Source: Patescibacteria group bacterium (GTDB lineage Bacteria > Patescibacteriota > Minisyncoccia > Phycocordibacterales > CAIRYW01). Taken from it: 52,433 nucleotides of DNA. Each line of letters begins with the position of its first letter. Positions within the stretch are counted from its first letter, which is position 1. Below are positions 1 through 52,433 of the stretch, one piece after another. The stretch spans positions 1-52,433 of the forward strand of contig JAZKAJ010000016.1 of the NCBI GenBank assembly GCA_040389185.1, written 5' to 3'. The position numbers and the translations under genes were made by a program. The notes under the pieces are model-generated. The model worked only from the letters and a program-made list of their open reading frames with translations. It had not been told where the DNA came from and made no database searches.

Positions 1-340
1 ATGTAAAACCTTTATTTTTTTTCATGACGAAAAATTTTTATAAAATTAATGAACTAATAATAATCAATTGATTATGCCTTTTTGACGGAAAAGACGAAAC
101 GACATTCGACCGTGGTTTAATTATATCGTGTTTGTAAAAAATAAACAGAAAAAAATAATTAAGTTGGGGAAAAGTAATCTCCAGAATATATCTTTTTCAA
201 AACACGAAAATTTCTGGCTCAAAATTTTCTCCGTCCGTCGTCGCCACCCCTCCCGAGGTTTTGAAAAAGATATATTCTTCCGCCAAAAATAAAAAATACT
301 ATTCGCCTCACGAATAGTATTTTTTATTTTTGATTTATCT

Positions 341-1546
341 CTAGATCGATGCAGAAATATTGTAGATAGGGATGAGTACTGATGCGAGCAGGAATGCAAC
401 TCCGAGTCCAAGTCCTACGATCATCACAGGTTCAATGAGGTCAACAAGTGTGTCAACCGCATTCACCACTTCTCTTTGATAGAATTTAGCAAGTGTATCC
501 AAGATACTTCCTAGCTCCCCCGTCTCTTCTCCAATCTTTGCCATCTGCACAACAATACTTGGAATTTCAGGAGATCCTGACAATGCCTCAGACAGCGGTC
601 GCCCACCTTTTACCAAGTCCATCGCTTTTTTGAGTACATCTTGATATACCTTGCTGTCGACAACATCAGAAGTGAGTTCAAGCGCCTTTATCATTGGAAT
701 TCCCGAGATCAAAAGTGTGTTCATGTTGTCAGCAATTCTTGAAAGGAAAAGTTTTTTGTAGAGATTGCCAATATAAGGAATGGACAGCTTTGCGTTATCT
801 ATCATAAGTGCTCCTTTCTCACCCAAACTGCTTCGATAGATGACAAATCCAAGAATAACAAGTGCAACCAAAAACAGTATCCCGTAATTGACCAAAAAAT
901 TACTGAACCCGATAACTATTCGAGTGTAGATAGGGATCTGCTGTCCCGCTTCAAGAATGATCGCAGATATCTTCGGGATCACAAGTGTGAGCATCAAAAC
1001 CATCACAGAAATAAATGTGAACACAACGAATGCAGGATAAATGAGTGCGTTCTTTGCCTTACTTGATACTGCGTAGTTACGATCAAGATAATCTGCTAGA
1101 TATAAAAATGTCTGATCGAGCTTCCCTGATTCTTCGCCCGCTTTCACCATGTTCACATAAAACGATGAGAAAACTTTTGGGTGCTTAGAGAGTGCTTTTG
1201 AAATACTTGATCCAGATTGAATATCATCTGCCACTTCTCCAATCTTCTCACCCAACACTTTGTTTTCACTCTCACCCCCAAGAAGTCGAAATACACGAAG
1301 CGCCGAAACCTGCGCTGCAAAGAGTGTCGCAATCTGTCGTGACAATATCACCACATCTTTGTTTGACACTCTCTCAAACCACTTGATTCTCATACCAATT
1401 CCTTTGGAAGTTTCTGCGGCATGTATCTCAACGATCACCAATCCTCTTCTTTGGATCGAGCTTATAGCAATATCATTATTGAGAGCCTCAACTGAGCCGC
1501 TTTGTTCTTGTCCTTGTGGATCGAGTGCTTTGTAATTAAATAACAT
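341..1546 (-). CDS. pilC: Type IV pilus platform protein PilC (T2SS F family)
   Basis: 401 aa; typical MVKAGEESGKL and ALIYPAFV motifs, KIGEETGELG repeat, TM segments; last gene of pil cluster. Confidence 0.93.
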   Translation of the reverse strand: MLFNYKALDPQGQEQSGSVEALNNDIAISSIQRRGLVIVEIHAAETSKGIGMRIKWFERVSNKDVVILSRQIATLFAAQVSALRVFRLLGGESENKVLGEKIGEVADDIQSGSSISKALSKHPKVFSSFYVNMVKAGEESGKLDQTFLYLADYLDRNYAVSSKAKNALIYPAFVVFTFISVMVLMLTLVIPKISAIILEAGQQIPIYTRIVIGFSNFLVNYGILFLVALVILGFVIYRSSLGEKGALMIDNAKLSIPYIGNLYKKLFLSRIADNMNTLLISGIPMIKALELTSDVVDSKVYQDVLKKAMDLVKGGRPLSEALSGSPEIPSIVVQMAKIGEETGELGSILDTLAKFYQREVVNAVDTLVDLIEPVMIVGLGLGVAFLLASVLIPIYNISASI

Positions 1547-1556
1547 ATTTATTTCA

Positions 1557-2630
1557 TTAGATCATTCTCTCTAAAAGTTTTGGATTGAATGCAAATTTAT
1601 ATGCACTCTCAATCGTAATCTCTCCTCTTCGCACTAAGTCAGCCAAGCATCGATTCATATCAATCATTCCCGCTTCAGAACTTGTCTCAATAACTGTGTT
1701 TATCTCATGTACCCTTTTCTCTCGAATAAGATTTGATACCGCACTGTTTACAATAAGTAGTTCATACGCTGGAATAAGACCTCCGGAGATTCTCGGTACA
1801 AGTCTTTGTGAAAAAACACCGATGAGCGATGAGGCGAGCTGAATACGGATCTGATCTTGCTGAGTTGAAGGAAATGAATCGATGATACGATCAATCGTTT
1901 GAGCAGCATTATTGGTGTGAAGCGTTGAGAACACAAGATGCCCAGTCTCTGCCGCTGTTACCGCAGCGGACATTGTTTCAGGATTTCTCATTTCTCCTAC
2001 AAGAAGTACATTCACATCCTGTCGCAAAGCCTCAGTGAGTGCAATGCCGAAATCTTTTGTATCAATATGCACTTCTCGCTGATCAATAATTGATTTCTTT
2101 TGTTCATAGAGATATTCAACCGGGTCTTCGATTGTAACAATGTGTTCTGCCCTCTCTTCATTGATAAGCTCTATCATTGAAGCGAGTGTAGTCGTTTTAC
2201 CTTGTCCAACAGGCCCCACTACAAGAAAGAATCCTTGCTTTCTTCGAGCAAAGTCAGCTAACACTGGAGGTAATTTCAGATCCTCAACAGTTTTGATCTG
2301 TTTTGGAATAAGTCGAAGTGCAATAGAAATATGACCCTGCTGGAAATATGCATTTCCTCGAAATCTTCCATTGTCATTAAAATCATATGAAAAATCCACC
2401 TCCTTACTAGAAAGAAAGAGATCTTTCATCTCTTTTGTTATCATAAGATCAAGAAGTGCATTGGTATCCTCTCTTTTTAAAACGGACTTTCGTGCAAGAG
2501 GTACGAGTGATCCTGCCACTCTTATATTAGGCTGTCGTCCTTCAGATAAATGAAGATCAGATGCGCCTTCGCGCACCACTATTTCAAGAAGATCACTTAA
2601 TTCTTTTTTATAGTCTGTTTGTGCTTCCAT
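1557..2630 (-). CDS. pilT: Type IV pilus retraction ATPase PilT
   Basis: GASDLHL, Walker A GPVGQGKTT, TIEDPVE, AAETGHLVFSTLHT. Confidence 0.95.
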   Translation of the reverse strand: MEAQTDYKKELSDLLEIVVREGASDLHLSEGRQPNIRVAGSLVPLARKSVLKREDTNALLDLMITKEMKDLFLSSKEVDFSYDFNDNGRFRGNAYFQQGHISIALRLIPKQIKTVEDLKLPPVLADFARRKQGFFLVVGPVGQGKTTTLASMIELINEERAEHIVTIEDPVEYLYEQKKSIIDQREVHIDTKDFGIALTEALRQDVNVLLVGEMRNPETMSAAVTAAETGHLVFSTLHTNNAAQTIDRIIDSFPSTQQDQIRIQLASSLIGVFSQRLVPRISGGLIPAYELLIVNSAVSNLIREKRVHEINTVIETSSEAGMIDMNRCLADLVRRGEITIESAYKFAFNPKLLERMI

Positions 2631-2674
2631 TTTTATTGCGTTATTTTTAAGAACTTGTACCTAAAGACTTTTGA

Positions 2675-3088
2675 TTATTTCCCGTTCGCCTTAGCGATCT
2701 CGGTGATCTGTCGAAGCACTTCAGAAGGGATTGTAGTCGCCTTTACGATATACCCATTGATACCAAAAGCTTTTGCTCGATCAATGTCTGAAGGCTGACC
2801 CTGGTTTGAAAGAATTATGACGACAGACCCTTCGGCAAGATTCTCTTCTCTGATTTTTGCCAAAAGTTCTATCCCATCCATTTCAGGCATAATCACATCC
2901 AAAAGAAGGATATCCGGTTTTGCTCCAGCACGAAGCTTTTCAAGCGCTTCTGTTGGGCGAGGCACAGAAGTAACATTCATTCCCTCTTTAGTAAATTTCA
3001 TTGTGTACATACTCAATATGAATTTGTCATCATCGACAACCATTATATTGAATTTCTTTTTTTCTTCAGGTGTTGTTTTTTCTTCCAT
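2675..3088 (-). CDS. Single-domain response regulator (CheY-like receiver)
   Basis: VVDDD acidic pocket, LLLDVIMPEMDG phospho-Asp motif, conserved Ser and Lys; no output domain. Confidence 0.9.
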   Translation of the reverse strand: MEEKTTPEEKKKFNIMVVDDDKFILSMYTMKFTKEGMNVTSVPRPTEALEKLRAGAKPDILLLDVIMPEMDGIELLAKIREENLAEGSVVIILSNQGQPSDIDRAKAFGINGYIVKATTIPSEVLRQITEIAKANGK

Positions 3089-3113
3089 ACAATTATTATA
3101 TCACAAGATTTTT

Positions 3114-3300
3114 TGGAATCTATCTCAAAATTAATGAATAATATAAAACTGAAGATTTTGAAGAAAAAAAGGAAGTATGAGGAAAGAGGCATGCTCGTAG
3201 CATACCGACTGACGAATCTTTCTTTTTTACCAAAATCTTCAGTTTTAGATATTCAAGCATTTTGAATTCTCTTGGGCGATTAATTTTGAGATAGGTTCCA
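3114..3300. repeat. ~187-bp palindromic MITE-like element
   Basis: 22-bp terminal inverted repeats with one mismatch (TGGAATCTATCTCAAAATTAAT / ATTAATTTTGAGATAGGTTCCA) and nested IR TAAAACTGAAGATTTTG / CAAAATCTTCAGTTTTA. Confidence 0.75.
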
Positions 3301-3304
3301 GTAA

Positions 3305-5035
3305 TTATACCAAGTTGTTGATTTCTTCGACAGGAATTTCTTTTTTTAGCATCTTAATGATTGCATCTTCGCGCATTGTGAGCATTCCTTTATTTCGGAC
3401 CACTTTCCATATCTCGGGAGCAGTTGGATTAGCAAGGATTACCTTTTCAAGCTCTTTATCCATCTTAAACATCTCAAATACTGCGACTCGCCCCTTTGTT
3501 CCTTTTGGACATTCTGGAGTCGGTTGATTTTCAAAGACTTCAGTCACTTGAGGTATTTCTTTTTTGTATTCTTCGGGAAGATCAGCAAATTGCTTATCCA
3601 TCATTGCCTGAATACTTCCTTCAACGGGCATTGGTTTTCCGGATCCGGGACAGATCTTTGACACAAGTCGTTGTGCCATAGAGAGAATAAGAGTTGGCGC
3701 AATAAGAAAAGGATCCACACCCATATCAATGAGTCGCGGCACCACTCCGATAGAGTCATTGGTGTGAATAGTAGAGAGCACAAGGTGACCCGTAAGCGCC
3801 GCCTGGATCGCGAGCTGCGCAGTTTCCTTATCTCGAATCTCTCCCACCATAATAATATCTGGGTCTTGTCTGAGCGTTGTTCGTAGTCCCGTCGCAAATG
3901 TATACCCAATTTCTGGACGTACCTGTGACTGACTTACACCATCAATATTGTATTCTACAGGATCTTCAAGTGACAGTACGTTGTGGCTTTCCTTATCAAC
4001 TTCTTCAAGCATAGAATAAAGCGTTGTACTTTTTCCAGATCCTGTTGGTCCTGATATAAGAATGAGTCCGTATGGCCTCTTAATGGCTTCACGTATCATT
4101 TCAAGATTTCGAGGAGACATCTCTAAATCACCTAAACCTTTCACCCCTTTAGCTTGATCAAGAATTCTCATCACCACTTTTTCACCATAATAGACTGGAA
4201 AAGTAGAGACACGAAAATCTATCTTCCGTCCATCAATTCGGGCACTGAATCGTCCATCCTGAGGCTTTCTCTTTTCATCGAGCTTCATATTTGAGAGAAT
4301 TTTGATTCTTGCTACCACCGCATTCAATACTTTGATCGGAAGAATAAGTGACGTATGTAATGTTCCATCAAGTCGAAATCGTACTCGCACCTTATCACTC
4401 ACAGGCTCAATATGAACATCGGAGGCATTACCTTCGATCGCATATCGAAGAATCGTTGCCACAATCTTTGTCACCGGAGCATCTTCAATGATATTTGTCT
4501 GATTGATCTTAGCGCCAAGATTTTCATCCTCTGATTCGGATTGAGCTATTTCCTTTTCTTCGTCTGTAAGATCTGTCTCAAGTTCCGTAAGTGCCTTTGT
4601 AACTTCTCCAGAAAGACCCTTATAACAATCCATGGCTTTTTTGTACTCTTTTTCAGAAATCAAAAATATCTTATATGGAATATTATTTTTCGATGATATG
4701 AAGTTGAGTGCATCTCTCGCCTCGAAGTTTTCAGGATCCACCACTCCAATTTCAAGGACCCCATCAACAACATCGATCGGTATCATTTTATAAAAAGAAG
4801 CGGATTCTTCAGGAAGATATTTCAAGATTTCAAATGGAATGGCGGGCTTTGGAATTTTTTTTGCAGGCACACCCAAAAACTCAGCCTTTTCATCTAAGAT
4901 AGCATATGGATCAACACCTTTCCTTTCTAGAATCTCTTCGACAGAAGAATCACTATCGAGCATCTCAGTTCTTGCTTCTTTGGCAATTTCTGGTGTGACG
5001 ATTCCTTTTTTGAGCAAGAGGTCTATAACATTCAT
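3305..5035 (-). CDS. pilB: Type IV pilus assembly ATPase PilB (GspE/PulE family)
   Basis: ASDVHIEP, KPQDGRF, GPTGSGKSTT, LRQDPDIIMVGEIRD, AALTGHLVLSTIHTN. Confidence 0.95.
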   Translation of the reverse strand: MNVIDLLLKKGIVTPEIAKEARTEMLDSDSSVEEILERKGVDPYAILDEKAEFLGVPAKKIPKPAIPFEILKYLPEESASFYKMIPIDVVDGVLEIGVVDPENFEARDALNFISSKNNIPYKIFLISEKEYKKAMDCYKGLSGEVTKALTELETDLTDEEKEIAQSESEDENLGAKINQTNIIEDAPVTKIVATILRYAIEGNASDVHIEPVSDKVRVRFRLDGTLHTSLILPIKVLNAVVARIKILSNMKLDEKRKPQDGRFSARIDGRKIDFRVSTFPVYYGEKVVMRILDQAKGVKGLGDLEMSPRNLEMIREAIKRPYGLILISGPTGSGKSTTLYSMLEEVDKESHNVLSLEDPVEYNIDGVSQSQVRPEIGYTFATGLRTTLRQDPDIIMVGEIRDKETAQLAIQAALTGHLVLSTIHTNDSIGVVPRLIDMGVDPFLIAPTLILSMAQRLVSKICPGSGKPMPVEGSIQAMMDKQFADLPEEYKKEIPQVTEVFENQPTPECPKGTKGRVAVFEMFKMDKELEKVILANPTAPEIWKVVRNKGMLTMREDAIIKMLKKEIPVEEINNLV

Positions 5036-5119
5036 TTCTATACCGAGGTTAGTATTGCCACCTCACCTTTTTAAATTATTTAATAAAATTCTGATCTTCA
5101 AAATTCTTTCCAACAATCA

Positions 5120-5533
5120 TTATTTCTTCACCGGATTTAAGATAATATTTTTTGAAGCGGGTTTTGCGAGTGTTGTTGTAGAGGTAACATCAGCAAAACC
5201 AAGAGATTCAACAGAAGAAACCACACCACTTGAGATGCCGCCCGCAAAAGGATTGTCTTTTCCAACACTTTCAGGAACGATGTTTTGGCTTCGATCCACG
5301 AGTGCTCGAAAAACAGGATCAAGAAAGAGTTTTTCATCCAAAGTGACATTTTGAATTTTCAAAAGAAGAGGCAAAAGATCTTCTTCAGGAGTCTTCGGGC
5401 TCGCTACATTTGAGGTCTTAAGAAGGGTAGTACTTGTTGGCTGCTTTACGAATGTATTATAAACAATATAAGCACCAATAAGAACCGCAATTATAATAAG
5501 TGGCTTTTTAAGTTTTTGAAATAAATCATTCAT
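5120..5533 (-). CDS. Membrane-anchored pilus accessory protein (occupies the PilP position)
   Basis: N-terminal TM helix, GKDNPF motif; lies between pilO and pilB. Confidence 0.6.
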   Translation of the reverse strand: MNDLFQKLKKPLIIIAVLIGAYIVYNTFVKQPTSTTLLKTSNVASPKTPEEDLLPLLLKIQNVTLDEKLFLDPVFRALVDRSQNIVPESVGKDNPFAGGISSGVVSSVESLGFADVTSTTTLAKPASKNIILNPVKK

Positions 5534-5542
5534 AAGTAATTT

Positions 5543-6079
5543 CTATTTAAGCCAATAAGTTCTGATGGTCACACTATATTCCGTCGCATTCTTTGGATCT
5601 ATCTTAAATGAGAGATTTGTAATATCCACAAGACGTAAACTTTGCTCTAAGTCTTTGATAAAGGAAATAAATCGAGGATAATCTGCCTTTGTTTTAAATG
5701 ATACAAGAATAGAAGAATAAAGCTTATTATCAGGACCGATTTGAGTAGCACTCGCCGACTTATCTTCTTCGATCTTGATCTTCGAAATAAGCATATTACT
5801 TTCTCTTGCCATTCCATTAATATCCAAAATAAGCTGCACATTATCAACATGATCAGGAAGCAGTTTTTTAACAGAATCGAGATCAGCATTAGTGAATTGC
5901 TTGTATTTTGCCTGGAGTTCACCTCTTTTCTTTAACACTTCATTTGATTTGCCGAATGCTTTTTGATAATCAGCAATATCAGATTGTAAAACTTTTATTG
6001 CTTCATATTGAGGATTAATATAGAGCACAAATATTGCACCTGAAGCAAGCAAAAGAAAAATTGGAATTATACTTTTCAT
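5543..6079 (-). CDS. pilO: Type IV pilus assembly protein PilO
   Basis: N-terminal TM, coiled coil, LLPD and FIKDLEQSLRLVDI ferredoxin-like signature; operon order. Confidence 0.85.
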   Translation of the reverse strand: MKSIIPIFLLLASGAIFVLYINPQYEAIKVLQSDIADYQKAFGKSNEVLKKRGELQAKYKQFTNADLDSVKKLLPDHVDNVQLILDINGMARESNMLISKIKIEEDKSASATQIGPDNKLYSSILVSFKTKADYPRFISFIKDLEQSLRLVDITNLSFKIDPKNATEYSVTIRTYWLK

Positions 6080-6810
6080 TACTTTGTTGTAGGGTTAGTG
6101 TTAAGTAGATCATCGATTGCAGAAGAACTTGGCACCTGGGGAGCATCTGTATTTCCTGTAGCCGAAGCGGATGATGGTGATGAGGATGGTAAGTTTTCTA
6201 TTGAATCGATCGAAGGTGCAGCCGTTGTGTCCGCCTTTCTCGTATAAGTGATAAATCCAGGGTCGATCTTGGTTGTGAAATTGAATATAACATTTCCAAA
6301 AGTATCAAGATCAAGATTAGAAAAAAGCGGCGTCTGCAAAGACCTTTCCTTTCCAAATACTTCTGCTTGATATGCAACAGCATTATAACTCTTTGCTCTA
6401 CCATTCATTGAAAGCGTTGCGGCACCATCTGTACCTATTTCATATTTAAAATCATCAAACTGAACGCTCTGTATGGTTTGTTCCTGAAGGAAATCAAAGA
6501 TATATGAAACTGCAACGTGTTTTGCAAGAAGTGCCTTTGCAGAATCGATACGACTGTTGAGTCTGACGTATTCATCAAGTGTCTGCGGTTCGAATGATTT
6601 CACATTTTTTTCGAGGTCTGATTTGATCTGAGTCTTTGAATTATCAAGGTACTTCTGCCAACCAAAAACTCCTCCAGCCACAAGTACAGTGATGAAAAAA
6701 ATAATGCTTGAAAGAAAAGAAAAGAAGCCGAGTGGTTTATGTACGGTATTACTCGCCACCGGTTCAAGACTGGTTTTTGGTATAAAAGATGTTTGGAACT
6801 TTGTCTCCAT
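6079..6810 (-). CDS. pilN: PilN-like pilus assembly protein
   Basis: N-terminal FQTSFIPK peptide, TM helix, coiled coil; lies between pilM and pilO, 1-nt overlap with pilO. Confidence 0.75.
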   Translation of the reverse strand: METKFQTSFIPKTSLEPVASNTVHKPLGFFSFLSSIIFFITVLVAGGVFGWQKYLDNSKTQIKSDLEKNVKSFEPQTLDEYVRLNSRIDSAKALLAKHVAVSYIFDFLQEQTIQSVQFDDFKYEIGTDGAATLSMNGRAKSYNAVAYQAEVFGKERSLQTPLFSNLDLDTFGNVIFNFTTKIDPGFITYTRKADTTAAPSIDSIENLPSSSPSSASATGNTDAPQVPSSSAIDDLLNTNPTTK

Positions 6811-6900
6811 AAATTTAAAATAATTATATCACAAATAAAAAAGTAAAGTGCACTAAATAGTGGAAAAGTTGATAGTTTCTAGTCCATAGGCACTGCTGAA

Positions 6901-6939
6901 AAAAAATGCATCGCACCCGAAGGGTGCGATGCATTTTTT
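6901..6939. terminator. Bidirectional intrinsic terminator between pilM and pilN
   Basis: AAAAAATGCATCGCACCC-GAA-GGGTGCGATGCATTTTTT perfect stem with A/T tails. Confidence 0.8.
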
Positions 6940-6971
6940 CTTACTCAACAAACTAATGACAACAGACTTTG

Positions 6972-8090
6972 TTAGTCCAGTTCCTGAAGCTTGCGAAGAG
7001 CAACTCCCACCGCCACCGCAAAATCAAGCCCCGTCTGCTTCAAGAGATCAGAGAGAAATACCGGCGCATCTACTTTTGCAAATGGATTACCTAAGACGAC
7101 TTCTGTTTCAAATCGGCTTCGAGCTGCCTCAAAAAAACCTTTCATCGCAACACCTCCACCCGTGAGATACACTTTGCCAATACTTTTGTTGTGCTTCTTT
7201 TGGTATGACACCATAAGCCCTCCAGCCTCTCCAAAAATATAATCAAGTGTAAGCCCCACAATTTCATAGACACTTTTTTGATCAGCTTGACTCACCTCAC
7301 CTAAATTCCGTTTTATCTTCTCTGCTTTTTCAATCGATACTTGAAGTCCTTTTGAAATACTTTGAGTAATATCTTGTGAACCTTTGTTAATAATATGAGA
7401 TTCTTTGATCACCCCTCTTTCTGAAATATAGATCTTGGTTGATGATGCACCCATATCAAAGATCATGACAGGTGCGATCTCACGATCAACAAGAGACCTG
7501 ATAGATGCAAACATTTCTATTTCAAAAAATGTCGTATGCAGTCCCGCAGCCTGAACAATTGAATTGTAACCTTGCAAAATTTCATTGTGAATTGAAACAA
7601 TCAAGACTTCAGTCTTGTCTTGTTTTTGAATTTTCTTTTCTTTATTTTCGATATCAAAATCAAAAGCCTTCTCCTCTTCTTTTGGAATGATCCACCAATC
7701 AAGCGCCACTTCTGATATCGGCACAGGAATAAATTTTCTGGCTTCAATAGGGATCATCTCACGAAGCTTTGCTTCAGGAAGCGCAGGCATCTCAACCAGG
7801 GACACAAGACTCGAACGAAGCGGAATAGCTACGCCAGAGTTTGTTGTTGTTGCATTTGATTCTTTGATGACATCCCGAATCGCTTCGCCGAGTTTGTCAG
7901 GGCCGAGATTTGTTGCCTGCCCAATGACAAGTCCTGCATATGGTCCAAGTGCAAGTGAGCCGTAAGTCTTCAGCACCGCCCTTCCCTTTACTTTTGCAAG
8001 TTGAACAATCTTGATCGCTGATGTACCAATATCAATCCCAATCACATTGGTATCAGATTTAGCAAAAAAATTTTTAAAAGGATTATCCAT
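6972..8090 (-). CDS. pilM: Type IV pilus assembly protein PilM (actin-like)
   Basis: IGIDIGTSAIKIV, FDMGASST, VYLTGGG, AVAVGVALR. Confidence 0.93.
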   Translation of the reverse strand: MDNPFKNFFAKSDTNVIGIDIGTSAIKIVQLAKVKGRAVLKTYGSLALGPYAGLVIGQATNLGPDKLGEAIRDVIKESNATTTNSGVAIPLRSSLVSLVEMPALPEAKLREMIPIEARKFIPVPISEVALDWWIIPKEEEKAFDFDIENKEKKIQKQDKTEVLIVSIHNEILQGYNSIVQAAGLHTTFFEIEMFASIRSLVDREIAPVMIFDMGASSTKIYISERGVIKESHIINKGSQDITQSISKGLQVSIEKAEKIKRNLGEVSQADQKSVYEIVGLTLDYIFGEAGGLMVSYQKKHNKSIGKVYLTGGGVAMKGFFEAARSRFETEVVLGNPFAKVDAPVFLSDLLKQTGLDFAVAVGVALRKLQELD

Positions 8091-8130
8091 ATGCTCTTAA
8101 TGACAGATTATTATATAATAGTATATCATA

Positions 8131-8979
8131 ATGTTTTCAGAACCAATCTTAAAATTAATGGATAATACAAAACCAAAAATTTTGAAGGAAAAAAGCAAGG
8201 ATGACGAAGAAGTTATACCTATGGTATGGCGACTAAGGAAACTTGGTTTTTTACCAAAATTTTTGGTTTTGGATATCCAAGCTACTTCTTTTTATAAGCG
8301 ATTAATTTTGAGATGGGTTCTAAACTTTTTCAAAAAAATACTCTCTTTTCCACAAAAAGTATTCTTTCTTGCCTTTACCGAAACCGACACAAAACTCCAG
8401 AACTTAGAAAAGTTACCTTCCATAAGCTGGCAGAACCTTGCTCACCCCATACTCCATAGCGATAACACTCTTTCAATATTTAATTACGATAACAAAATGG
8501 TTCGCGGTGCACTCTTTTATATTAAAAACAAAAAGAGTGAAGGGATACTCACAGAAATGTGCCAGATCACTATAGATATACTCCTTGAGGATCTTGCAGA
8601 TCAAGAAATGCTTGAAAATTTTATCGATCCAATACTTGTTTCAATACCAAGTTCAAAGGGACATGTTCTAAAACGAGGGTACAATCCAAGTGACCTCATA
8701 GCTTCAAAAATATCCGAACTTTCATCTATCCCCTATTCTAAGAATATAATATACAAATCCAAAAATACGCCTGCTCAAAAAACTTTATCTCGATACGAGA
8801 GATTAAAGAATGTTAGAAATTCGATGACAATAAATCCAAAAGATCAGCTTAAAATAAAAGATAAATGTATCATTGTGATCGATGACATTATGACAACGGG
8901 TGCAACCCTCAAAGAAGCAAAAAGAATTCTCCTAAAATCTGGAGCGAGAAAAGTTATTGGAGTAGTACTCGCCCATTAA
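8131..8979 (+). CDS. comF: ComF family competence protein (phosphoribosyltransferase fold); start uncertain
   Basis: KRGYNPS, QKTLSRYERLKNV, IVIDDIMTTGATL motifs; divergent from pilM. Confidence 0.85.
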   Translation: MFSEPILKLMDNTKPKILKEKSKDDEEVIPMVWRLRKLGFLPKFLVLDIQATSFYKRLILRWVLNFFKKILSFPQKVFFLAFTETDTKLQNLEKLPSISWQNLAHPILHSDNTLSIFNYDNKMVRGALFYIKNKKSEGILTEMCQITIDILLEDLADQEMLENFIDPILVSIPSSKGHVLKRGYNPSDLIASKISELSSIPYSKNIIYKSKNTPAQKTLSRYERLKNVRNSMTINPKDQLKIKDKCIIVIDDIMTTGATLKEAKRILLKSGARKVIGVVLAH

Positions 8980-8992
8980 ATCAAAAGCAAAT

Positions 8993-9748
8993 TTATTTCT
9001 TTGGTTCTGTAAACAACACCGTTGGCACACCGTCCGCCTGATTGTCACTAAAATCATAATTATGAAGAGAATTCATAAATACGTCGTAGTCATATCGATG
9101 TCCCACTCCATCCTTATCATCTCCCGGATCATGAGTAATGAATTCTTTTTTCACATCATCAAATCCGATTACGATAATAGTATGATACGAAGATCCTGTC
9201 GCAAGAAACGGAATATTTTTGTTTCCCAATCCAAATCCTCTATGGAGAGATATCACAGGGTGTCCCGCAATTATCTCGTCTTTAATTTCATCTACTGTAG
9301 GATTTTGCTTTATTGTCGCAGAGAATGTTGAATAATCTGTAATAAGCTTGAGCATCTGCTTCGCATCGGTATTTCTGTTATTTCCGTAGATCTTATTTTC
9401 AATATCAAAAAGTTTTTGCAATGTCGCTTTTGCATTTGCAATACTTACCTCTTTGTCTCCTGCATAAAACTTCGCTGCCATTGAGATGGTCGCTTCCTCG
9501 CACGCATTGACCCAGTTGCCTGACCAATTCCCTTCTGGTGCTTCACTTATGTAAGGAACATCAAGCCGAACGAGTGTTTTAGGTTCTTCAGGTTTAAATA
9601 TATTTGTTATTTTAGAGACAGTGGATGTTGCTGTAGCATTATTCTGTGATGCCTCTACCGTATCTGAATCTTTATTTTTGTAATGCAAAACAATACTTAA
9701 AACGATAAAAAAGAATAGGAGTATTGCTAGGCGAATTTTGTTTCTCAT
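8993..9748 (-). CDS. Secreted C39-like peptidase family protein
   Basis: N-terminal TM; LDVPYISEAP, ACEEA (Cys), YHTIIVIGFD (His), HDPG (Asp). Confidence 0.8.
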   Translation of the reverse strand: MRNKIRLAILLFFFIVLSIVLHYKNKDSDTVEASQNNATATSTVSKITNIFKPEEPKTLVRLDVPYISEAPEGNWSGNWVNACEEATISMAAKFYAGDKEVSIANAKATLQKLFDIENKIYGNNRNTDAKQMLKLITDYSTFSATIKQNPTVDEIKDEIIAGHPVISLHRGFGLGNKNIPFLATGSSYHTIIVIGFDDVKKEFITHDPGDDKDGVGHRYDYDVFMNSLHNYDFSDNQADGVPTVLFTEPKK

Positions 9749-9910
9749 TTTTTTACTATAACATAAAACGAAATCAATCTCATCAGAATTAGTATAAACC
9801 TTCAGTTATAAAGCATTGCTCAATCTTACATATGAAGACGATGAAAAGGTGGAGATATGACGAGGTAAAGGGAGCAAGAGTTTCGGTCGTTACACGACCA
9901 GTATCCCGCC

Positions 9911-10077
9911 AGAGCGAGATTCGCCCGCGACTAAATTTTTGCCGTCGCAAAAATTTGTCTGGGCACCACCTCGCAGTTTCGCAAGCTTGCGAAACATCGA
10001 TCCGGCGTTCGAATCTCACTCTCTCTACCTATAAAAATAAAAAGAAACCTGCAACTAAGCAGGTTTCTTTTTATTTT
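9911..10077 (-). repeat. Displaced tRNA-Ser(ACU) trailer element (terminator, antisense and sense tRNA 3'-end copies, GCGACGGC hairpin)
   Basis: AGAGCGAGATTCG 9911-9923 is identical to 17895-17907; GTTCGAATCTCACTCTCTCT ~10007-10026 is an inverted tRNA 3' copy; 35 nt (9928-9962) identical to 25351-25385. Confidence 0.8.
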
Positions 10078-10231
10078 GCGGAGGCTCTCGGGTTCGGACT
10101 TTTCAGTACTAAGCCCTGTAATGCTTTTCCAGTGATTTTAATAATACCACAATGAGGCATCTCGAGCAGACTAGTTTTTAAAAAGTGACAAAAGTGACAG
10201 TAGTTTAACCGTTCTCAATTTCCACTATCTT

Positions 10232-10366
10232 TTAAGATTTTTCCAGTTTGTTCCTGATCATATTTCTACAAACAGCTTCGAGATAATTCAACCTTTTTAA
10301 TATCTGTTCATCAGTACTCGTCTCATCAGACATTATTTTTCTGTACTCCTCTATCGAGATCGACAT
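10232..10366 (-). CDS. Small hypothetical protein (44 aa, from ATG at 10366)
   Basis: MSISIEEYRKIMSDETSTDEQILKRLNYLE..., protein-like composition; abuts upstream ORF. Confidence 0.55.
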   Translation of the reverse strand: MSISIEEYRKIMSDETSTDEQILKRLNYLEAVCRNMIRNKLEKS

Positions 10367-10367
10367 G

Positions 10368-10655
10368 CTAAATGAGTACAATAAGCTGAAGTATGAATCC
10401 AACAAGAAGTAGTACCCCTCCAATAACACCCCATTTTCTTTGAGAAAGGCGGTCTTGAACCTGTGGTAGTTTTAAATTTTCTTCGTCAGTACCAGACCAA
10501 CGAGAAACACCTAATCGTAATGCTTCTTTTTGAGAGATAAACAAACCTTTTGCAAAAGCGATGCTTCCTAGAAAACTTAGTGTGAGTCCAATGATGTTTA
10601 AGTACCTATCAATGCCAACCAATTGAACAGGGGGAAGATTCAAGAATCTAGGCAA
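10368..10655 (-). CDS. Small two-TM membrane protein
   Basis: LNIIGLTLSFLGSIAFA and GGVLLLVGFILQLIVLI hydrophobic helices. Confidence 0.65.
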   Translation of the reverse strand: MPRFLNLPPVQLVGIDRYLNIIGLTLSFLGSIAFAKGLFISQKEALRLGVSRWSGTDEENLKLPQVQDRLSQRKWGVIGGVLLLVGFILQLIVLI

Positions 10656-10718
10656 AGCTGACCATGGAATTACTGAAATAATTAAAGCTACATAAATGAT
10701 AATAAATATCTTCGGAAC

Positions 10719-11837
10719 ATGAAGTTCGATGTGACTGAACGACCAGTATTTAAGGAAATATTAGCTGACATTAAAAAAGGAAGATTTAATGGAATTCTTG
10801 CATGGGACGCTTCACGAATTTCTCGTAATGCTGGTGATTTAGGTTCAGTAGTAGATTTAATGGATCAAAAGCTACTTATTGAAATTAGAACATTTAGTCA
10901 GGTATTTATAAACTCACCAAATGAAAAGTTCCTCTTGATGATCCTCTGCTCACAAGCAAAATTAGAGAATGATAACAGAGTAATCAATGTTAAGAGAGGT
11001 CTTAGGACAAGATGTGAAATGGGTCTCCGCCCTGGTGTCGCCCCTACTGGGTACTTAAACTCAAAACGAACAGATGAAAAGTGTCAGGCACATATAGATC
11101 CAGAAAGAGCACCAGTCATAAAGAAAATGTTTGAAAAAGTTGCCTATTAAAAATGGAGCGGTAAGAAACTATATACATGGCTTAAATTTGAATTAAATTT
11201 TAGAACCTCGGCAGGAAAGAAACATCTAAGCCTCGGTAACATCTTTCGCATCCTCTACAATCCGTTTTATTACGGAGCCTTTGAATATCCCAAGAATTCG
11301 GGAAACTGGTATCAAGGAAAACACGAAACTATTATTACCAAAGAACTCTTTGATCAAACTATCAATCAACTTAAAAGTAATACTCTTCGAGTTGAAAACC
11401 AAGAATTTGCATTTACAAAACTCATGATCTGTGGACTTTGTGAATCTGGTATATCTGCAGCTGAAAAGTGGAAGAGACAGAAGAATGGTAATGCACATCG
11501 GTATGTTTACTATGGATGCACTAAAGCGAAAGACAAACATTGTAAGTGCGGATATATTGAAGAAAAGGAACTCATCAAACAATTTGAAAAACTGCTTGAA
11601 AATATTGATATTAGTGAGATAGAGATTAGAGAGAAAATCAAAGTTGATATTGATAAATTTATGAAACTCCAGAAGTTTATGTTAGGGACCAAAGAGAAGA
11701 TTAATATAGACACTATTGATATTAGAGGTTATACCAAGTATGTTTTGAAAGAAGGGACAGATGTAGAGAAGAGAGAGTTGTTAGGATGCTTGAAGAGTAA
11801 GATTAAACTGAAAAATAAAATAATATCAATTAATTAA
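10719..11837 (+). pseudogene. Large serine recombinase, 5'-truncated, with in-frame TAA at 11148-11150
   Basis: GILAWDASRISRN resolvase motif, recombinase domain and Cys zinc ribbon (CGLC...YYGC...C) continue in one frame across a single TAA; catalytic Y-x-R-x-S N-terminus absent. Confidence 0.85.
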
Positions 11838-14800
11838 AAGTTTTGAACAGCTTGTCTAGTCTTTGGTCCAAAATATCCTAAAGAAGGACTTAATCCTTTC
11901 GACTTTTGGAATTTAATAAGAGCAGTTTTGGTAGCTTGCCCAAAACGATTTGTCTCGTATCCTGATGATCCTGGGCCAGAAGCAGACACAGTGAACCCGA
12001 CTTTATTTAAAAACTTTTGAAGTTCCCGAACATCTTCGCCGGTCATACCTATTTTAAGATTTCTAGTAAATTTATATAATAAAGGGTTGCTTTTAATAAA
12101 GTTAACTTGATCTACCGATCCTTGATTTTGATAAATCTTTGGCCATTGTTTTTTTAAATCTTCTGCGACTTCCTTTTTCCCCATACTTATAAGATTAGAT
12201 ACTCTAGTTTGAACAGTTGTACCATTAGAATGGGTTTGTCTTGTTGAACTACTATTTGATTGGCTTGATGCGTGTCCAAAAATTGAAAAGGTTGAAAAAT
12301 TCTCTGTCTCACAAGTAATTGTTTTTGCAGAAGAATTTAAAGAACAGCCAGAAAGGGGTGTCCATGTCCCATCATCGTTTCTAAAGATTTGTAATGAAGA
12401 TTCATTAATGTTAGATACATCATCTGATGAATAATTAAATGTTACGGTTAGTCCATGATCAAAAGATGTAATAGCGGTTAAAATATCAGAAAGAGCATGC
12501 AAATCATAAACATAATCACCAACAGCCTGATAACCATCCGGACTTCCAATTGCCCCAAGTGCTACAGATTTACTAAGTTTTTTGATCTGAAAATTAGCAT
12601 TTGATCCAGAGAAAGATTCCGGCACGTGAAGTGAAACACCTTTTCCACTGGAAAGTAATGAAAGATCTCCTCCAGAATCCATTGCTACACTCTCTGCAGT
12701 TTGTGTACCTACATCCGCATCTCCGGCACAATTTCTAGTAGTGAAAGTTTTATCAGAACTGACTGTCTCATTTAGGGAAAGATCTGTGGATGATATTTGG
12801 TAATGATATGTTGCACAAGATACTAATCCTGAAATAATCACGGCATGATTTTGACTTCCTCCAGAGTTTGTTTCTGGTGTTGTAGAGCCATACGAAGTAG
12901 TAAGCCCAAATCGCACAATCGTAGCGAGAGAAGAAGCTATTTCATCCGTTGTAAAATGAATTGATGCCCCGTGTGATGAGGAGTTTGGCGTAATATCAGA
13001 GATTTCTGGTCCCAATGTATCAGGCCCAGATGTATCGTAACCAACACTGTTATCGGTACTATCAGAGGCAAAGTTTGAATTGCCATGCAGATCTAAAACT
13101 TCTCCAGCGTGAATACTTGGTATGATAGTACCCTCTCCACTTATCGAGTTAACACGAAGTATAAAATTAGTATCATCTCCAGAATTATCTATTTCCCAAG
13201 TAATACCGCTTGCGGTACCATTTTGTGTTATGTCTCCTACTACAAATGAATCAATATCTATTGCTTCATTAAATACAACATCGAATGCAATAGGTAAAGT
13301 GTCTGTTGGGTCATCTTGTCCTCCGACTTGATTGATTGTTACCGACGGCTTTGTATTATCGTTTACATTTATTGCAGGTGAATTGTGAAAATTAGGAGAA
13401 GTAGTATAAGGCGCACTAGAATTATTTGAAGCATCAACCAGAATTATACTAATCTGGATTTGTGCATTTTGAGACACATTACTTTCTCCAGAGGTAACGA
13501 TGTGTGTAATAGTATATGTACCATTATGATTATCAACAAATGTATCTGGTGTAACTCCATTAATACTAATAGTTCCCGCAGTATACCCGGAGTTATCCGC
13601 TGTAATATTTATCGTCAGGGTATCTCCTACATGCAGCGCACCTGTTGCCGGAGAGAAAGTGACACCTGAAATTATTGGGCCATCTGTATCTGGTGCGTTA
13701 TACGTCCTCGTAAGTTGTGTAGCTTGTGTACTTGTATTTCCAGAAGAGTCAGATGCGACAGCGGCAGATACATCCACAGTCACTGAACTACCAGTAGGTA
13801 AAACATCAAACGTATATGTTGTCCCACTACCAGAAAAATTTTGGATTGTACCGTTTCCTACCGTAACATCCCCAGAAATAAATCCTGTTACACTCTCACT
13901 AAATGTAACTGTGACGGGTATAGGTGAATCACTGGTTGGATTAGATGCAGTTGTTGAAAGAATGACCGTAGGTCTTGTTTTATCAAATGTCACAGAACCA
14001 GAACCTGAGGTGACTGTCCCGCCATTATTTTCTGCCGTATCATGAAAACTTGAAATGCTATAAGTAATCGTTCCTCCTATATCAGAAGTATTTGTAACAT
14101 AGGTAGCTGTAAAATTATTTCCTAAAGAATTTACAACAACAGTATCCGTTACAGGACTGCCTCCGGAGCTAAATGAGACAGTTGGTGAAGAAATGGATTC
14201 GACACTTGTAAAACTTAGAGTGACAGTATCTCCGACTTTAGCGTATGTGGTATTTGAATTACTTGATGAAAGTGAAACACTCGAAATAGTTGGTGATGTT
14301 TTATCAAATGTAACATCTGAACCAGATGTGACGGAACTTACTTGGACACCATTATTAGTTGCAAGATCAGTGAAGTTTATGGTAAATGTCACAGTACCAT
14401 TTGTATCACTTGAAGTAAGGGTAGCTGAAGCGGTAAAGTGGCTCGCATCGACACCTTGTGTAACAGTCACATTACTTCCGCTTTCAGCACCGATCGTTAC
14501 TATCGGTGGATTAATATTTTCACTAGAAACAATAATGAGAGTAATCGTATCTCCAACTTTTGCCAAAGTCTGAGTTGTGTTGCTTGAAGAAATTGTTACA
14601 GTTCCTAGAGTTGGTGCGGTACTGTCAACCGTGAGAGTGGCGGTAGACTCTCCAGAAATATTACCTGCAGCATCTAGAACAAAAAGTTTATAACTACCCG
14701 ATGTAGAAGGTGCAAGGATCGTTGTGGCTGTGCCCCCAGCTGTTGTCATCGTGCTACCTGGAGAGAAAACAGTTGTACCAGATGGAGCAAACCATACAGT

Positions 14801-17773
14801 ATTGTATATATTTGAAGATGAAGAAATGGAGACTGAAGCACCGCCTTGTTTAGTAGTATTTGAAGCGAAAACGGTATCTTGGTTTGTTGGCGCAGTCTTA
14901 TCAAAAACCACAGCACTACTATCTGTAGTAGTGGTAACTGCACTTGCGGGATTTCCAGATAAGTCAGTGGCAGTAATAGAAAATGCTACAGAGCCTTCAG
15001 TATCGCCCGATATCATCGTATATGTGGCGCTCCAATTATTATCTGATGTATTTTCAACAGAAACAGAATGTCCAGCAATTGATACAACAGGCGTTACAAT
15101 TCCTTCATTTGAAGTGAAGTTAAGAGTAATAAGATTGCCTACTTTAGCTAAAGTTGTTGAGGCGTTATTTGAGAAAATAGCCCGGCTGGTTAGTGTTGGA
15201 GGAATAGTATCAACATCTTCTGTAAGAAGTGTTTGTTCTGAAGATGTTGCAATATTTCCTGCAGTATCAGTAGAGACCACAACATAAAAATAGTTTGTAG
15301 AAGGAGAAAGTCCTGTGATACCTACAGAGTGAGTGATTACGAAAGATGCCGAAGTAGAATTTGCTGTGTACGCACCAGATACTGTACCGTAAGAAACTTT
15401 TGAGTTTGAGCTATCTCCTGTTGTGGTCCATGTAACTGTAGCTGTCACAGAAGTTGTAGTAGAAGCCACAGAAGTAATTGAAGGTGCTGTGCTATCAATT
15501 GTTACAGAAAGGCCGGAAGAGAGACTTGATATATTGCCAGCCAAGTCAGTCTGTTTGGCTTTTATAGTTTTAGTTCCCGAAATAGCAGAAGAAGTGATAG
15601 TGACAGCACTCGAAGAGCAAGTACCAGTACCAAGTGAAGTAGTATTATCTGTGCCATCAATCAAGGTTACTGTAGCTCCAGTTTCACAACTTATAATAAA
15701 ATCAGGAGTAGTGTCCGTAGTGATGTTGTCTGTCGAAGAAGAACCACTATCAGTACCTGCCGTCATATCTGGAGTGCCAGGAGCTGAAACTGTAGTATCT
15801 ATCACAATCGCCTTGTTTGCAGCCAAATTTGTAACAGGAACAAAATTCGTCATTGAATTTAGTACGGCATCTTTAATAGTGCCCGAGAGAGAATTCACCG
15901 TTAAGTCAGAAGTGGTATCTCCGACTTGTACAGTGTAATCACAAGTACCCGTTGTAGCATTCGATACCGTGAATGTACAAGTTCTATCTGTAGTACCTGT
16001 TTCTAAAGTGACTGTAACATTCCCGGTAGAAGTGACCGCTTCAGAAAATGTAACATCTATATCAATAACTTCACCGACAGTATAGTTTCCATTAGCTTTG
16101 TCTGAAGAAACATTAGTAATAATAGGAGAAGTATTGTCAAAAGTAATACCTGTTCTTGTTATTGAAGTTGCGGCATTCCCGAAAGCATCACTCCCCGCAA
16201 AAACAAAAGTATAAACAGCTCCAGAAACCAGACTGGAAACGTTTGAGGTACATCCATTTGTCGTGTCAGAAAGATTTATAGTATGAGATCCAGAATTCAA
16301 AGCTGTACCTTTAAGTGTACATGTATGCACAGTAGCATCTGCAGTACCTGAAGTACGGGTTATTGTAATAGACCCGCTCCCAAGAGCTTCACTTGTAGTA
16401 AAAGCAACAGCGGAGGACGATGTTACATTATTGATTGTAGTGGAATTTGCTGGAGTAACAGATGAAAAAATGGGAGCGGTATTATCAATTGTTATACCTG
16501 TTGCTGCAGTCGATGTTGCATAGTTACTCGAAGTATCTCTTGCAACTGCAACAATACTATAAGAAGAACCGTCCACAAATGAGGATGAATTAAAACTACT
16601 TATGAAAGGAGATACCACCTCTCCGCCGAGAAGCGTTCCATTTATATAATATTTAACACCAGCAACCGAAACATTATCCGCTGCAGTGGATGTAAGAGCC
16701 ACAGAACTCCCTTGTATAGTGGATCCGGTCGTAGGTGCGGTCAAAGTAACCGTGGGAACTGTCGTATCAATTACGTTTACGGTTGGAGAGGAATTGTCTG
16801 AAAGTGTAGTAAGTGTTGATGATTCATCTGTTCTAGACTTTATAGTAAACAAACTCGCTTCTGGTGCGCTCGGTGCAACAGCTCTACCTGCACCAGTACT
16901 ATCTCCATAAGTTACAGTAATTGTATTACCATTTACAAGACTAATAGCATTTACAACAATATTATTACCTGAAAATCCTGGCACAAAAGAACTATTACTT
17001 GCACCGATAGAAAATCCGTCTGTGTAAATAGTACTTCCCTTTACAGAGTTGTTTGTAATTTCAAAACCATAGCTTTTGACTGCTGTTCTTGCAGCTGGAA
17101 GAGAAGTGAATGTAAAGAATACGTGAGTCCAGGTATTAGCAGTAACGAGACTTCCGAGTGATAGTCTTGTTTCAATTTGGTTTGCAAGACCATCTGTGGT
17201 GGAATATTCAAATGCTAACCTACCGTTCGCTATAGCAGTGTCCGTGTAGATCCAAAAACCTACCGTAGTATACTGTGACCAATCCTGAGTGGTAGTAAGG
17301 TTATTATAAAATTTACCGCCGGGACCATCTCCACTTGGAAGGTTATTGTTGACACATTTTAATGAATTGCTGCCGGAATGATGAAATGAATCGATGGTGA
17401 GCCCTGGAGTACATGCACCACCGTTCGTAGTCCAATGATCAATCGCTTCAGCTTCATCGAACACAATACCTACAGTACCAGTCGTCGAAACCGTTGTATA
17501 TCCAGCAGTACTTGCATTCCCTTGTGGAGTACTCCATGTAGACGGAACACCTATAGAAATACCTCCACCACTCAATGTTTCTGCAGCAGTATAAGTAAAT
17601 GTGAGTTTGTTGGTTGCAGTATTTACAAGAGGAGAAGTTAGAGGAGTAACAACAACTGAGGCAGAACCTGAACCATTACTCGCATAGACAAGGCCTGTGC
17701 CAAAAAATAAAAAAAAGGATGTAATAAAACATATCATCCAATTGATTTTCATTTTTTTATAAATGTGTTTCAA
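11834..17773 (-). CDS. Giant secreted surface protein: tandem Ig-like/FN3-like domains and C-terminal peptidoglycan-binding domain
   Basis: 1979 aa, signal peptide, Ser/Thr-rich beta repeats (D-x-T-x-P-T), C-terminal LKIGMTGEDVRELQKFLN...FGQATKTALIKFQ...GYFGPKTR. Confidence 0.85.
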   Translation of the reverse strand: MKHIYKKMKINWMICFITSFFLFFGTGLVYASNGSGSASVVVTPLTSPLVNTATNKLTFTYTAAETLSGGGISIGVPSTWSTPQGNASTAGYTTVSTTGTVGIVFDEAEAIDHWTTNGGACTPGLTIDSFHHSGSNSLKCVNNNLPSGDGPGGKFYNNLTTTQDWSQYTTVGFWIYTDTAIANGRLAFEYSTTDGLANQIETRLSLGSLVTANTWTHVFFTFTSLPAARTAVKSYGFEITNNSVKGSTIYTDGFSIGASNSSFVPGFSGNNIVVNAISLVNGNTITVTYGDSTGAGRAVAPSAPEASLFTIKSRTDESSTLTTLSDNSSPTVNVIDTTVPTVTLTAPTTGSTIQGSSVALTSTAADNVSVAGVKYYINGTLLGGEVVSPFISSFNSSSFVDGSSYSIVAVARDTSSNYATSTAATGITIDNTAPIFSSVTPANSTTINNVTSSSAVAFTTSEALGSGSITITRTSGTADATVHTCTLKGTALNSGSHTINLSDTTNGCTSNVSSLVSGAVYTFVFAGSDAFGNAATSITRTGITFDNTSPIITNVSSDKANGNYTVGEVIDIDVTFSEAVTSTGNVTVTLETGTTDRTCTFTVSNATTGTCDYTVQVGDTTSDLTVNSLSGTIKDAVLNSMTNFVPVTNLAANKAIVIDTTVSAPGTPDMTAGTDSGSSSTDNITTDTTPDFIISCETGATVTLIDGTDNTTSLGTGTCSSSAVTITSSAISGTKTIKAKQTDLAGNISSLSSGLSVTIDSTAPSITSVASTTTSVTATVTWTTTGDSSNSKVSYGTVSGAYTANSTSASFVITHSVGITGLSPSTNYFYVVVSTDTAGNIATSSEQTLLTEDVDTIPPTLTSRAIFSNNASTTLAKVGNLITLNFTSNEGIVTPVVSIAGHSVSVENTSDNNWSATYTMISGDTEGSVAFSITATDLSGNPASAVTTTTDSSAVVFDKTAPTNQDTVFASNTTKQGGASVSISSSSNIYNTVWFAPSGTTVFSPGSTMTTAGGTATTILAPSTSGSYKLFVLDAAGNISGESTATLTVDSTAPTLGTVTISSSNTTQTLAKVGDTITLIIVSSENINPPIVTIGAESGSNVTVTQGVDASHFTASATLTSSDTNGTVTFTINFTDLATNNGVQVSSVTSGSDVTFDKTSPTISSVSLSSSNSNTTYAKVGDTVTLSFTSVESISSPTVSFSSGGSPVTDTVVVNSLGNNFTATYVTNTSDIGGTITYSISSFHDTAENNGGTVTSGSGSVTFDKTRPTVILSTTASNPTSDSPIPVTVTFSESVTGFISGDVTVGNGTIQNFSGSGTTYTFDVLPTGSSVTVDVSAAVASDSSGNTSTQATQLTRTYNAPDTDGPIISGVTFSPATGALHVGDTLTINITADNSGYTAGTISINGVTPDTFVDNHNGTYTITHIVTSGESNVSQNAQIQISIILVDASNNSSAPYTTSPNFHNSPAINVNDNTKPSVTINQVGGQDDPTDTLPIAFDVVFNEAIDIDSFVVGDITQNGTASGITWEIDNSGDDTNFILRVNSISGEGTIIPSIHAGEVLDLHGNSNFASDSTDNSVGYDTSGPDTLGPEISDITPNSSSHGASIHFTTDEIASSLATIVRFGLTTSYGSTTPETNSGGSQNHAVIISGLVSCATYHYQISSTDLSLNETVSSDKTFTTRNCAGDADVGTQTAESVAMDSGGDLSLLSSGKGVSLHVPESFSGSNANFQIKKLSKSVALGAIGSPDGYQAVGDYVYDLHALSDILTAITSFDHGLTVTFNYSSDDVSNINESSLQIFRNDDGTWTPLSGCSLNSSAKTITCETENFSTFSIFGHASSQSNSSSTRQTHSNGTTVQTRVSNLISMGKKEVAEDLKKQWPKIYQNQGSVDQVNFIKSNPLLYKFTRNLKIGMTGEDVRELQKFLNKVGFTVSASGPGSSGYETNRFGQATKTALIKFQKSKGLSPSLGYFGPKTRQAVQNF

Positions 17774-17886
17774 GAACTATATTATACAATATATTAATAT
17801 TGTAATACAGAGAATTCACTATTAATACTGTGAATAAATAATAAATTATTTGACTCATTTCTAACGCACCTCGAGCTAGCTGTTGT

Positions 17887-17976
17887 TGGCGGAGAGAGCG
17901 AGATTCGAACTCGCGAGACCGGTTAGGGTCCGGCGGTTTAGTAAACCGCTGATTTCAGCCACTCATCCATCTCTCC
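17887..17976 (-). tRNA. tRNA-Ser(ACU)
   Basis: Acceptor GGAGAGA/TCTCTCC, G73, encoded CCA, long variable arm; anticodon arm GCGGT-TT-ACT-AA-ACCGC. Confidence 0.88.
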
Positions 17977-17996
17977 ATATATTCACTTTGTTCAAA

Positions 17997-18101
17997 TGGA
18001 GCCCGCTTACGCGGTTTGATGGATTCGCGGCTCGACGCTTTAGCTATCGCGTCGACTCGAGAGAAAGCAGTTTCTCTCTCGTTCATCTCATCCATCTCTC
18101 C
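17997..18101 (-). ncRNA. Candidate structured RNA beginning with the tRNA-Ser 5' end
   Basis: 21-nt direct repeat (17962-17982 = 18087-18107); multiple hairpins; GGAG/CTCC closing stem ending in CCA. Confidence 0.45.
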
Positions 18102-18184
18102 ATATATACTATACGAGAGACAATATATCCTATTTTACGGATTTAGTATATAGAATGAGAGCGGACGTGCACAAAGTATCCAAA

Positions 18185-18712
18185 CTATTTTGATTCTTTA
18201 AGTTCAAGTGAAATATCAAGTATTACTTCATCTGAAAGTAGGAATCCTCCTGTCTCAACAGGGGCATTCCAAGTAAGTCCAAAATCCTTTCGACTGAGAC
18301 TTCCTTCAATATCAACACCTGCAATCTGAATCCCATCGTTATTTTTTGAAATACCATTGAAGTGAGCAGTAAATACAATTTCCTTTGTCACTCCATGCAT
18401 TGTAAAATTACCCATTACTTTATAGACATCCCCTGCTTCTTGTGTAATCTTTGTTGATTCAAATGTAAGCTCTGGGAATTTTTCTACTTCAAAAAAATCT
18501 GGAGACTTCAAATGCCCGTCACGCTGCTCATTATGAGTACTGATGCTTGCCGCTTTCGCAGCAAACTTTACTTTTGCGGTCTCGAAATTTTGACCCTCTC
18601 CCACAACAGAACCACTAAAGTCAGCAAATTTACCCTTCACTGTCGAAACCATCATATGCTTTATTTTAAAACCAATCTCTGAGTGCACACTATCAATATT
18701 CCATGTTGTCAT
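18185..18712 (-). CDS. yceI: YceI family protein
   Basis: WNIDSVHSEIGFKIKHMMVSTVKGKF, RDGHLKSPDFF. Confidence 0.93.
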   Translation of the reverse strand: MTTWNIDSVHSEIGFKIKHMMVSTVKGKFADFSGSVVGEGQNFETAKVKFAAKAASISTHNEQRDGHLKSPDFFEVEKFPELTFESTKITQEAGDVYKVMGNFTMHGVTKEIVFTAHFNGISKNNDGIQIAGVDIEGSLSRKDFGLTWNAPVETGGFLLSDEVILDISLELKESK

Positions 18713-18755
18713 AATTCTTATTTGCTTTAATGTATAAAAATGATATCCTATATCA

Positions 18756-18778
18756 AGTACTATAGATTATATAGTACT
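18756..18778. promoter_or_regulatory. Candidate HxlR operator between divergent yceI and hxlR
   Basis: AGTACTATA-N5-TATAGTACT inverted repeat. Confidence 0.45.
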
Positions 18779-18796
18779 ATAAAAAATATAGCAACA

Positions 18797-19108
18797 GTGA
18801 AAAGAACAATAAATAAAACCGAAGAGAAATGTACCCGGAACCTCGAAATATTTGGAGACTTTTGGACATTATGGATCATCGAGGCGCTCTCCAAAGAAAA
18901 TCTCCGTTATTGCGGCATTCAACGGGCCCTTCAGAATATTAATCCTGTAACCCTCACCAACAGGCTCCAAAAACTTGAAAAAGTAGATATCATCAAGAGA
19001 ACTAAAGACAAAGCTGACAAAGTCTCTGTGACATATAGCCTCACCCTGCTTGGCAAAAAAACCCTGCCAATCATTAACGCAATAAACAATTTCAGAGCGA
19101 AAAACTAA
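18797..19108 (+). CDS. HxlR-family winged-helix regulator (probable GTG start at 18797)
   Basis: C..LEIFGDFWTLWII, LTNRLQKLE, VTYSLTLLG. Confidence 0.85.
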   Translation: MKRTINKTEEKCTRNLEIFGDFWTLWIIEALSKENLRYCGIQRALQNINPVTLTNRLQKLEKVDIIKRTKDKADKVSVTYSLTLLGKKTLPIINAINNFRAKN

Positions 19109-19218
19109 ATATTTCTAAATCATATCAATAGTCAAAATTAAAACTAATTTTGACTATTTTTACTTCATAGTATATAATACTTAGGTATACTAACTATTAG
19201 TAACACTTACAACTATAT

Positions 19219-19653
19219 ATGAAAGAAATCAATAAAATAAAAGAAGTGACGCTCGAGACAGCTCTCTTGAATCTTCGTCGAACAATGACAGATGCGCTCA
19301 AGGACCAGGCAGTGAAACTCGGTCAGTCTGTAGCACACATCGAGGTCTTGAAGTTCGTTTTTGAAGCAGGAGACCCAACAATGAAGTCCCTGTCGGAACA
19401 CTTGAAGATCACTCCCCCGTCAACTTCCGCTCTCGTTGAAGGACTTGTTGAAAAGGGATTTCTCGAGCGAATAGTAAATCCAAAGGATCGAAGAACCATC
19501 CGAATCAAGCTTACTACAAAGTCGCACAAGTTATTTGTAAAACTCCACAAAAGCAAAATATCCATCTTCAATGAAATATTGAGCAGACTGAATTCTGAAG
19601 ACAAGAAACAACTCGCCCACCTACTTACAAAATGTTTAAGCATTAAAAAATAA
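19219..19653 (+). CDS. MarR family transcriptional regulator
   Basis: LSEHLKITPPSTSALVEGLVEKGFLER...DRR...LT. Confidence 0.92.
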   Translation: MKEINKIKEVTLETALLNLRRTMTDALKDQAVKLGQSVAHIEVLKFVFEAGDPTMKSLSEHLKITPPSTSALVEGLVEKGFLERIVNPKDRRTIRIKLTTKSHKLFVKLHKSKISIFNEILSRLNSEDKKQLAHLLTKCLSIKK

Positions 19654-19661
19654 AACAACTT

Positions 19662-20657
19662 ATGAAAACAAAATTTACTCGCGCGATTTCAAATCCAAAA
19701 CTTGTCATACCTGTTGCAATAATCATCACGCTTGCTCTTGGTCTTTTGTTGTACCCATCTATTGGTAATGCACCAAAGACAGATGTGACAATTGAAAATA
19801 ATAATATAAGCCAACTGGGTGAAAATTCAGATAGTACGATCAGTCTCTCATTTCCAAAAAGCGGTAGAGTAGAATCAGTCACAGTCAAAAATGGCGACAA
19901 GGTCACAAAAGGACAGATCCTCGCAACACTCTCGGCCCCTGATGCAAAAGGACTTATTAATCAGACCAAAGGAGCACTTGCTCTTGCACAAGCACAGTAT
20001 GCATCGCTCAATTTAAATTATGCCAATACGAAAAAACAGCAGGACATTATTGTAGATAATGCCTACCAAACACTTCTCAAAACTCCTCCGCAAGCAGTAG
20101 CAAAAGATGAAGGGATAGACAACCTCACCACAGAATTTCCGCTTCCGACAATTACTGGCAACTATCTTTTAAATAAAGAAGGGGTTATTACAATCAAAAC
20201 AAAATCATCTGTTGGGGGGCTTTCGTATGAAGCAACAGGACTTGTCACAGATAACAAAATAATTACCAGCAATTCAATGCCTCTCGGCAATTCAGGACTT
20301 TCAATAGTGTTCCCTTCCAATATTCAAGCAAATCTTACCTGGACAATAACACTACCAAATAAATTAAATCCTCAATATGCAGCTAATAAAAATGCATACG
20401 ATCTCGCAGTTACTAATAGAGACAAAATACTTTCTGAACTCATGCAAAACCTTCAAGGCTCTGACACGAATTCTAGTGTTGCAAAAGCACAGGTAGATGC
20501 AGCGGAAGGCGCATATGAATCAGCGCTTGGCGCATACCAAAACAATGTTATCACAAGTCCTATTAATGGAGTCGTGAGTTTCATTGATTCTGATCTTACA
20601 GTTGGACAAACAGTAACAAGTGGCAAAACTCTTATAAACATAATTTCAAATAAATAG
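19662..20657 (+). CDS. Membrane-fusion (HlyD-like) adaptor protein
   Basis: TM anchor, lipoyl half-motifs (SGRVESVTVKNGDKVTKGQILATL; ITSPINGVV), coiled coils. Confidence 0.8.
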   Translation: MKTKFTRAISNPKLVIPVAIIITLALGLLLYPSIGNAPKTDVTIENNNISQLGENSDSTISLSFPKSGRVESVTVKNGDKVTKGQILATLSAPDAKGLINQTKGALALAQAQYASLNLNYANTKKQQDIIVDNAYQTLLKTPPQAVAKDEGIDNLTTEFPLPTITGNYLLNKEGVITIKTKSSVGGLSYEATGLVTDNKIITSNSMPLGNSGLSIVFPSNIQANLTWTITLPNKLNPQYAANKNAYDLAVTNRDKILSELMQNLQGSDTNSSVAKAQVDAAEGAYESALGAYQNNVITSPINGVVSFIDSDLTVGQTVTSGKTLINIISNK

Positions 20658-20661
20658 TTTT

Positions 20662-21297
20662 ATGGAAACTCAAACAAAACAAAGTATGTTTAAAAAACCT
20701 TGGGTTCAAAGTGTCATCGGAATTGTGGTCTGTCTTGGAATTCTTGGGAGCCTCCTTGCTTACAAAATTCTTTCAAGCAAAGTCAGTACTGAATATGGTG
20801 TTGTCTCCGCTCCAATAATCACCATCAGTCCTGAACAATCCGGGATCCTTGATGCTGTCTATGTCACTCCAGGAGAAAAGGTGACAGAAGGTCAGGCACT
20901 CGCCCATATCGGCGGTGAGACACTTTATGCAAAAATAGATGGAATTGTACTCACTGCAGAAAATGTTCCGGGACAAATCTTTAATACAAACCAGGCAGTT
21001 GTCACAATGATTGATCCAAAAGCACTACGAGTTATAGGAACAATTGACGAAAACAAAGGGCTGTCAGATATCAAAATTGGTGATGTTGCATCGTTCACCG
21101 TTGATGCATTTGGAAAGGAAAAATTTACAGGAGTTGTCGAAGAGATCAGTCCCACATCAAAAGACACAGGTGTTGCGTTTTCAATTTCTGATAAACGAGA
21201 GATACGCCAGTTTACAATCAAGATCAAATACGATACAGAAGCTCACCCGGAATTCAAAAATGGAATGTCTGCAAAGATTGATGTGTTTATAAAATAA
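20662..21297 (+). CDS. Short HlyD/EmrA-like adaptor protein
   Basis: TM, lipoyl motif GEKVTEGQALA, beta-barrel IKIGDVASFTVDAF...GMSA. Confidence 0.85.
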   Translation: METQTKQSMFKKPWVQSVIGIVVCLGILGSLLAYKILSSKVSTEYGVVSAPIITISPEQSGILDAVYVTPGEKVTEGQALAHIGGETLYAKIDGIVLTAENVPGQIFNTNQAVVTMIDPKALRVIGTIDENKGLSDIKIGDVASFTVDAFGKEKFTGVVEEISPTSKDTGVAFSISDKREIRQFTIKIKYDTEAHPEFKNGMSAKIDVFIK

Positions 21298-21489
21298 TCC
21301 CGTTCGAGATCCCAGAGTTAACTAAACACACTGAAAGTGAAATCGAAACGAAACGGAATGATCTATATTATATATACAGATACTACGGAAGCACTTGAGT
21401 GAGATCAATAGAATATATACACAAATTAAACTTTAATAATTAATACCGATAGTGAGCGTGTAAAAAGCGCTTTCTATCTCGAACGGGAT
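21297..21489. mobile_element. MITE-like element with CCCGTT termini and AT target duplication
   Basis: Perfect 14-bp IR ATCCCGTTCGAGAT / ATCTCGAACGGGAT. Confidence 0.7.
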
Positions 21490-22981
21490 GGAAGATAAAA
21501 ACGAAGAACCAAAATCAAATCTCAAGTGGTGGATACTTTTTACCGTCATTATCGGTACTTTTCTTGGCCGTCTCGATCAGACGATCGTTAACCTCGCTTT
21601 GCCAAAAATAATTAATGACTTCGGCATTTCAGTCTCTGGTGCAGGATGGATCGCAACCGCGTATATTCTCGCAAACGCGATCTTCGTGCCCATCTGGGGA
21701 AAGCTCGGAGACACTATCGGACGAAAGAAAGTCTACATTATTGGATTCGTCATGTTCATTGTAGGCTCCGTACTCGCAGGCTTGGCCTGGAACCTAGGAT
21801 CAATGCTTGTATTCCGTGTCATCCAAGCGATTGCAGGATCAGCTGATTATCCGACTGCGATGGCGATTCTTGCGGTGACATTCAAAGACGGCAAAGAACG
21901 AAGCCAAGCACTTGGTATCTGGTCATCTTCATTTGCCGCCGCATCAGTATTTGGACCACTTCTTGGTGGACCACTTATTGATAATTTTGGATGGAGATCT
22001 GTTTTTCTTATCAACCTCCCTATTGGACTTATTGGTACCTATCTGGCAATGAGATTCATCACAGAATCAAAATCAGAAAAGAAATCTGCATATTTTGACT
22101 GGTGGGGTGCGATCACATTAGGTCTCGCAATGACAGCGATGGTACTCGTGCTCGACAAAGGAAGCGAATGGTATTGGACATCATTAAATAGCATTATTTG
22201 TTATGTTGCGACCGTTGTCTTCTTCTGGCTCTTTGTGAAGATTGAAAATAGAGTTCCAGAACCTATTGTTGATCTAAAATTCTTCAAAATTCCCGCATTC
22301 GTAAATACCCTCATGAACAACTTTATTATATTCATGGGAATGATGGGGGCACTTTTTCTTATTCCCATCTTTGCACAAAGTTTCTTAGGATATAATGCAA
22401 CGCAAGCAGGCTACCTCTTTATGCCGATGGCTGCGATGTTTATATTCGCAGTACCTGTTGGTGGATTCATTGTGGCTAAATTCGGCGCCCGAAATACAAT
22501 ATTTGCAAGTACATTTGTTGCTGGCATTGGAATTTATTTTTTCTCATATCTTGATCCGAAATCAGGAGCCCTTGCGATCATACTCCCTCTTTGTCTTATG
22601 GCATTCGGAATGGGATTTGGTATGGGACCAAGAACCAACATCATCGCTACAGTTGTGCCAAAAGAAGAGATCGGTGTTGCATCATCCATTCTTGCTCTTG
22701 CAAGAAATCTTGCAGGAGCATTCGGTATCGCCCTCTTTGGAACAATACTTACCAATAAGATAGGATCATATATTCTTGATATTAATAATTTAAGTACGCT
22801 TCGAAGTTTGAATCCAATAGACATCCAGAAATTTACAACACTCATAGAACTCAAAGCTCAAGTAGACGCATATGATTATGTATTCGTAGTCGCAAGTATC
22901 ATCATTATCATAGGATCATTTATGGTTCTCCTCATGAAAGACAATCAAAAGAAATTAGACGTTGAAGTTCATGTCGAATAG
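21488..22981 (+). CDS. DHA2 (EmrB/QacA) MFS efflux transporter
   Basis: LDQTIVNLALP, GKLGDTIGRKK motif A, WRSVFLINLPIG; ~14 TMs. Confidence 0.93.
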   Translation: MEDKNEEPKSNLKWWILFTVIIGTFLGRLDQTIVNLALPKIINDFGISVSGAGWIATAYILANAIFVPIWGKLGDTIGRKKVYIIGFVMFIVGSVLAGLAWNLGSMLVFRVIQAIAGSADYPTAMAILAVTFKDGKERSQALGIWSSSFAAASVFGPLLGGPLIDNFGWRSVFLINLPIGLIGTYLAMRFITESKSEKKSAYFDWWGAITLGLAMTAMVLVLDKGSEWYWTSLNSIICYVATVVFFWLFVKIENRVPEPIVDLKFFKIPAFVNTLMNNFIIFMGMMGALFLIPIFAQSFLGYNATQAGYLFMPMAAMFIFAVPVGGFIVAKFGARNTIFASTFVAGIGIYFFSYLDPKSGALAIILPLCLMAFGMGFGMGPRTNIIATVVPKEEIGVASSILALARNLAGAFGIALFGTILTNKIGSYILDINNLSTLRSLNPIDIQKFTTLIELKAQVDAYDYVFVVASIIIIIGSFMVLLMKDNQKKLDVEVHVE

Positions 22982-22988
22982 AAAGAAT

Positions 22989-23666
22989 TTAATCCTGCTT
23001 TAAGACAAATGGGTTGAAATTTGTATCATTATCATAGTAATCCTCATTTTCATTTTTCTTCAAAAATGAAACTACTTTATATGTAAGAGGTGTAAAGACC
23101 ACTTCTACCAATGTCTTAAATATATAGTTGGAAACAATGAGGGTAAAGAGAAGTGAGTTTGGCAAAACTCCAAAAAATGCGATCATAATAAATACACTAC
23201 TATCTACAAGCTCGCCCACAACAGTAGAACCGATTGTTCGAGTCCAGAGCATCTTGCCTTTTGTCCAAATCTTCATCTTTGCCAAAATGTATGAATTAGA
23301 AAAGTTTCCACATGTAAACGCGAGAAGGCTGGCAAGAACAATACGAGGTGTGAGGCCAAGTATTGCATCATACGCCGCTTGGTTGCCCCAATCCGGTGCA
23401 GCAGGCAATGCCCCAACGATCATAAGTATCGCCGACATCATAAATATACAAAAGAACCCGAGCCAAATAACCGTTCTCGATTTTTTGTATCCATATACCT
23501 CGGTCAAAATGTCATCGAAAATGTAGCTTAATGGAAACAAGAGTGTACCTCCATCAAAAGTAAAAATTCCAAAATCAACAATCTTTGTTGATGCAATATT
23601 TGAGATAAGTAAAACTGCAACAAAGAGCGTTCCTATAGTACCGAGATATCTGTAGTTTTTTTTCAT
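22989..23666 (-). CDS. yhhQ: Queuosine precursor transporter (YhhQ/VUT family)
   Basis: SNIASTK, FPLSYIFDDILTEVYGYK, RIVLASLLAF, RTIGSTVVGELVDS. Confidence 0.9.
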   Translation of the reverse strand: MKKNYRYLGTIGTLFVAVLLISNIASTKIVDFGIFTFDGGTLLFPLSYIFDDILTEVYGYKKSRTVIWLGFFCIFMMSAILMIVGALPAAPDWGNQAAYDAILGLTPRIVLASLLAFTCGNFSNSYILAKMKIWTKGKMLWTRTIGSTVVGELVDSSVFIMIAFFGVLPNSLLFTLIVSNYIFKTLVEVVFTPLTYKVVSFLKKNENEDYYDNDTNFNPFVLKQD

Positions 23667-23716
23667 ATTATTATAAATTTATAAATGGCAGTATAACACA
23701 ATTTCTCGATATCGCC

Positions 23717-24400
23717 TTAAGACCTTATCTGTTTTTCTCCTTCGATCCGATATCTATTTACCGCAAGATGAGCAAATCTTGTCGGTTCGGGCAAGCGATG
23801 TTTACGCACACATGATTTCAAAAGTTTTATTGATTCTTCAAGAGTTATCAGATGTCCTGGAGAAATGAATACTGGCTTTACCCCCTTTTTAGTTCGAAGT
23901 GCTGCTCCGATAATTTCTTTCTTGTCCCATTTATCATAAAGATACGAGACCGATCCTGGTACATCTTCTGGTTCATCATAAACTCCAGTGAGTACACTCT
24001 TCGCGCAGCCAACAGTCGGGATTCCAAGTATTACACCTAAATGTGATGCGATTCCAAGACGCCTTGGATGTGCGATGCCAATCCCATCAACAATAAGCAC
24101 ATCGGGTTTTGTTTTGAGTTTTTCCCAGGCAATAAGAAGCATTGGAATCTCTCGAAATGAAAGAAGTCCTGGGATGTACGGAAATTCAATGGGTTGTTTC
24201 ACAATACTTTCATCAATGATTTCAAGACTCGGATACGAGAGTGTTACAAATCCAGCATATCCATCCTTTGCAAAAAGACTCATACTCACATCCGCCCCAC
24301 CAATTGTTCTTGGAGTTTTTTTGAGCGGAACAATCTTCACATCTCCCCTCATTTTCTTTTGAAGCTCAATTGCTTCTTTAGGAGTAAGTTTCCAATTCAT
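23717..24400 (-). CDS. nfi: Endonuclease V
   Basis: GGADVS, FPYIPGLLSFRE, VDGIGIAHPRRLGIASHLG, PEPTR. Confidence 0.96.
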   Translation of the reverse strand: MNWKLTPKEAIELQKKMRGDVKIVPLKKTPRTIGGADVSMSLFAKDGYAGFVTLSYPSLEIIDESIVKQPIEFPYIPGLLSFREIPMLLIAWEKLKTKPDVLIVDGIGIAHPRRLGIASHLGVILGIPTVGCAKSVLTGVYDEPEDVPGSVSYLYDKWDKKEIIGAALRTKKGVKPVFISPGHLITLEESIKLLKSCVRKHRLPEPTRFAHLAVNRYRIEGEKQIRS

Positions 24401-24423
24401 GTTTTTTAGAGTTTATCTCAATA

Positions 24424-24888
24424 CTACAAAATGTCTTCGGGATTGCCTTCTGCAATATTCTGGTCTTTCAAAACTTGAAACACACTTGATCTCATACCTA
24501 GAAATCTACCAAAGAGCGCACCCGCAAGCACACAGAGAGTAAATACTGAAAGTGAGACACCATGTATCCAATGACCGAACACCCATTCACGAGACATATC
24601 TATAACAACAAAAAGCACAAGCGCGATTGCTCCTGCTGTATCCATTTTTGATATGACCTTTTCTGTCTCTTTATGCCATGCAATACCCATCAATCTCCCG
24701 AGAACGATCCCGATCACTGCTCCAAGACAGACTCCAACGAGAGCCAAAAGCCAGAATATATCACCAACAAAGATCTCTCTAATAATATAAATGACAAGTG
24801 CAATCGCAATAAAGAGAAAGATATAAAGTCTTATGAGAAGCTTTTTTTCTATGTGGGGCTGTATATGATCGTCGTGCAATGTTTCCAT
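24424..24888 (-). CDS. Four-TM membrane protein of unknown function
   Basis: Hydrophobic helices, 154 aa. Confidence 0.75.
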   Translation of the reverse strand: METLHDDHIQPHIEKKLLIRLYIFLFIAIALVIYIIREIFVGDIFWLLALVGVCLGAVIGIVLGRLMGIAWHKETEKVISKMDTAGAIALVLFVVIDMSREWVFGHWIHGVSLSVFTLCVLAGALFGRFLGMRSSVFQVLKDQNIAEGNPEDIL

Positions 24889-24950
24889 AATTTTTAAATT
24901 TAATATTTAACTTTAGTATGTATGACGTCTGAAATGCAAAAATGTTTCTT

Positions 24951-25181
24951 TTATTTCTTTTTATCACGAAGCACGATCATTTGTATCGCCTTGTTCACCA
25001 CCCTTGAATCTATTGGCGGCATAAATCTTGCCGCTTCTTTTGCAGACGAATCAGGATGAGCTTTCAAAAAATCATGGAGCTCAACAAGTCCCTCAGCTTC
25101 CCGCTCGAGTTTCTGCTCTTCAGCAAGATCCACTACGAGAGCTGGATGAGTGTTTTGGTTTTTTGGGTCGAAGAGGTTCAT
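24951..25181 (-). CDS. Small hypothetical protein
   Basis: 76 aa; TGnTATAAT box 6 nt before ATG. Confidence 0.65.
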   Translation of the reverse strand: MNLFDPKNQNTHPALVVDLAEEQKLEREAEGLVELHDFLKAHPDSSAKEAARFMPPIDSRVVNKAIQMIVLRDKKK

Positions 25182-25323
25182 AAGTTCATTATATCAAATT
25201 GACGATTGTCGAGATACCAGAAAAAAGGAGCCAGTAGTAAGCCGTTACGACTTTAGTAGAATCATGAAAGCGACCAGCTACCTTCTATTTTTTATAGTTT
25301 ATGAATTTTGAGCTAACTCGATT

Positions 25324-25518
25324 TGGCGGAGATGGAGGGAATTTCGACCTCGACTAAATTTTTGCCGTCGCAAAAATTTGTCTGGTCACCGGCTCGAATT
25401 TTTTGTTACTACAAAAAATATACTGCGCCGTTCGAATCCCCCACGCAAGTGTGTTTAGCACTTGCTCATTTCCACACAACAAAAATGGCGCCCTTAAAGG
25501 CGCTCATATTTGTAAGTG
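25324..25518 (-). repeat. tRNA-Ser(GCU) trailer element
   Basis: Terminator-like hairpin, antisense 3'-end copy, shared hairpins, then sense copy TCCCTCCATCTCCGCCA. Confidence 0.8.
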
Positions 25519-25607
25519 CGGAGATGGAGGGATTCGAACCCTCGGTACCCTTTAAAAGGTACGCCTCTTTAGCAAAGAGGTAGATTAAACCACTCTCCCA
25601 CATCTCC
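25519..25607 (-). tRNA. tRNA-Ser(GCU)
   Basis: GGAGATG/CATCTCC acceptor, G73, CCTCT-TT-GCT-AA-AGAGG anticodon arm, long variable arm; CCA not encoded. Confidence 0.93.
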
Positions 25608-25668
25608 AATAATCCTGAGATTAACACAAAAAGCTTGTTTTTTCTACTTATGATAAAATCAGTGGACA

Positions 25669-27063
25669 ATGACCTTAGAGGAAGCCAAAAGAATAGTATT
25701 TGATCAAAAACCTGAATTTGCAGCGCTCTATAAAGAATACGGTGATAGGACCTGGCTTGAATATGCAGAAAGCAAGTATAAAAAAATACCATTGCCTCAG
25801 ACAGAAAGATCTGAGGAACTACTCAGCACATTTCAAAAGATCCTCTCTCCCCTTGTTGGTAACGAAAGGTCTAATAAAGCTGTAGAGACACTTCGACAAA
25901 ATAGTTTAGTATCGAGTGCAGATCATCACGGAATACTCTGTCATCCCTTTTTTTCTAATTCATCACTCGTTCGAAGTCATCCAAACATTACAGCCTCAAA
26001 TCAATCTATCATAAGCTTTGCGTGCGGATGTATCTCTCTTTCAAACTCCTCGTATCCGCGTGGCATATTTTTTCACGATAAAAATTTGGAAGAGGTCCGG
26101 ATGCCATTTGTGAGCCTTCAGGGGCGTAAACGATCTCTATACGGACTATCTTCTATATCGAAAAACAATATTCAAAAACAAATTGACCGATTAGATTCTA
26201 TAGATATTGACAAAGATAAAAAAAATAAATTGGGGGCGTTTTTTAAAAAAATAATCGAGGACAAAAAGATTTGGGAGCGAAAATATTTTAGTGAACAAAT
26301 AACCATAATAAATAGTATCCTTTGGAACGAATTATTTGGTGAGAGCCGAGGAGACCTTATATATATAGAAATTGAGACTCTTGTCCGAGAATTGATTCTG
26401 AATTTTCATTTAGATACTAATACCTTAATATCAAAAATCATCTTTGAAGAGAATGTGCGAAATAAATATATAGAAAATTTTGAAGGTATTGTTGGCGCCC
26501 ACAGAACAAAAGAGAGAAAAGGCTCCCATTTGTTCTGGTATATAGACGAAGCTGAAAACACTCGTAAGCAGCTTTTTTTGAATGGGAACCAGCTGGAAAC
26601 TTTGGATAAGAAAACATCCATCCCAGTTATATCTTCTTTAATAAAAGAACAGCTTCTTCAATACAGACTACTTCCCTCTATGGCGCTTTGCTATAGTATT
26701 GTTTCATTTTATTACGGAGTGACGCTCGGCGGTGGATTTTCACAGATACAATATTTAGCGGACATAAAGAAAGCTTTTGTCAAAACAGTAAACAAAGAAA
26801 TAATAGACAATGTAACAAATATATTTACTGGAGAAGAAGTTCTGCTTACCATGTCGAATCAAGATAATACTATTGGAGCAACACTTATTGATCTGCTTAT
26901 CTATGGGGAAGGAAGCATAAATAAGGCTGTAGATGAAGAAATAGAAAATAAAAAAATAAATGATACACTCTCCTATATGATGGATGAATTTGTAGAAATA
27001 GTTACCGGTACAAAGGAAAAAATATCAGATCTACCTAAGATAAAACCAACTTTCAATGTCTAA
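25669..27063 (+). CDS. Hypothetical soluble protein with DHHG motif
   Basis: 464-aa ORF; SADHHGILCHPFF, SNSSYPRG, GGGFSQIQYL look like conserved motifs; 8-nt overlap with next gene. Confidence 0.8.
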   Translation: MTLEEAKRIVFDQKPEFAALYKEYGDRTWLEYAESKYKKIPLPQTERSEELLSTFQKILSPLVGNERSNKAVETLRQNSLVSSADHHGILCHPFFSNSSLVRSHPNITASNQSIISFACGCISLSNSSYPRGIFFHDKNLEEVRMPFVSLQGRKRSLYGLSSISKNNIQKQIDRLDSIDIDKDKKNKLGAFFKKIIEDKKIWERKYFSEQITIINSILWNELFGESRGDLIYIEIETLVRELILNFHLDTNTLISKIIFEENVRNKYIENFEGIVGAHRTKERKGSHLFWYIDEAENTRKQLFLNGNQLETLDKKTSIPVISSLIKEQLLQYRLLPSMALCYSIVSFYYGVTLGGGFSQIQYLADIKKAFVKTVNKEIIDNVTNIFTGEEVLLTMSNQDNTIGATLIDLLIYGEGSINKAVDEEIENKKINDTLSYMMDEFVEIVTGTKEKISDLPKIKPTFNV

Positions 27064-28237
27064 CAAGGAAATAAAAAAAAATAAATGCGTATACTGCGGC
27101 AATAATCAAACGATCCACTTTATTTCATTCTGTTCACAGACAGCGATAGTGCCTCTTCAATTTGTATTCAGATTTTTAGCCACTATTCATCATAGATACA
27201 TCGATAAAATTGCAGGACTAATATTACTGCCTTATTTTTGGTTCTTTAGATTGGTCCGATTCTTAAACATAAATACTGATCCAGAAAGAGCATTTACAGA
27301 ACGTTCAAAAGTAATTTGGCTCGAGGCTAAAGCTCGAGGAATACAGATGGAACAATTCATGATTCTAAACAAGCCTATTGAACAATACCGAGCCAAGATA
27401 AATGGACACTGGGCATATTTTGAAAGTATTCCCATACCTCCTCGTTATAAAGCTATTTCATATTCATGGATGGATGACAAATGGGAACTAAAGAAATTCT
27501 TTCGCACAAATAATATTCCTGTTGCATTCGGACGAAGTGTTTGGAACAAAAAAGACGCCCTCGAAATATTTCGCAAAGGAACGAAACCATTTATTGCAAA
27601 ACCTCGGCTCGGTTCACGTGGACGCCATACAAGCACCTTTCTCACTGACGAAGATTCATTCCTCAAGGGATATTATATAGCCAAACAATTGGGATTTTTT
27701 GTAATTGTTGAAGAACAACTCTTTGGAAGCGTTTATCGAGGTACATACGTGGGAGGCGAAGTCGTTGGAATCCTCAAGGGTGACCCAGCCAGAATTACAG
27801 GAGACGGAACGCATACCATTAAAGAATTGATCGAAATAAAAAACAGAGATAGAAATCCAAAAGTAAAGGAAGTACTAGCTACTCAAATGCTTGAAGAATT
27901 TATTGGCAGGCAAAATTTCTCCCTTGATACTGTCCCTGAAAAAGACAAAATTATTGATCTATCTGAAAAAATTGGTCTTTCATACGGAGGATATGCGGTA
28001 GAAATGATCACAAAAACTCATCCAAAAATAATTGAGTATATCAAAAAAGCTGGCGACCTCTTAGATGCTCCAGTAGTTGGATTCGACTTCATTATTCCCG
28101 ATATCACACTTGATCCAGATCTGCAGCACTGGGGCATTATAGAGGCTAATTCCCTCCCATTTATCAATCTCCATCATTTTCCAATGGATAGTGAGCCTGT
28201 AAACGTAGCAGCAAAAGTCTGGGATCTTTGGAAATAA
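27056..28237 (+). CDS. ATP-grasp ligase (cyanophycin synthetase/GshF-like ATP-grasp domain)
   Basis: DDKWELK, FIAKPRLGSRGR, PARITGDGTHTIKELI, GFDFI, IIEANSLP. Confidence 0.85.
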   Translation: MSNKEIKKNKCVYCGNNQTIHFISFCSQTAIVPLQFVFRFLATIHHRYIDKIAGLILLPYFWFFRLVRFLNINTDPERAFTERSKVIWLEAKARGIQMEQFMILNKPIEQYRAKINGHWAYFESIPIPPRYKAISYSWMDDKWELKKFFRTNNIPVAFGRSVWNKKDALEIFRKGTKPFIAKPRLGSRGRHTSTFLTDEDSFLKGYYIAKQLGFFVIVEEQLFGSVYRGTYVGGEVVGILKGDPARITGDGTHTIKELIEIKNRDRNPKVKEVLATQMLEEFIGRQNFSLDTVPEKDKIIDLSEKIGLSYGGYAVEMITKTHPKIIEYIKKAGDLLDAPVVGFDFIIPDITLDPDLQHWGIIEANSLPFINLHHFPMDSEPVNVAAKVWDLWK

Positions 28238-28241
28238 ACCA

Positions 28242-28391
28242 GGTCGTCTCACCATCCCAAGCTAGCAAGCACGAAGGTTGCGGACGACATCGAGACTTAC
28301 TTGTTGCATAAGGAGACGGCTCCGCCGTCACTACTTCACGCCTTTCATCCTCGTGGCAGAGCCCGAAGGTTCCGGCTTGCAATAAAAGACC
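28242..28391 (-). ncRNA. Unidentified ~150-nt structured RNA
   Basis: GC-rich intergenic segment; ends pair (GGTC/GACC, CAAGC/GCTTG, CACGAGG/CCTTCGTG); hairpins CC-TTCG-GG and GACGGC-GGA-GCCGTC; G-U pairs favour the minus strand. Confidence 0.55.
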
Positions 28392-28474
28392 TTAAATATT
28401 CGAACTTTAAGCTTTGGATTCAAAATGATATACTGATGATTATGATAATAAGATTATAAGTTACCGCAAAAAAC

Positions 28475-28915
28475 ATGAAAAACAAAAATATTATATACAT
28501 AGTAAGCCTTATAGTAATCGCAGTTGCTTTAGCTGGAATTCTGTCATTTTTTAACCAAGATACAGATTCAGGACCTGGACAGTATGACGCGCTTGCACAG
28601 TGTGCTCGAGACAGTGGTGCAAAATTCTATGGTGCATTCTGGTGTCCACATTGTCGAGACCAGAAGAAAGCTTTTGGTAATTCTGCAAAACTACTTCCTT
28701 ATGTTGAATGTTCTACTCCAGACGCAGCAGGCCAGACTCAGATTTGTATAGACAACAAGATCGATAGTTACCCTACTTGGGAATTTGCTGATGGTTCACG
28801 AATTACTGGGGGCATCACTCCTGAACAGCTTGCAGAAAAAACATCTTGTCCGCTCACAGCCGCGACTTCAACCGCGACCACGACATCACCTATTGTAACT
28901 TCAAGTGCAAAATAA
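28475..28915 (+). CDS. Membrane-anchored thioredoxin-fold oxidoreductase (resembles VKOR-associated Trx domain)
   Basis: AKFYGAFWCPHC, YVECS, SYPTW; N-terminal TM. Confidence 0.88.
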   Translation: MKNKNIIYIVSLIVIAVALAGILSFFNQDTDSGPGQYDALAQCARDSGAKFYGAFWCPHCRDQKKAFGNSAKLLPYVECSTPDAAGQTQICIDNKIDSYPTWEFADGSRITGGITPEQLAEKTSCPLTAATSTATTTSPIVTSSAK

Positions 28916-28927
28916 ATAATTAAACAC

Positions 28928-29473
28928 ATGGTAAAAACAATTTTCGAAAATAGTATTTTATCTCTCGTTATCATTGCACAAATTCTTATTGTTCTTTATA
29001 TTGTAGGTTTCTTTGTTAAAAGAAAAAATCCAAATTCACCTTTTGTAAAAGCACTTGGAGACAATGGATTCAAGCTTGCATTCATGGCAGCCCTCATTTC
29101 AACTTTTGGAAGTCTCTTTTATTCTGATATCCTAGGATACGAACCTTGCAAATTCTGCTGGTTCCAGCGAATCTTTATGTACCCTCAGACAATACTCCTA
29201 GGTATCGCTCTATGGAGAAAAGATTGGAATATGTACTTCTATAGCATTACTCTTTCTGTCATTGGAGGACTTATCGCGTTCAATCACTATATCCTTCAAA
29301 CAACAGGGTCATCAATCATTCCTTGCTCTGCGGTTGGACAGAGCGTTTCTTGTAGCAAAGTATTTGTAATGCATCTTGGATACATCACAATTCCATTTAT
29401 GGCGCTCACAGGATTTACACTCATGACTCTCGCAATGGTATTTTACAAACAAACTCATGAAGCTTCACGATAG
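28928..29473 (+). CDS. dsbB: Disulfide bond formation protein (DsbB/BdbC family)
   Basis: GSLFYS...PCKFCWFQRIFMYP, second Cys pair, ITIPFMAL. Confidence 0.9.
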   Translation: MVKTIFENSILSLVIIAQILIVLYIVGFFVKRKNPNSPFVKALGDNGFKLAFMAALISTFGSLFYSDILGYEPCKFCWFQRIFMYPQTILLGIALWRKDWNMYFYSITLSVIGGLIAFNHYILQTTGSSIIPCSAVGQSVSCSKVFVMHLGYITIPFMALTGFTLMTLAMVFYKQTHEASR

Positions 29474-31628
29474 TATTGAATCAGTCACTCGTCTCTCATT
29501 TGAGCAAAAGCAAGCTCTGAAAAAAATAAATCTATTCACTATAGGAGATCTTCTCCGATATTATCCTGTGCGTTACGGGGACATATCAAAAGCAGTAGAA
29601 ATAAATTCGGTTGAAAAAGGTGAGGAAGTCACAGTCTTTGGGAGAATTCAAAACCTTACAACAAGCAAAGGTTTCAAGACCAAGATCGCAATGGCTAAGG
29701 CCACTCTCGTTGATGAGACAGGGACCTTGGGACTCGTGTGGTTTAACCAGCCATATATTGCAAAGCTCATACATAATAATTCCCTCGTTCGAGTCGAAGG
29801 CAAACTTTCTGTTGGCAAAAATGGGAGATATTTTTCAAACCCAAAAATAGAAGAAATTGACAAGATTCCGGAGATCAAAGGAATTTCCCTCTTCGCAGAA
29901 ACAGAAGGAAACAACACTCCGAATCATGATGCACCACTCTACCCTGTCTATCCAGAAACAAAAGGAATAACTTCTAACTGGATCTTCCATACCCTTCAAA
30001 GAATATTCAAAGGAGGAATATTTGAAAATATTATTGATCCAATCCCAGAAGATATACTCAAAAAATATTCTCTTCCGACACTTAAGACGGCACTTCTGTG
30101 GGTACACTCCCCTCATAAGATTGAAGATTATGAGATCGCTCGAAAACGACTCGCATTCGAAGAAGTTTTTTTCATCCAACTTCAAAAACAAATCGAAAGA
30201 AAAGAAATATTAAAAACGCCTTCAATCAAACTTGAAGACGCAGAGGAGTTTGCGGATGAGTTTATTAAAAAACTTCCTTTTGCTTTAACTGAGGCCCAAA
30301 AAATCGTTATTGATACGATCACAAACGAAATGAAGCGAGGTACACCAATGTCCAGACTTCTTGAAGGTGATGTAGGAAGTGGAAAGACAGCTGTCGCAGG
30401 AGCTACTGCTTATGCAGTAGTCAAATCCCACCCTGATGGAAAAGATTTTGGTAACTATCAGATAGCCTATATGGCACCAACAGAAATTCTCGCCACACAA
30501 CAATTTGAATCCTTCATCGAATTCTTCAAGCACCTACCTATCGAAATGGCACTCGTCACAGGCACAACTTGCAAGAAATTCCCGTCAAAAGTAAATCCAA
30601 CAGGCTCAACCAGTGTCTCAAAACCTCAAATGCTTAAATGGATTGAAGCTGGAAATATCTCTCTTGTGATTGGAACCCATGCTCTCATCCAAAAGAAAGT
30701 AAAATTCAAAAACCTCGCTTATGTTATTATCGACGAGCAACACCGATTTGGAGTGAACCAAAGACAGAAGCTCGCACGAAAAGACAAAGTGATCCCACAC
30801 CTACTCTCAATGACCGCCACACCGATCCCTCGAACACTTGCTCTCACCATCTATGGAGACTTAGATCTTTCAATACTTGATCAAATGCCGGCGGGAAGAA
30901 AACAAATCATCACAGAGATCATTACACCAGAAAAAAGAAATGATGTGTACGAAAAAATTCGAAGTGAATTAAACGCCGGAAGACAAGCATATATCATCTG
31001 CCCGCGAATTGATGCCCCAGATCCAGATCAGGAAAAATCACTCCAACTTCGATCGGTCAAAGAAGAAGCAACAAGACTTAAAAAAGAGGTCTTCAGAGAA
31101 TTCAAAATCGATATCCTCCACAGCAAAATGACACCAGCAGAAAAGGACAAGATCATGGGAGAATTCTACAAAGGCACAATTGATATTCTCGTTTCAACAT
31201 CAGTGGTTGAAGTGGGTGTGAATGTACCTAATGCAACAGTGATCGTGATTGAAGGAGCTGAGAGATTCGGACTTTCACAGCTTCACCAACTTCGCGGACG
31301 AGTGCTCCGAGGAAACCATCAGCCATATTGTTTCGTCTTTGCGGATTCAAAAAGCGACAAGTCTATCGAGAGACTCCGTGCATTCAAGAATGCCAAAAAT
31401 GGATTTGAGCTTGCAGAGCTCGATCTCAAACAACGAGGCTCAGGAGGACTTGCAGGAGGCAAACAATGGGGTATTTCAGACATTGCAATGGAAGCGCTTC
31501 GTAATCTCAAAATGGTTGAGGCGGCTCGTACAGAGGCTCGATTTATCGCAGAGACTGATCTGTCGCTCTCAAAATTCCCTACCCTCAAAGCAATTCTGGA
31601 AAGTAAGAAAGAGATACATTTCGAGTAG
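29457..31628 (+). CDS. recG: ATP-dependent DNA helicase RecG
   Basis: RLLEGDVGSGKT, DEQHRFGV, MTATPIPRTL, AERFGLSQLHQLRGRV. Confidence 0.97.
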   Translation: MKLHDSIESVTRLSFEQKQALKKINLFTIGDLLRYYPVRYGDISKAVEINSVEKGEEVTVFGRIQNLTTSKGFKTKIAMAKATLVDETGTLGLVWFNQPYIAKLIHNNSLVRVEGKLSVGKNGRYFSNPKIEEIDKIPEIKGISLFAETEGNNTPNHDAPLYPVYPETKGITSNWIFHTLQRIFKGGIFENIIDPIPEDILKKYSLPTLKTALLWVHSPHKIEDYEIARKRLAFEEVFFIQLQKQIERKEILKTPSIKLEDAEEFADEFIKKLPFALTEAQKIVIDTITNEMKRGTPMSRLLEGDVGSGKTAVAGATAYAVVKSHPDGKDFGNYQIAYMAPTEILATQQFESFIEFFKHLPIEMALVTGTTCKKFPSKVNPTGSTSVSKPQMLKWIEAGNISLVIGTHALIQKKVKFKNLAYVIIDEQHRFGVNQRQKLARKDKVIPHLLSMTATPIPRTLALTIYGDLDLSILDQMPAGRKQIITEIITPEKRNDVYEKIRSELNAGRQAYIICPRIDAPDPDQEKSLQLRSVKEEATRLKKEVFREFKIDILHSKMTPAEKDKIMGEFYKGTIDILVSTSVVEVGVNVPNATVIVIEGAERFGLSQLHQLRGRVLRGNHQPYCFVFADSKSDKSIERLRAFKNAKNGFELAELDLKQRGSGGLAGGKQWGISDIAMEALRNLKMVEAARTEARFIAETDLSLSKFPTLKAILESKKEIHFE

Positions 31629-31714
31629 ATTTCAAATCGCCCATCTAGTTTCGTCTTCATTAAACAGGAGATTGGTTGCAATTTGCTCGCAACTTCTGTA
31701 TTCTCATTAAACAA

Positions 31715-32557
31715 ATGAAAAAAGAAACTCTTAAAAAAATATTTAATGTTTTCCTCTACATTTTCGCAGCAATAGGCCTCTTTTTAACGCTTGGTTTTTT
31801 TGCCGTGAAGCTTGGACTCACAAATACAAAAGGCATCATAGATCAACAGTCAGAATTCTTCCGAAATCAAGACAATACAACTACAGTCGATACAACTCCA
31901 CGTCCTTGGAACCAAGGACCAGAATGGGAAAATTTTGGTACCGCAATATCGAAAGATGCGCAGGTCTTAAAACGAGTAGAAAGCGAAACGGGTGTGCCAG
32001 CACGACTCGTTGTATCTGTGGTATTTGTTGAACAAATGAGACTATATTTTTCTGAACGACAAACATTTAAAGAACTTTTTGCTCCACTTAAAATCCTCGG
32101 AACTCAAACTCAATTCTCTCTCGGCGTTTCAGGTATAAAGCAAAAGACAGCAGAACAAGTTGAAAATAATTTGGTAGCAACGAGCTCACCATATTATCTG
32201 GGAGATAAATTTGCACACTATCTTGATTTCAAAACAACCGATATTGAAAATGAAAGATTCTTAAGACTCACTGATTACAAAGACCGATATTATTCTTATC
32301 TCTATACAGCACTCTATATCAAAGAGCTTGCAACAAGCTGGAAAAAAGCTGGATTTGATATAAGTGGAAAACCAGAAATTCTCGCTACCCTATTTAATAT
32401 TGGATTCGAGCACTCAACACCAAACGCCACTCCTCAGTCTGGTGGTGCTGAAATAGATATTAACAATACAAAATATAGCTTTGGCTACCTCGCGGGAGAG
32501 TTCTACTATTCAAACGAATTGACAAGTGTTTATCCAAAACAAACTCTCTCTCTTTAG
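31715..32557 (+). CDS. Membrane-anchored hypothetical protein (probable ATG at 31715)
   Basis: N-terminal TM followed by soluble domain. Confidence 0.75.
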   Translation: MKKETLKKIFNVFLYIFAAIGLFLTLGFFAVKLGLTNTKGIIDQQSEFFRNQDNTTTVDTTPRPWNQGPEWENFGTAISKDAQVLKRVESETGVPARLVVSVVFVEQMRLYFSERQTFKELFAPLKILGTQTQFSLGVSGIKQKTAEQVENNLVATSSPYYLGDKFAHYLDFKTTDIENERFLRLTDYKDRYYSYLYTALYIKELATSWKKAGFDISGKPEILATLFNIGFEHSTPNATPQSGGAEIDINNTKYSFGYLAGEFYYSNELTSVYPKQTLSL

Positions 32558-32598
32558 TTTGATAATAAGCTAAATTTGGGCTAATATACAGCGTGCAT

Positions 32599-32675
32599 GC
32601 GCGTGTAGCTCAGTTGGTTAGAGCACAAAGCTTATACCTTTGGGGTCCATGGTTCGAGTCCATGCATGCGCACCA
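32599..32675 (+). tRNA. tRNA-Ile(UAU)
   Basis: GCGCGTG/CATGCGC acceptor, A73, CCA; CAAAG-CT-TAT-AC-CTTTG anticodon arm; canonical D and T arms. Confidence 0.9.
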
Positions 32676-33095
32676 AACATAAAAACTCCCTTAGTTGGGA
32701 GTTTTTATGTTTGGTGCGGGGCGCAGGTATATTTCTTGTAGCAACAAGAAATACCGAGCCGGGGTCGAGGAATTTTACAAGCGACGGCGAGTAAAATATC
32801 CGTGACCACAAAGTGCGAGCTGGGCCGCGACGGCGCGAGAAGGGGTGAGCTCGGGATCGGGACCCGAGCGCAAGACCTTTTGAGATAAAATTGGTTCGAC
32901 ATTATTTCCTTATGAGTTTACGAATTAGGAAATAAGAAGTACTCTTGTGGTGTAAGAAAATTTTACCCAAAAGGTGTACTGCTCCTGTAAGGAGGCGACA
33001 TTTTTGCGACGGCAAAAATTTATTTGTGACCACGAATTTAAAAAATACCTGCATATTATACCCGCACGAGCAGACTTAGTAACTTCTGACCACAG
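32676..33095 (+). repeat. tRNA-Ile trailer (terminator, antisense 3' end, stacked palindromic modules)
   Basis: CGCACCAAACATAAAAACTCCC / GGGAGTTTTTATGTTTGGTGCG stem; modules shared with the 9911, 25324, 37791 and 50998 elements. Confidence 0.75.
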
Positions 33096-33120
33096 TATTT
33101 AAAAAAAATAAATTTCTAAA

Positions 33121-33714
33121 CTAACTAACTTTGCAATTAATATCAACAGCACGCCTTCGGTAAATTAAAAAACCGACAAAAGCCACACCGACAAAAGTCC
33201 AGAGTACCGGATATATTGCGTTCGCCACATTTAAAGTTGTTAGCGCAAAATATGCTGCCGGATATTTTACAAGCCAAGCTATGTAATATATTAAATTTTC
33301 ACTATATGGATCACGCCAACTTTTACTAACTGTTGGCCAAAATGCAACCAAATCAATGACAGAAGCCAAACAAGCCGCCACTGTCGGATCTTCTACAAAC
33401 AACCAAACAGGTATTGCAATTAAAGAAAACAAAAAGCATACCCAATCAAAAAACGATCCGCTCCTTTCTCCAAAAAACCAACTATAGACTGCAATAAAAA
33501 TCGTTGTGATTGTTGTAACAGCCATACCCCAAAATCCAGGGCCAGCATTTCCCTGAAACTGAATCAAGGTAATTATAATCAATAAAATTGACCATACAAT
33601 CCAAGTAAAAAAATGCGGTCGCACTTCTCCTTTTAAAATAGAAACTAGGTACGGAATGAAACTTACCCCAGCAACAACACTAGAAACAATACCAAAAACA
33701 ACTTTAATATCCAT
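33121..33714 (-). CDS. Multi-TM membrane protein (PQ-loop-like two-repeat pattern)
   Basis: IPYLVSILKGEVRPH..TW and WPTVSKSWRDPYSE repeats; ~7 TMs. Confidence 0.75.
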   Translation of the reverse strand: MDIKVVFGIVSSVVAGVSFIPYLVSILKGEVRPHFFTWIVWSILLIIITLIQFQGNAGPGFWGMAVTTITTIFIAVYSWFFGERSGSFFDWVCFLFSLIAIPVWLFVEDPTVAACLASVIDLVAFWPTVSKSWRDPYSENLIYYIAWLVKYPAAYFALTTLNVANAIYPVLWTFVGVAFVGFLIYRRRAVDINCKVS

Positions 33715-33741
33715 TATTAGATAAGATCAGATTTTTTAATA

Positions 33742-35700
33742 CTAAGTAGTTATTTCCACCTTCCCCTCCTCCACAGTCTCCTTTTTCTTCAAAGGAATAC
33801 CATGCGCAACAATAATACTTTCATATTCTGCCTGCTCAATCACCTCCACTTCAATTAGTCGTCGCGTGATTGCCTCAAGTACATTTCTATATTTTGTTAC
33901 AATGTCTTCAGCTTTTTTGAGAGCGTTGTGAATAATGAGTGATACCTCACCATCGATCTCAGCACTCACCCTTTCTGAATATCCATTATCCTCTACACCT
34001 CGTCCGAAGAGCACTCGTCCCCCGGCACCTTCAAGTGCGATAGGCCCTAGCTTGTCTGACATTCCGTATTTAGTCACCATGTCTCTGGCAAGTGCAGTTG
34101 ATACCTGCAGATCGTTTGAAGGACCTGTCGTGACATCACCAAAGATCATTTTCTCTACCACATATCCTCCAAGCGACATTGCAATATCATCAAGGAATTC
34201 ATTTCGCGATTGCATTTTCTTGTCTTCAAGTGGCAACTTCATTGTGTATCCCGCCGCTCGTCCTCGAGAGATGATAGAAATCTTGTGCACAGGATCTGCA
34301 TAAGGAAGCACAGATGCTACAAGTGCATGTCCCGCTTCGTGATATGCAGTAAGTTCTTTTTCTTTTTTAGACAACAAATGACTCTTTCTTTCTGGCCCCA
34401 TCATTACTTTTTCGATTGATCGGATGAGGTCATACTGTGCCACTTTTGTTCTGTTTTCTCGTGCTGCGAGAATCGCACCTTCATTCATGAGGGATTGAAG
34501 ATCTGCACCAGAAAATCCTGGCGTTCGTTCTGCGATAAGAGGAAGATTTACATCTTCTGCAAAAGGTTTTTCACGACTGTGCACTCGAAGTATTTCTTCA
34601 CGGTCTTTTCGATCTGGCAGATCAATAGTGACTCGTCGGTCGAATCGTCCTGGGCGCAAGAGTGCAGGATCCAAAACATCAGCTCTGTTTGTTGCAGCCA
34701 TGACAATCACTTTTTCGTTCGGTTCAAATCCATCCATCTCAACCAAGATCTGATTGAGTGTTTGTTCTCGTTCATCATTTCCCCCTCCTGTTCCAACACC
34801 TCGAACCCGGCCTACAGCATCAATCTCATCAATGAAGATAATCGCAGGAGCTGTTGCCTTTGCCATCTTGAATAGGTCTCGTACACGGCTTGCTCCAACA
34901 CCCACAAACATTTCTACGAACTCTGCACCAGAGACCGAGAAGAATGAGACTCCAGCTTCTCCAGCTACAGCACGCGCAAGAAGTGTCTTACCTGTTCCAG
35001 GCTGACCCATAAGAAGAATTCCCTTTGGAATTCGTGCACCAATATCTAAAAACTTTTTTGGGTTTTTGAGGAAGTCTACAATTTCTGAAAGCTCTTCTTT
35101 TGCCTCTTTTGCACCGGCAACATCTTTAAATGTTACTTTTTGTTTACCATCATCAGGACTTGTAAGTCGCGCTCGAGATTGCCCAAACGAAAATGCTTGT
35201 GCTCCTGCTCCCTTCATTGATCGTGTGAGATACCAAATAAAAAGGAGTATAAATAAGACAGGAAGAATTATTGGGGCTAGGTTTGCAAACCAAAAAATAA
35301 AGCCCGTATCAGTTTTGACATCAATATTTACTTTTGAAAGCTCATCACCTGTTACACCATAATTTGCCATTGTCTCTGAGAGAGATGTTTCAACTTCTTT
35401 CTTAGAAGTTTTTTCTGTACTGTCTGCATATTTAGCAGTTACAGTATCCCCTTCAACGGTGAGTGATGTTACTTTTGCTTCCTTGATATCACGCGCAAGT
35501 TCAGAAAGATTTACATCTGTTTTTTTGTCTGCAGTACCCACAAGATATGGATATGCAAAGATAAGAACACCAAGAAAAAGGAAGATGAGAATGATATTTT
35601 TTATCAAATCTCTTTTCACCTCATCCTTCTTTGGTGATTTTGGTGTTTTGTTTTTTGGTAGCGGAGCTCCTTTTGGTTGTTTGTTTTCTTTGTTTTCCAT
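33742..35700 (-). CDS. ftsH: ATP-dependent zinc metalloprotease FtsH
   Basis: Two TMs, [32 protein letters not shown]. Confidence 0.98.
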
Positions 35701-35766
35701 TCTGATAGAATTTATGTCCCTCTAGTAATTAAGGGTATTATAGCCGAAAATCAACTAAAACTGAAA

Positions 35767-36414
35767 TTATGCTTCCTCCTCTACACCTTCATCATCTGCC
35801 TCAATATCTTCATCTTCATAATCATCCTCTTCCTCATATTCTGGCATAATACTCTGCCCTTTTCGAGACATGGACGCATATGCGAGAAGCTGTTTTGAAA
35901 GCGCTCGTGCGATAGGTGAACTAATAACAGGGATCAAGAATTTACTTGCTTTTACTTTGTTGTTGGAATCACTTCGATCATCAGCTGTTACAATATCAAG
36001 CTCTGCTACTCCAAAAAAAAGATAGTGGTAAGGACGAGAAATCGTCACTTTGCTGATCTGTTGATATGGAATCGTGGTCTCATGAATGAAAAAGAGTCCG
36101 CGACGCAAATGAAATGCGTGTTCATCTAGTTTGAATTTATAACTTCGATAATGAACATTTCCAACGAGATATCCAATAATGATAACCGAAATGCCGAGAA
36201 GTAGTATCCATTCAGAAATCATAAAATCATCAATATACCAATCACTATGACTCGCGAGAAAATCTGTTGTAACAGTCTTCAGTCTTCCAAAATACATTTC
36301 GTAAGAAAAAAATATAAGTCCAAGACCTGAAAGTATAAAAAACCAGCCATGTCTTATAAATAAATAAAAGAGTGCTCTGCCTCCACTTTTGTATTTTTGA
36401 TCGAGTTCAAACAT
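35767..36414 (-). CDS. Membrane protein with bacterial PH domain and acidic tail
   Basis: Two TMs, LRRGLFFIHETTIPYQQISKV..FGVAELDIVTA. Confidence 0.8.
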   Translation of the reverse strand: MFELDQKYKSGGRALFYLFIRHGWFFILSGLGLIFFSYEMYFGRLKTVTTDFLASHSDWYIDDFMISEWILLLGISVIIIGYLVGNVHYRSYKFKLDEHAFHLRRGLFFIHETTIPYQQISKVTISRPYHYLFFGVAELDIVTADDRSDSNNKVKASKFLIPVISSPIARALSKQLLAYASMSRKGQSIMPEYEEEDDYEDEDIEADDEGVEEEA

Positions 36415-36423
36415 GTATACATA

Positions 36424-36486
36424 GTATACCCAAGCACTAAATCTTATACAATATTAGGAATTTATAAGATTTAGTGCTTGGTATAC
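36424..36486. repeat. Long intergenic palindrome
   Basis: CCAAGCACTAAATCTTATA / TATAAGATTTAGTGCTTGG stem flanked by GTATAC. Confidence 0.7.
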
Positions 36487-36579
36487 ACATTAATAGTAAC
36501 AGCAGCAGTTGATACCCGAGAGGGTGACAAGTATCAAGTGAAATACAATAAAATACAGATTTTATGATAAACTGTAAAA

Positions 36580-37350
36580 ATGCAAAACTACCAAAAAGAA
36601 CTAGAGACAGCTATTAATATCGCCCGAGAAGCAGGACCCATCATGCTTAAATACTTTGATTGTGAACAAGAAGTTGAGTTTAAAGATGAAAGATCATTTC
36701 TAACGATAGCCGACAAACTTATTAATACCCTGGTGATTAATAAACTCCGAGCAGCATTTCCCGAGGATGGAGTTATTGGCGAAGAAGAAAGTACAACGGG
36801 ATACGGCATGGGACGAAAATGGATATGTGACCCCATCGATGGTACTGCGGGCTATGTTTGGGGAACTCCAACCGCCATGTTCTCACTTGCACTTATTGTT
36901 GATGGTATACCTGTCGTTGGTGTTACATATGACCCTTTTTTAAATAAAATCTATGCTGGAATTAAAGGTGGTAAAAGTTATTGTAATGACGAAGAGATTC
37001 ATGTATCAGAGTTGCCACTAGAAAATGCTATTGTTGCGATAAATGGAAATATCAGAAGTATGCCTGAAAAAAGCTACTATATAAATGTAAAGTCTGACAA
37101 AACAATACGCCTCGCAACTTTTTCTGGATTAGTATATAAAGCAATGCTTGTAGCAAAAGGTAAGATGGTAGCCTGTATAGGTCCAGTTCACCTACATGAT
37201 ATTGCAGCAGCACATGTAATCGTTGAAAACGCGGGGGGTCAAGTGACCGCAGGTGATGGTTCCCTTCTTGATTACTCTAAACCATTTGTTGGTGTAATAG
37301 TGGTTTCTAACAAAATTGTGCACGAACAACTCGTAGAATATTGCAAATAA
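36580..37350 (+). CDS. Inositol monophosphatase family protein
   Basis: GEE, WICDPIDGT, HDIAAAHVIVENAGG. Confidence 0.92.
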   Translation: MQNYQKELETAINIAREAGPIMLKYFDCEQEVEFKDERSFLTIADKLINTLVINKLRAAFPEDGVIGEEESTTGYGMGRKWICDPIDGTAGYVWGTPTAMFSLALIVDGIPVVGVTYDPFLNKIYAGIKGGKSYCNDEEIHVSELPLENAIVAINGNIRSMPEKSYYINVKSDKTIRLATFSGLVYKAMLVAKGKMVACIGPVHLHDIAAAHVIVENAGGQVTAGDGSLLDYSKPFVGVIVVSNKIVHEQLVEYCK

Positions 37351-37362
37351 ATCCAACACTGA

Positions 37363-37390
37363 TTGAAAAATCACCAAAATGTGCTATAAT
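37363..37390 (+). promoter_or_regulatory. Sigma70-type promoter of ssrA
   Basis: TTGAAA-N16-TATAAT with TGn extension, 8 nt before tmRNA. Confidence 0.7.
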
Positions 37391-37398
37391 GCACATAT

Positions 37399-37790
37399 GG
37401 GGATGACAGGCATAGACATGTAGATCCTTCATTAATGTGCGCAATCGAGTATCCTAAAACCTCGTAAAACTTATAGGAAACTCAAGTGCAAACGCACGAA
37501 AAGTTGTTTCTCCATATTTTGGAGCAAACGATTTTGCTTTCGCAACAGCTCGAGCCTAGCTCGCTGAAGCTTTAAGCCATCTGACTTCTTTGCTCTCTCT
37601 GGAAGAAGCTCAGGTGTAATACTCAGAGGATAGGATAGGGGCATTCCCGTCCCCTATCCGAAACTTGGGATAGTTGTATATGTGTTCTGCTTTTCTAAAA
37701 GCATATACAGCGAAACCAAAAGAGAAGATACATTGCGTAGACTCATTTCTGAAATTTATATGCACGGGGGTTCGATTCCGCCCATCTCCA
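37399..37790 (+). ncRNA. ssrA: tmRNA; predicted tag ANARKVVSPYFGANDFAFATARA* (37488-37559)
   Basis: GGGGATG/CATCTCC acceptor with G3-U70, A73, T-loop GTTCGATTC, internal GCA-initiated tag frame. Confidence 0.92.
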
Positions 37791-37992
37791 CAATCACAAA
37801 AATCCGCTTCACTTTTTTTTAGTGAAGCGATTTTTGTTTGTGGAGATGGAGCAATGTGTCAGTACACATTGCGTGAGAAATCGAAAGACGAAGCATGTCG
37901 TTTTGCGACAGCGAGTCGGGGTCGAGAGTACTTAGTCCGCGCAGTGTGTACTCACACGAGCAGACTTAGTAACTCGTGACCAATTCCGCCCC
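37791..37992 (+). repeat. tmRNA trailer element
   Basis: Hairpin, antisense TGTGGAGATGG, module CACGAGCAGACTTAGTAACT identical to 33065-33084, ends ATTCCGCCC (sense T-arm copy). Confidence 0.75.
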
Positions 37993-38135
37993 GCTTTTTT
38001 ACAATAACTTTTTATTGAGACATGTGAAAGTTAGAACCATTTACAAATAAATATTTTAATGTATATTAATGTTCAAGTAAACGCTCTTTGAACCTTTCAG
38101 GAACAAAAGCGTTGGACACAAACTCAATCCTACCC

Positions 38136-38387
38136 ATGAACGCAGCACCTCCCTCCCCCGCCTGTCAGCAAACATCGAAAACCCAACCTGTCATCGGACA
38201 CGCCTATGCCGCCAAGAGGCACACACGTGACGGACAAGAACAAGAAACTCAAGTCGTCTTTCAATCATCGACCGGGGGTCAAACCCTCGTCAACTGGACT
38301 GACGGAAAGACCTACAACGCCACCCGCATTAGTGGCGAGAAAGAGGAACCGAAATTCGAGTTCCGTCACGATGACGTCGCCCACTAA
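38136..38387 (+). CDS. Orphan hypothetical protein (~83 aa)
   Basis: GC-richer ORF with its own terminator at 38411-38445. Confidence 0.5.
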   Translation: MNAAPPSPACQQTSKTQPVIGHAYAAKRHTRDGQEQETQVVFQSSTGGQTLVNWTDGKTYNATRISGEKEEPKFEFRHDDVAH

Positions 38388-38410
38388 GCCACATCACTGA
38401 AAGATGAAGA

Positions 38411-38445
38411 CTGCTGCAGACCTTTCGGGTTTGCAGCAGCTTTTT
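38411..38445 (+). terminator. Intrinsic terminator
   Basis: CTGCTGCAGACC / GGTTTGCAGCAG stem followed by T-tract. Confidence 0.75.
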
Positions 38446-38490
38446 ATTTATAAACTAGTTCTAACTCCTCCCACATCTCTCTCACAAATT

Positions 38491-38522
38491 AAAAACCCCA
38501 CACCTTTCGGTGTGGGAGTTTT
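38491..38522 (-). terminator. Intrinsic terminator of secDF
   Basis: CCCACACC-TTTC-GGTGTGGG with A/T tails. Confidence 0.7.
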
Positions 38523-38536
38523 ATTTTAAATATTAT

Positions 38537-39448
38537 TTAATTCTCTTTCCTTTGGAATTTCTCCATAGTCACCAAGAGCGGGCTACCAATGAAGATCGAT
38601 GAGTATGTTCCAACTGCAATACCAATGAGAAGCGTGAGTGCAAAGTGCTGTGTCGCTTCTGCTCCATAGATATAGAGCACAACAAGAGCGATCATTGTTG
38701 TAAGAGAAGTATTGATTGATCGAGTGAAAGTTTGTGAGACAGATGCCCCAACAACTTCTTCAAATGTTTTTTTGCTTTTTTCCTTGTTGTTCTTGTGGAG
38801 ATTTTCTCTTGTTCGGTCAAACACCACTATCGTATCGTGCACAGAGAATCCAAGCACTACAAGAAGTGCTGTGACGAAGAGTGAATCCACTTCAAATCCT
38901 GCATAGTGTCCAAGGAAAGCATATACTCCTGTTGGAATGACAATGTCATGAAGAAGGGCTACAACGGCAGCTACTCCATACTTCCAAGATGACACCGGCT
39001 TTGAAACACCACGGAATGCAAATGTAATAAAGAGTACAATTGCGATGACCACATAAAAGATCGACTTCAAGGCCTTAGTAGTAAATTCATCTCCGAGAAT
39101 CGAACCTACAGTGTTCACATTTGCTACTGAGCATTGATCTCCCAAAGTAAAGATCTGTGTGATTTGCGTAGTTTCTGCTGGTGTAAGCTCACGAGTACGA
39201 ACAATGGCACCAAATTCTCCCTGAGTTCTAACAGAGAATTCACCCAAAGGTTTTTCAAGCATTTGGTGCGAGAGTATGTCATTGGTGCTATTTATATCGA
39301 CTGGTTTTGTACATGTGACTTCAATAGATGTTCCACCCTTGAAATCGATACCGAGCTTCAGCCCATAAGCCGAGATCCCATAAAGAGATGCTGCAATAAG
39401 AACAACTGAGATTGTGTAGAATATTTTTCTGAATTTGATTACAAACAT
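38537..39448 (-). CDS. secF: Protein translocase subunit SecF
   Basis: LGIDFKGG, ALLHD, GFSVHDTIVVFDRTRE, RSINTSLTT. Confidence 0.96.
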   Translation of the reverse strand: MFVIKFRKIFYTISVVLIAASLYGISAYGLKLGIDFKGGTSIEVTCTKPVDINSTNDILSHQMLEKPLGEFSVRTQGEFGAIVRTRELTPAETTQITQIFTLGDQCSVANVNTVGSILGDEFTTKALKSIFYVVIAIVLFITFAFRGVSKPVSSWKYGVAAVVALLHDIVIPTGVYAFLGHYAGFEVDSLFVTALLVVLGFSVHDTIVVFDRTRENLHKNNKEKSKKTFEEVVGASVSQTFTRSINTSLTTMIALVVLYIYGAEATQHFALTLLIGIAVGTYSSIFIGSPLLVTMEKFQRKEN

Positions 39449-39538
39449 TTTTTTTAATTATCCAAGTTTCCAAGTAACAAGTGTTCAAGGAAAGTCGGAT
39501 TTTGATTATAAATTGATAATTATTACTTGTTTACTTGA

Positions 39539-40861
39539 TTACTTTCTGACACCGTTTCCAAACAAGAATTGGGTCAGACGGTTTGTCTTCTTGAATCCAA
39601 TCGCAATGAGAAGTGTTCGAGAAACCGTGATCGCTGTAAACATACTTGTGATAACACCGATTGCAAACACAAACGAAAATCCTTTGATGAGTGCACTTGT
39701 TGCAAAGTAGTAAAGGATGATCGCTGTAATGATTGATGAAAGGTTTGAATCTCGAATTGAAAGCCATGCTCGGTGGAATCCTTCTCGAATAGCATCTTGA
39801 AGTGAAAGTCCTTTTTTGAGCTCTTCTTTCATTCTCTCAAAGATAAGGATGTTGGCATCCACAGCCATACCAATCGAAAGAATAAATCCTGCAAGCCCAG
39901 CAGTTGTAAGTGTGACAGGAATAAGCTTAAAGATCGCAAGGTTCAAAATTGTGTAGACCGCAAGAGCAATAGTCGCTACAACTCCTGGAAGTCTGTACCA
40001 GAATATAAGGAAAAGTCCGATGATAATAAAGCTCAAAATTCCCGCATACACACTCGCATGAAGTGCTCCTGCACCAAGCGATGCGCCGATTGTCTGAGTC
40101 CCAAGGAGAGCGATTGGAAGAGGAAGCGCACCATAGTTCAAATCTTGCACCAATTTCTTTGCTTCATCTGGAGTAAATTGCCCCGTGATTTGTGCCTTAC
40201 CGTCTGTGATTGCATCTCGAATAACTGGTGTTGAAAGTGGTCGTCCATCAAGGAAAATCGCGAGCACTCGTCCAATATTATTTTTTGTAAGATCACCAAA
40301 AAGTTTTGTCCCCTCATCATTGAAAGTAAGAGACACGATAGGACTATTGGTGTTTTGACTGAACTCCAAATCTGCATGAGCAAGCAACCGTCCCGTAAGA
40401 CCTGTATCAGCAAACATTTGGTCCACTGTATATTGTGTTGTTGTTGCAAGATTTTCGTTTTGAAGTTTGAATTCTAGAATTGGAGTCTTACCAATGATGT
40501 CAATCGCCTTTTGTGTATCTGTCACTCCCGGAAGTTCAACAATGAGCTTATGAACAGTTTCACCTCCAATGGTTGCATCTTCAACCTGTACAAGAGGCTC
40601 AGATACGCCGAACACATTGATTCGATTCTCGATTGTATCGCGAAGAGATGACATTGCACCCTTCACATCCGTAGGAGCAACCTTTGAGGTATCAGCTTGA
40701 TACACGAGATGTGTACCGCCATTCAAATCAAGTCCGAGTTTGAACGGAACATTGCCAAAATAGCCGTTCTTTGAGACTTCTGTATTATAAATAAAGTAAC
40801 CGCCAAATACCGCCAAAGCTAATAAAAACAATGCTGTAATTCGAATTTTTGTAGTAGACAT
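39539..40861 (-). CDS. secD: Protein translocase subunit SecD
   Basis: LGLDLNGG, GVSEP, GMAVDANILIFERMKEE, IRDSN. Confidence 0.96.
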   Translation of the reverse strand: MSTTKIRITALFLLALAVFGGYFIYNTEVSKNGYFGNVPFKLGLDLNGGTHLVYQADTSKVAPTDVKGAMSSLRDTIENRINVFGVSEPLVQVEDATIGGETVHKLIVELPGVTDTQKAIDIIGKTPILEFKLQNENLATTTQYTVDQMFADTGLTGRLLAHADLEFSQNTNSPIVSLTFNDEGTKLFGDLTKNNIGRVLAIFLDGRPLSTPVIRDAITDGKAQITGQFTPDEAKKLVQDLNYGALPLPIALLGTQTIGASLGAGALHASVYAGILSFIIIGLFLIFWYRLPGVVATIALAVYTILNLAIFKLIPVTLTTAGLAGFILSIGMAVDANILIFERMKEELKKGLSLQDAIREGFHRAWLSIRDSNLSSIITAIILYYFATSALIKGFSFVFAIGVITSMFTAITVSRTLLIAIGFKKTNRLTQFLFGNGVRK

Positions 40862-41047
40862 ACGCGATATTATACTCGCTTTGGGGCTTTTTGCAATTTA
40901 CCCACGACACCAAATTTGTGATTATTACCTTTGTTTTTATGGCTAAATTACTACTTATTTTTCCCTCTTTACACATTTTGACTTAACTATTTTATAAAAA
41001 TAGGCAATATAAAAACGATGACAAATTTGGTGTCGCAGGTGAAATAA

Positions 41048-41737
41048 CTATTTTCTACCTGAAATGAACTTTTTCAAAAGCAGAATAAGAATCCATACCC
41101 CAAAAATCACGAGGACGTATTTGATCCCAATAATCTTCAAAGCATTGTCCCCTAGTGTATACACAAGCACTCCCCAAAATATATTCCAGATGACGATTCC
41201 AAAAAGTGAGTAAGCTGAAAATTTTCGAAGTGAAATATTCAAAGTTCCTGCAGCCGTTGCAATAATCGATGCAAGATTTGGCTCCCAGTAGCTAAAAATA
41301 ACTGCATTTAACCCCTGCTTCTCCAGCTTTCCTTTCGCGGTTAGAAGAGAGTGTCCGAATCCGAATTTCAAAAGTACTTTATACCAGCCATATTTGCCAA
41401 CAAAATAATTCAAAGTGTATGCAATGAAAAATGCGAGCGAGGTAACCGATACTACTGCAACCGCGCGGGGAATATCTCCAACCGATGAAATAACTCCCAG
41501 AAAAATAATAAATCCACCGGGAAAATATTGCCCGATGATAAAAAAACCTTCTATGAGGGCACCGAGAAATACAATGAGTATTCCGTAGTGATTGAAATAA
41601 TCCTTCACAATAGGAATCATCTGGTCATCACTCGGCAGCCCAAATACCTTCCACAAAAAAGCCATCGTGAGATAAATAACCAAAAGTCCAAGTGGAACTA
41701 AAAGTAGTTTAGTATATTCTTTTAACTTTGTATTCAT
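41048..41737 (-). CDS. DedA family membrane protein
   Basis: ALIEG...FPGG, YFVGKYG, AAGTLNISLRKF...W. Confidence 0.85.
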   Translation of the reverse strand: MNTKLKEYTKLLLVPLGLLVIYLTMAFLWKVFGLPSDDQMIPIVKDYFNHYGILIVFLGALIEGFFIIGQYFPGGFIIFLGVISSVGDIPRAVAVVSVTSLAFFIAYTLNYFVGKYGWYKVLLKFGFGHSLLTAKGKLEKQGLNAVIFSYWEPNLASIIATAAGTLNISLRKFSAYSLFGIVIWNIFWGVLVYTLGDNALKIIGIKYVLVIFGVWILILLLKKFISGRK

Positions 41738-41739
41738 GG

Positions 41740-42630
41740 TTACCCTTTCAACTCCTCTACCCCCTTTTCAAAATTTTCTTGTGGAATCCAACCCAGAAGT
41801 TCGCGTGCTTTAGAATTATCGGCAAGCGTATTCTTTGGCTCTATTCGTGCTGGAATAAATTCATATTCCCCACCAATAAGCTTTGCTATCTCAAGTACTG
41901 ATTTGTTATTCCCTGCTCCAATATTCACCACTTCACCTTTGCCCACCTTGTCGCTTTCCATTGCCAGCATATTCGCCCTAACCACATCTCGTACATGAGT
42001 AAAGTCACGAGTCTGTAACCCATCTCCTGTAATCGTCATCTTGAGACCATCCTTTTGTTGTTTAAGGAATCGCGCGATCACAAGAGCATATGCACCTTCA
42101 CTTGATTGTCTCGGACCGTATACATTGAAATATCGGAGTGATACAGTCTCAATCCCGTATATTGCAGACCAGATGCGGCAGATGTGCTCTCCAACATATT
42201 TTTGCATTCCATAAGGACTCAAGGGTCGTGGGAGCATCGTTTCTTGAAGTGGCATTATAGGCTGATCTCCATATGCAGAACTTGAAGCTGAATACACCAC
42301 TCGCTTCACGCCTGCAAGCTGTGCTGCAATCAAAACATTCTGAGTACCATTAATATTTACTTCATTTGTTTCAATTGGATGTTCGATTGAATATTGCACG
42401 CGTGGAAGTGCAGCAAAATGAAAAACTCCATCAATTCCTACAAATAGAGGTTTGATCTCTTCTAGATTCCGAATGTCAGCTTTGTGAAAAATTGCTTTCG
42501 GGTTGATATTGGATTCACTACCTCCCGAAAGATTATCGATGACATGCACTTCATGTCCTTCGTTTAGTAATGCATCAACCGCATTTGATCCAATAAATCC
42601 AGCCCCTCCAGTAACAAGATATTTTTTCAT
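41740..42630 (-). CDS. NAD-dependent nucleotide-sugar epimerase/dehydratase
   Basis: VTGGAGFIGS, SPYGMQK, LRYFNVYGPRQ, TRDFTHV. Confidence 0.93.
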   Translation of the reverse strand: MKKYLVTGGAGFIGSNAVDALLNEGHEVHVIDNLSGGSESNINPKAIFHKADIRNLEEIKPLFVGIDGVFHFAALPRVQYSIEHPIETNEVNINGTQNVLIAAQLAGVKRVVYSASSSAYGDQPIMPLQETMLPRPLSPYGMQKYVGEHICRIWSAIYGIETVSLRYFNVYGPRQSSEGAYALVIARFLKQQKDGLKMTITGDGLQTRDFTHVRDVVRANMLAMESDKVGKGEVVNIGAGNNKSVLEIAKLIGGEYEFIPARIEPKNTLADNSKARELLGWIPQENFEKGVEELKG

Positions 42631-42631
42631 A

Positions 42632-43570
42632 TTATTTATTTGTTAATCTTTCCTTAAAATCACTAATAATCATTTTGAGACCTTCATCGAGAGATACTTT
42701 TGGTTCAAACCCGAGCATTTCTTTGGCAAGAGATATGTCTGGCTTTCTTTTTGTAGGATCATCTTTTGGCAAATCTTTGAATTCTATTTTTGAATTACTT
42801 GCAGTAAGAGCAATAATCTTTTCTGCGATTTCAAGCATTGTAAGTTCTGACGGATTGCCGAGATTAACCGGTCCAAAAAAATCAGACTTGCTCATCATTG
42901 CCAGAAATCCATCCAATAGATCAGAAACAAAACAAAAAGAGCGAGTCTGCGTACCGTCTCCAAACATTGTAATCGGTTGATTCTGGAGCGCCTGCAATAC
43001 AAAATTTGATACAACTCTCCCATCTTCAAAATTCATCCGCGGACCATATGTGTTAAAAATCCTCACCACTTTCACATCGACATCCATTTGTTTGAATTCA
43101 TAAGCAAGAGACTCTGCCACTCTCTTGCCTTCATCATAACAACTTCGAGGACCTACCGTATTCACATTACCTTTATAAGTCTCGCGCTGAGGATGCTCAA
43201 GCGGATCACCATATATCTCAGACGTTGATGCGAGCAATATCTTTGCATTATTTTTCTTTGCAAGCTCAAGCATATTCAAAGTACCAATAAAATTAGTCTT
43301 TAAAGTATGAACAGGATCTGCCTGATAATGTTGCGGGGACGCTGGACATGCAAGATGATAGATCTCATCTATACCAGAAAGTTCAATATTATCGATCACA
43401 TCTCGATCTAGCATCGTAAGTTGTGCATTGTCTTTATATTTAGAAAGATTTACCTTTCTTCCAGTAGAAAAATTATCGAGCACAATGACTTCATTCCCCT
43501 CTTTAAGTAACCTTTCTACAAGATGAGAACCAATAAACCCAGCTCCTCCGGTTATGATTATTTTTTTCAT
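42632..43570 (-). CDS. UDP-glucuronate decarboxylase-like SDR
   Basis: IYHLACPASP, ASTSEIYGDP, RSCYDEGKR, RIFNTYGPRM. Confidence 0.93.
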   Translation of the reverse strand: MKKIIITGGAGFIGSHLVERLLKEGNEVIVLDNFSTGRKVNLSKYKDNAQLTMLDRDVIDNIELSGIDEIYHLACPASPQHYQADPVHTLKTNFIGTLNMLELAKKNNAKILLASTSEIYGDPLEHPQRETYKGNVNTVGPRSCYDEGKRVAESLAYEFKQMDVDVKVVRIFNTYGPRMNFEDGRVVSNFVLQALQNQPITMFGDGTQTRSFCFVSDLLDGFLAMMSKSDFFGPVNLGNPSELTMLEIAEKIIALTASNSKIEFKDLPKDDPTKRKPDISLAKEMLGFEPKVSLDEGLKMIISDFKERLTNK

Positions 43571-43576
43571 TTAAAA

Positions 43577-44920
43577 TTATATTCCTTCTCTCGATAAGAG
43601 AGTTTTAATCGTTTTTAATGCGATGATTATATCAAGTGGAAACGAACGATTCTTAACATAGAATAAATCATATGAAAGCTTGTTCTTTGTCTCCTCGATA
43701 TCAATATCATGATGTGGATGTTCTCCGTATATTTGAGCCCATCCTGAAAGTCCCGGCTTTATCATATGTCTAATACCATAATATGGAAGCTCTTTGGAGT
43801 ATGCATCAACAGCTTTTCTAAATTCAGGTCGAGGTCCAATAAGTGATACATCACCTCTTAAAACATTTAAAAACTGTGGGAATTCATCTATTCGAGTCTT
43901 TCTCAAAAATTTACCGACTTTTGTCACCTCGTTTTTTCTCCCATCTACAAGTTCCCCGGCATTTGCATAAGTCATTGTCCTGAATTTGATGAGTCTTATT
44001 GATCTGCCAAATTGTCCTACTCGATCCTGAAAACTAAAAAGGGTATCCCCGCCTTCAATTTTTAGGAGAATTGTAGCAAGCAATGTAAACGGCAACGTAA
44101 GTATAAGGCCCACAACACTTAATAAAACATCCATAAATCTTTTCATGGCATCATAAAATGCATGAGGAGTAGTGGAAAAATTCTCCAAAAACCAACTGTA
44201 CTGGAGTTGGGAAACAGGTAGTCTATCGAAGACGTCTTCGTATAAATCATAAAAATCTATAAAAATCATCTTTAAAAAGATAAGCTTGTAGAGATCAGGC
44301 AGAATTGGTGAGACCATGGAAGATCGGGAATCAATTATGATTACTTTGATTTTTTCCAATTTAATAAGTCTTCCTATTTCTTCGATACCTAGACCTTTGA
44401 TAGCCTCCGTGTCGATGATTCGAGCTACACGAAAACTATACTGAGTATTTTGGTTGATCTCATCACGGAGACCCTCTGCATTTGGACCACCCGCGATCAT
44501 GAGTGCATTTGATTTTGTCTTTACTGAAAAAAGAGATACTGCGTACACTCTCCAAATGAATGAAAGTGCTAACGAAATAATGATGTAGAAGAAGAGTATA
44601 GTCTTCGGAGCAACGCCAAAATATGGAAGCGAATAAAAGAAAAGGATCGCAACAATACTGTTGAAGATCTGAGTCTTCAACAGTAGCTCCGGAAGTCTTT
44701 TTCTCTTTGCAATTCTCTGCTTTTCATAAAGTCCTGCAATGAAGAAAAAAATAATCCATATAATGGATATGATAGAAAATGGTATTGCAAGACTATAAAG
44801 CGTATCGAACGAAGGGGTCTCAAAATTTCTGATCAAAAGAGAAAGCCAAAGAGCCACAAAAAAGGCTACAATATCCCCTAAAAGCAGTATAAGTGATTCC
44901 TTTTTGTTTCCGGTACGCAT
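43577..44920 (-). CDS. Polyprenyl-phosphate phosphoglycosyltransferase (sugar transferase)
   Basis: N-terminal TMs; KRFMD, KFRTM, LRKTRIDEFPQ, GPRPE, KPGLSGWAQI. Confidence 0.93.
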   Translation of the reverse strand: MRTGNKKESLILLLGDIVAFFVALWLSLLIRNFETPSFDTLYSLAIPFSIISIIWIIFFFIAGLYEKQRIAKRKRLPELLLKTQIFNSIVAILFFYSLPYFGVAPKTILFFYIIISLALSFIWRVYAVSLFSVKTKSNALMIAGGPNAEGLRDEINQNTQYSFRVARIIDTEAIKGLGIEEIGRLIKLEKIKVIIIDSRSSMVSPILPDLYKLIFLKMIFIDFYDLYEDVFDRLPVSQLQYSWFLENFSTTPHAFYDAMKRFMDVLLSVVGLILTLPFTLLATILLKIEGGDTLFSFQDRVGQFGRSIRLIKFRTMTYANAGELVDGRKNEVTKVGKFLRKTRIDEFPQFLNVLRGDVSLIGPRPEFRKAVDAYSKELPYYGIRHMIKPGLSGWAQIYGEHPHHDIDIEETKNKLSYDLFYVKNRSFPLDIIIALKTIKTLLSREGI

Positions 44921-45074
44921 AAATATTTATAAGATTAATTTTGGGATAGATCCAAGATTATGTTATAGTATATTAACATAAAGCTTCAGTATACGGAATC
45001 GGCAGATAAATAAGAACATATTTAAACACAACCTCAAAAAGAGGTTATTTATATTTAGAAATCAAACGTTTTTC

Positions 45075-46232
45075 ATGAAAGAAAAGAAAAAGATCATTTT
45101 TGTAATAACTAAGTCTGTCTGGGGTGGAGCAGGACGCTATGTGTTTGACCTCGCAAAGGCATTTCATGCTAAGGGATACGACGTAAAAGTTGCTATGGGA
45201 GGCAATGGACTTTTGGCAAAACGACTACAAGAAGCACAAATTCATACTATAGAAATCCCAGGGCTCGCACGAGATATTGCCGTCACAAATGAGTTCAAAG
45301 CATTTCTTTTTCTTATTAAACTTTTTAGAAAAGAAAAACCTGACATCATTCACCTCAATAGCTCAAAAGCAGGACTTGGAGCACTCGCTGGGCGACTGGC
45401 CGGCGTGAGAAAAATCGTTTTTACTCTCCATGGACTCGCATTAAATGAAGATCGACCATGGTGGCAAAAAATAATTATTACAGAGATCTACCGTATTACC
45501 ATACATCTTTGTCACATCACGATAGCAGTTTCAAATGCCGTCTCTAATCAACTCACCAAAAGACTACCGAGGGCTAAGAAAAAAATCACCGTCATTCATA
45601 ATGGTGTATCAATTGAGCACCTCTTCCCAAGAACGGAAGCCAAAGAAAAACTTATCGATCTTATTCGTGAGCAAGGAAAATCCTCTGACCTTCAGATTGC
45701 ATCACTCTTTATCGGTAATGTTGCCGAACTTCACTCTATTAAGGGACAAACATATCTTCTTGAAGGGTTTCGCGAGGCACTCAGCGATTCCGCCCTCCCC
45801 CTCTATCTATTTATTATGGGTGAGGGAGAGGAACGATCACATCTGGAGGAAAAGATAAAAGAACTTAGACTTGAAGGCCACGTATTTCTATGTGGTCATG
45901 TAAAAAATGCAATACACTATCTAAAGGCGTTCGACATATTTATCCTTCCTTCTCTCTCCGAGGCTTTACCATATGCCATAGGCGAAGCTGGATGTGCCAG
46001 TCTTCCGGTGATTGCATCAGCTGTCGGAGGTATCCCAGAAGTAATTGAAGATGGTGAAAACGGTATACTTATAAAACCAAAATCAATAACCGATATCACA
46101 GATGCAATTTTAGAGCTCGTATTTGACCCTGTTATGAGAAAAACTCTAGGCAGTAACCTCCATAAAAAAATAAGTGAGGAATTCTCTATCCAGAAAATGG
46201 TGGAAGAGACCGAAAAGCTATATCGAAAATAA
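45075..46232 (+). CDS. Glycosyltransferase family 4
   Basis: WGGAGRY, KGQ, PSLSEALPYAIGEA, VGGIPEVI. Confidence 0.93.
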   Translation: MKEKKKIIFVITKSVWGGAGRYVFDLAKAFHAKGYDVKVAMGGNGLLAKRLQEAQIHTIEIPGLARDIAVTNEFKAFLFLIKLFRKEKPDIIHLNSSKAGLGALAGRLAGVRKIVFTLHGLALNEDRPWWQKIIITEIYRITIHLCHITIAVSNAVSNQLTKRLPRAKKKITVIHNGVSIEHLFPRTEAKEKLIDLIREQGKSSDLQIASLFIGNVAELHSIKGQTYLLEGFREALSDSALPLYLFIMGEGEERSHLEEKIKELRLEGHVFLCGHVKNAIHYLKAFDIFILPSLSEALPYAIGEAGCASLPVIASAVGGIPEVIEDGENGILIKPKSITDITDAILELVFDPVMRKTLGSNLHKKISEEFSIQKMVEETEKLYRK

Positions 46233-46289
46233 TAATCGATCAACAATTTTCTCTGTATATTCATAATCAAATTATGATATAATCTTTTT

Positions 46290-46580
46290 ATGTCCCTCCA
46301 ATTTGAAGATCAAAATAATTTGATTATAAAACGGAATCCCTATTCCCAAAATTACGGATATATCACCTCTCTTATATTTAAATTTCACCTTGCCAAAAGT
46401 GAAAAATCAGCGAACAGAATGCTTATCATAATCGCGAGTATTGCCATCCTCCTCGCGTTAGTCTTTGCTGGTTACAATATATATAAACTAAACAAACCCG
46501 TTAAAGTAAAATACAATGTCTCACAGGATGTTTTCAAAAAATTACCTCAAAATATTCAAATTAAAATACTCACCGAATAA
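46290..46580 (+). CDS. Small single-TM protein preceding the pilin gene
   Basis: One TM; abuts pilin ATG; TGnTATAAT 6 nt upstream. Confidence 0.7.
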   Translation: MSLQFEDQNNLIIKRNPYSQNYGYITSLIFKFHLAKSEKSANRMLIIIASIAILLALVFAGYNIYKLNKPVKVKYNVSQDVFKKLPQNIQIKILTE

Positions 46581-48164
46581 ATGAGCAAGATTATAAAAAC
46601 AAAAAGAAATTTAGGATTTACTTTGATTGAGCTTATGGTTGTTGTTGCAATAGTTGCACTGCTTGCAAGTATTGTTATGGTGTCTCTCAGCACTGTTCGT
46701 GATAGAGCAAAGGATGCAAAGACACAGACTGAATTTCATTCGATTCAACTAGCACTCGAAAGTTATAATTCAAATCATGGAGGATATCCAAATCCAAACA
46801 GCGACTCTACGCCAACGCCATACTGTATCGGAGCTACAGACTGCTTATTTGCAGGACTTCCTATTACTACACAATTCCCTGATGTAGACGATACTGTCTC
46901 TAAAAATCGATCAAATCTTGCATCTGCAGTGCAACTTTTTCCTTCATATACCAATAGCATTTCTTACTCCGATTCCGGAGGAAGAGAAAATAAAGGCTAT
47001 ATATATATTTCATGCGGTAACGGAGAATCAATATGCCCCGATGATACTGCCGTAATTGCCTACCCTACCACATCCGCAGTCAAATTTGTGAATGTGGGCA
47101 CATTTGATGTAGCCGTCTGCGGACTCGCACAATGCCAAGATAATTATGGACATAATTGTGGCAATGGTTCTGAAGACTGTTCTAATTTCTCAAATGATTC
47201 AGAATCTTGTGCCTATGATCCAAACGGAACTAGAACTGAAGTGGGTGATAAATGTATCTGTGATGGTACAAATAATTGTGCTTCGTATTGCAGTACTGAC
47301 AACACTTCATGCAACTATGACGGAAACGGAACAAATCCAACATGTGATTATAGTTGCCAGAACACAACATGTAATGATTCCAATGCATGCAATAATGGAT
47401 CAAGTGGTGCATGTGATTATAATTGTAATTGCAGTACTGATACTACAGCATGTAACTATAATTCATCAGGTACAGGGACTTGTGATTATAGTTGCCAAAC
47501 TATAACCTGTAACGATATCAATGCATGCAATAACGGATCGAGTGGTGCCTGCGATTATAGCTGTAAATGTAACTCTGACGGAAATGCCTGCAACTACAGT
47601 CAATACGGTACTGGTGGTTGTGAATATACAAGTTGTCACTCATATTCTTGCCAAGGAACACCTAATTGCGGTGGAGATTTATCAACCTGCGGAAATGTGG
47701 CTGGGTGTTACTGGGGTGGCGGATCATCAGATTCTTGTTCAGGCACACCTAATTGTAACGGGGATTCTTCTACTTGTGGAAATGTAAGCGGATGTAGTTG
47801 GGGTGGCGGAACTGCAGGATATTGTTCTGGTGTGCCCAATATCTCATGTACTGGTGATGAAAATACATGCAATGATGTTTCTGGTTGTAATTGGGACGGA
47901 TACTCTTGTAACTTAACATTGTCATGTGATGGTGATAGCTCTAGTTGTGGAATGACCTCCGGATGCAGTTGGCAAAGTGGTTCAAGTGACTATTGTTCAG
48001 GTAATCCTTACGGCAGTTGTAATGGAGATTCTTCTTCATGTGGAAATCAGAGTGGATGCAGTTGGGGAGGAGGAAGTCCTGATTACTGCACAGGATCACC
48101 TTCTGACTCTTGTAATGGTGATGCTTCTAATTGTAGTAATAGAAGTGGGTGTAGTTGGCAATAG
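46581..48164 (+). CDS. Type IV pilin-like protein with long Cys-rich repeat C-terminus
   Basis: Class III signal G|FTLIELMVVVAIVALLASIV; ~350 aa of Cys/Gly/Ser/Asn repeats. Confidence 0.88.
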   Translation: MSKIIKTKRNLGFTLIELMVVVAIVALLASIVMVSLSTVRDRAKDAKTQTEFHSIQLALESYNSNHGGYPNPNSDSTPTPYCIGATDCLFAGLPITTQFPDVDDTVSKNRSNLASAVQLFPSYTNSISYSDSGGRENKGYIYISCGNGESICPDDTAVIAYPTTSAVKFVNVGTFDVAVCGLAQCQDNYGHNCGNGSEDCSNFSNDSESCAYDPNGTRTEVGDKCICDGTNNCASYCSTDNTSCNYDGNGTNPTCDYSCQNTTCNDSNACNNGSSGACDYNCNCSTDTTACNYNSSGTGTCDYSCQTITCNDINACNNGSSGACDYSCKCNSDGNACNYSQYGTGGCEYTSCHSYSCQGTPNCGGDLSTCGNVAGCYWGGGSSDSCSGTPNCNGDSSTCGNVSGCSWGGGTAGYCSGVPNISCTGDENTCNDVSGCNWDGYSCNLTLSCDGDSSSCGMTSGCSWQSGSSDYCSGNPYGSCNGDSSSCGNQSGCSWGGGSPDYCTGSPSDSCNGDASNCSNRSGCSWQ

Positions 48165-48189
48165 CTTATCTTAAAGAATAAAACCATAT

Positions 48190-48239
48190 ACAAAAGACAA
48201 AAACTCGCTGCAATATTGCAGCGAGTTTTTGTCTTTTGT
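48190..48239. terminator. Perfect 50-bp palindrome; bidirectional terminator
   Basis: ACAAAAGACAAAAACTCGCTGCAAT|ATTGCAGCGAGTTTTTGTCTTTTGT between convergent genes. Confidence 0.85.
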
Positions 48240-48245
48240 GATTAA

Positions 48246-49376
48246 CTACATTCCCAAGAATTCATTCTTGATCAGATCTCTATGTGCCTCTCTCCTGTAG
48301 CGGCGCATTCCCATAAGTATCCCGAGCGCAGTAAAAGAAATAAGTAAATGCGATCCGCCGTAGCTTACAAACGGAAGCGGAATTCCTGTAACCGGCATCA
48401 CTCCCATATTCATACCAACATTGATGATAAAATGCCCAATGAACATTATTGCAACTCCGGAAGCAAAAAGTATTTCAAAATTGGTCTCCCCTTTTTGAGC
48501 ATTATCCATAATACGAAATATCAAAAGTCCAAATGATCCTATAAGAAAAAGTACCCCGATAAATCCCCATTCTTCAGCGAATGCAGCAAAGATAAAGTCC
48601 GTTTCATATTCAGGAAGAAAGTTTAGTCGAGATTGAGTTCCATATCCAATCCCTTTTCCAAGGAATGCTCCAGATCCTACAGCAATAGTTGACTGATACG
48701 AGTTGTATCCTGCTCCACGCACATCTGCAAGTGGATTTAAGAATGTCTTGATACGGTTCTTTTGATAATCTTTAAATACATAGACCCAAAGCCCTGCGAA
48801 TGTCACCGCACCAATAAGTACCACTGTGAATAGATGCTTCTTTGAAATACCTGCAAGAAGAATCATTCCAAACCAAATAAAAAAAAGAATGATTCCGAGT
48901 CCCAAATCTGGCTGCAACATCACCAAGAAAAAGAGTCCGAATGCGTAAAGACCAGACACAAAAATATGTTTTATATTCCCTATCTCAACATGCCTTTTTG
49001 AAAAGTATTTTGAAAGCACCAAAATAAGTGCGAGTTTTGCAAAGTCTGCCGGCTGAAAAGAAAAGAAACCAAAATCGATCCAGCTTTTTGCCCCCTTGAT
49101 AGTTCGTCCTACAAGAAGCACCAAAACAAGAACTGACACTGCAGTGAGATATACTGCGACGACGGGTCCGGTCTTTCGAAAGAATCTAAAATCAACAAAG
49201 CTCAAAATAAAAAAAATAACAAATGAGACACAGATCCAAAGTAGCTGTTTTGAAAACACATTACTCTCTCCTGTAAATGAATACATAGTAACAAGCCCAC
49301 CCGTTACAAGAGGAATAATTGAACCCACAAGAATCCAGTCCATTGAATGAAATGCCTTTGATATTTTTTGAACCAC
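48246..49376 (-). CDS. rodA: SEDS peptidoglycan glycosyltransferase RodA
   Basis: GAKSWI, FQPADFAK, LQPDLG, LPEYETDFIF, LPFVSYGGS. Confidence 0.9.
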   Translation of the reverse strand: MVQKISKAFHSMDWILVGSIIPLVTGGLVTMYSFTGESNVFSKQLLWICVSFVIFFILSFVDFRFFRKTGPVVAVYLTAVSVLVLVLLVGRTIKGAKSWIDFGFFSFQPADFAKLALILVLSKYFSKRHVEIGNIKHIFVSGLYAFGLFFLVMLQPDLGLGIILFFIWFGMILLAGISKKHLFTVVLIGAVTFAGLWVYVFKDYQKNRIKTFLNPLADVRGAGYNSYQSTIAVGSGAFLGKGIGYGTQSRLNFLPEYETDFIFAAFAEEWGFIGVLFLIGSFGLLIFRIMDNAQKGETNFEILFASGVAIMFIGHFIINVGMNMGVMPVTGIPLPFVSYGGSHLLISFTALGILMGMRRYRREAHRDLIKNEFLGM

Positions 49377-49391
49377 AGTTTTTTTGTTTAT

Positions 49392-50162
49392 TTACCAGTC
49401 TCTCGGTACCGCTCTTGGAATAATATCTATCTTTGAGACATCGAAATCAAATGTGTAGTTCCAAGTAAATGTCACACTAGCCTTATTATTCGGAGAAATA
49501 TAATCAACATTTGTAGATGACGATTCATGAGCATTCCCTTCTGCATCATATACCACAGCGATCACTTCAAGGTTTTTGAGTGGATATACTTCATTATTTA
49601 GAATATCAGCAGTTACTCTTGATCGTGTATCTACCGTCTGATTTAAAACATTATTAACTCTAATATCAGGATCCTTGAACTGTCCTTTCTCCCATTGTAT
49701 TGAACTATCATCTATCTCAAATGTAATCTTTGAAGCTTCTCTGTTTCCTGTGAGAATTGAATGTTCAAATATTGGGAATATTCTGCCTGGCGGAGCGAAT
49801 GTTGTGCCAGGTACTTCAAAGAGAAGCACATTATTTGCGTCGTAGACTTTGAATATATAATTAATACTTTTTGAATAGACGTTTTGATTTGGATTTTCAA
49901 CAAGGGCTAAAGCACTATAGGCTCCTGGTCCCGCTTTAAATAAACGACTATACACAACAATAGGTGGTCGAGATTCGAGTGGACAAAGGAGCGCACAGAC
50001 ACCACCACAATCAACCCCTTTTTCATCTTGATTTTGAATTTGATCAAAACAAGTAGGAGCTCTATTTAAAAATTTTTCATAGACAATTACCGCAAACACA
50101 GCCAAGATGACCGTCCACATAATACCAAGAATCATAAATTTTCTTCTTTTGCCCCAGTTCAT
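49392..50162 (-). CDS. Membrane-anchored hypothetical protein with short Cys motif and Ig-like repeats
   Basis: TM, CFDQIQNQDEKGVDCGGVC, two F/V-x-V-Y-D beta domains. Confidence 0.8.
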   Translation of the reverse strand: MNWGKRRKFMILGIMWTVILAVFAVIVYEKFLNRAPTCFDQIQNQDEKGVDCGGVCALLCPLESRPPIVVYSRLFKAGPGAYSALALVENPNQNVYSKSINYIFKVYDANNVLLFEVPGTTFAPPGRIFPIFEHSILTGNREASKITFEIDDSSIQWEKGQFKDPDIRVNNVLNQTVDTRSRVTADILNNEVYPLKNLEVIAVVYDAEGNAHESSSTNVDYISPNNKASVTFTWNYTFDFDVSKIDIIPRAVPRDW

Positions 50163-50283
50163 CCCGTTTCGAAGCAGGTCGCGATCACTCGCTTGTGCTT
50201 AAATTAAGTTTAAATTTTTTTAATAATATTATGTATATAATCTCGCTTGAAGACTCTATCGTGACCGCGGCTTCGAACGGGAT
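50161..50283. mobile_element. Second CCCGTT-terminus MITE-like element
   Basis: ATCCCGTTTCGAAGC ... GCTTCGAACGGGAT termini, AT-rich core. Confidence 0.65.
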
Positions 50284-50321
50284 TCATTTCCATTAGTACT
50301 AAGTATAACATCAAGAAAGAT

Positions 50322-50356
50322 AAACAAAAAACATCCCTTGCGAGATGTTTTTGTTT
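50322..50356 (-). terminator. Terminator of the tRNA cluster
   Basis: AAAAACATC / GATGTTTTT stem with T tail. Confidence 0.65.
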
Positions 50357-50419
50357 TGAAATTTTGGATGTGGACACGAACGAATTCGTGTCGCCATAAA
50401 TCCAAACACAACTTGTGTT

Positions 50420-50495
50420 TGGTACCCGGGGTAGGATTCGAACCTACGACATACTGCTTACGAGTCAGCCGCTCTACCAACTGAGCTACCCAGGC
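50420..50495 (-). tRNA. tRNA-Thr(CGU) with A31-G39 mismatch
   Basis: GCCTGGG/CCGGGT acceptor region, GCTGA-CT-CGT-AA-GCAGT anticodon arm, encoded CCA. Confidence 0.85.
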
Positions 50496-50514
50496 AAAAT
50501 GAACATTCTGAAAG

Positions 50515-50587
50515 TGCTCTCCAAGGGATTCGAACCCCTAACCACTCCCTTGCAGGCGAGTTGTGTTACCGTTACAACCAGAAGAGC
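50515..50587 (-). tRNA. Aberrant tRNA-like gene (GCA/Cys-like anticodon, A73)
   Basis: Good acceptor (GCTCTTC/GGAGAGC) and T arm; irregular D and anticodon stems. Confidence 0.5.
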
Positions 50588-50607
50588 TTTTCAGAAAATT
50601 TCTAACG

Positions 50608-50811
50608 TGGACTCGAGAGGATTCGAACCTCCGACCTTTGACCTAAAACCGCCAGCCTTCGCGCAAGTTTGCACCTCACTGCGCCGTGAAGCAAACAGGA
50701 GAACTTGTGTCCCCGAAGGACATTATGAAGGGTGCCTCCCTCACCTACCGACTAACGATCCTATTGTCTTTTTGAGACAATCAACGCTCTAACACACTGA
50801 GCTACGAGCCC
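50608..50811 (-). tRNA. tRNA (probably Lys, UUU) with 130-nt insertion at 50649-50778
   Basis: GGGCTCG/CGAGTCC acceptor, A73, GCTC/GAGC D stem, TTGAT/GTCAA anticodon stem, intact T arm; removing the insert gives loop TT-TTT-AG. Confidence 0.75.
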
Positions 50812-50868
50812 ATTTAGAAAATGGAGAACTTTCTCCACATCCAAAATTTCAAATGACTTTATAACGGC

Positions 50869-50896
50869 AGTATACTCTTTTGGATTTGGAATGCAA
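50869..50896 (-). promoter_or_regulatory. Sigma70-type promoter for the tRNA cluster
   Basis: TTGCAT-N16-TATACT on minus strand. Confidence 0.6.
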
Positions 50897-50997
50897 GAGT
50901 ATAAAATTCAAAATATTAAGAATATGATTACCTACTTTTTCCTTACAGGAACAGTACACCTTTTCGATTTTTATTTCGCATAGCTCATAAAAATCTG

Positions 50998-51141
50998 AAA
51001 AGGTCTTGCACTCGGGGCCCCTGCCCCGAGCTCACCTCCATAGAGAGGTCTCTATGTTCGGGGAAAGTAGGTATTATCAGCACAATTACAGATAAAGAAA
51101 AAAGCCGCCAAAAGGCGACTTTTTTCTTTATTAAAAACTTT
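50998..51141 (-). repeat. 5S rRNA trailer (terminator, antisense 5S 3' copy, shared palindrome)
   Basis: 51050-51085 is an inverted copy of the 5S 3' end; 50998-51036 matches the reverse complement of 32844-32880. Confidence 0.75.
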
Positions 51142-51252
51142 GTGCTGGCGATTACCTACTTTCCCCTCCATAGAGTATCATCGGTACTACGAGGCTTAAC
51201 TTCTGAGTTCGGAATGAGATCAGGTGTGGCCCTCGCGTCAAATCACCAACAC
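51142..51252 (-). rRNA. rrf: 5S rRNA (short, ~111 nt)
   Basis: CCACACCTGATCTCATTCCGAACTCAGAAGTTAAGC, GATGATACT, GAAAGTAGG motifs; ends approximate. Confidence 0.93.
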
Positions 51253-51389
51253 AAAATTTTCAATTTTGTTTGTTAACTTCATTTATTCAAAAGCAAGAGA
51301 TCTTTCAATCTCACGAAGCAGAAACAATTTAAACATAAAATTGTATCTCTTTTAGATAAAAGCTATAAAACTTTTATCTGATTTCCACA

Positions 51390-52433
51390 TTTCCTAATAG
51401 GAATCGAACATTAGTACACCTCGACTTAAACGATTACTCGCCTTACATCTAGTGCCTATCAACGTGATCATCTCTCACGAGTCTCAAACGATTCCTAATC
51501 TTAAGGTTGGCTTCGCTCTTAGATGCTTTCAGAGCTTATCCAATCCCGACATAGCTACGGAGCGGTGCCACTGGCGTGACAGCTCCCAGACCAGAGGTCA
51601 GTTCATCCCGGTCCTCTCGTACTAGGGACAAATCCTTTCAAGAATCAACGCCTGCAGTAGATAGGAGACCAACCTGTCTCACGCTTATGTTCACAAATTT
51701 TACTTTGTTACGACTCAAATTACTTTGAGGTTCGGACTATATCTTCATCTTTCCTAACGGAATCAGATGGCTTACTTGTAGTCTCTACGAGCAGAATTAA
51801 ATCAAAGATTTTAAATCAAGAATCAAGAATTTTTGATTTATGATTTTTACTTTTTGATTCATCTTTCTCTCGGTATTGTCCTCAACATCACTTGTAGGAT
51901 TTCACCGATATTAGTAAGCGAGTTTATATATGTTTCCATATACAACCGCCGTGATTCACATACATAATAAATATGTATCTTTGGTTCCAACAAATTAATC
52001 TATACTCTAGAATTAATTTTGTTTTGTATCTCTATAATTTTCTTTTTCAATATAACAGTCTAAGTTCACTTGTGTGTACTTATATTTTTGTCTCGTGGGA
52101 TTCAGACTGTAAATTAGTCAAAAGTTTCAAATCTTAAAGTCAAAAGAAAAATGCATTTGCATCTAACTTTTAGACTTTCGACTTTCTGACTTTTAACTTC
52201 TCTACGGTCTGAACCCAGCTCGCGTATCTTTTTAATTGGCGAACAGCCAAACCCTTGGGACCTTCTCCAGCCCCAGGATAAGATGAGCCGACATCGAGGT
52301 GCCGAACTCCGCCGTCGATATGGACTCTTAGGCGGAACTAGCCTGTTATCCCCAGAGTAGCTTTTGTCCGATAATCTCCCACCGCATCTAATGCGAATGG
52401 TCGGTTCACTATGTTCTGCTTTCGCATCTGCTC
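51390..52433 (-). rRNA. rrl: 23S rRNA, 3' part (partial, runs off the window; intron-containing)
   Basis: Peptidyl-transferase centre sequences (GGGATAACAGGCT, CACCTCGATGTCGGCTC, GAGCTGGGTTCAGACCGT|CGTGAGACAG) and sarcin-ricin loop AGTACGAGAGGACC. Confidence 0.98.
51684..52203 (-). mobile_element. Group I intron in 23S rRNA after E. coli-equivalent U2593 (520 nt)
   Basis: 5' exon ends in U, intron ends in G; P7 elements GTAGAGACTAC and AAGATATAGTCC; IGS GCGGTT pairs with exon GACCGU, adjacent TCACG pairs with 3' exon CGTGA. Confidence 0.9.

Follow-up and report, generated by a model that had tools for sequence, protein, structure and literature searches.

What kind of DNA lies behind the stable-RNA genes of this patescibacterial genome, and by what process do these stretches come to carry an antisense copy of the end of the preceding gene? 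The window, a stretch of 52,433 nucleotides (contig JAZKAJ010000016.1), had been reported in a preliminary description to contain five such loci, at tRNA-Ser(ACU), tRNA-Ser(GCU), tRNA-Ile, tmRNA and 5S rRNA, joined by shared palindromic modules, and to reflect either a mobile element or a host system. Of these two options the mobile one fits the evidence collected here (module turnover, likeness between paralogous copies, arms made of genomic DNA and occurrence behind rplK). The best explanation, to which we assign a probability of about 0.5, is that the loci represent mobile or recombining DNA cassettes without genes, possibly acting as a folded single strand.

Anatomy and occupancy of the elements

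The five elements and their shared modules were all recovered by repeat search and blastn-short. The repeat search paired 9912-9979 with 25335-25402 (D5/D7), 33059-33092 with 37949-37982 (D16) and 32859-32886 with 50993-51020 (I7), and also returned the pairs I11, I12/I13 and I22. In the blastn-short comparison 9928-9967 and 25351-25390 aligned over 40 nt with 97.5% identity. Reading from the 3′ end of the gene, the order of the parts is terminator hairpin, antisense copy, constant hairpin modules and sense copy (Table 1); the cassette sits in a sense-antisense-sense 'accordion' built from the 3′ end of the preceding gene. The units are 150-420 nt long, consist of hairpins and have no trace of a gene. 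The module names H, G, X, Y, P and Z-K were coined in this analysis. That the five loci form one family of gene-less DNA cassettes, assembled from a few constant hairpin modules, has in our estimate an even chance of being correct.

Table 1. Features of the five loci in the window. Coordinates of the parts were read by eye from the sequence and may be off by 1-2 bases.
Feature	Position	Strand	Basis or remark
tRNA-Ser(ACU), cognate gene of displaced element A	17887-17976	-	ARAGORN, Rfam
Inserted island between tRNA-Ser(ACU) and its trailer	10100-17886	.	7.8 kb
Broken large serine recombinase pieces in island	10719-11150, 11424-11837	+	Pfam Resolvase, Zn_ribbon_recom
Gene of 1979-aa surface-type protein in island	11834-17773	-	Pfam Big_12/13, PG_binding_1
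Element A, whole	9870-10099	-	beyond island from cognate tRNA
A: decayed tRNA-like 3′ end, upstream of terminator	10078-10099	-	read from sequence
A: terminator-like hairpin	10033-10077	.	sequence
A: antisense copy of tRNA-Ser(ACU) T arm and acceptor 3′ strand	10007-10030	-	I16, 82% complementary to 17883-17910
A: module G (junction motif and variable hairpin)	9966-10006	-	sequence
A: module Y (long A/T-rich hairpin flanked by two conserved half-motifs)	9921-9965	-	D5/D7; blastn-short
A: sense copy 1	9906-9920	-	best match Ser(ACU)
A: K hairpin	9886-9905	-	sequence
A: weak sense copy 2	9870-9885	-	part of 9870-9920 block
tRNA-Ser(GCU)	25518-25607	-	ARAGORN, Rfam
B: terminator hairpin	25478-25517	.	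sequence
B: antisense acceptor	25466-25477	-	sequence
B: hairpin H	25445-25465	-	sequence
B: antisense T arm	25430-25444	-	T piece 11/12
B: module G	25390-25429	-	repeat search, blastn-short
B: module Y	25344-25389	-	repeat search, blastn-short
B: sense copy, T arm and acceptor end	25324-25343	-	score 17 vs 13 for next RNA
tRNA-Ile(UAU)	32599-32675	+	ARAGORN, Rfam
C: terminator hairpin (stem extends into tRNA end) and 7-nt antisense piece (32712-32718)	32676-32718	.	I22, 22 nt, 100% complementary
C: module G	32719-32762	+	sequence, blastn-short
C: module X	32761-32809	+	blastn-short, fold
C: module P	32844-32875	+	I7, I11
C: module Z with nested ~65-nt insert	32876-32975	+	I7, I11
C: K hairpin	32976-32994	+	within 32844-32994 block
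C: Y-like hairpin	32995-33033	+	I12/I13
C: X-variant end	33034-33093	+	D16
tmRNA gene	37399-37793	+	Rfam RF00023, 109 bits
D: terminator	37794-37839	+	sequence
D: antisense acceptor	37840-37851	+	acceptor piece 9/9
D: hairpin H	37852-37871	+	sequence
D: antisense T arm	37872-37885	+	sequence
D: G-like module	37886-37919	+	blastn-short
D: X variant	37920-37981	+	D16, fold
D: short sense copy	37982-37994	+	sense-copy scoring
5S rRNA gene	51143-51250	-	Rfam RF00001
E: spacer and terminator	51085-51142	-	sequence
E: antisense copy of 5S 3′ end	51060-51083	-	12/12
E: small hairpin	51036-51059	-	sequence
E: module P	51004-51035	-	repeat search
E: module Z	50958-51003	-	repeat search; model R1 match 50939-51004
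E: K hairpin	50939-50957	-	within 50926-51035 block; model R1 match
E: sense copy of 5S end	50926-50939	-	score 13 vs 7

In this genome of ~1 Mb an element adjoins 21 of the 37 stable-RNA genes (~60%), and for five further genes the matching copy is sited elsewhere. The occupied genes comprise most tRNA genes, the tmRNA gene and the 5S rRNA gene. The earlier statement that each RNA gene is followed by a trailer was too broad for the window, where tRNA-Thr(CGU), an odd tRNA at 50514-50587 and tRNA-Ser(ACU) have no adjoining one. The tRNA-Ser(ACU) gene, previously placed at 9911-10077, is 7.8 kb away from its element. At tRNA-Ile the antisense copy amounts to just 7 nt, which make up the outer portion of a perfect palindrome of 22 bp at the terminator (I22).

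Nor is the layout confined to stable RNAs. The same module also stands behind the protein gene rplK, in this genome and in 11 of 44 database matches, with arms that copy the end of rplK. Derivation of Z-K from a ribosomal protein L1 site in the rplK-rplA spacer was considered and rejected: in low-copy genomes none of 20 places was at rplK. The K motif was refound at 15 of these places, 11 of which lie behind a same-strand tRNA. The portion of the 23S rRNA that forms the L1 stalk is missing from this assembly, and searches in relatives returned nothing, a blank without weight for either view.

Rfam returned nothing on the trailers of the window, either at the gathering score or at E values up to 5, and nothing on five rplK-spacer loci; known IS ends did not match either. 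A search of the literature, covering articles without their supplements, agreed with the preliminary description in finding no account of this family.

Arms copied from the local genome

The modules are associated with RNA 3′ ends and not scattered: 17 of the 32 multi-motif clusters in the genome start, on the same strand, no more than 150 nt behind the 3′ end of a stable RNA, a placement expected by chance for 0.29% of clusters (binomial p ~3e-35; the copies compared are related, so such counts are not independent). Antisense matches likewise exceed chance. When all 37 RNAs were allowed as candidates, the sense copy best matched the adjoining RNA in 13 of 23 adjacent module instances. Under strict cut-offs the 35 trailers yielded 11 antisense acceptor pieces, 15 antisense T-arm pieces and nine sense copies. 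Displaced copies indicated the expected RNA in five of six cases, and the unusual T loop of tRNA-Asp is reproduced in the arms of its element.

The arms are copies of local genomic DNA, not of mature CCA-tailed tRNA. CCA follows the discriminator in only 3 of 34 good sense copies, and in two the gene itself has CCA, whereas the tails of the copies track the gene's own 3′ flank. The repeat begins at the T loop and stops at a median distance of 4 nt beyond the tRNA end; in 6 of 33 cases it extends at least 10 nt (maximum 70 nt) into the sequence after the tRNA, in some including the terminator. On these grounds we rejected retro-copying of mature tRNA ends, and with it reverse transcriptase as the source; the only reverse transcriptase gene lies in a defence-type gene group.

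Turnover between relatives

Within one genus, species differ in which loci are occupied and by which type of module. The tRNA-Ile gene has no trailer in the four congeners examined (4/4). Among 22 tRNAs comparable between genomes G000 and G007, modules were found only in G000 at five, only in G007 at three and in both at ten, with an identical module string at just three of the ten. At tRNA-Val(UAC) the terminator and the antisense arm are orthologous between the two genomes, and the module behind them is of a different kind. The Cys/Leu spacer is ~140 nt longer in G000.

Likeness between copies runs within genomes. For 11 of 15 Z-K copies the nearest relative stands at another tRNA of the same genome: the G000 copy at Gly(GCC) is 94% like that at Ser(UGA) in G000, against 81% for Gly(GCC) in G007. 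In-place compensatory evolution of the Gly(GCC) trailer was rejected for this reason; replacement of the module by a paralogue is more likely. The G/X region of element C shares 92% identity with copies located on other contigs, after tRNA-Leu(GAG) and tRNA-Tyr. Judged by these alignments, modules are exchanged among loci within a genome while the arms stay local. Units also nest and stack, and whole units, terminator included, were found in tandem. In other metagenome copies short loops replace the segment 32886-32967 of element C.

In the presence/absence cases the flanks are not conserved on both sides, with the exception of the Cys/Leu spacer, and we saw no excised form, circle or exact pair of empty and filled sites at one locus. 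In three DNA runs of the metagenome, module segments were covered 4-10 times as deeply as their flanks, and contigs end at these places; no trustworthy joint skipping an element at its own locus appeared in these runs. One module occurred in 90 of 151 genomes sampled across the order, in 1-33 copies each, and 44 of 44 exact-pattern database matches fell in Patescibacteria MAGs.

Hairpin structure, transcription and template switching

The stems covary. In the stem alignment 93.4% of the cells pair and 17 of 20 pairs vary on both sides, a result reached by none of 500 shuffles. The tRNA-sense strand folds better for 48 of 51 Z-K, 18 of 19 X, all seven G-X and 13 of 17 P copies. This asymmetry of folding energy may partly be one of base composition, and in alignment A1 G-U pairs exceed A-C mismatches only modestly. 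Strand asymmetry and covariation are just as well compatible with a transcribed RNA. The tRNA-Ser(GCU) gene with its trailer is 94.6% identical over 296 nt to its positional orthologue in the congener G007; the trailer alone differs at a handful of positions (~97%, counted from the alignment), and the neighbouring genes are ~83% identical between the same two species. Conservation above that of the neighbours could reflect function and not recent transfer.

It is conceivable, if unlikely, that the trailers are functional structured RNAs transcribed in the direction of the tRNA, either because transcription reads through the hairpin or because they belong to a precursor. The paired arms would then imitate a tRNA-like acceptor/T-stem helix for tRNA-processing enzymes, and the modules would be the working part, for example protein-binding or regulatory. 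Folding strand, strong covariation and the conserved tRNA-Ser(GCU) trailer speak for this reading, as do the module in the rplK-rplA spacer, which is in mRNA sense at the usual place of ribosomal-protein regulators, and the 3′ flank retained in the sense copy, which could be processed at its 3′ end in the same manner. However, the tRNA is separated from the element by a canonical terminator hairpin and its T run, copies displaced 8-11 kb from their tRNA remain intact, the rplK arms are not tRNA-like, modules are copied between loci, and Rfam offers no match. The variable occupancy and module type among close relatives, with the tRNA-Ile trailer as an example, argue against an essential role for each tRNA.

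Quite unlikely in our judgement is an origin without any dedicated mobility, in which template switching of replication at hairpins copies a flank inverted to the other side and lengthens palindromes, while gene conversion through the shared T-loop sequence shuffles modules. It would explain without an enzyme why the arms match whatever precedes the hairpin, be it tRNA, tmRNA, 5S rRNA, rplK or an odd T loop; perfect palindromes that begin in the tRNA end, span the terminator and reach the antisense copy (I22), module boundaries at the T-loop sequence common to all tRNAs, and the lack of an element-specific enzyme in our searches agree with it. But the arms stop at very regular points, in the T loop for the antisense as well as the sense copy, and whole units are stacked in tandem with their terminators. 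Near-identical modules in many genomes of the order, together with the high depth in the community, require spread between genomes and not only local slippage.

Linked enzymes and integrative islands

Y1, TnpB, serine and tyrosine recombinases and reverse transcriptase were examined as companions of the elements, and none goes with them. A Y1/RAYT transposase (PF01797) was not found in this genome (95% complete). The only TnpB-like domain match in the genome was rejected, the protein being PriA. Serine recombinases were rejected as mobilisers: they occur in 12 of 20 genomes with high copy numbers and in 14 of 20 genomes with no copy. An extra tyrosine integrase was likewise dismissed, with none in the high-copy genomes. 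An Xer-like recombinase is present in all 40 genomes, in most of them exactly once regardless of copy number; this genome has a single tyrosine recombinase, distant from every element. Around the 44 database loci no recombinase recurs, and the recurring neighbours are housekeeping genes (NusG, L11, YraN-like).

Serine recombinases do mark true islands in this genome. The arms of element A best match tRNA-Ser(ACU) among the 37 candidate RNAs, and an island with a broken large serine recombinase lies between the two (Table 1). The three other serine recombinase genes of the genome adjoin tRNA-Lys, tRNA-Trp and tRNA-Glu(UUC); the cognate trailer beyond them is clear in two cases and doubtful in the third. 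With four such islands at tRNA 3′ ends, and with a direct repeat from T loop to tRNA end being what such integrations leave, the trailers might be taken for scars or att remnants of islands that entered tRNA 3′ ends by serine or tyrosine integrases, the shared modules being arm-type sites. We regard this as improbable. The islands sit between the tRNA and an already complete trailer, which shows that the trailer predates the island; neither serine recombinases nor extra tyrosine integrases follow copy number; ~60% of the stable-RNA genes of a 1-Mb genome would need the same few kinds of scar; and an att scar is not expected to contain an antisense copy.

Guide RNAs for an RNA-guided enzyme that reads both target strands, of the IS110 bridge RNA or TIGR-Tas type, are most improbable: a constant scaffold with target-specific segments of both polarities would suit them, as would the host range of TIGR-Tas systems (phages and parasitic bacteria, with Parcubacteria mentioned; PMC12045711), but the two 'guides' are mutually complementary and would pair in cis, they are 15-25-nt copies of one same segment and not adjacent half-sites, the anatomy of the five loci includes no IS110-like array or TIGR-like array of short units, and no TnpB was found.

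Proposed movement of gene-less cassettes by host functions

The reading as mobile or recombining gene-less cassettes could work as follows. A unit of gene end, terminator, antisense arm and modules would resemble a small circle that entered by recombining inside the gene end. Antisense and sense arms would pair in one folded strand, so that the target is present as a duplex copy; integron attC sites and the attachment site of the CTX phage are likewise duplex sites made from a folded strand. A host function would have to act because no element-specific enzyme is present; candidates would be the one recombinase of Xer type, uptake of DNA followed by homologous recombination, or template switches at hairpins. 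Only as a tentative proposal, short of even odds, do we offer the fuller version: cassettes without genes or recombinase, whose landing site is the 3′ end of nearly every stable-RNA gene and of some protein genes, whose arms are target 3′ ends copied in both orientations and which move as a folded single strand by host functions (Xer, DNA uptake with recombination, hairpin-primed synthesis), or else units from which tRNA-ended RNAs with a separate function are processed.

Few mobile elements are known from ultra-small Patescibacteria, yet one family flanks most stable-RNA genes here. If the cassettes are mobile, they insert by copying the target without an enzyme of their own, and a gene-less cassette with self-made target arms would represent a mode of DNA mobility that is new; should they be RNAs, they would form a large class of structured RNAs linked to tRNAs, as yet unexplored. 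In both cases they can serve as a ready marker for recombination and gene flow in uncultured lineages. They would account for the breaking of assemblies of these organisms at tRNA genes, and they give rise to false signals in programs that look for tRNAs, islands or repeats.

Comparison with known systems

Integrative elements that enter the T loop or 3′ end of tRNA and tmRNA genes leave direct repeats (attL/attR). The cassettes resemble them in the direct repeat, which starts at the T loop and stops shortly after the tRNA, in the rebuilt gene end and in the use of tmRNA as a target, and true islands of this kind exist in the genome. They differ in their size of 150-420 nt without genes or integrase, in the extra inverted copy of the segment, in the use of 5S rRNA and a protein gene end, and in the occupation of ~60% of the stable-RNA genes.

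REP, BIME and REPIN sequences and bacterial MITEs are short, gene-less, hairpin-forming, multi-copy and intergenic, often stand at gene 3′ ends and nest, and in all these traits the cassettes are like them. Their ends, however, are constant and their targets vary, whereas the cassettes have a constant interior and ends that copy the target. The cassettes also have no short fixed target-site duplication, and a RAYT/Y1 transposase was not found in the genome. IS200/IS605 derivatives (PATE) with a TnpB guide RNA need TnpA (Y1) and/or TnpB, neither of which was found in this genome.

In Neurospora mitochondria GC-rich palindromes, in the form of one constant palindrome, reportedly flank tRNA genes (Yin, Heckman and RajBhandary 1981). 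These too are conserved palindromic DNA beside tRNA genes, but are not known to be copies of the end of each tRNA. The sole precedent that we found for an insertion flanked by inverted target repeats is that of fungal mitochondrial linear plasmids of the invertron type, for which the source attributes this arrangement to panhandle-shaped replication intermediates (PMC1864894). As portrayed there, these are kilobase-sized, protein-primed mitochondrial plasmids with polymerase genes and very long repeats, and they show no link to the 3′ ends of genes.

Integron attC sites and the attP(+) hairpin of the CTX phage are recombination sites formed from a folded single DNA strand, as covered in PMC5027507 and PMC4792948. 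Characteristic of attC are core and inverse-core boxes, both conserved, and extrahelical bases. The likeness is manifold: a duplex site arises where two inverted segments of one strand pair, structure is kept more than sequence, one strand is the folding strand (here the tRNA-sense strand), units stack beside a fixed site, and a variable central part lies between paired ends. The genome shows no integron integrase, attI or promoter arrangement, and its Xer-like recombinase is of the housekeeping type. attC cassettes carry one gene and the cassettes described here carry none; their paired ends, unlike those of attC and CTX sites, are ~20-nt copies of the local gene and differ at every locus.

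Arrangement of the trailers in the window

The window is a complete contig (C16) of a 997 kb genome in 29 contigs (G000). Reading five stretches of the window sequence bore out the trailer layout claimed in the preliminary description, and a repeat search and blastn-short recovered all the shared modules that it had named. Read in the sense of the RNA gene, a cassette starts with a terminator-like hairpin and the antisense acceptor 3′ strand. Often a small hairpin module (H) is next, placed precisely where the acceptor part of the antisense copy gives way to the T-arm part; the antisense T arm follows. One or more constant modules (types G, X, Y, P and Z-K) come next, and the unit ends with a sense copy reaching from the T loop to the gene end. 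We call the antisense and sense copies arms.

One assignment had to be corrected. The element attributed to tRNA-Ser(ACU) has arms that match this gene best among 37 stable RNAs, but it is not adjacent to the gene, which lies 7.8 kb away. The island between them encodes a 1979-aa surface-type protein with Ig-like and peptidoglycan-binding domains and carries a broken serine recombinase gene. The genome's remaining three serine recombinase genes occupy comparable islands of 10-11 kb, in convergent orientation to tRNA-Lys, tRNA-Trp and tRNA-Glu(UUC). Besides one tRNA with an irregular anticodon loop, unusual anticodons occur in tRNA-Ile(UAU) and tRNA-Ser(ACU).

Features of the window (contig C16) and of loci elsewhere
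Feature	Location	Strand	Remarks
Repeat family of ~150 nt	3110-3258, 8134-8282		separate family; 76% identity, inverted partners; related pieces at 3093-3147, 8289-8324, 44931-44976
Displaced element	9870-10099		arms match tRNA-Ser(ACU)
Island	10100-17886		between tRNA-Ser(ACU) and its displaced trailer
Large serine recombinase gene	10719-11150, 11424-11837		at least two frames
tRNA-Ser(ACU)	17887-17976	-	ARAGORN, Rfam
tRNA-Ser(GCU)	25518-25607	-	ARAGORN, Rfam
tRNA-Ile(UAU)	32599-32675	+	ARAGORN, Rfam
Nested insert in Z loop	32895-32960		also in trailer of tRNA-Leu(UAA) of the congener G007 (L072) and in L022
tmRNA	37399-37793	+	ARAGORN, Rfam
Tandem repeats of 87-141 nt	47264-47813		~71-74% alike, inside ORF 46581-48164; look like repeated cysteine-rich protein units
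tRNA, irregular anticodon loop	50514-50587	-	ARAGORN assigns no amino acid; Rfam only 35.5 bits
tRNA-like gene, apparently split	50608-50815	-	~140-nt insert between D-arm and T-arm sides; no call by ARAGORN or Rfam
5S rRNA	51143-51250	-	Rfam
Group I intron-like stretch	51713-51969	-	within 23S rRNA gene; 38 bits (gathering score 50); 23S match spans 1043 nt for 535 model positions
Second uncalled tRNA with insert	C5, near 55316-55500
rplK-rplA spacer with Z-K	C11, 83148-83760		also L015, L019, L021, L026, L029, L035, L037, L039, L042, L055, L056
Schlafen-like helicase with S24 peptidase domain, reverse transcriptase, NUDIX hydrolase	C14, 29560-33380 (L108)		looks like a defence-type retroelement

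Association with stable-RNA genes

The 37 stable RNAs of G000 comprise the 33 tRNAs that ARAGORN called, tmRNA, 5S rRNA and two further tRNAs found beside elements, one carrying an insert and the other a partial tRNA-Asp. By eye, an element lies directly behind 21 of the 37. With clusters defined as at least two different module motifs inside 160 nt, 17 of the 32 clusters in the genome share the strand of a stable-RNA gene and begin no more than 150 nt beyond its 3′ end (chance per cluster 0.29%; p ~3e-35).

When the sense copies of 23 adjacent module instances were matched against 37 candidate RNAs, the adjacent RNA came out best in 13. Strict cut-offs revealed an antisense acceptor piece (at least 8/9) in 11, an antisense T piece (at least 10/12) in 15 and a sense piece (at least 12/16) in 9 of 35 trailers, counts that are conservative because the T-loop part cross-matches other tRNAs. 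The geometry of the arms is constant across trailers (near +45, +78 and +155 to +230). Among six elements distant from any tRNA, five still indicate a specific RNA, and three of these five lie 8-11 kb from the cognate tRNA, beyond a serine recombinase island. At the fourth such island, at tRNA-Glu(UUC), the trailer match is ambiguous.

The exact 20-base Z-K pattern occurs at 44 places in 185,579 species genomes, all of them Patescibacteria/Parcubacteria-type MAGs. Fourteen of these places are at most 353 nt behind a called tRNA on the same strand, and the genes that recur beside the 44 copies are housekeeping genes. In an even sample of 151 genomes from the order, a covariance model detected Z-K in 90, with 1 to 33 copies per positive genome (21 in G000).

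Modules move among loci while the arms stay local

G000 was compared with G007, its nearest relative (a flanking gene is 83% identical between the two). Among 22 comparable tRNAs, modules are present in both genomes at 10, only in G000 at 5, only in G007 at 3 and in neither at 4; the module string is the same in only 3 of the 10. Occupancy differs between species: tRNA-Ile(UAU) has no trailer in any of four congeners examined, in one of which the gene is 99% identical. The two tRNA-Val(UAC) loci share an orthologous terminator, antisense arm and H hairpin but differ in the kind of module that comes next. At tRNA-Thr(UGU) an additional inserted unit separates the antisense arm from module P in one of the two genomes. 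The tRNA-Cys/tRNA-Leu spacer is ~140 nt longer in G000, and G007 retains only short antisense and sense pieces.

Modules are exchanged between loci. For 11 of 15 Z-K copies of the two genomes the nearest relative is found within the same genome but at a different tRNA; the Gly(GCC) copy of G000 is 94% identical to the Ser(UGA) copy of G000, compared with 81% to its positional orthologue. Nesting also occurs, as the Z hairpin behind tRNA-Ile bears an insert missing from other metagenome copies. In the metagenome, contigs break at modules, where the depth is 4-10x that of the flanks. Z-module loops of three different genomes contain another small nested insert, recognisable by an end motif common to all three.

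The arms are copies of DNA

The arms derive from DNA and not from mature RNA. CCA follows the discriminator in only 3 of 34 sense copies (at least 12/14 matches), in two of which the gene itself has CCA, and the tails of the sense copies track the 3′ flank of the gene concerned. The direct repeat has its start in the T loop, at a median of 4 nt (maximum 10) upstream of the 14-nt core, and its end at a median of 4 nt beyond the tRNA. In 6 of 33 cases it extends at least 10 nt (up to 70) into post-tRNA sequence, including the terminator in some; these are stacked whole units. At tRNA-Asp the arms reproduce even its unusual T loop.

The source of the arms is not limited to RNA genes. Eleven of the 44 exact-pattern Z-K loci are in the spacer that follows rplK, a ribosomal protein gene (a gene survey around the 44 met the L11 reading frame in 9 loci), and G000 also has a module behind its own rplK. 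The order is kept: in 8 of 8 parsable loci the last codons reappear in antisense behind the stop codon, and a clear sense copy of the rplK end stands behind the module in 4 of the 8. In the rplK-rplA spacer of many Parcubacteria-type genomes, Z-K lies in mRNA sense, in the position in which one would expect a regulator of the L1 type.

Structure, strand and alternative readings

The Z-K fold is under selection. In an alignment of 25 sequences 93.4% of cells had standard pairs and 17 of 20 pairs had changes on both sides, values reached by none of 500 shuffles; in slid registers pairing fell to 36-59%. Pairing in the K stem does not count as independent evidence in every case, since the stem can lie partly in the target copy. 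All module types fold more stably on the tRNA-sense strand: Z-K in 48/51 copies, X in 18/19, G-X in 7/7, P in 13/17 and Y in 4/6 (two ties).

This strand bias and the covariation would suit a transcribed RNA with tRNA-like ends, as would the 94.6% identity between species of tRNA-Ser(GCU) with its trailer. We consider this reading unlikely: a terminator stands in front of the element, modules and occupancy turn over, displaced copies are intact, and rplK too has arms. The folding-strand preference itself does not tell RNA from single-stranded DNA. Somewhat less probable is that the cassettes arose passively, through hairpin template switching and gene conversion. This accounts for the arms without an enzyme but leaves unexplained the regular boundaries, the stacked units and the order-wide spread. 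Island scars are improbable and guide RNAs more so, both fitting worse than these rivals.

We favour mobile or recombining gene-less DNA cassettes, at a probability of roughly 0.5. The simplest account of the part order would be integration of the unit by recombination within the gene end, since gene end, terminator, antisense, modules and gene end, sometimes repeated, follow one another as if a small circle had integrated. The antisense arm would be superfluous for a double-stranded site, which suggests a site formed by one folded strand; this mechanism carries about half of the weight given to cassettes as such. The intermediate would be circular or folded, and the work may be done by a recombinase of the host or by recombination that follows DNA uptake.

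Candidate enzymes and known systems

No Rfam family matched the elements, and no Y1 transposase was found in the genome. Its only reverse transcriptase belongs to a gene group with a Schlafen-like helicase and a NUDIX hydrolase. The only TnpB-like match was PriA. Serine recombinases were not tied to copy number (12/20 high-copy vs 14/20 zero-copy genomes). A Xer-like tyrosine recombinase was present in 40/40 genomes, in most as the sole one.

Full-text literature searches retrieved no description of the cassette family. What the present analysis adds is that the arms originate from DNA, how paralogues compare with positional orthologues, a test of folding strand for every module type, rplK cases that have arms, the lack of a link to serine or extra tyrosine recombinases, and the order-wide spread.

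Recombination sites made of a single folded strand, of the kind proposed here for the cassettes, are those of integrons (attC) and CTX phage. Invertron plasmids of fungal mitochondria carry inverted target copies at insertion, for which panhandle intermediates have been invoked (PMC1864894, section 10); these plasmids are the only precedent that we found for inverted target copies at an insertion.

Follow-up and report, generated by a model that had tools for sequence, protein, structure and literature searches.

A long-range helix closes a cluster of tRNA and tRNA-like units in the rRNA-operon tail of a Saccharibacteria-type bacterium

The window analysed here is a stretch of 52,433 nucleotides from a Saccharibacteria-type bacterium (997-kb genome, 95% complete, labelled G000), and the locus under study is the tail of its rRNA operon, on the minus strand. 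Relatives used for comparison are labelled G001, G002, G004 to G007, G028, G037 and G039. Read 5' to 3' along the minus strand, the features are as follows.

51143..51250, minus strand: 5S rRNA gene (Rfam RF00001, 73.9 bits)
Around the 5S gene, minus strand: precursor stem of about 24 bp (ATTGAAAATTTTGTG.. / ..CACAAAGTTTTTAAT; flanking stem score 49)
51092..51131, minus strand: terminator-like hairpin with U-run, just 3' of the 5S gene (read from the sequence)
50869..50896, minus strand: promoter-like site, TTGCAT (50896-50891), 16 nt, TATACT (50874-50869) (read from the sequence)
50834..50853, minus strand: 5' arm of the closing stem, TTTGAAATTTTGGATGTGGA (RNA strand)
50607..50811, minus strand: Lys(UUU)-like tRNA unit (ARAGORN, intron mode)
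50514..50587, minus strand: Cys-like tRNA-like unit (ARAGORN 'anticodon (gc)'; 35.5 bits)
50420..50495, minus strand: tRNA-Thr(CGU), CCA encoded (66.1 bits)
50402..50422, minus strand: hairpin pairing the CCA end of the Thr gene, CCAAACACAA g TTGTGTTTGG (repeat search and fold)
50373..50392, minus strand: hairpin GACACGAA-ttcg-TTCGTGTC abutting the 3' arm (repeat search and fold)
50355..50374, minus strand: 3' arm of the closing stem, TCCACATCCAAAATTTCAAA (RNA strand)
50317..50352, minus strand: intrinsic terminator, 11 pairs with a GCAA loop of 4, then a T-run (scan, 50352-50327, and fold)

The initial annotation, made from the sequence alone, had described three atypical tRNAs enclosed by a perfect 20-bp inverted repeat, set between a promoter and a terminator. 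The terminator is recovered by a terminator scan. The promoter is likewise present in the sequence, though a consensus scan left it unreported because its first (-35) hexamer matches the consensus at only 3/6 positions; identical hexamers at identical spacing precede the module of G005. The hairpin at 51092..51131 stands between the rRNA genes and the module. The terminator scan made no call there, and a comparable hairpin with a T-run also follows the 5S gene in G001, G004, G005, G006 and G007. Next to the module in G000 and G002, and downstream of the 5S gene in G007, there are broken 5S fragments.

The arms of the closing stem (20 nt each, 459 nt apart) are 100% complementary, as had been claimed. 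Their long-range stem score is 46, compared with 28.3 ± 3.0 (maximum 42) in 150 dinucleotide-preserving shuffles of the 1009 nt from the 5S gene to the next gene, none of which reached 46. The minimum-energy fold of the predicted 545-nt transcript is also unusually stable (z = -6.43; 0/100 shuffles as stable), and it contains the stalk, the cloverleaves and both of the acceptor-stem extensions that the annotation had seen. These extensions are exact: TTCTGAAA (50589-50596) with TTTCAGAA (50506-50513) for the Cys-like unit, and TTTCTAA (50814-50820) with TTAGAAA (50599-50605), read from the sequence, for the Lys-like unit. The hairpin said to sequester the Thr CCA is there as well.

Covariation of the closing stem in homologues, proposed by the annotation as a check, bears the helix out. 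The stem is kept in four same-genus genomes via compensatory and G·U changes. In an alignment of the modules of G000, G005, G006, G002 and G001, 93.9% of the cells across the 20 pairs are paired, a share that drops to 23.5-56.1% if the 3' partner is shifted by 1-3 columns, and four pairs are altered on both sides among these five genus members. The covariation score, computed from five related sequences, is 0.250 versus 0.169 in shuffles and was reached by 4/500. We then take the wider order, sampled as 30 5S loci, one per genome (41 genomes examined): at 14 of the 30, a stem of 18-23 bp closes a domain of 143-509 nt next to the 5S gene. The stem sequences differ between genera. Pooled, the 14 stems hold 269 Watson-Crick, 13 G.U, 3 A.C and 3 other pairs in a count that scores G.U and A.C alike, and the preponderance of G.U over A.C is expected of RNA pairing on the rRNA-sense strand and not of a DNA repeat. 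Judged by these substitutions, the stem is an RNA helix, not a DNA repeat.

These data also bear on whether the repeat bounds a mobile tRNA cassette, as the annotation had alternatively supposed; in this reading the arms would be the ends of a MITE-like or invertible element. The arms are indeed inverted repeats, the cargo is variable and the position relative to the 5S gene shifts between genomes. We nevertheless hold such an origin to be most improbable: the arms are single-copy in the 997-kb genome (all other 20-mers differ at at least 4 positions), the flanks read from the sequence carry no direct repeat that would mark a target duplication, no transposase or recombinase frame was found, arm mismatches are wobble pairs on one strand, and all 14 modules (14/14) are located in the rRNA tail. 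A phage cassette fares no better, as phage records match generic tRNA parts only (at most 19% of the query) and none of them covers 80% or more. The 3' arm pattern, scanned across 301 genomes of the order, matched in 113, almost all of these being single chance matches, and the two-arm arrangement was present only in G000 and G006. The 5' arm pattern, scanned across all genome contigs, matched at least 120 stretches; among the 80 matches listed, both arms occurred in one, at the G006 module.

What the stem encloses is far from constant. Among close relatives, the content of the module, its presence and its position before or after the 5S gene all vary. It sits between the 23S and 5S genes in G006, G002 and G001, and is parted from the 5S gene by a terminator-like hairpin and a promoter-like site in G000 and G005. 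No stem-closed module was seen in the same-genus G004 and G007, nor at 16/30 order loci, and the module is therefore dispensable. Its content is not conserved between genera, and 5/14 of the stem-closed domains have no detectable tRNA.

The three units of G000 differ in how far they depart from a working tRNA. Acceptor and T arms are intact throughout, as first described. The anticodon-arm anomalies ascribed to all three hold for the Lys-like and Cys-like units, but tRNA-Thr(CGU) is nearly normal and less anomalous than implied: its sole irregularity is an A.G mismatch in the pair that closes the loop, and it has the cloverleaf, 7-nt anticodon loop, U33 and purine 37 of a decoding tRNA. The Lys-like unit is interrupted in its anticodon loop by a 130-nt insert (50649-50778), and its D loop is without GG. 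In the Cys-like unit the anticodon loop is 6 nt long (CUGCAA), and no other tRNA of the genome scores as low. Neither of the two thus has the intact 7-nt anticodon loop of a decoding tRNA.

Genome-wide tRNA lists give the three units different weights. Normal genes for Lys(UUU) (C11:22819-22896) and Cys(GCA) (C21:46605-46679) exist elsewhere in the genome, and the two aberrant units are redundant. The annotation had asked the same of Thr, and here the answer is otherwise: Thr UGU and GGU isoacceptors are encoded elsewhere, but CGU is found only in the module. In G005, the only Asn gene sits in the module (0/34 tRNAs outside it are Asn), and normal Asp(GUC) and Val(GAC) genes lie outside. Since the last tRNA is unique in two genomes, at least that part of the module must be released as mature tRNA.

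The tRNA look-alikes recur. Across G000, G005 and G006, 21 cloverleaf pairs of the middle unit are preserved, 11 through compensatory change, while the loop sequence varies (CUGCAA, CCGUCA or CUGACUA) and the acceptor stems differ; neither anticodon nor identity is conserved among the orthologues. By ARAGORN, 6-nt anticodon loops occur at 6/30 order loci in four families (G000, G005, G002, G037, G028 and G039). None was called in the other 32 tRNAs of G000, in the 34 tRNAs outside the G005 module or in the 32 outside the G006 module. In G002, G028, G037 and G039 the tRNA-like unit with the 6-nt loop lies in the 23S-5S spacer, upstream of the 5S gene. A 'tRNA-Stop(tta)' called by ARAGORN in G006 is in fact a normal Lys(UUU) loop read in a slipped register.

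Could the aberrant units be tRNAs with a job outside normal decoding, such as aminoacylation for cell-wall or lipid synthesis or frameshifting, with the Lys-like insert spliced out as an intron? We think this very unlikely. Synthetases for Cys, Asp and Lys recognise the anticodon, which counts against it, and a tRNA of fixed identity should not switch 'anticodon' and acceptor sequence between species as the orthologous middle unit does. The intact acceptor and T arms do fit, and introns are not foreign to this genome: a genuine group I intron lies in another tRNA gene (C5:55318-55661, 69.5 bits), and the available portion of PMC8172020 reports such introns in CPR tRNA genes generally. The 130-nt insert, however, is without a group I match (no RF00028 match at E<=10 in 50250-51150), has no other Rfam match at E<=10 and no further copy or relative in the genome, and does not resemble the genuine introns in the tRNA or 23S genes of this genome.

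Alternatively, the aberrant units could simply be decaying duplicates free of selection, in an ordinary tRNA operon beside the rRNA genes, and the stem a functionless remnant of a duplicated 5S stalk. The aberrant types do have normal copies elsewhere, the content, position and presence of the module vary between close relatives, and the broken 5S fragments of G000, G002 and G007 speak of a rearranged region. Against this, a functionless stem would not remain 20/20 with four compensatory pairs and, across genera, a 13:3 bias of G.U to A.C. Decay should also strike all arms, yet the cloverleaf of the middle unit is kept, with 11/21 pairs compensatory, and in six separate genomes it is the anticodon loop that is defective, being shortened. 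We consider relic status unlikely as an account of the whole module.

The stem has a counterpart next door. A stem of about 23 bp surrounds the 5S gene at 30/30 order loci, and the motif TTGAA occurs within 25 nt upstream of the gene at 23/30 of these loci versus 1/29 outgroup loci. TTGAAA begins 10/14 of the module stems. In G002, where module and 5S gene stand side by side, the outer 12 nt of their stems are nearly identical. The genome encodes one canonical RNase III (228 aa, with Ribonuclease_3 and dsrm domains) and a divergent RNase P RNA (50.1 bits, E 7e-15). A search of the genome for RNase M5 matched only topoisomerase I, and M5 was accordingly set aside as stalk enzyme; the best match to RNase Z (19.5 bits against a cut-off of 293) is RNase J. 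Divergent RNase P RNA and intron-bearing tRNAs are both described for CPR in the portion of PMC8172020 available, matching what is found in G000.

Taken together, these observations lead us to favour, with some reserve, the view that a stalk for precursor processing surrounds a tRNA operon in the tail of the rRNA operon and that the tRNA-like units inside it are non-decoding. The repeat would be the closing helix of a small RNA precursor domain belonging to the rRNA-operon tail of this order. The G000 domain, 3' of the 5S terminator, is probably transcribed from its own promoter as an RNA of about 540 nt, whose 5' leader and 3' trailer would pair over 20 bp. An RNase III, being specific for double strands, needs a helix of this length, which also mirrors the 5S rRNA stalk of the same organisms. 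RNase III would first cut the stalk, removing the leader and the terminator hairpin; RNase P would then cleave at the 5' end of each cloverleaf, and exonucleases or RNase J would trim the remainder. One product would be tRNA-Thr(CGU), a working tRNA, whereas the Lys-like and Cys-like units would be non-decoding tRNA-shaped elements. Their cloverleaf is probably retained for its continuing part in guiding how the precursor folds and is cut, and their disabled anticodon loops may also prevent codon misreading. Of the roles that the annotation had proposed for a selected, closed and branched transcript, an 'RNase III-type processing unit' fits best; its view of the module as an RNA on the tRNA-sense strand agrees with the compensatory and wobble changes, and its mobile cassette is not supported.

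One feature sits less easily with processing alone. Behind a terminator-like hairpin, the modules of G000 and G005 each have a promoter-like site of their own, so that no excision from an rRNA precursor would be needed. That the stem is nonetheless perfect hints at a role beyond excision. A bolder proposal is that the anticodon-disabled, tRNA-shaped units form a selected class of non-decoding Saccharibacteria RNAs, carried on a conserved stalk beside the 5S gene, and that the closed module of about 480 nt or its stable products are not merely cut up but take part in the metabolism of ribosomes or tRNAs, for example by serving tRNA-binding enzymes or nucleases as a scaffold or decoy. We rate it as rather unlikely.

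A related possibility is that the transcript or its tRNA-like parts persist as a closed, branched non-coding RNA showing several tRNA elbows, as a decoy, a scaffold or a protein partner like the Y RNAs. The architecture recalls bacterial Y RNAs, in which the ends form a long terminal stem and a tRNA-like domain is present. In the modelled fold the ends are paired and the acceptor stems extended, which would leave the single units less exposed, and shape is conserved while anticodons drift. Several results weigh against persistence, and we see it as quite doubtful. No Rfam family fits, GOLLD, ROOL and Y RNA included: YrlA (RF02553) scores 18.5 and 14.6 bits, far below its gathering score of 69, and a search of the 95%-complete genome for TROVE/Ro60 yielded no gene. 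The last tRNA, moreover, must be released (the only Asn gene in G005, the only Thr(CGU) in G000), and module content is not kept from genus to genus. GOLLD and ROOL, named in the annotation, are absent from the 45 Rfam matches listed at E<=10. FtrA was also considered and rejected (30.9 bits versus 134, the match spanning only the CCA hairpin and the terminator).

For the favoured processing stalk, known systems offer several points of comparison. In rRNA operons, RNase III sites in processing stalks flank 16S and 23S, and pre-5S rRNA has an extended helix I. Here too, the sequences on either side of the mature RNA form a helix of some two turns, and the same genomes have 5S stalks with a shared base motif and, in G000, an RNase III gene; the long-range flank helix and its covariation in relatives are the other marks of a stalk. 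Unlike those cases, the helix encloses tRNAs and tRNA-like units rather than an rRNA and, to go by the order of signals in the DNA, appears in G000 to lie on a separate transcript. We are aware of no published tRNA cluster that has its own stalk, and a search of openly licensed papers found neither a stalk-closed tRNA module nor 6-nt anticodon loops. The intervening sequences of 23S rRNA genes, which RNase III removes from the transcript, are likewise inserts that a stem closes, that vary and that can be dispensed with; they differ from the module in lying inside the rRNA itself and in having no tRNAs.

Other comparisons concern the tRNA shape. In Haloferax volcanii, a tRNA-like structure upstream of 5S rRNA is cut by tRNase Z (Hoelzle et al. 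2008, as cited in the part of PMC3296008 available). This is likewise a non-decoding, tRNA-shaped cutting signal in the 23S-5S spacer, where G002, G028, G037 and G039 have their unit; going by that summary, however, it is archaeal and has no counterpart to the stalk, and the G000 module is downstream of the 5S gene. An element of this tRNase Z type was rejected for G000, as no RNase Z gene was found in the genome and the units lie downstream, not upstream, of 5S. Organelle transcripts contain tRNA-like 't-elements' and tRNA punctuation (PMC10941002, in part), in which the tRNA shape is similarly kept as an RNase P cutting signal without a decoding role; as described there, they are organellar, stand in mRNA contexts and are without an enclosing stalk. 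Finally, tRNA genes are reported in the spacers and tails of rRNA operons, CPR genomes included (PMC8172020, in part), between or after the rRNA genes and on the same strand as here, but the sections available mention neither a closing helix nor tRNA-like units with shortened loops.

In ultrasmall bacteria, Saccharibacteria among them, the repertoire of RNA-processing enzymes is reduced, and in G000 RNase III, RNase J and a divergent RNase P RNA were found, whereas genome searches for RNase M5 and RNase Z found neither. A common stalk and shared base motif under both 5S rRNA and the tRNA module suggests a route to stable-RNA maturation with few enzymes. The recurrent look-alikes are a clean natural case of tRNA shape retained without decoding, and for annotation they matter since it is easy to count them as tRNA genes by mistake or to overlook them entirely.

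A search of sequencing runs for the locus returned 6 rows (word shares 0.05-0.12), none of them recorded as RNA. Contigs of 4 runs cover only conserved parts of the Thr gene, a tRNA T-arm and the 5S gene, at 90-99% likeness, and so come from other organisms. The short hairpins at the 3' end of the module have equivalents among the relatives: the last unit of the G002 module is followed by a nearly identical copy of the CCA hairpin, and G005, G006, G001 and G002 have a hairpin at the position equivalent to 50373..50392.

The inverted repeat that closes the module is exact at 20 of 20 positions (arms 50355-50374 and 50834-50853), which confirms the observation made in the initial annotation, and it is no chance match. 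Within a 1009-nt region the long-range stem score is 46, compared with 28.3 +/- 3.0 (maximum 42) for the best stem per shuffle in 150 dinucleotide shuffles. The extensions of the acceptor stems at the Lys-like and Cys-like units and the hairpin over the CCA of the Thr unit are likewise exact in sequence, and a terminator scan recovers the proposed terminator. The proposed promoter is present as a motif (TTGCAT, 16 nt, TATACT) but falls below the promoter scan's criteria; taken alone, this promoter-like site is weak. When the 545-nt transcript is folded to minimum energy (-199.6 kcal/mol, z = -6.43, 0 of 100 shuffles equally stable), the stalk, both acceptor extensions, the cloverleaves and the terminator all form. 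The idea of one closed RNA holds at the level of the helix, and among the roles offered for it (large non-coding RNA or decoy, processing unit, mobile tRNA cassette) the processing unit is best supported, with RNase III as its presumed nuclease. The module lies among the following features:

51391-52433, minus strand, 3' part of the 23S rRNA gene, truncated by the contig end
51143-51250, minus strand, 5S rRNA gene
51092-51131, minus strand, terminator-like hairpin with U-run, downstream of the 5S gene
50935-51085, minus strand, broken 5S-like fragments between the 5S terminator and the module
50607-50811, minus strand, tRNA-Lys(UUU)-like gene (ARAGORN with introns allowed), its anticodon loop interrupted by 130 nt
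50514-50587, minus strand, tRNA-like gene (Rfam and ARAGORN, 35.5 bits), called with 'anticodon gc', that is, a 6-nt anticodon loop
50420-50495, minus strand, tRNA-Thr(CGU) (Rfam and ARAGORN, 66.1 bits)

The arms do not bound a mobile cassette: each occurs once in the genome (G000, from a Saccharibacteria-type member of the Patescibacteria; 997 kb, 29 contigs, ~39% G+C), and all other 20-mers differ at 4 or more positions. This reading fails further on the absence of a direct repeat at the module flanks and of a transposase-like frame across the module, where the sole frames are antisense artefacts. Phage records match single tRNAs only, over at most 19% of the query, and none covers 80% or more of it.

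Relatives indicate that the stem is maintained as RNA. The module frame is found in four further genomes of the genus: in G005 it lies downstream of the 5S gene as in the window, preceded by identical promoter-like hexamers and followed by a terminator, and in G006, G002 and G001 it lies between the 23S and 5S genes; the 5S regions of G004 and G007 have no module. Compared with the window, the arms of G001 have four consecutive pairs changed on both sides, and the remaining differences are G.U pairs. Across the five modules the 20 stem pairs are 93.9% paired; sliding the partner lowers this to 23.5-56.1%. Four pairs show double changes, and the covariation score of 0.250 compares with 0.169 for shuffles, 4 of 500 of which reach it, in what is a small sample of five related sequences. 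The arms vary among genomes in a manner that preserves their pairing.

Beyond the genus, a survey of the order gave a 5S match in 32 of 41 genomes searched, and the 5S region was compared from 30 relatives. A stem finder places a stem of ~23 bp around the 5S gene in all 30 loci. A second stem of 18-23 bp closes a separate domain of 143-509 nt beside the 5S gene in 14 of them; the other 16 lack the module. These closing stems vary in sequence from genus to genus, and together hold 269 Watson-Crick pairs, 13 G.U, 3 A.C and 3 others, a count in which G.U and A.C carried equal penalty and which, the genomes being kin, is not a clean statistical test. Because a G.U pair on the sense strand is an A.C pair on the other, the excess of G.U points to pairing as RNA on the rRNA-sense strand. 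Five of the 14 closed domains (L031, L028, L040, L037 and L036, from G012, G013, G010, G036 and G026, respectively) have no detectable tRNA; they are predicted to fold as long multi-hairpin structures, some with T-arm-like hairpins. In 29 further 5S loci sampled across the phylum, a stem surrounds the 5S gene in 18. ARAGORN calls no tRNA in the sequence compared upstream of 5S at any of the 29, and no stem encloses a tRNA call. Within this sample of genomes, the module seems to be confined to the order.

What the stem encloses differs among genomes.

Contents of the module in five genomes of the genus
G000 (the window's genome): Lys-like with insert, Cys-like, Thr(CGU)
G005: Val(GAC) with C at position 33, Asp-like with 6-nt loop, Asn(GUU)
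G006: ~120-nt spacer, Val-like with U at position 37, Thr(CGU)
G002: ~220 nt of unassigned RNA, then a unit with loop UUUUAA
G001: ~230 nt, then an Ala(UGC)-like unit

As to whether normal genes exist elsewhere, G000 has Lys(UUU) and Cys(GCA) outside the module, but Thr(CGU) only inside it. G005 has 34 tRNA genes outside, with normal Asp(GUC) and Val(GAC) among them and none for Asn, so that the Asn gene of its module is the only one in the genome. In G006, where ARAGORN called 32 tRNAs in the stretches surrounding the 33 model hits outside the module, the only Val and Thr genes there are Val(UAC) and Thr(UGU). Judged by the tRNA gene content of these three genomes, the last unit of the module is required and the other units are redundant. 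The aberrant units diverge from the normal genes along their whole length and are therefore not recent duplicates of them.

The middle units of G000, G005 and G006 align as one orthologous unit with a common flanking extension (TTYTGAAA / YTTCAGAA). Of the 21 pairs in their consensus cloverleaf, 11 are preserved via changes on both sides, while the acceptor sequence is different in each genome and the loops read CUGCAA, CCGUCA and CUGACUA, which is unlike a tRNA of fixed amino-acid identity. Six of the 30 loci, spread over four families (G000, G005, G002, G037, G028 and G039), have ARAGORN calls with a 6-nt anticodon loop, and these units score 35.5-60.2 bits on the tRNA model; outside the modules of G000, G005 and G006 there is no such call. 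As read from the sequence, the G002 unit resembles the G005 Asn gene minus its first anticodon base. The aberrant units look selected for shape. Selection may act as a filter, in that changes that kill decoding would be tolerated or favoured, anticodon changes would misread codons, and damage to the cloverleaf would interfere with processing of the precursor that the units share.

The 130-nt insert of the Lys-like unit has no Rfam match at E <= 10 and no other copy in G000 or the relatives' loci compared (best other match 24 nt, E 1.4); it is predicted to fold as a closed multi-hairpin domain. A true group I intron (Intron_gpI, 69.5 bits) occupies the anticodon loop of another tRNA gene of G000 (contig C5, 55318-55661); ARAGORN, with introns allowed, assigns this gene to Thr(GGU) and gives the intron 271 nt. 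The insert may be an intron that has decayed, or an expansion of the anticodon arm; group I introns in CPR tRNAs are reported (PMC8172020).

The base of the module stem resembles that of the 5S stalk. The 25 nt preceding the 5S gene contain TTGAA in 23 of the 30 order loci versus 1 of 29 outgroup loci, and TTGAAA stands at the start of 10 of the 14 module stems; in G002, where module and 5S gene are in tandem, the outer 12 nt of the two stems are nearly identical. G000 encodes one canonical RNase III, an enzyme that needs about two helical turns, roughly the length of an 18-23 bp helix. Searches of this genome for RNase M5 and RNase Z returned only topoisomerase I and, as best match, RNase J. 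Taken together, the shared base, the tandem stems and the enzyme set support a common stalk-cutting step in the maturation of 5S rRNA and module, although the cut itself is one that we infer. The modules of G000 and G005 lie beyond a terminator-like hairpin, each with a promoter-like site of its own, so the stalk must do more there than allow excision from the rRNA precursor; it may serve to trim leader and terminator as well, guide folding or protect the ends. RNase P RNA gives a full-length match in G000 at 50.1 bits, under the Rfam cut-off of 100, which fits the lowered thresholds that CPR RNase P RNAs need according to PMC8172020.

In mechanism, rRNA-operon precursor stalks and 23S intervening sequences come closest to the module stalk. 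The tRNA-like units are close to the Haloferax volcanii tRNA-like structure before 5S rRNA, cut by tRNase Z (PMC3296008), and to organellar t-elements (PMC10941002); PMC8172020 notes tRNA genes in CPR rRNA spacers. Searches of the openly licensed literature yielded no description of a stalk around a tRNA cluster or of recurrent 6-nt anticodon loops.

Several minor observations concern the genome and the surrounding genes. Only 33 tRNA genes were detected in G000, with none for Asn, Asp or Met; the genome being 95% complete, some tRNA genes are probably missing from the assembly or too atypical to be recognised. ARAGORN also calls tRNA-Ser with anticodon ACU (17887-17976) and tRNA-Ile with anticodon UAU (32599-32675), lineage features rather than errors because both recur in G005 and G006. 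The 23S match at 51391-52433, which contains short direct repeats, carries ~500 extra nt, since 1043 nt cover 535 model positions; in relatives this stretch of the gene holds group I introns, but at the gathering threshold none is called in the window. In 50935-51085, the 3' end of the 5S gene is present as two fragments, one inverted and one forward, the latter split by an insertion-like element of ~100 nt. This element recurs within a complete second 5S-like copy of G002 (L046), within a 5S-like fragment that lies downstream of 5S in G007 (L038), in opposite orientation within a 5S-like copy of G001 (L035), and in the T-loop of a duplicated tRNA end of G037 (L025), which it splits; by its sites, it looks like a small insertion element targeting stable-RNA genes. 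Another element of ~125 bp, bounded by inverted repeats (50163-50290), stops exactly at the start codon of the neighbouring gene (ATG at 50162, minus strand). That gene codes for a membrane protein of 256 aa and is kept downstream of the rRNA genes across the genus.

Follow-up and report, generated by a model that had tools for sequence, protein, structure and literature searches.

To our knowledge, the introns published so far in bacterial tRNA genes are group I ribozymes. Twenty-one classes of these introns, all of the group I type, are described in the available sections of 10.1101/2020.01.27.920355. In Lak megaphages, tRNA genes contain introns qualified as 'enigmatic', which were tested against Rfam and are highly conserved between phage genomes, according to the accessible part of PMC6784885. 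The protein-spliced introns of archaea and eukaryotes are non-ribozyme inserts of the tRNA anticodon loop. Stable bacterial RNAs can also be interrupted by the rRNA intervening sequences, which are sporadic and unconserved stem-loop inserts of 23S or 16S rRNA, cut by RNase III without religation. In tmRNA, the acceptor stem is of the alanine type, the T arm is intact and a large structured region takes the place of the anticodon loop. Our literature search returned no report of inserts other than group I in tRNA genes of bacterial chromosomes, and no relevant passage occurs in the accessible part of PMC9297842.

The window analyzed here is the complete contig C16 (52,433 nt) of a 0.997-Mb patescibacterial assembly of 29 contigs (38.6% G+C, 95.3% complete); its relatives have small genomes, in agreement with this placement. 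When introns were allowed, ARAGORN called a tRNA-Lys(ttt), c[50607,50811], whose anticodon loop contains a 130-nt insert; at default settings the gene was not called. The gene occupies positions 50608-50811 of the minus strand (Table 1). All its stems are fully paired (acceptor 7/7 with one G.U, D 4/4, anticodon 5/5 with one U.G, T 5/5), the T loop reads UUCGAAU and an A occupies position 73. The D loop, AGUGUGUUA, is devoid of the usual GG (G18G19). The acceptor, D and T arms, which the first-pass annotation had described as intact, are indeed so with regard to pairing, but that description had passed over both the D loop without GG and a G3:U70 pair in the acceptor stem. A further structural claim, that removal of the insert yields a UUU anticodon in a tRNA with A73, was reproduced by ARAGORN and by an enumeration of the junctions, a 7-nt loop with U33, UUU and A37 being regained on exact removal. 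No inner tRNA within the insert appeared in the ARAGORN output for the gene.

In our own stringent scan of the whole genome, four of the 27 cloverleaf candidates exceeded 95 nt: the insert-bearing gene, a tRNA-Asn gene with a group I intron and two artefacts of duplicated tRNA 5' halves. Furthermore, two samples of one study yielded Logan contigs that carry the insert-bearing DNA with 0 differences, covering 50380-51222 in X1, the possible source sample, and 50402-50968 in X2; contigs of X3 and X7 cover the 5S and tRNA-Thr parts only. The contigs of all four samples were of DNA type, and a search of sequencing runs gave no RNA run containing the locus. Since the sequence is identical in the contigs of two samples and no joint skipping the insert was present in the Logan contigs, the insert is not an assembly artefact. 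The tRNA-shaped gene with its anticodon-loop insert is thus confirmed as a genuine feature of this chromosome.

Table 1. Features of the insert-bearing locus and its surroundings (positions in the window).
Feature	Position	Strand	Remarks
23S rRNA, 3' part	51391 to window end (52433)	-	526-nt insertion, group I core 51713-51969
5S rRNA	51143-51250	-	
Terminator-like hairpin directly after 5S	51092-51131	both directions	18-bp GC hairpin, A/T-flanked; between rRNA genes and tRNA block
Copy of repeat family	about 50940-51036		between 5S and tRNA block
Bracketing helix, 5' arm	50834..50853	-	perfect inverted repeat
tRNA-like gene, 5' part	50779..50811	-	acceptor 5' strand GGGCUCG, U8, D arm, anticodon stem 5' strand, U32; ARAGORN and sequence
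Insert in anticodon loop	50649..50778	-	130 nt; first base G, last base G, preceded by U
tRNA-like gene, 3' part	50608..50648	-	UUUUAG of loop, anticodon stem 3' strand, variable loop AGGUC, T arm, acceptor 3' strand CGAGUCC, A73
Aberrant tRNA-like (Cys-like) gene	50514..50587	-	GCA anticodon, 6-nt (or 8-nt) anticodon loop, anticodon-stem G.G mismatch, A73; Rfam tRNA 35.5 bits
tRNA-Thr(CGU), last of block	50420..50495	-	normal-looking; 66.1 bits
Bracketing helix, 3' arm	50355..50374	-	perfect inverted repeat
Terminator-like hairpin downstream of block	50352-50327	-	

The identity of the gene was then compared with that of the other tRNAs of the genome. An uninterrupted and canonical tRNA-Lys(UUU) is encoded at 22823-22895 of contig C11 (71.8 bits), so that the check for a second tRNA-Lys(UUU) advised by the first-pass annotation ended with an intact gene. 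The G3:U70 pair is the major alanine determinant of tRNA; among the 33 other tRNAs, tRNA-Ala(UGC) alone has this pair, and it alone shares the combination of G3:U70 with A73. The 22-mer that spans the T arm and acceptor of the gene was present in 60 metagenome contigs, whose tRNAs were all Val or Ala according to ARAGORN. The closest match to the exons is a tRNA-Val, 84% identical, and a tRNA-Ala with the same acceptor stem is carried by one viral contig. Because a tRNA-Lys(UUU) already exists and G3:U70 is present, a spliced product of this gene would be redundant and would combine an alanine acceptor with a lysine anticodon. After removal of the insert, the anticodon loop and A73 would be those of a decoding tRNA-Lys(UUU), whereas a determinant of another synthetase is present and G18G19 is missing.

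The insert-bearing gene is the first of a three-tRNA block, followed by a Cys-like gene and tRNA-Thr(CGU), and the block is bracketed by a perfect 20-nt inverted repeat that forms a 20-bp helix. The helix is kept in three congeners with compensatory changes in each of them: U-A to C-G at position 9 (G006), G-C to A-U at position 12 (G005) and A-U to G-C at position 20 (G002). In appearance, it resembles the processing stems found on either side of rRNAs. The block lies between 23S and 5S in G006 and G002 and after 5S in G005 and in the present genome, and its content differs in every species. G006 has a low-similarity 'Val(GAC)' and Thr(CGU); G002 a single tRNA-like gene (L046, 2038-2112) with a 6-nt anticodon loop, UUUUAA, as drawn by ARAGORN; and G005 a 'Val(GAC)', an Asp-like gene with a 6-nt loop (L042, 1229-1301) and Asn(GUU). 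The 'tRNA-Val(GAC)' genes found at the same block position in G005 and G006 are 60% and 48% identical to the exons of the insert-bearing gene, respectively, and are not its orthologues. In the closest relative, G007, neither the block nor the helix arms were detected. The cysteine enzyme expects U73, which is the base of the canonical tRNA-Cys of the genome, unlike the A73 of the Cys-like gene. Intact acceptor/T-arm halves combined with irregular anticodon regions, as observed in these blocks, fit elements that are processed and non-decoding. The conserved 20-bp helix around a variable tRNA and tRNA-like block at the rRNA operon of this genus is a result that can be reused independently of the insert.

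A terminator-like hairpin lies directly after 5S and no promoter-like site was found on the minus strand between 5S and the block, so that transcription of the block is not assured. The same spacer harbors a copy of a tRNA-associated repeat family with the core CCTTACAGGA..CAGTACACCTTTTGG, which is found on the opposite strand after 5S and after many tRNA genes, and whose gene-adjacent part copies the 3' end of the gene in question. BLAST gave 11 further matches in the genome; copies lie, among other places, at 32844-32993 of the window, 53757-53826 of C11 and 25812-25906 of C7. No link between the insert and this family was seen.

Homologues of the insert were sought in several collections. 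BLAST of the insert against its own genome gave no second copy, and neither of the two group I introns encoded there was similar to it. With the whole gene as query, only short T-arm or D-arm matches were obtained in 60 relatives, 7 of them of the same genus. Against 400 genomes of the class (E<=0.05), the 9 matches to the insert, 18-27 nt long, remained below the approximately 20 expected at this threshold. A covariance model of the insert (R1) had a match in 0 of 149 relatives, BLAST against a phage collection gave matches to the T arm only, and an exact 28-mer was absent from the metagenome contigs. A 5' 19-mer had one match among the genome contigs, within a coding region and attributed to chance, and a 17-mer had two viral matches, both in unrelated GC-rich DNA. 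The insert is an orphan, unconserved in the genomes searched. The Lak megaphage inserts are likewise located in tRNA genes and were likewise tested against Rfam, but they are reported to be conserved between genomes, unlike this chromosomal orphan, which no RNA family explains; this comparison is made by description, not by sequence.

One local similarity was found in G007, a 24-nt match with 19/24 identical positions, equalled by 2 of 300 shuffles and, in a gapped test, by 5 of 200. It surrounds an ATTGTC...GACAATAGG hairpin and is collinear with the flanking anchors, but it was too weak to build on and the link was dropped. The G007 spacer that corresponds to the tRNA block contains, at L041 1251-1300, a GC-rich palindromic repeat of about 30 nt, which has 12 matches in G002 and 9 in G011 and was not found in the present genome. 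This repeat is nested in the ATTGTC...GACAATAGG hairpin, which itself weakly resembles the 5' end of the insert.

The G+C content of the insert is 53.8% versus 38.6% for the genome, a value reached by only 0.9% of the 130-nt windows of the genome; the spacers that flank it have values of 25-27%, and the two real group I introns values of 32-37%. Of all the observations, this composition speaks most for a structured RNA or for a foreign origin. The predicted fold consists of a 5' hairpin and a multi-branch domain closed by an 8-bp stem, with pair probabilities in the thermodynamic ensemble of 0.99 for the closing stem and 0.77-0.90 for three inner hairpins; one hairpin of the insert has a UUCG-type loop. 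With z = -1.61 and 11 of 200 shuffles equally good, the folding energy of the insert is not significantly better than chance, while the whole gene reached z = -2.58 with 2 of 200. Among the five helices that the first-pass annotation had drawn, the same ensemble retained the 5' hairpin (0.97), CGUUAGUC/GGCUGGCG (0.99) and UGUCC/GGACA (0.86), but not CCUUC/GAAGG (0.00) or GUUUGC/GCAAAC (0.03); GAAGG and GGCUGGCG share two bases. On the minus strand, the insert also contains a 15-codon reading frame (50676-50723, ATG at 50723) with a GGAGG 11 nt upstream, which probably occurs by chance.

The presence of a known ribozyme in the insert was examined with Rfam. All 4227 families were run by cmscan with the most permissive filters on 221 nt (50600-50820) at E<=10, and a 2.1-kb segment (50300-52433) was searched as well; no group I or group II intron and no ribozyme was found on the insert in either segment at this threshold. 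The 221-nt search returned only a partial tRNA, YrlA (12.9 bits) and PhotoRC-I (8.6 bits), all far below the cut-offs, and group II intron, hammerhead, twister, pistol, hatchet and HDV-like models gave no cmscan match on the insert at E<=10. In the same genome, the group I model RF00028 detected both positive controls, with 69.5 bits for the intron of tRNA-Asn and 38 bits for the core in the 23S insertion (E 1.3e-7, below the Rfam cut-off of 50). The earlier statement that the insert is deprived of a group I core is therefore upheld, Rfam being silent on it at E<=10 while both introns of the genome are recognized. The locus shares with the group I tRNA introns of the IC3 type the site in the anticodon loop and a hairpin across the 5' junction; a U before the 5' junction and a 3' G, as in these introns, result from two of the eight possible junction settings. 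It departs from them by the lack of a detectable core, by its size (130 nt versus 271 nt in tRNA-Asn), by being GC-rich where they are AT-rich and by its lack of conservation.

As a whole, the evidence makes a redundant orphan gene of mixed identity, located in a fast-changing tRNA block, more likely than a new intron. Our preferred explanation, held with moderate confidence, is that the locus is a tRNA-derived and non-decoding element, a lineage-specific redundant copy from which the insert is not removed. A gene body of Val/Ala type with an alanine-type acceptor and a UUU triplet would have been interrupted in its anticodon loop by 130 nt of orphan GC-rich sequence, which would stay in the RNA. 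RNase P and the 3' end enzymes chiefly recognise the acceptor/T-arm half. As this half is mainly what the processing enzymes need, any transcript of the block could still be trimmed by them to a tRNA-shaped RNA of about 204 nt; the genome encodes an RNase P RNA (50 bits, full length). The element would be tolerated, or at most serve as a signal for processing, and drift would go on in its anticodon region. A parallel may be drawn with the rRNA intervening sequences, as the insert is sporadic, species-specific and closed by a stem, interrupts the gene of a stable RNA adjacent to an rRNA operon and belongs to a genome that encodes RNase III; the host is however a tRNA, in which a cut of the anticodon loop without religation leaves no decoding molecule. 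On this explanation, the case mainly illustrates how ultra-small genomes of Patescibacteria accumulate aberrant tRNA-like genes.

Several observations do not sit easily with a relic. Four perfect stems and a canonical T loop suggest that the disruption is very recent or that selection continues. The insert is G+C-rich, unlike the AT-rich genuine introns, and has predicted helices that are well defined (0.77-0.99) and a UUCG-type loop; its junctions, as modelled, appear to fit the U/G rule of group I introns, with a P1-like pairing that can be drawn. Finally, the sequence is identical in two samples.

Among the alternatives, an unspliced and functional RNA built on the tRNA scaffold, which the first-pass annotation had named as its other option, survives best, though it is unlikely. 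The acceptor/T-arm half would serve for processing, CCA addition, stability and perhaps, as in tmRNA, alanylation through G3:U70, and the function would reside in the 130-nt domain that replaces the anticodon loop. The upper half of the cloverleaf, which is intact and has G3:U70 and A73, agrees with this proposal, as do the AlaRS encoded by the genome, the GC-rich insert with its well-defined predicted fold and UUCG-type hairpin in an AT-rich genome, and the position in a helix-bracketed block conserved in the genus. It would follow the tmRNA pattern through its alanine-type acceptor stem, its intact T arm and its large structured region in place of the anticodon loop. But the full D arm and anticodon stem are kept, unlike in tmRNA, no tag reading frame of the tmRNA kind is recognisable in the gene, the tmRNA models do not match it and ARAGORN calls no tmRNA there. 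The only tmRNA-type match nearby is tmRNA_permuted (14.2 bits, E=4), over 50529-50632, and a standard tmRNA is already encoded at 37399-37793 of the window. The D loop without GG, a fold no better than that of shuffles and the absence of a homologue in the genomes searched, including the 7 congeners, which leaves neither covariation nor conservation in support, also weigh against such an RNA. If true, a chromosomal tRNA scaffold with a foreign domain would be an addition to the few tRNA-like RNAs, of which tmRNA is one.

An insertion at the DNA level, caused by a small non-autonomous mobile element or a recombination scar, or the stump of a group I intron that has lost its core, could also have inactivated the tRNA. 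We regard this origin, which is compatible with the preferred explanation, as quite unlikely to be the right account. Its plausibility comes from the other rearrangements seen at tRNA genes of this genome. On contig C13 (6721-6808), a second copy of the 5' half of tRNA-Pro(UGG), which reaches as far as the anticodon and breaks off in the anticodon loop, precedes the intact gene by about 50 nt, and the 5' part of tRNA-Phe is duplicated on contig C1 with the break after the D arm. In addition, a structured, GC-rich module, about 70-110 nt long and strongly conserved in its core, lies beside tRNA genes at 12 places, namely C1 2338-2502 (L153), C19 59923-60067, C21 46419-46576 and 9 others; the copy on C1 is embedded in the duplicated tRNA-Phe fragment. 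A query made of the module and the tRNA-Phe 5' part matched 57 of 101 genomes (this one included), some of them through the tRNA part only, and the module itself has no Rfam match. A profile built from 14 copies (nhmmer --max) found no similarity to the insert over 50300-51100 at E<=10, while it recovered the 12 other places at E<=0.01. The multi-copy GC-rich hairpin repeat in the orthologous spacer of G007 would speak for an insertion as well. Nevertheless, the insert occurs only once in its genome, neither terminal inverted repeats nor a target duplication could be seen, it carries no inner tRNA, and it is foreign to the module family and dissimilar to both group I introns.

The tRNA complement of the genome shows other singularities. 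The tRNA-Asn(GUU) gene (C5, 55318-55661, minus strand) is interrupted between positions 35 and 36 by its 271-nt group I intron, and no uninterrupted tRNA-Asn was found in the assembly. ARAGORN and Rfam together gave 33 standard tRNAs. Two tRNA-Ile(UAU) genes and a tRNA-Ser with the anticodon ACU, at 17887-17976 of the window, are present; the two programs found none for Asp, Met, fMet and Ile(GAU) in an assembly that is 95% complete, so that some may be unassembled.

The junctions of the insert were examined for signs of splicing. Among eight settings enumerated, 4 give a UUU anticodon, and two of these (k=0 and k=1) also place a U before the insert and a G at its end. A 5-bp P1-like pairing can be drawn between the exon sequence UGAUU and positions 19-23 of the insert (GAUCG), with a G opposite U-1. 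With eight settings to choose from, chance alone would provide such a U/G pair about 40% of the time, according to 10.1101/2020.01.27.920355. A non-ribozyme insert in the anticodon loop also recalls the protein-spliced introns of archaea and eukaryotes, from which the locus differs by a position other than 37/38 and by the lack of a credible bulge-helix-bulge motif and of the corresponding enzymes. A lax script search for this motif gave 5 geometries versus about 2 by chance; the sole geometry with a 7-nt loop breaks the anticodon stem and puts a G at position 33. The RtcB ligase (PF01139) and the splicing endonuclease (PF01974) had 0 matches each in the genome, which at 95.3% completeness is no proof of absence.

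A new kind of intron that would leave a decoding tRNA with the anticodon UUU, be it a minimal ribozyme able to splice itself or an intron excised by another factor, is very unlikely and finds no support, because, for all its perfectly kept stems, the loop restored by exact removal, the U and G found at two of the eight junction settings and the possible P1 with U.G, the gene is redundant with tRNA-Lys(UUU), mixes an alanine acceptor with a lysine anticodon, is unconserved in the genomes searched, has neither a catalytic core or ribozyme family nor a detected RtcB or endonuclease at its disposal, and folds like its shuffles. The first-pass annotation, which had proposed a minimal or trans-assisted intron of a new type, had itself named in advance, as one refutation, an uninterrupted tRNA-Lys(UUU) together with a locus that is both unexpressed and unconserved; of these three elements, the uninterrupted gene is present and the lack of conservation was observed in the genomes searched. 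If true, a 130-nt intron outside group I would represent a new mechanism of RNA processing. Considered jointly, the possibilities that the 204-nt RNA belongs to a working kind undescribed in bacterial chromosomes, either as an alanine-accepting scaffold or as a tRNA with a very small new intron, appear rather improbable.

Elsewhere in the window, a 527-aa reading frame (46581-48164, plus strand) has a long cysteine-rich repetitive region after its N terminus, which, judged by eye, resembles a prepilin-type signal.
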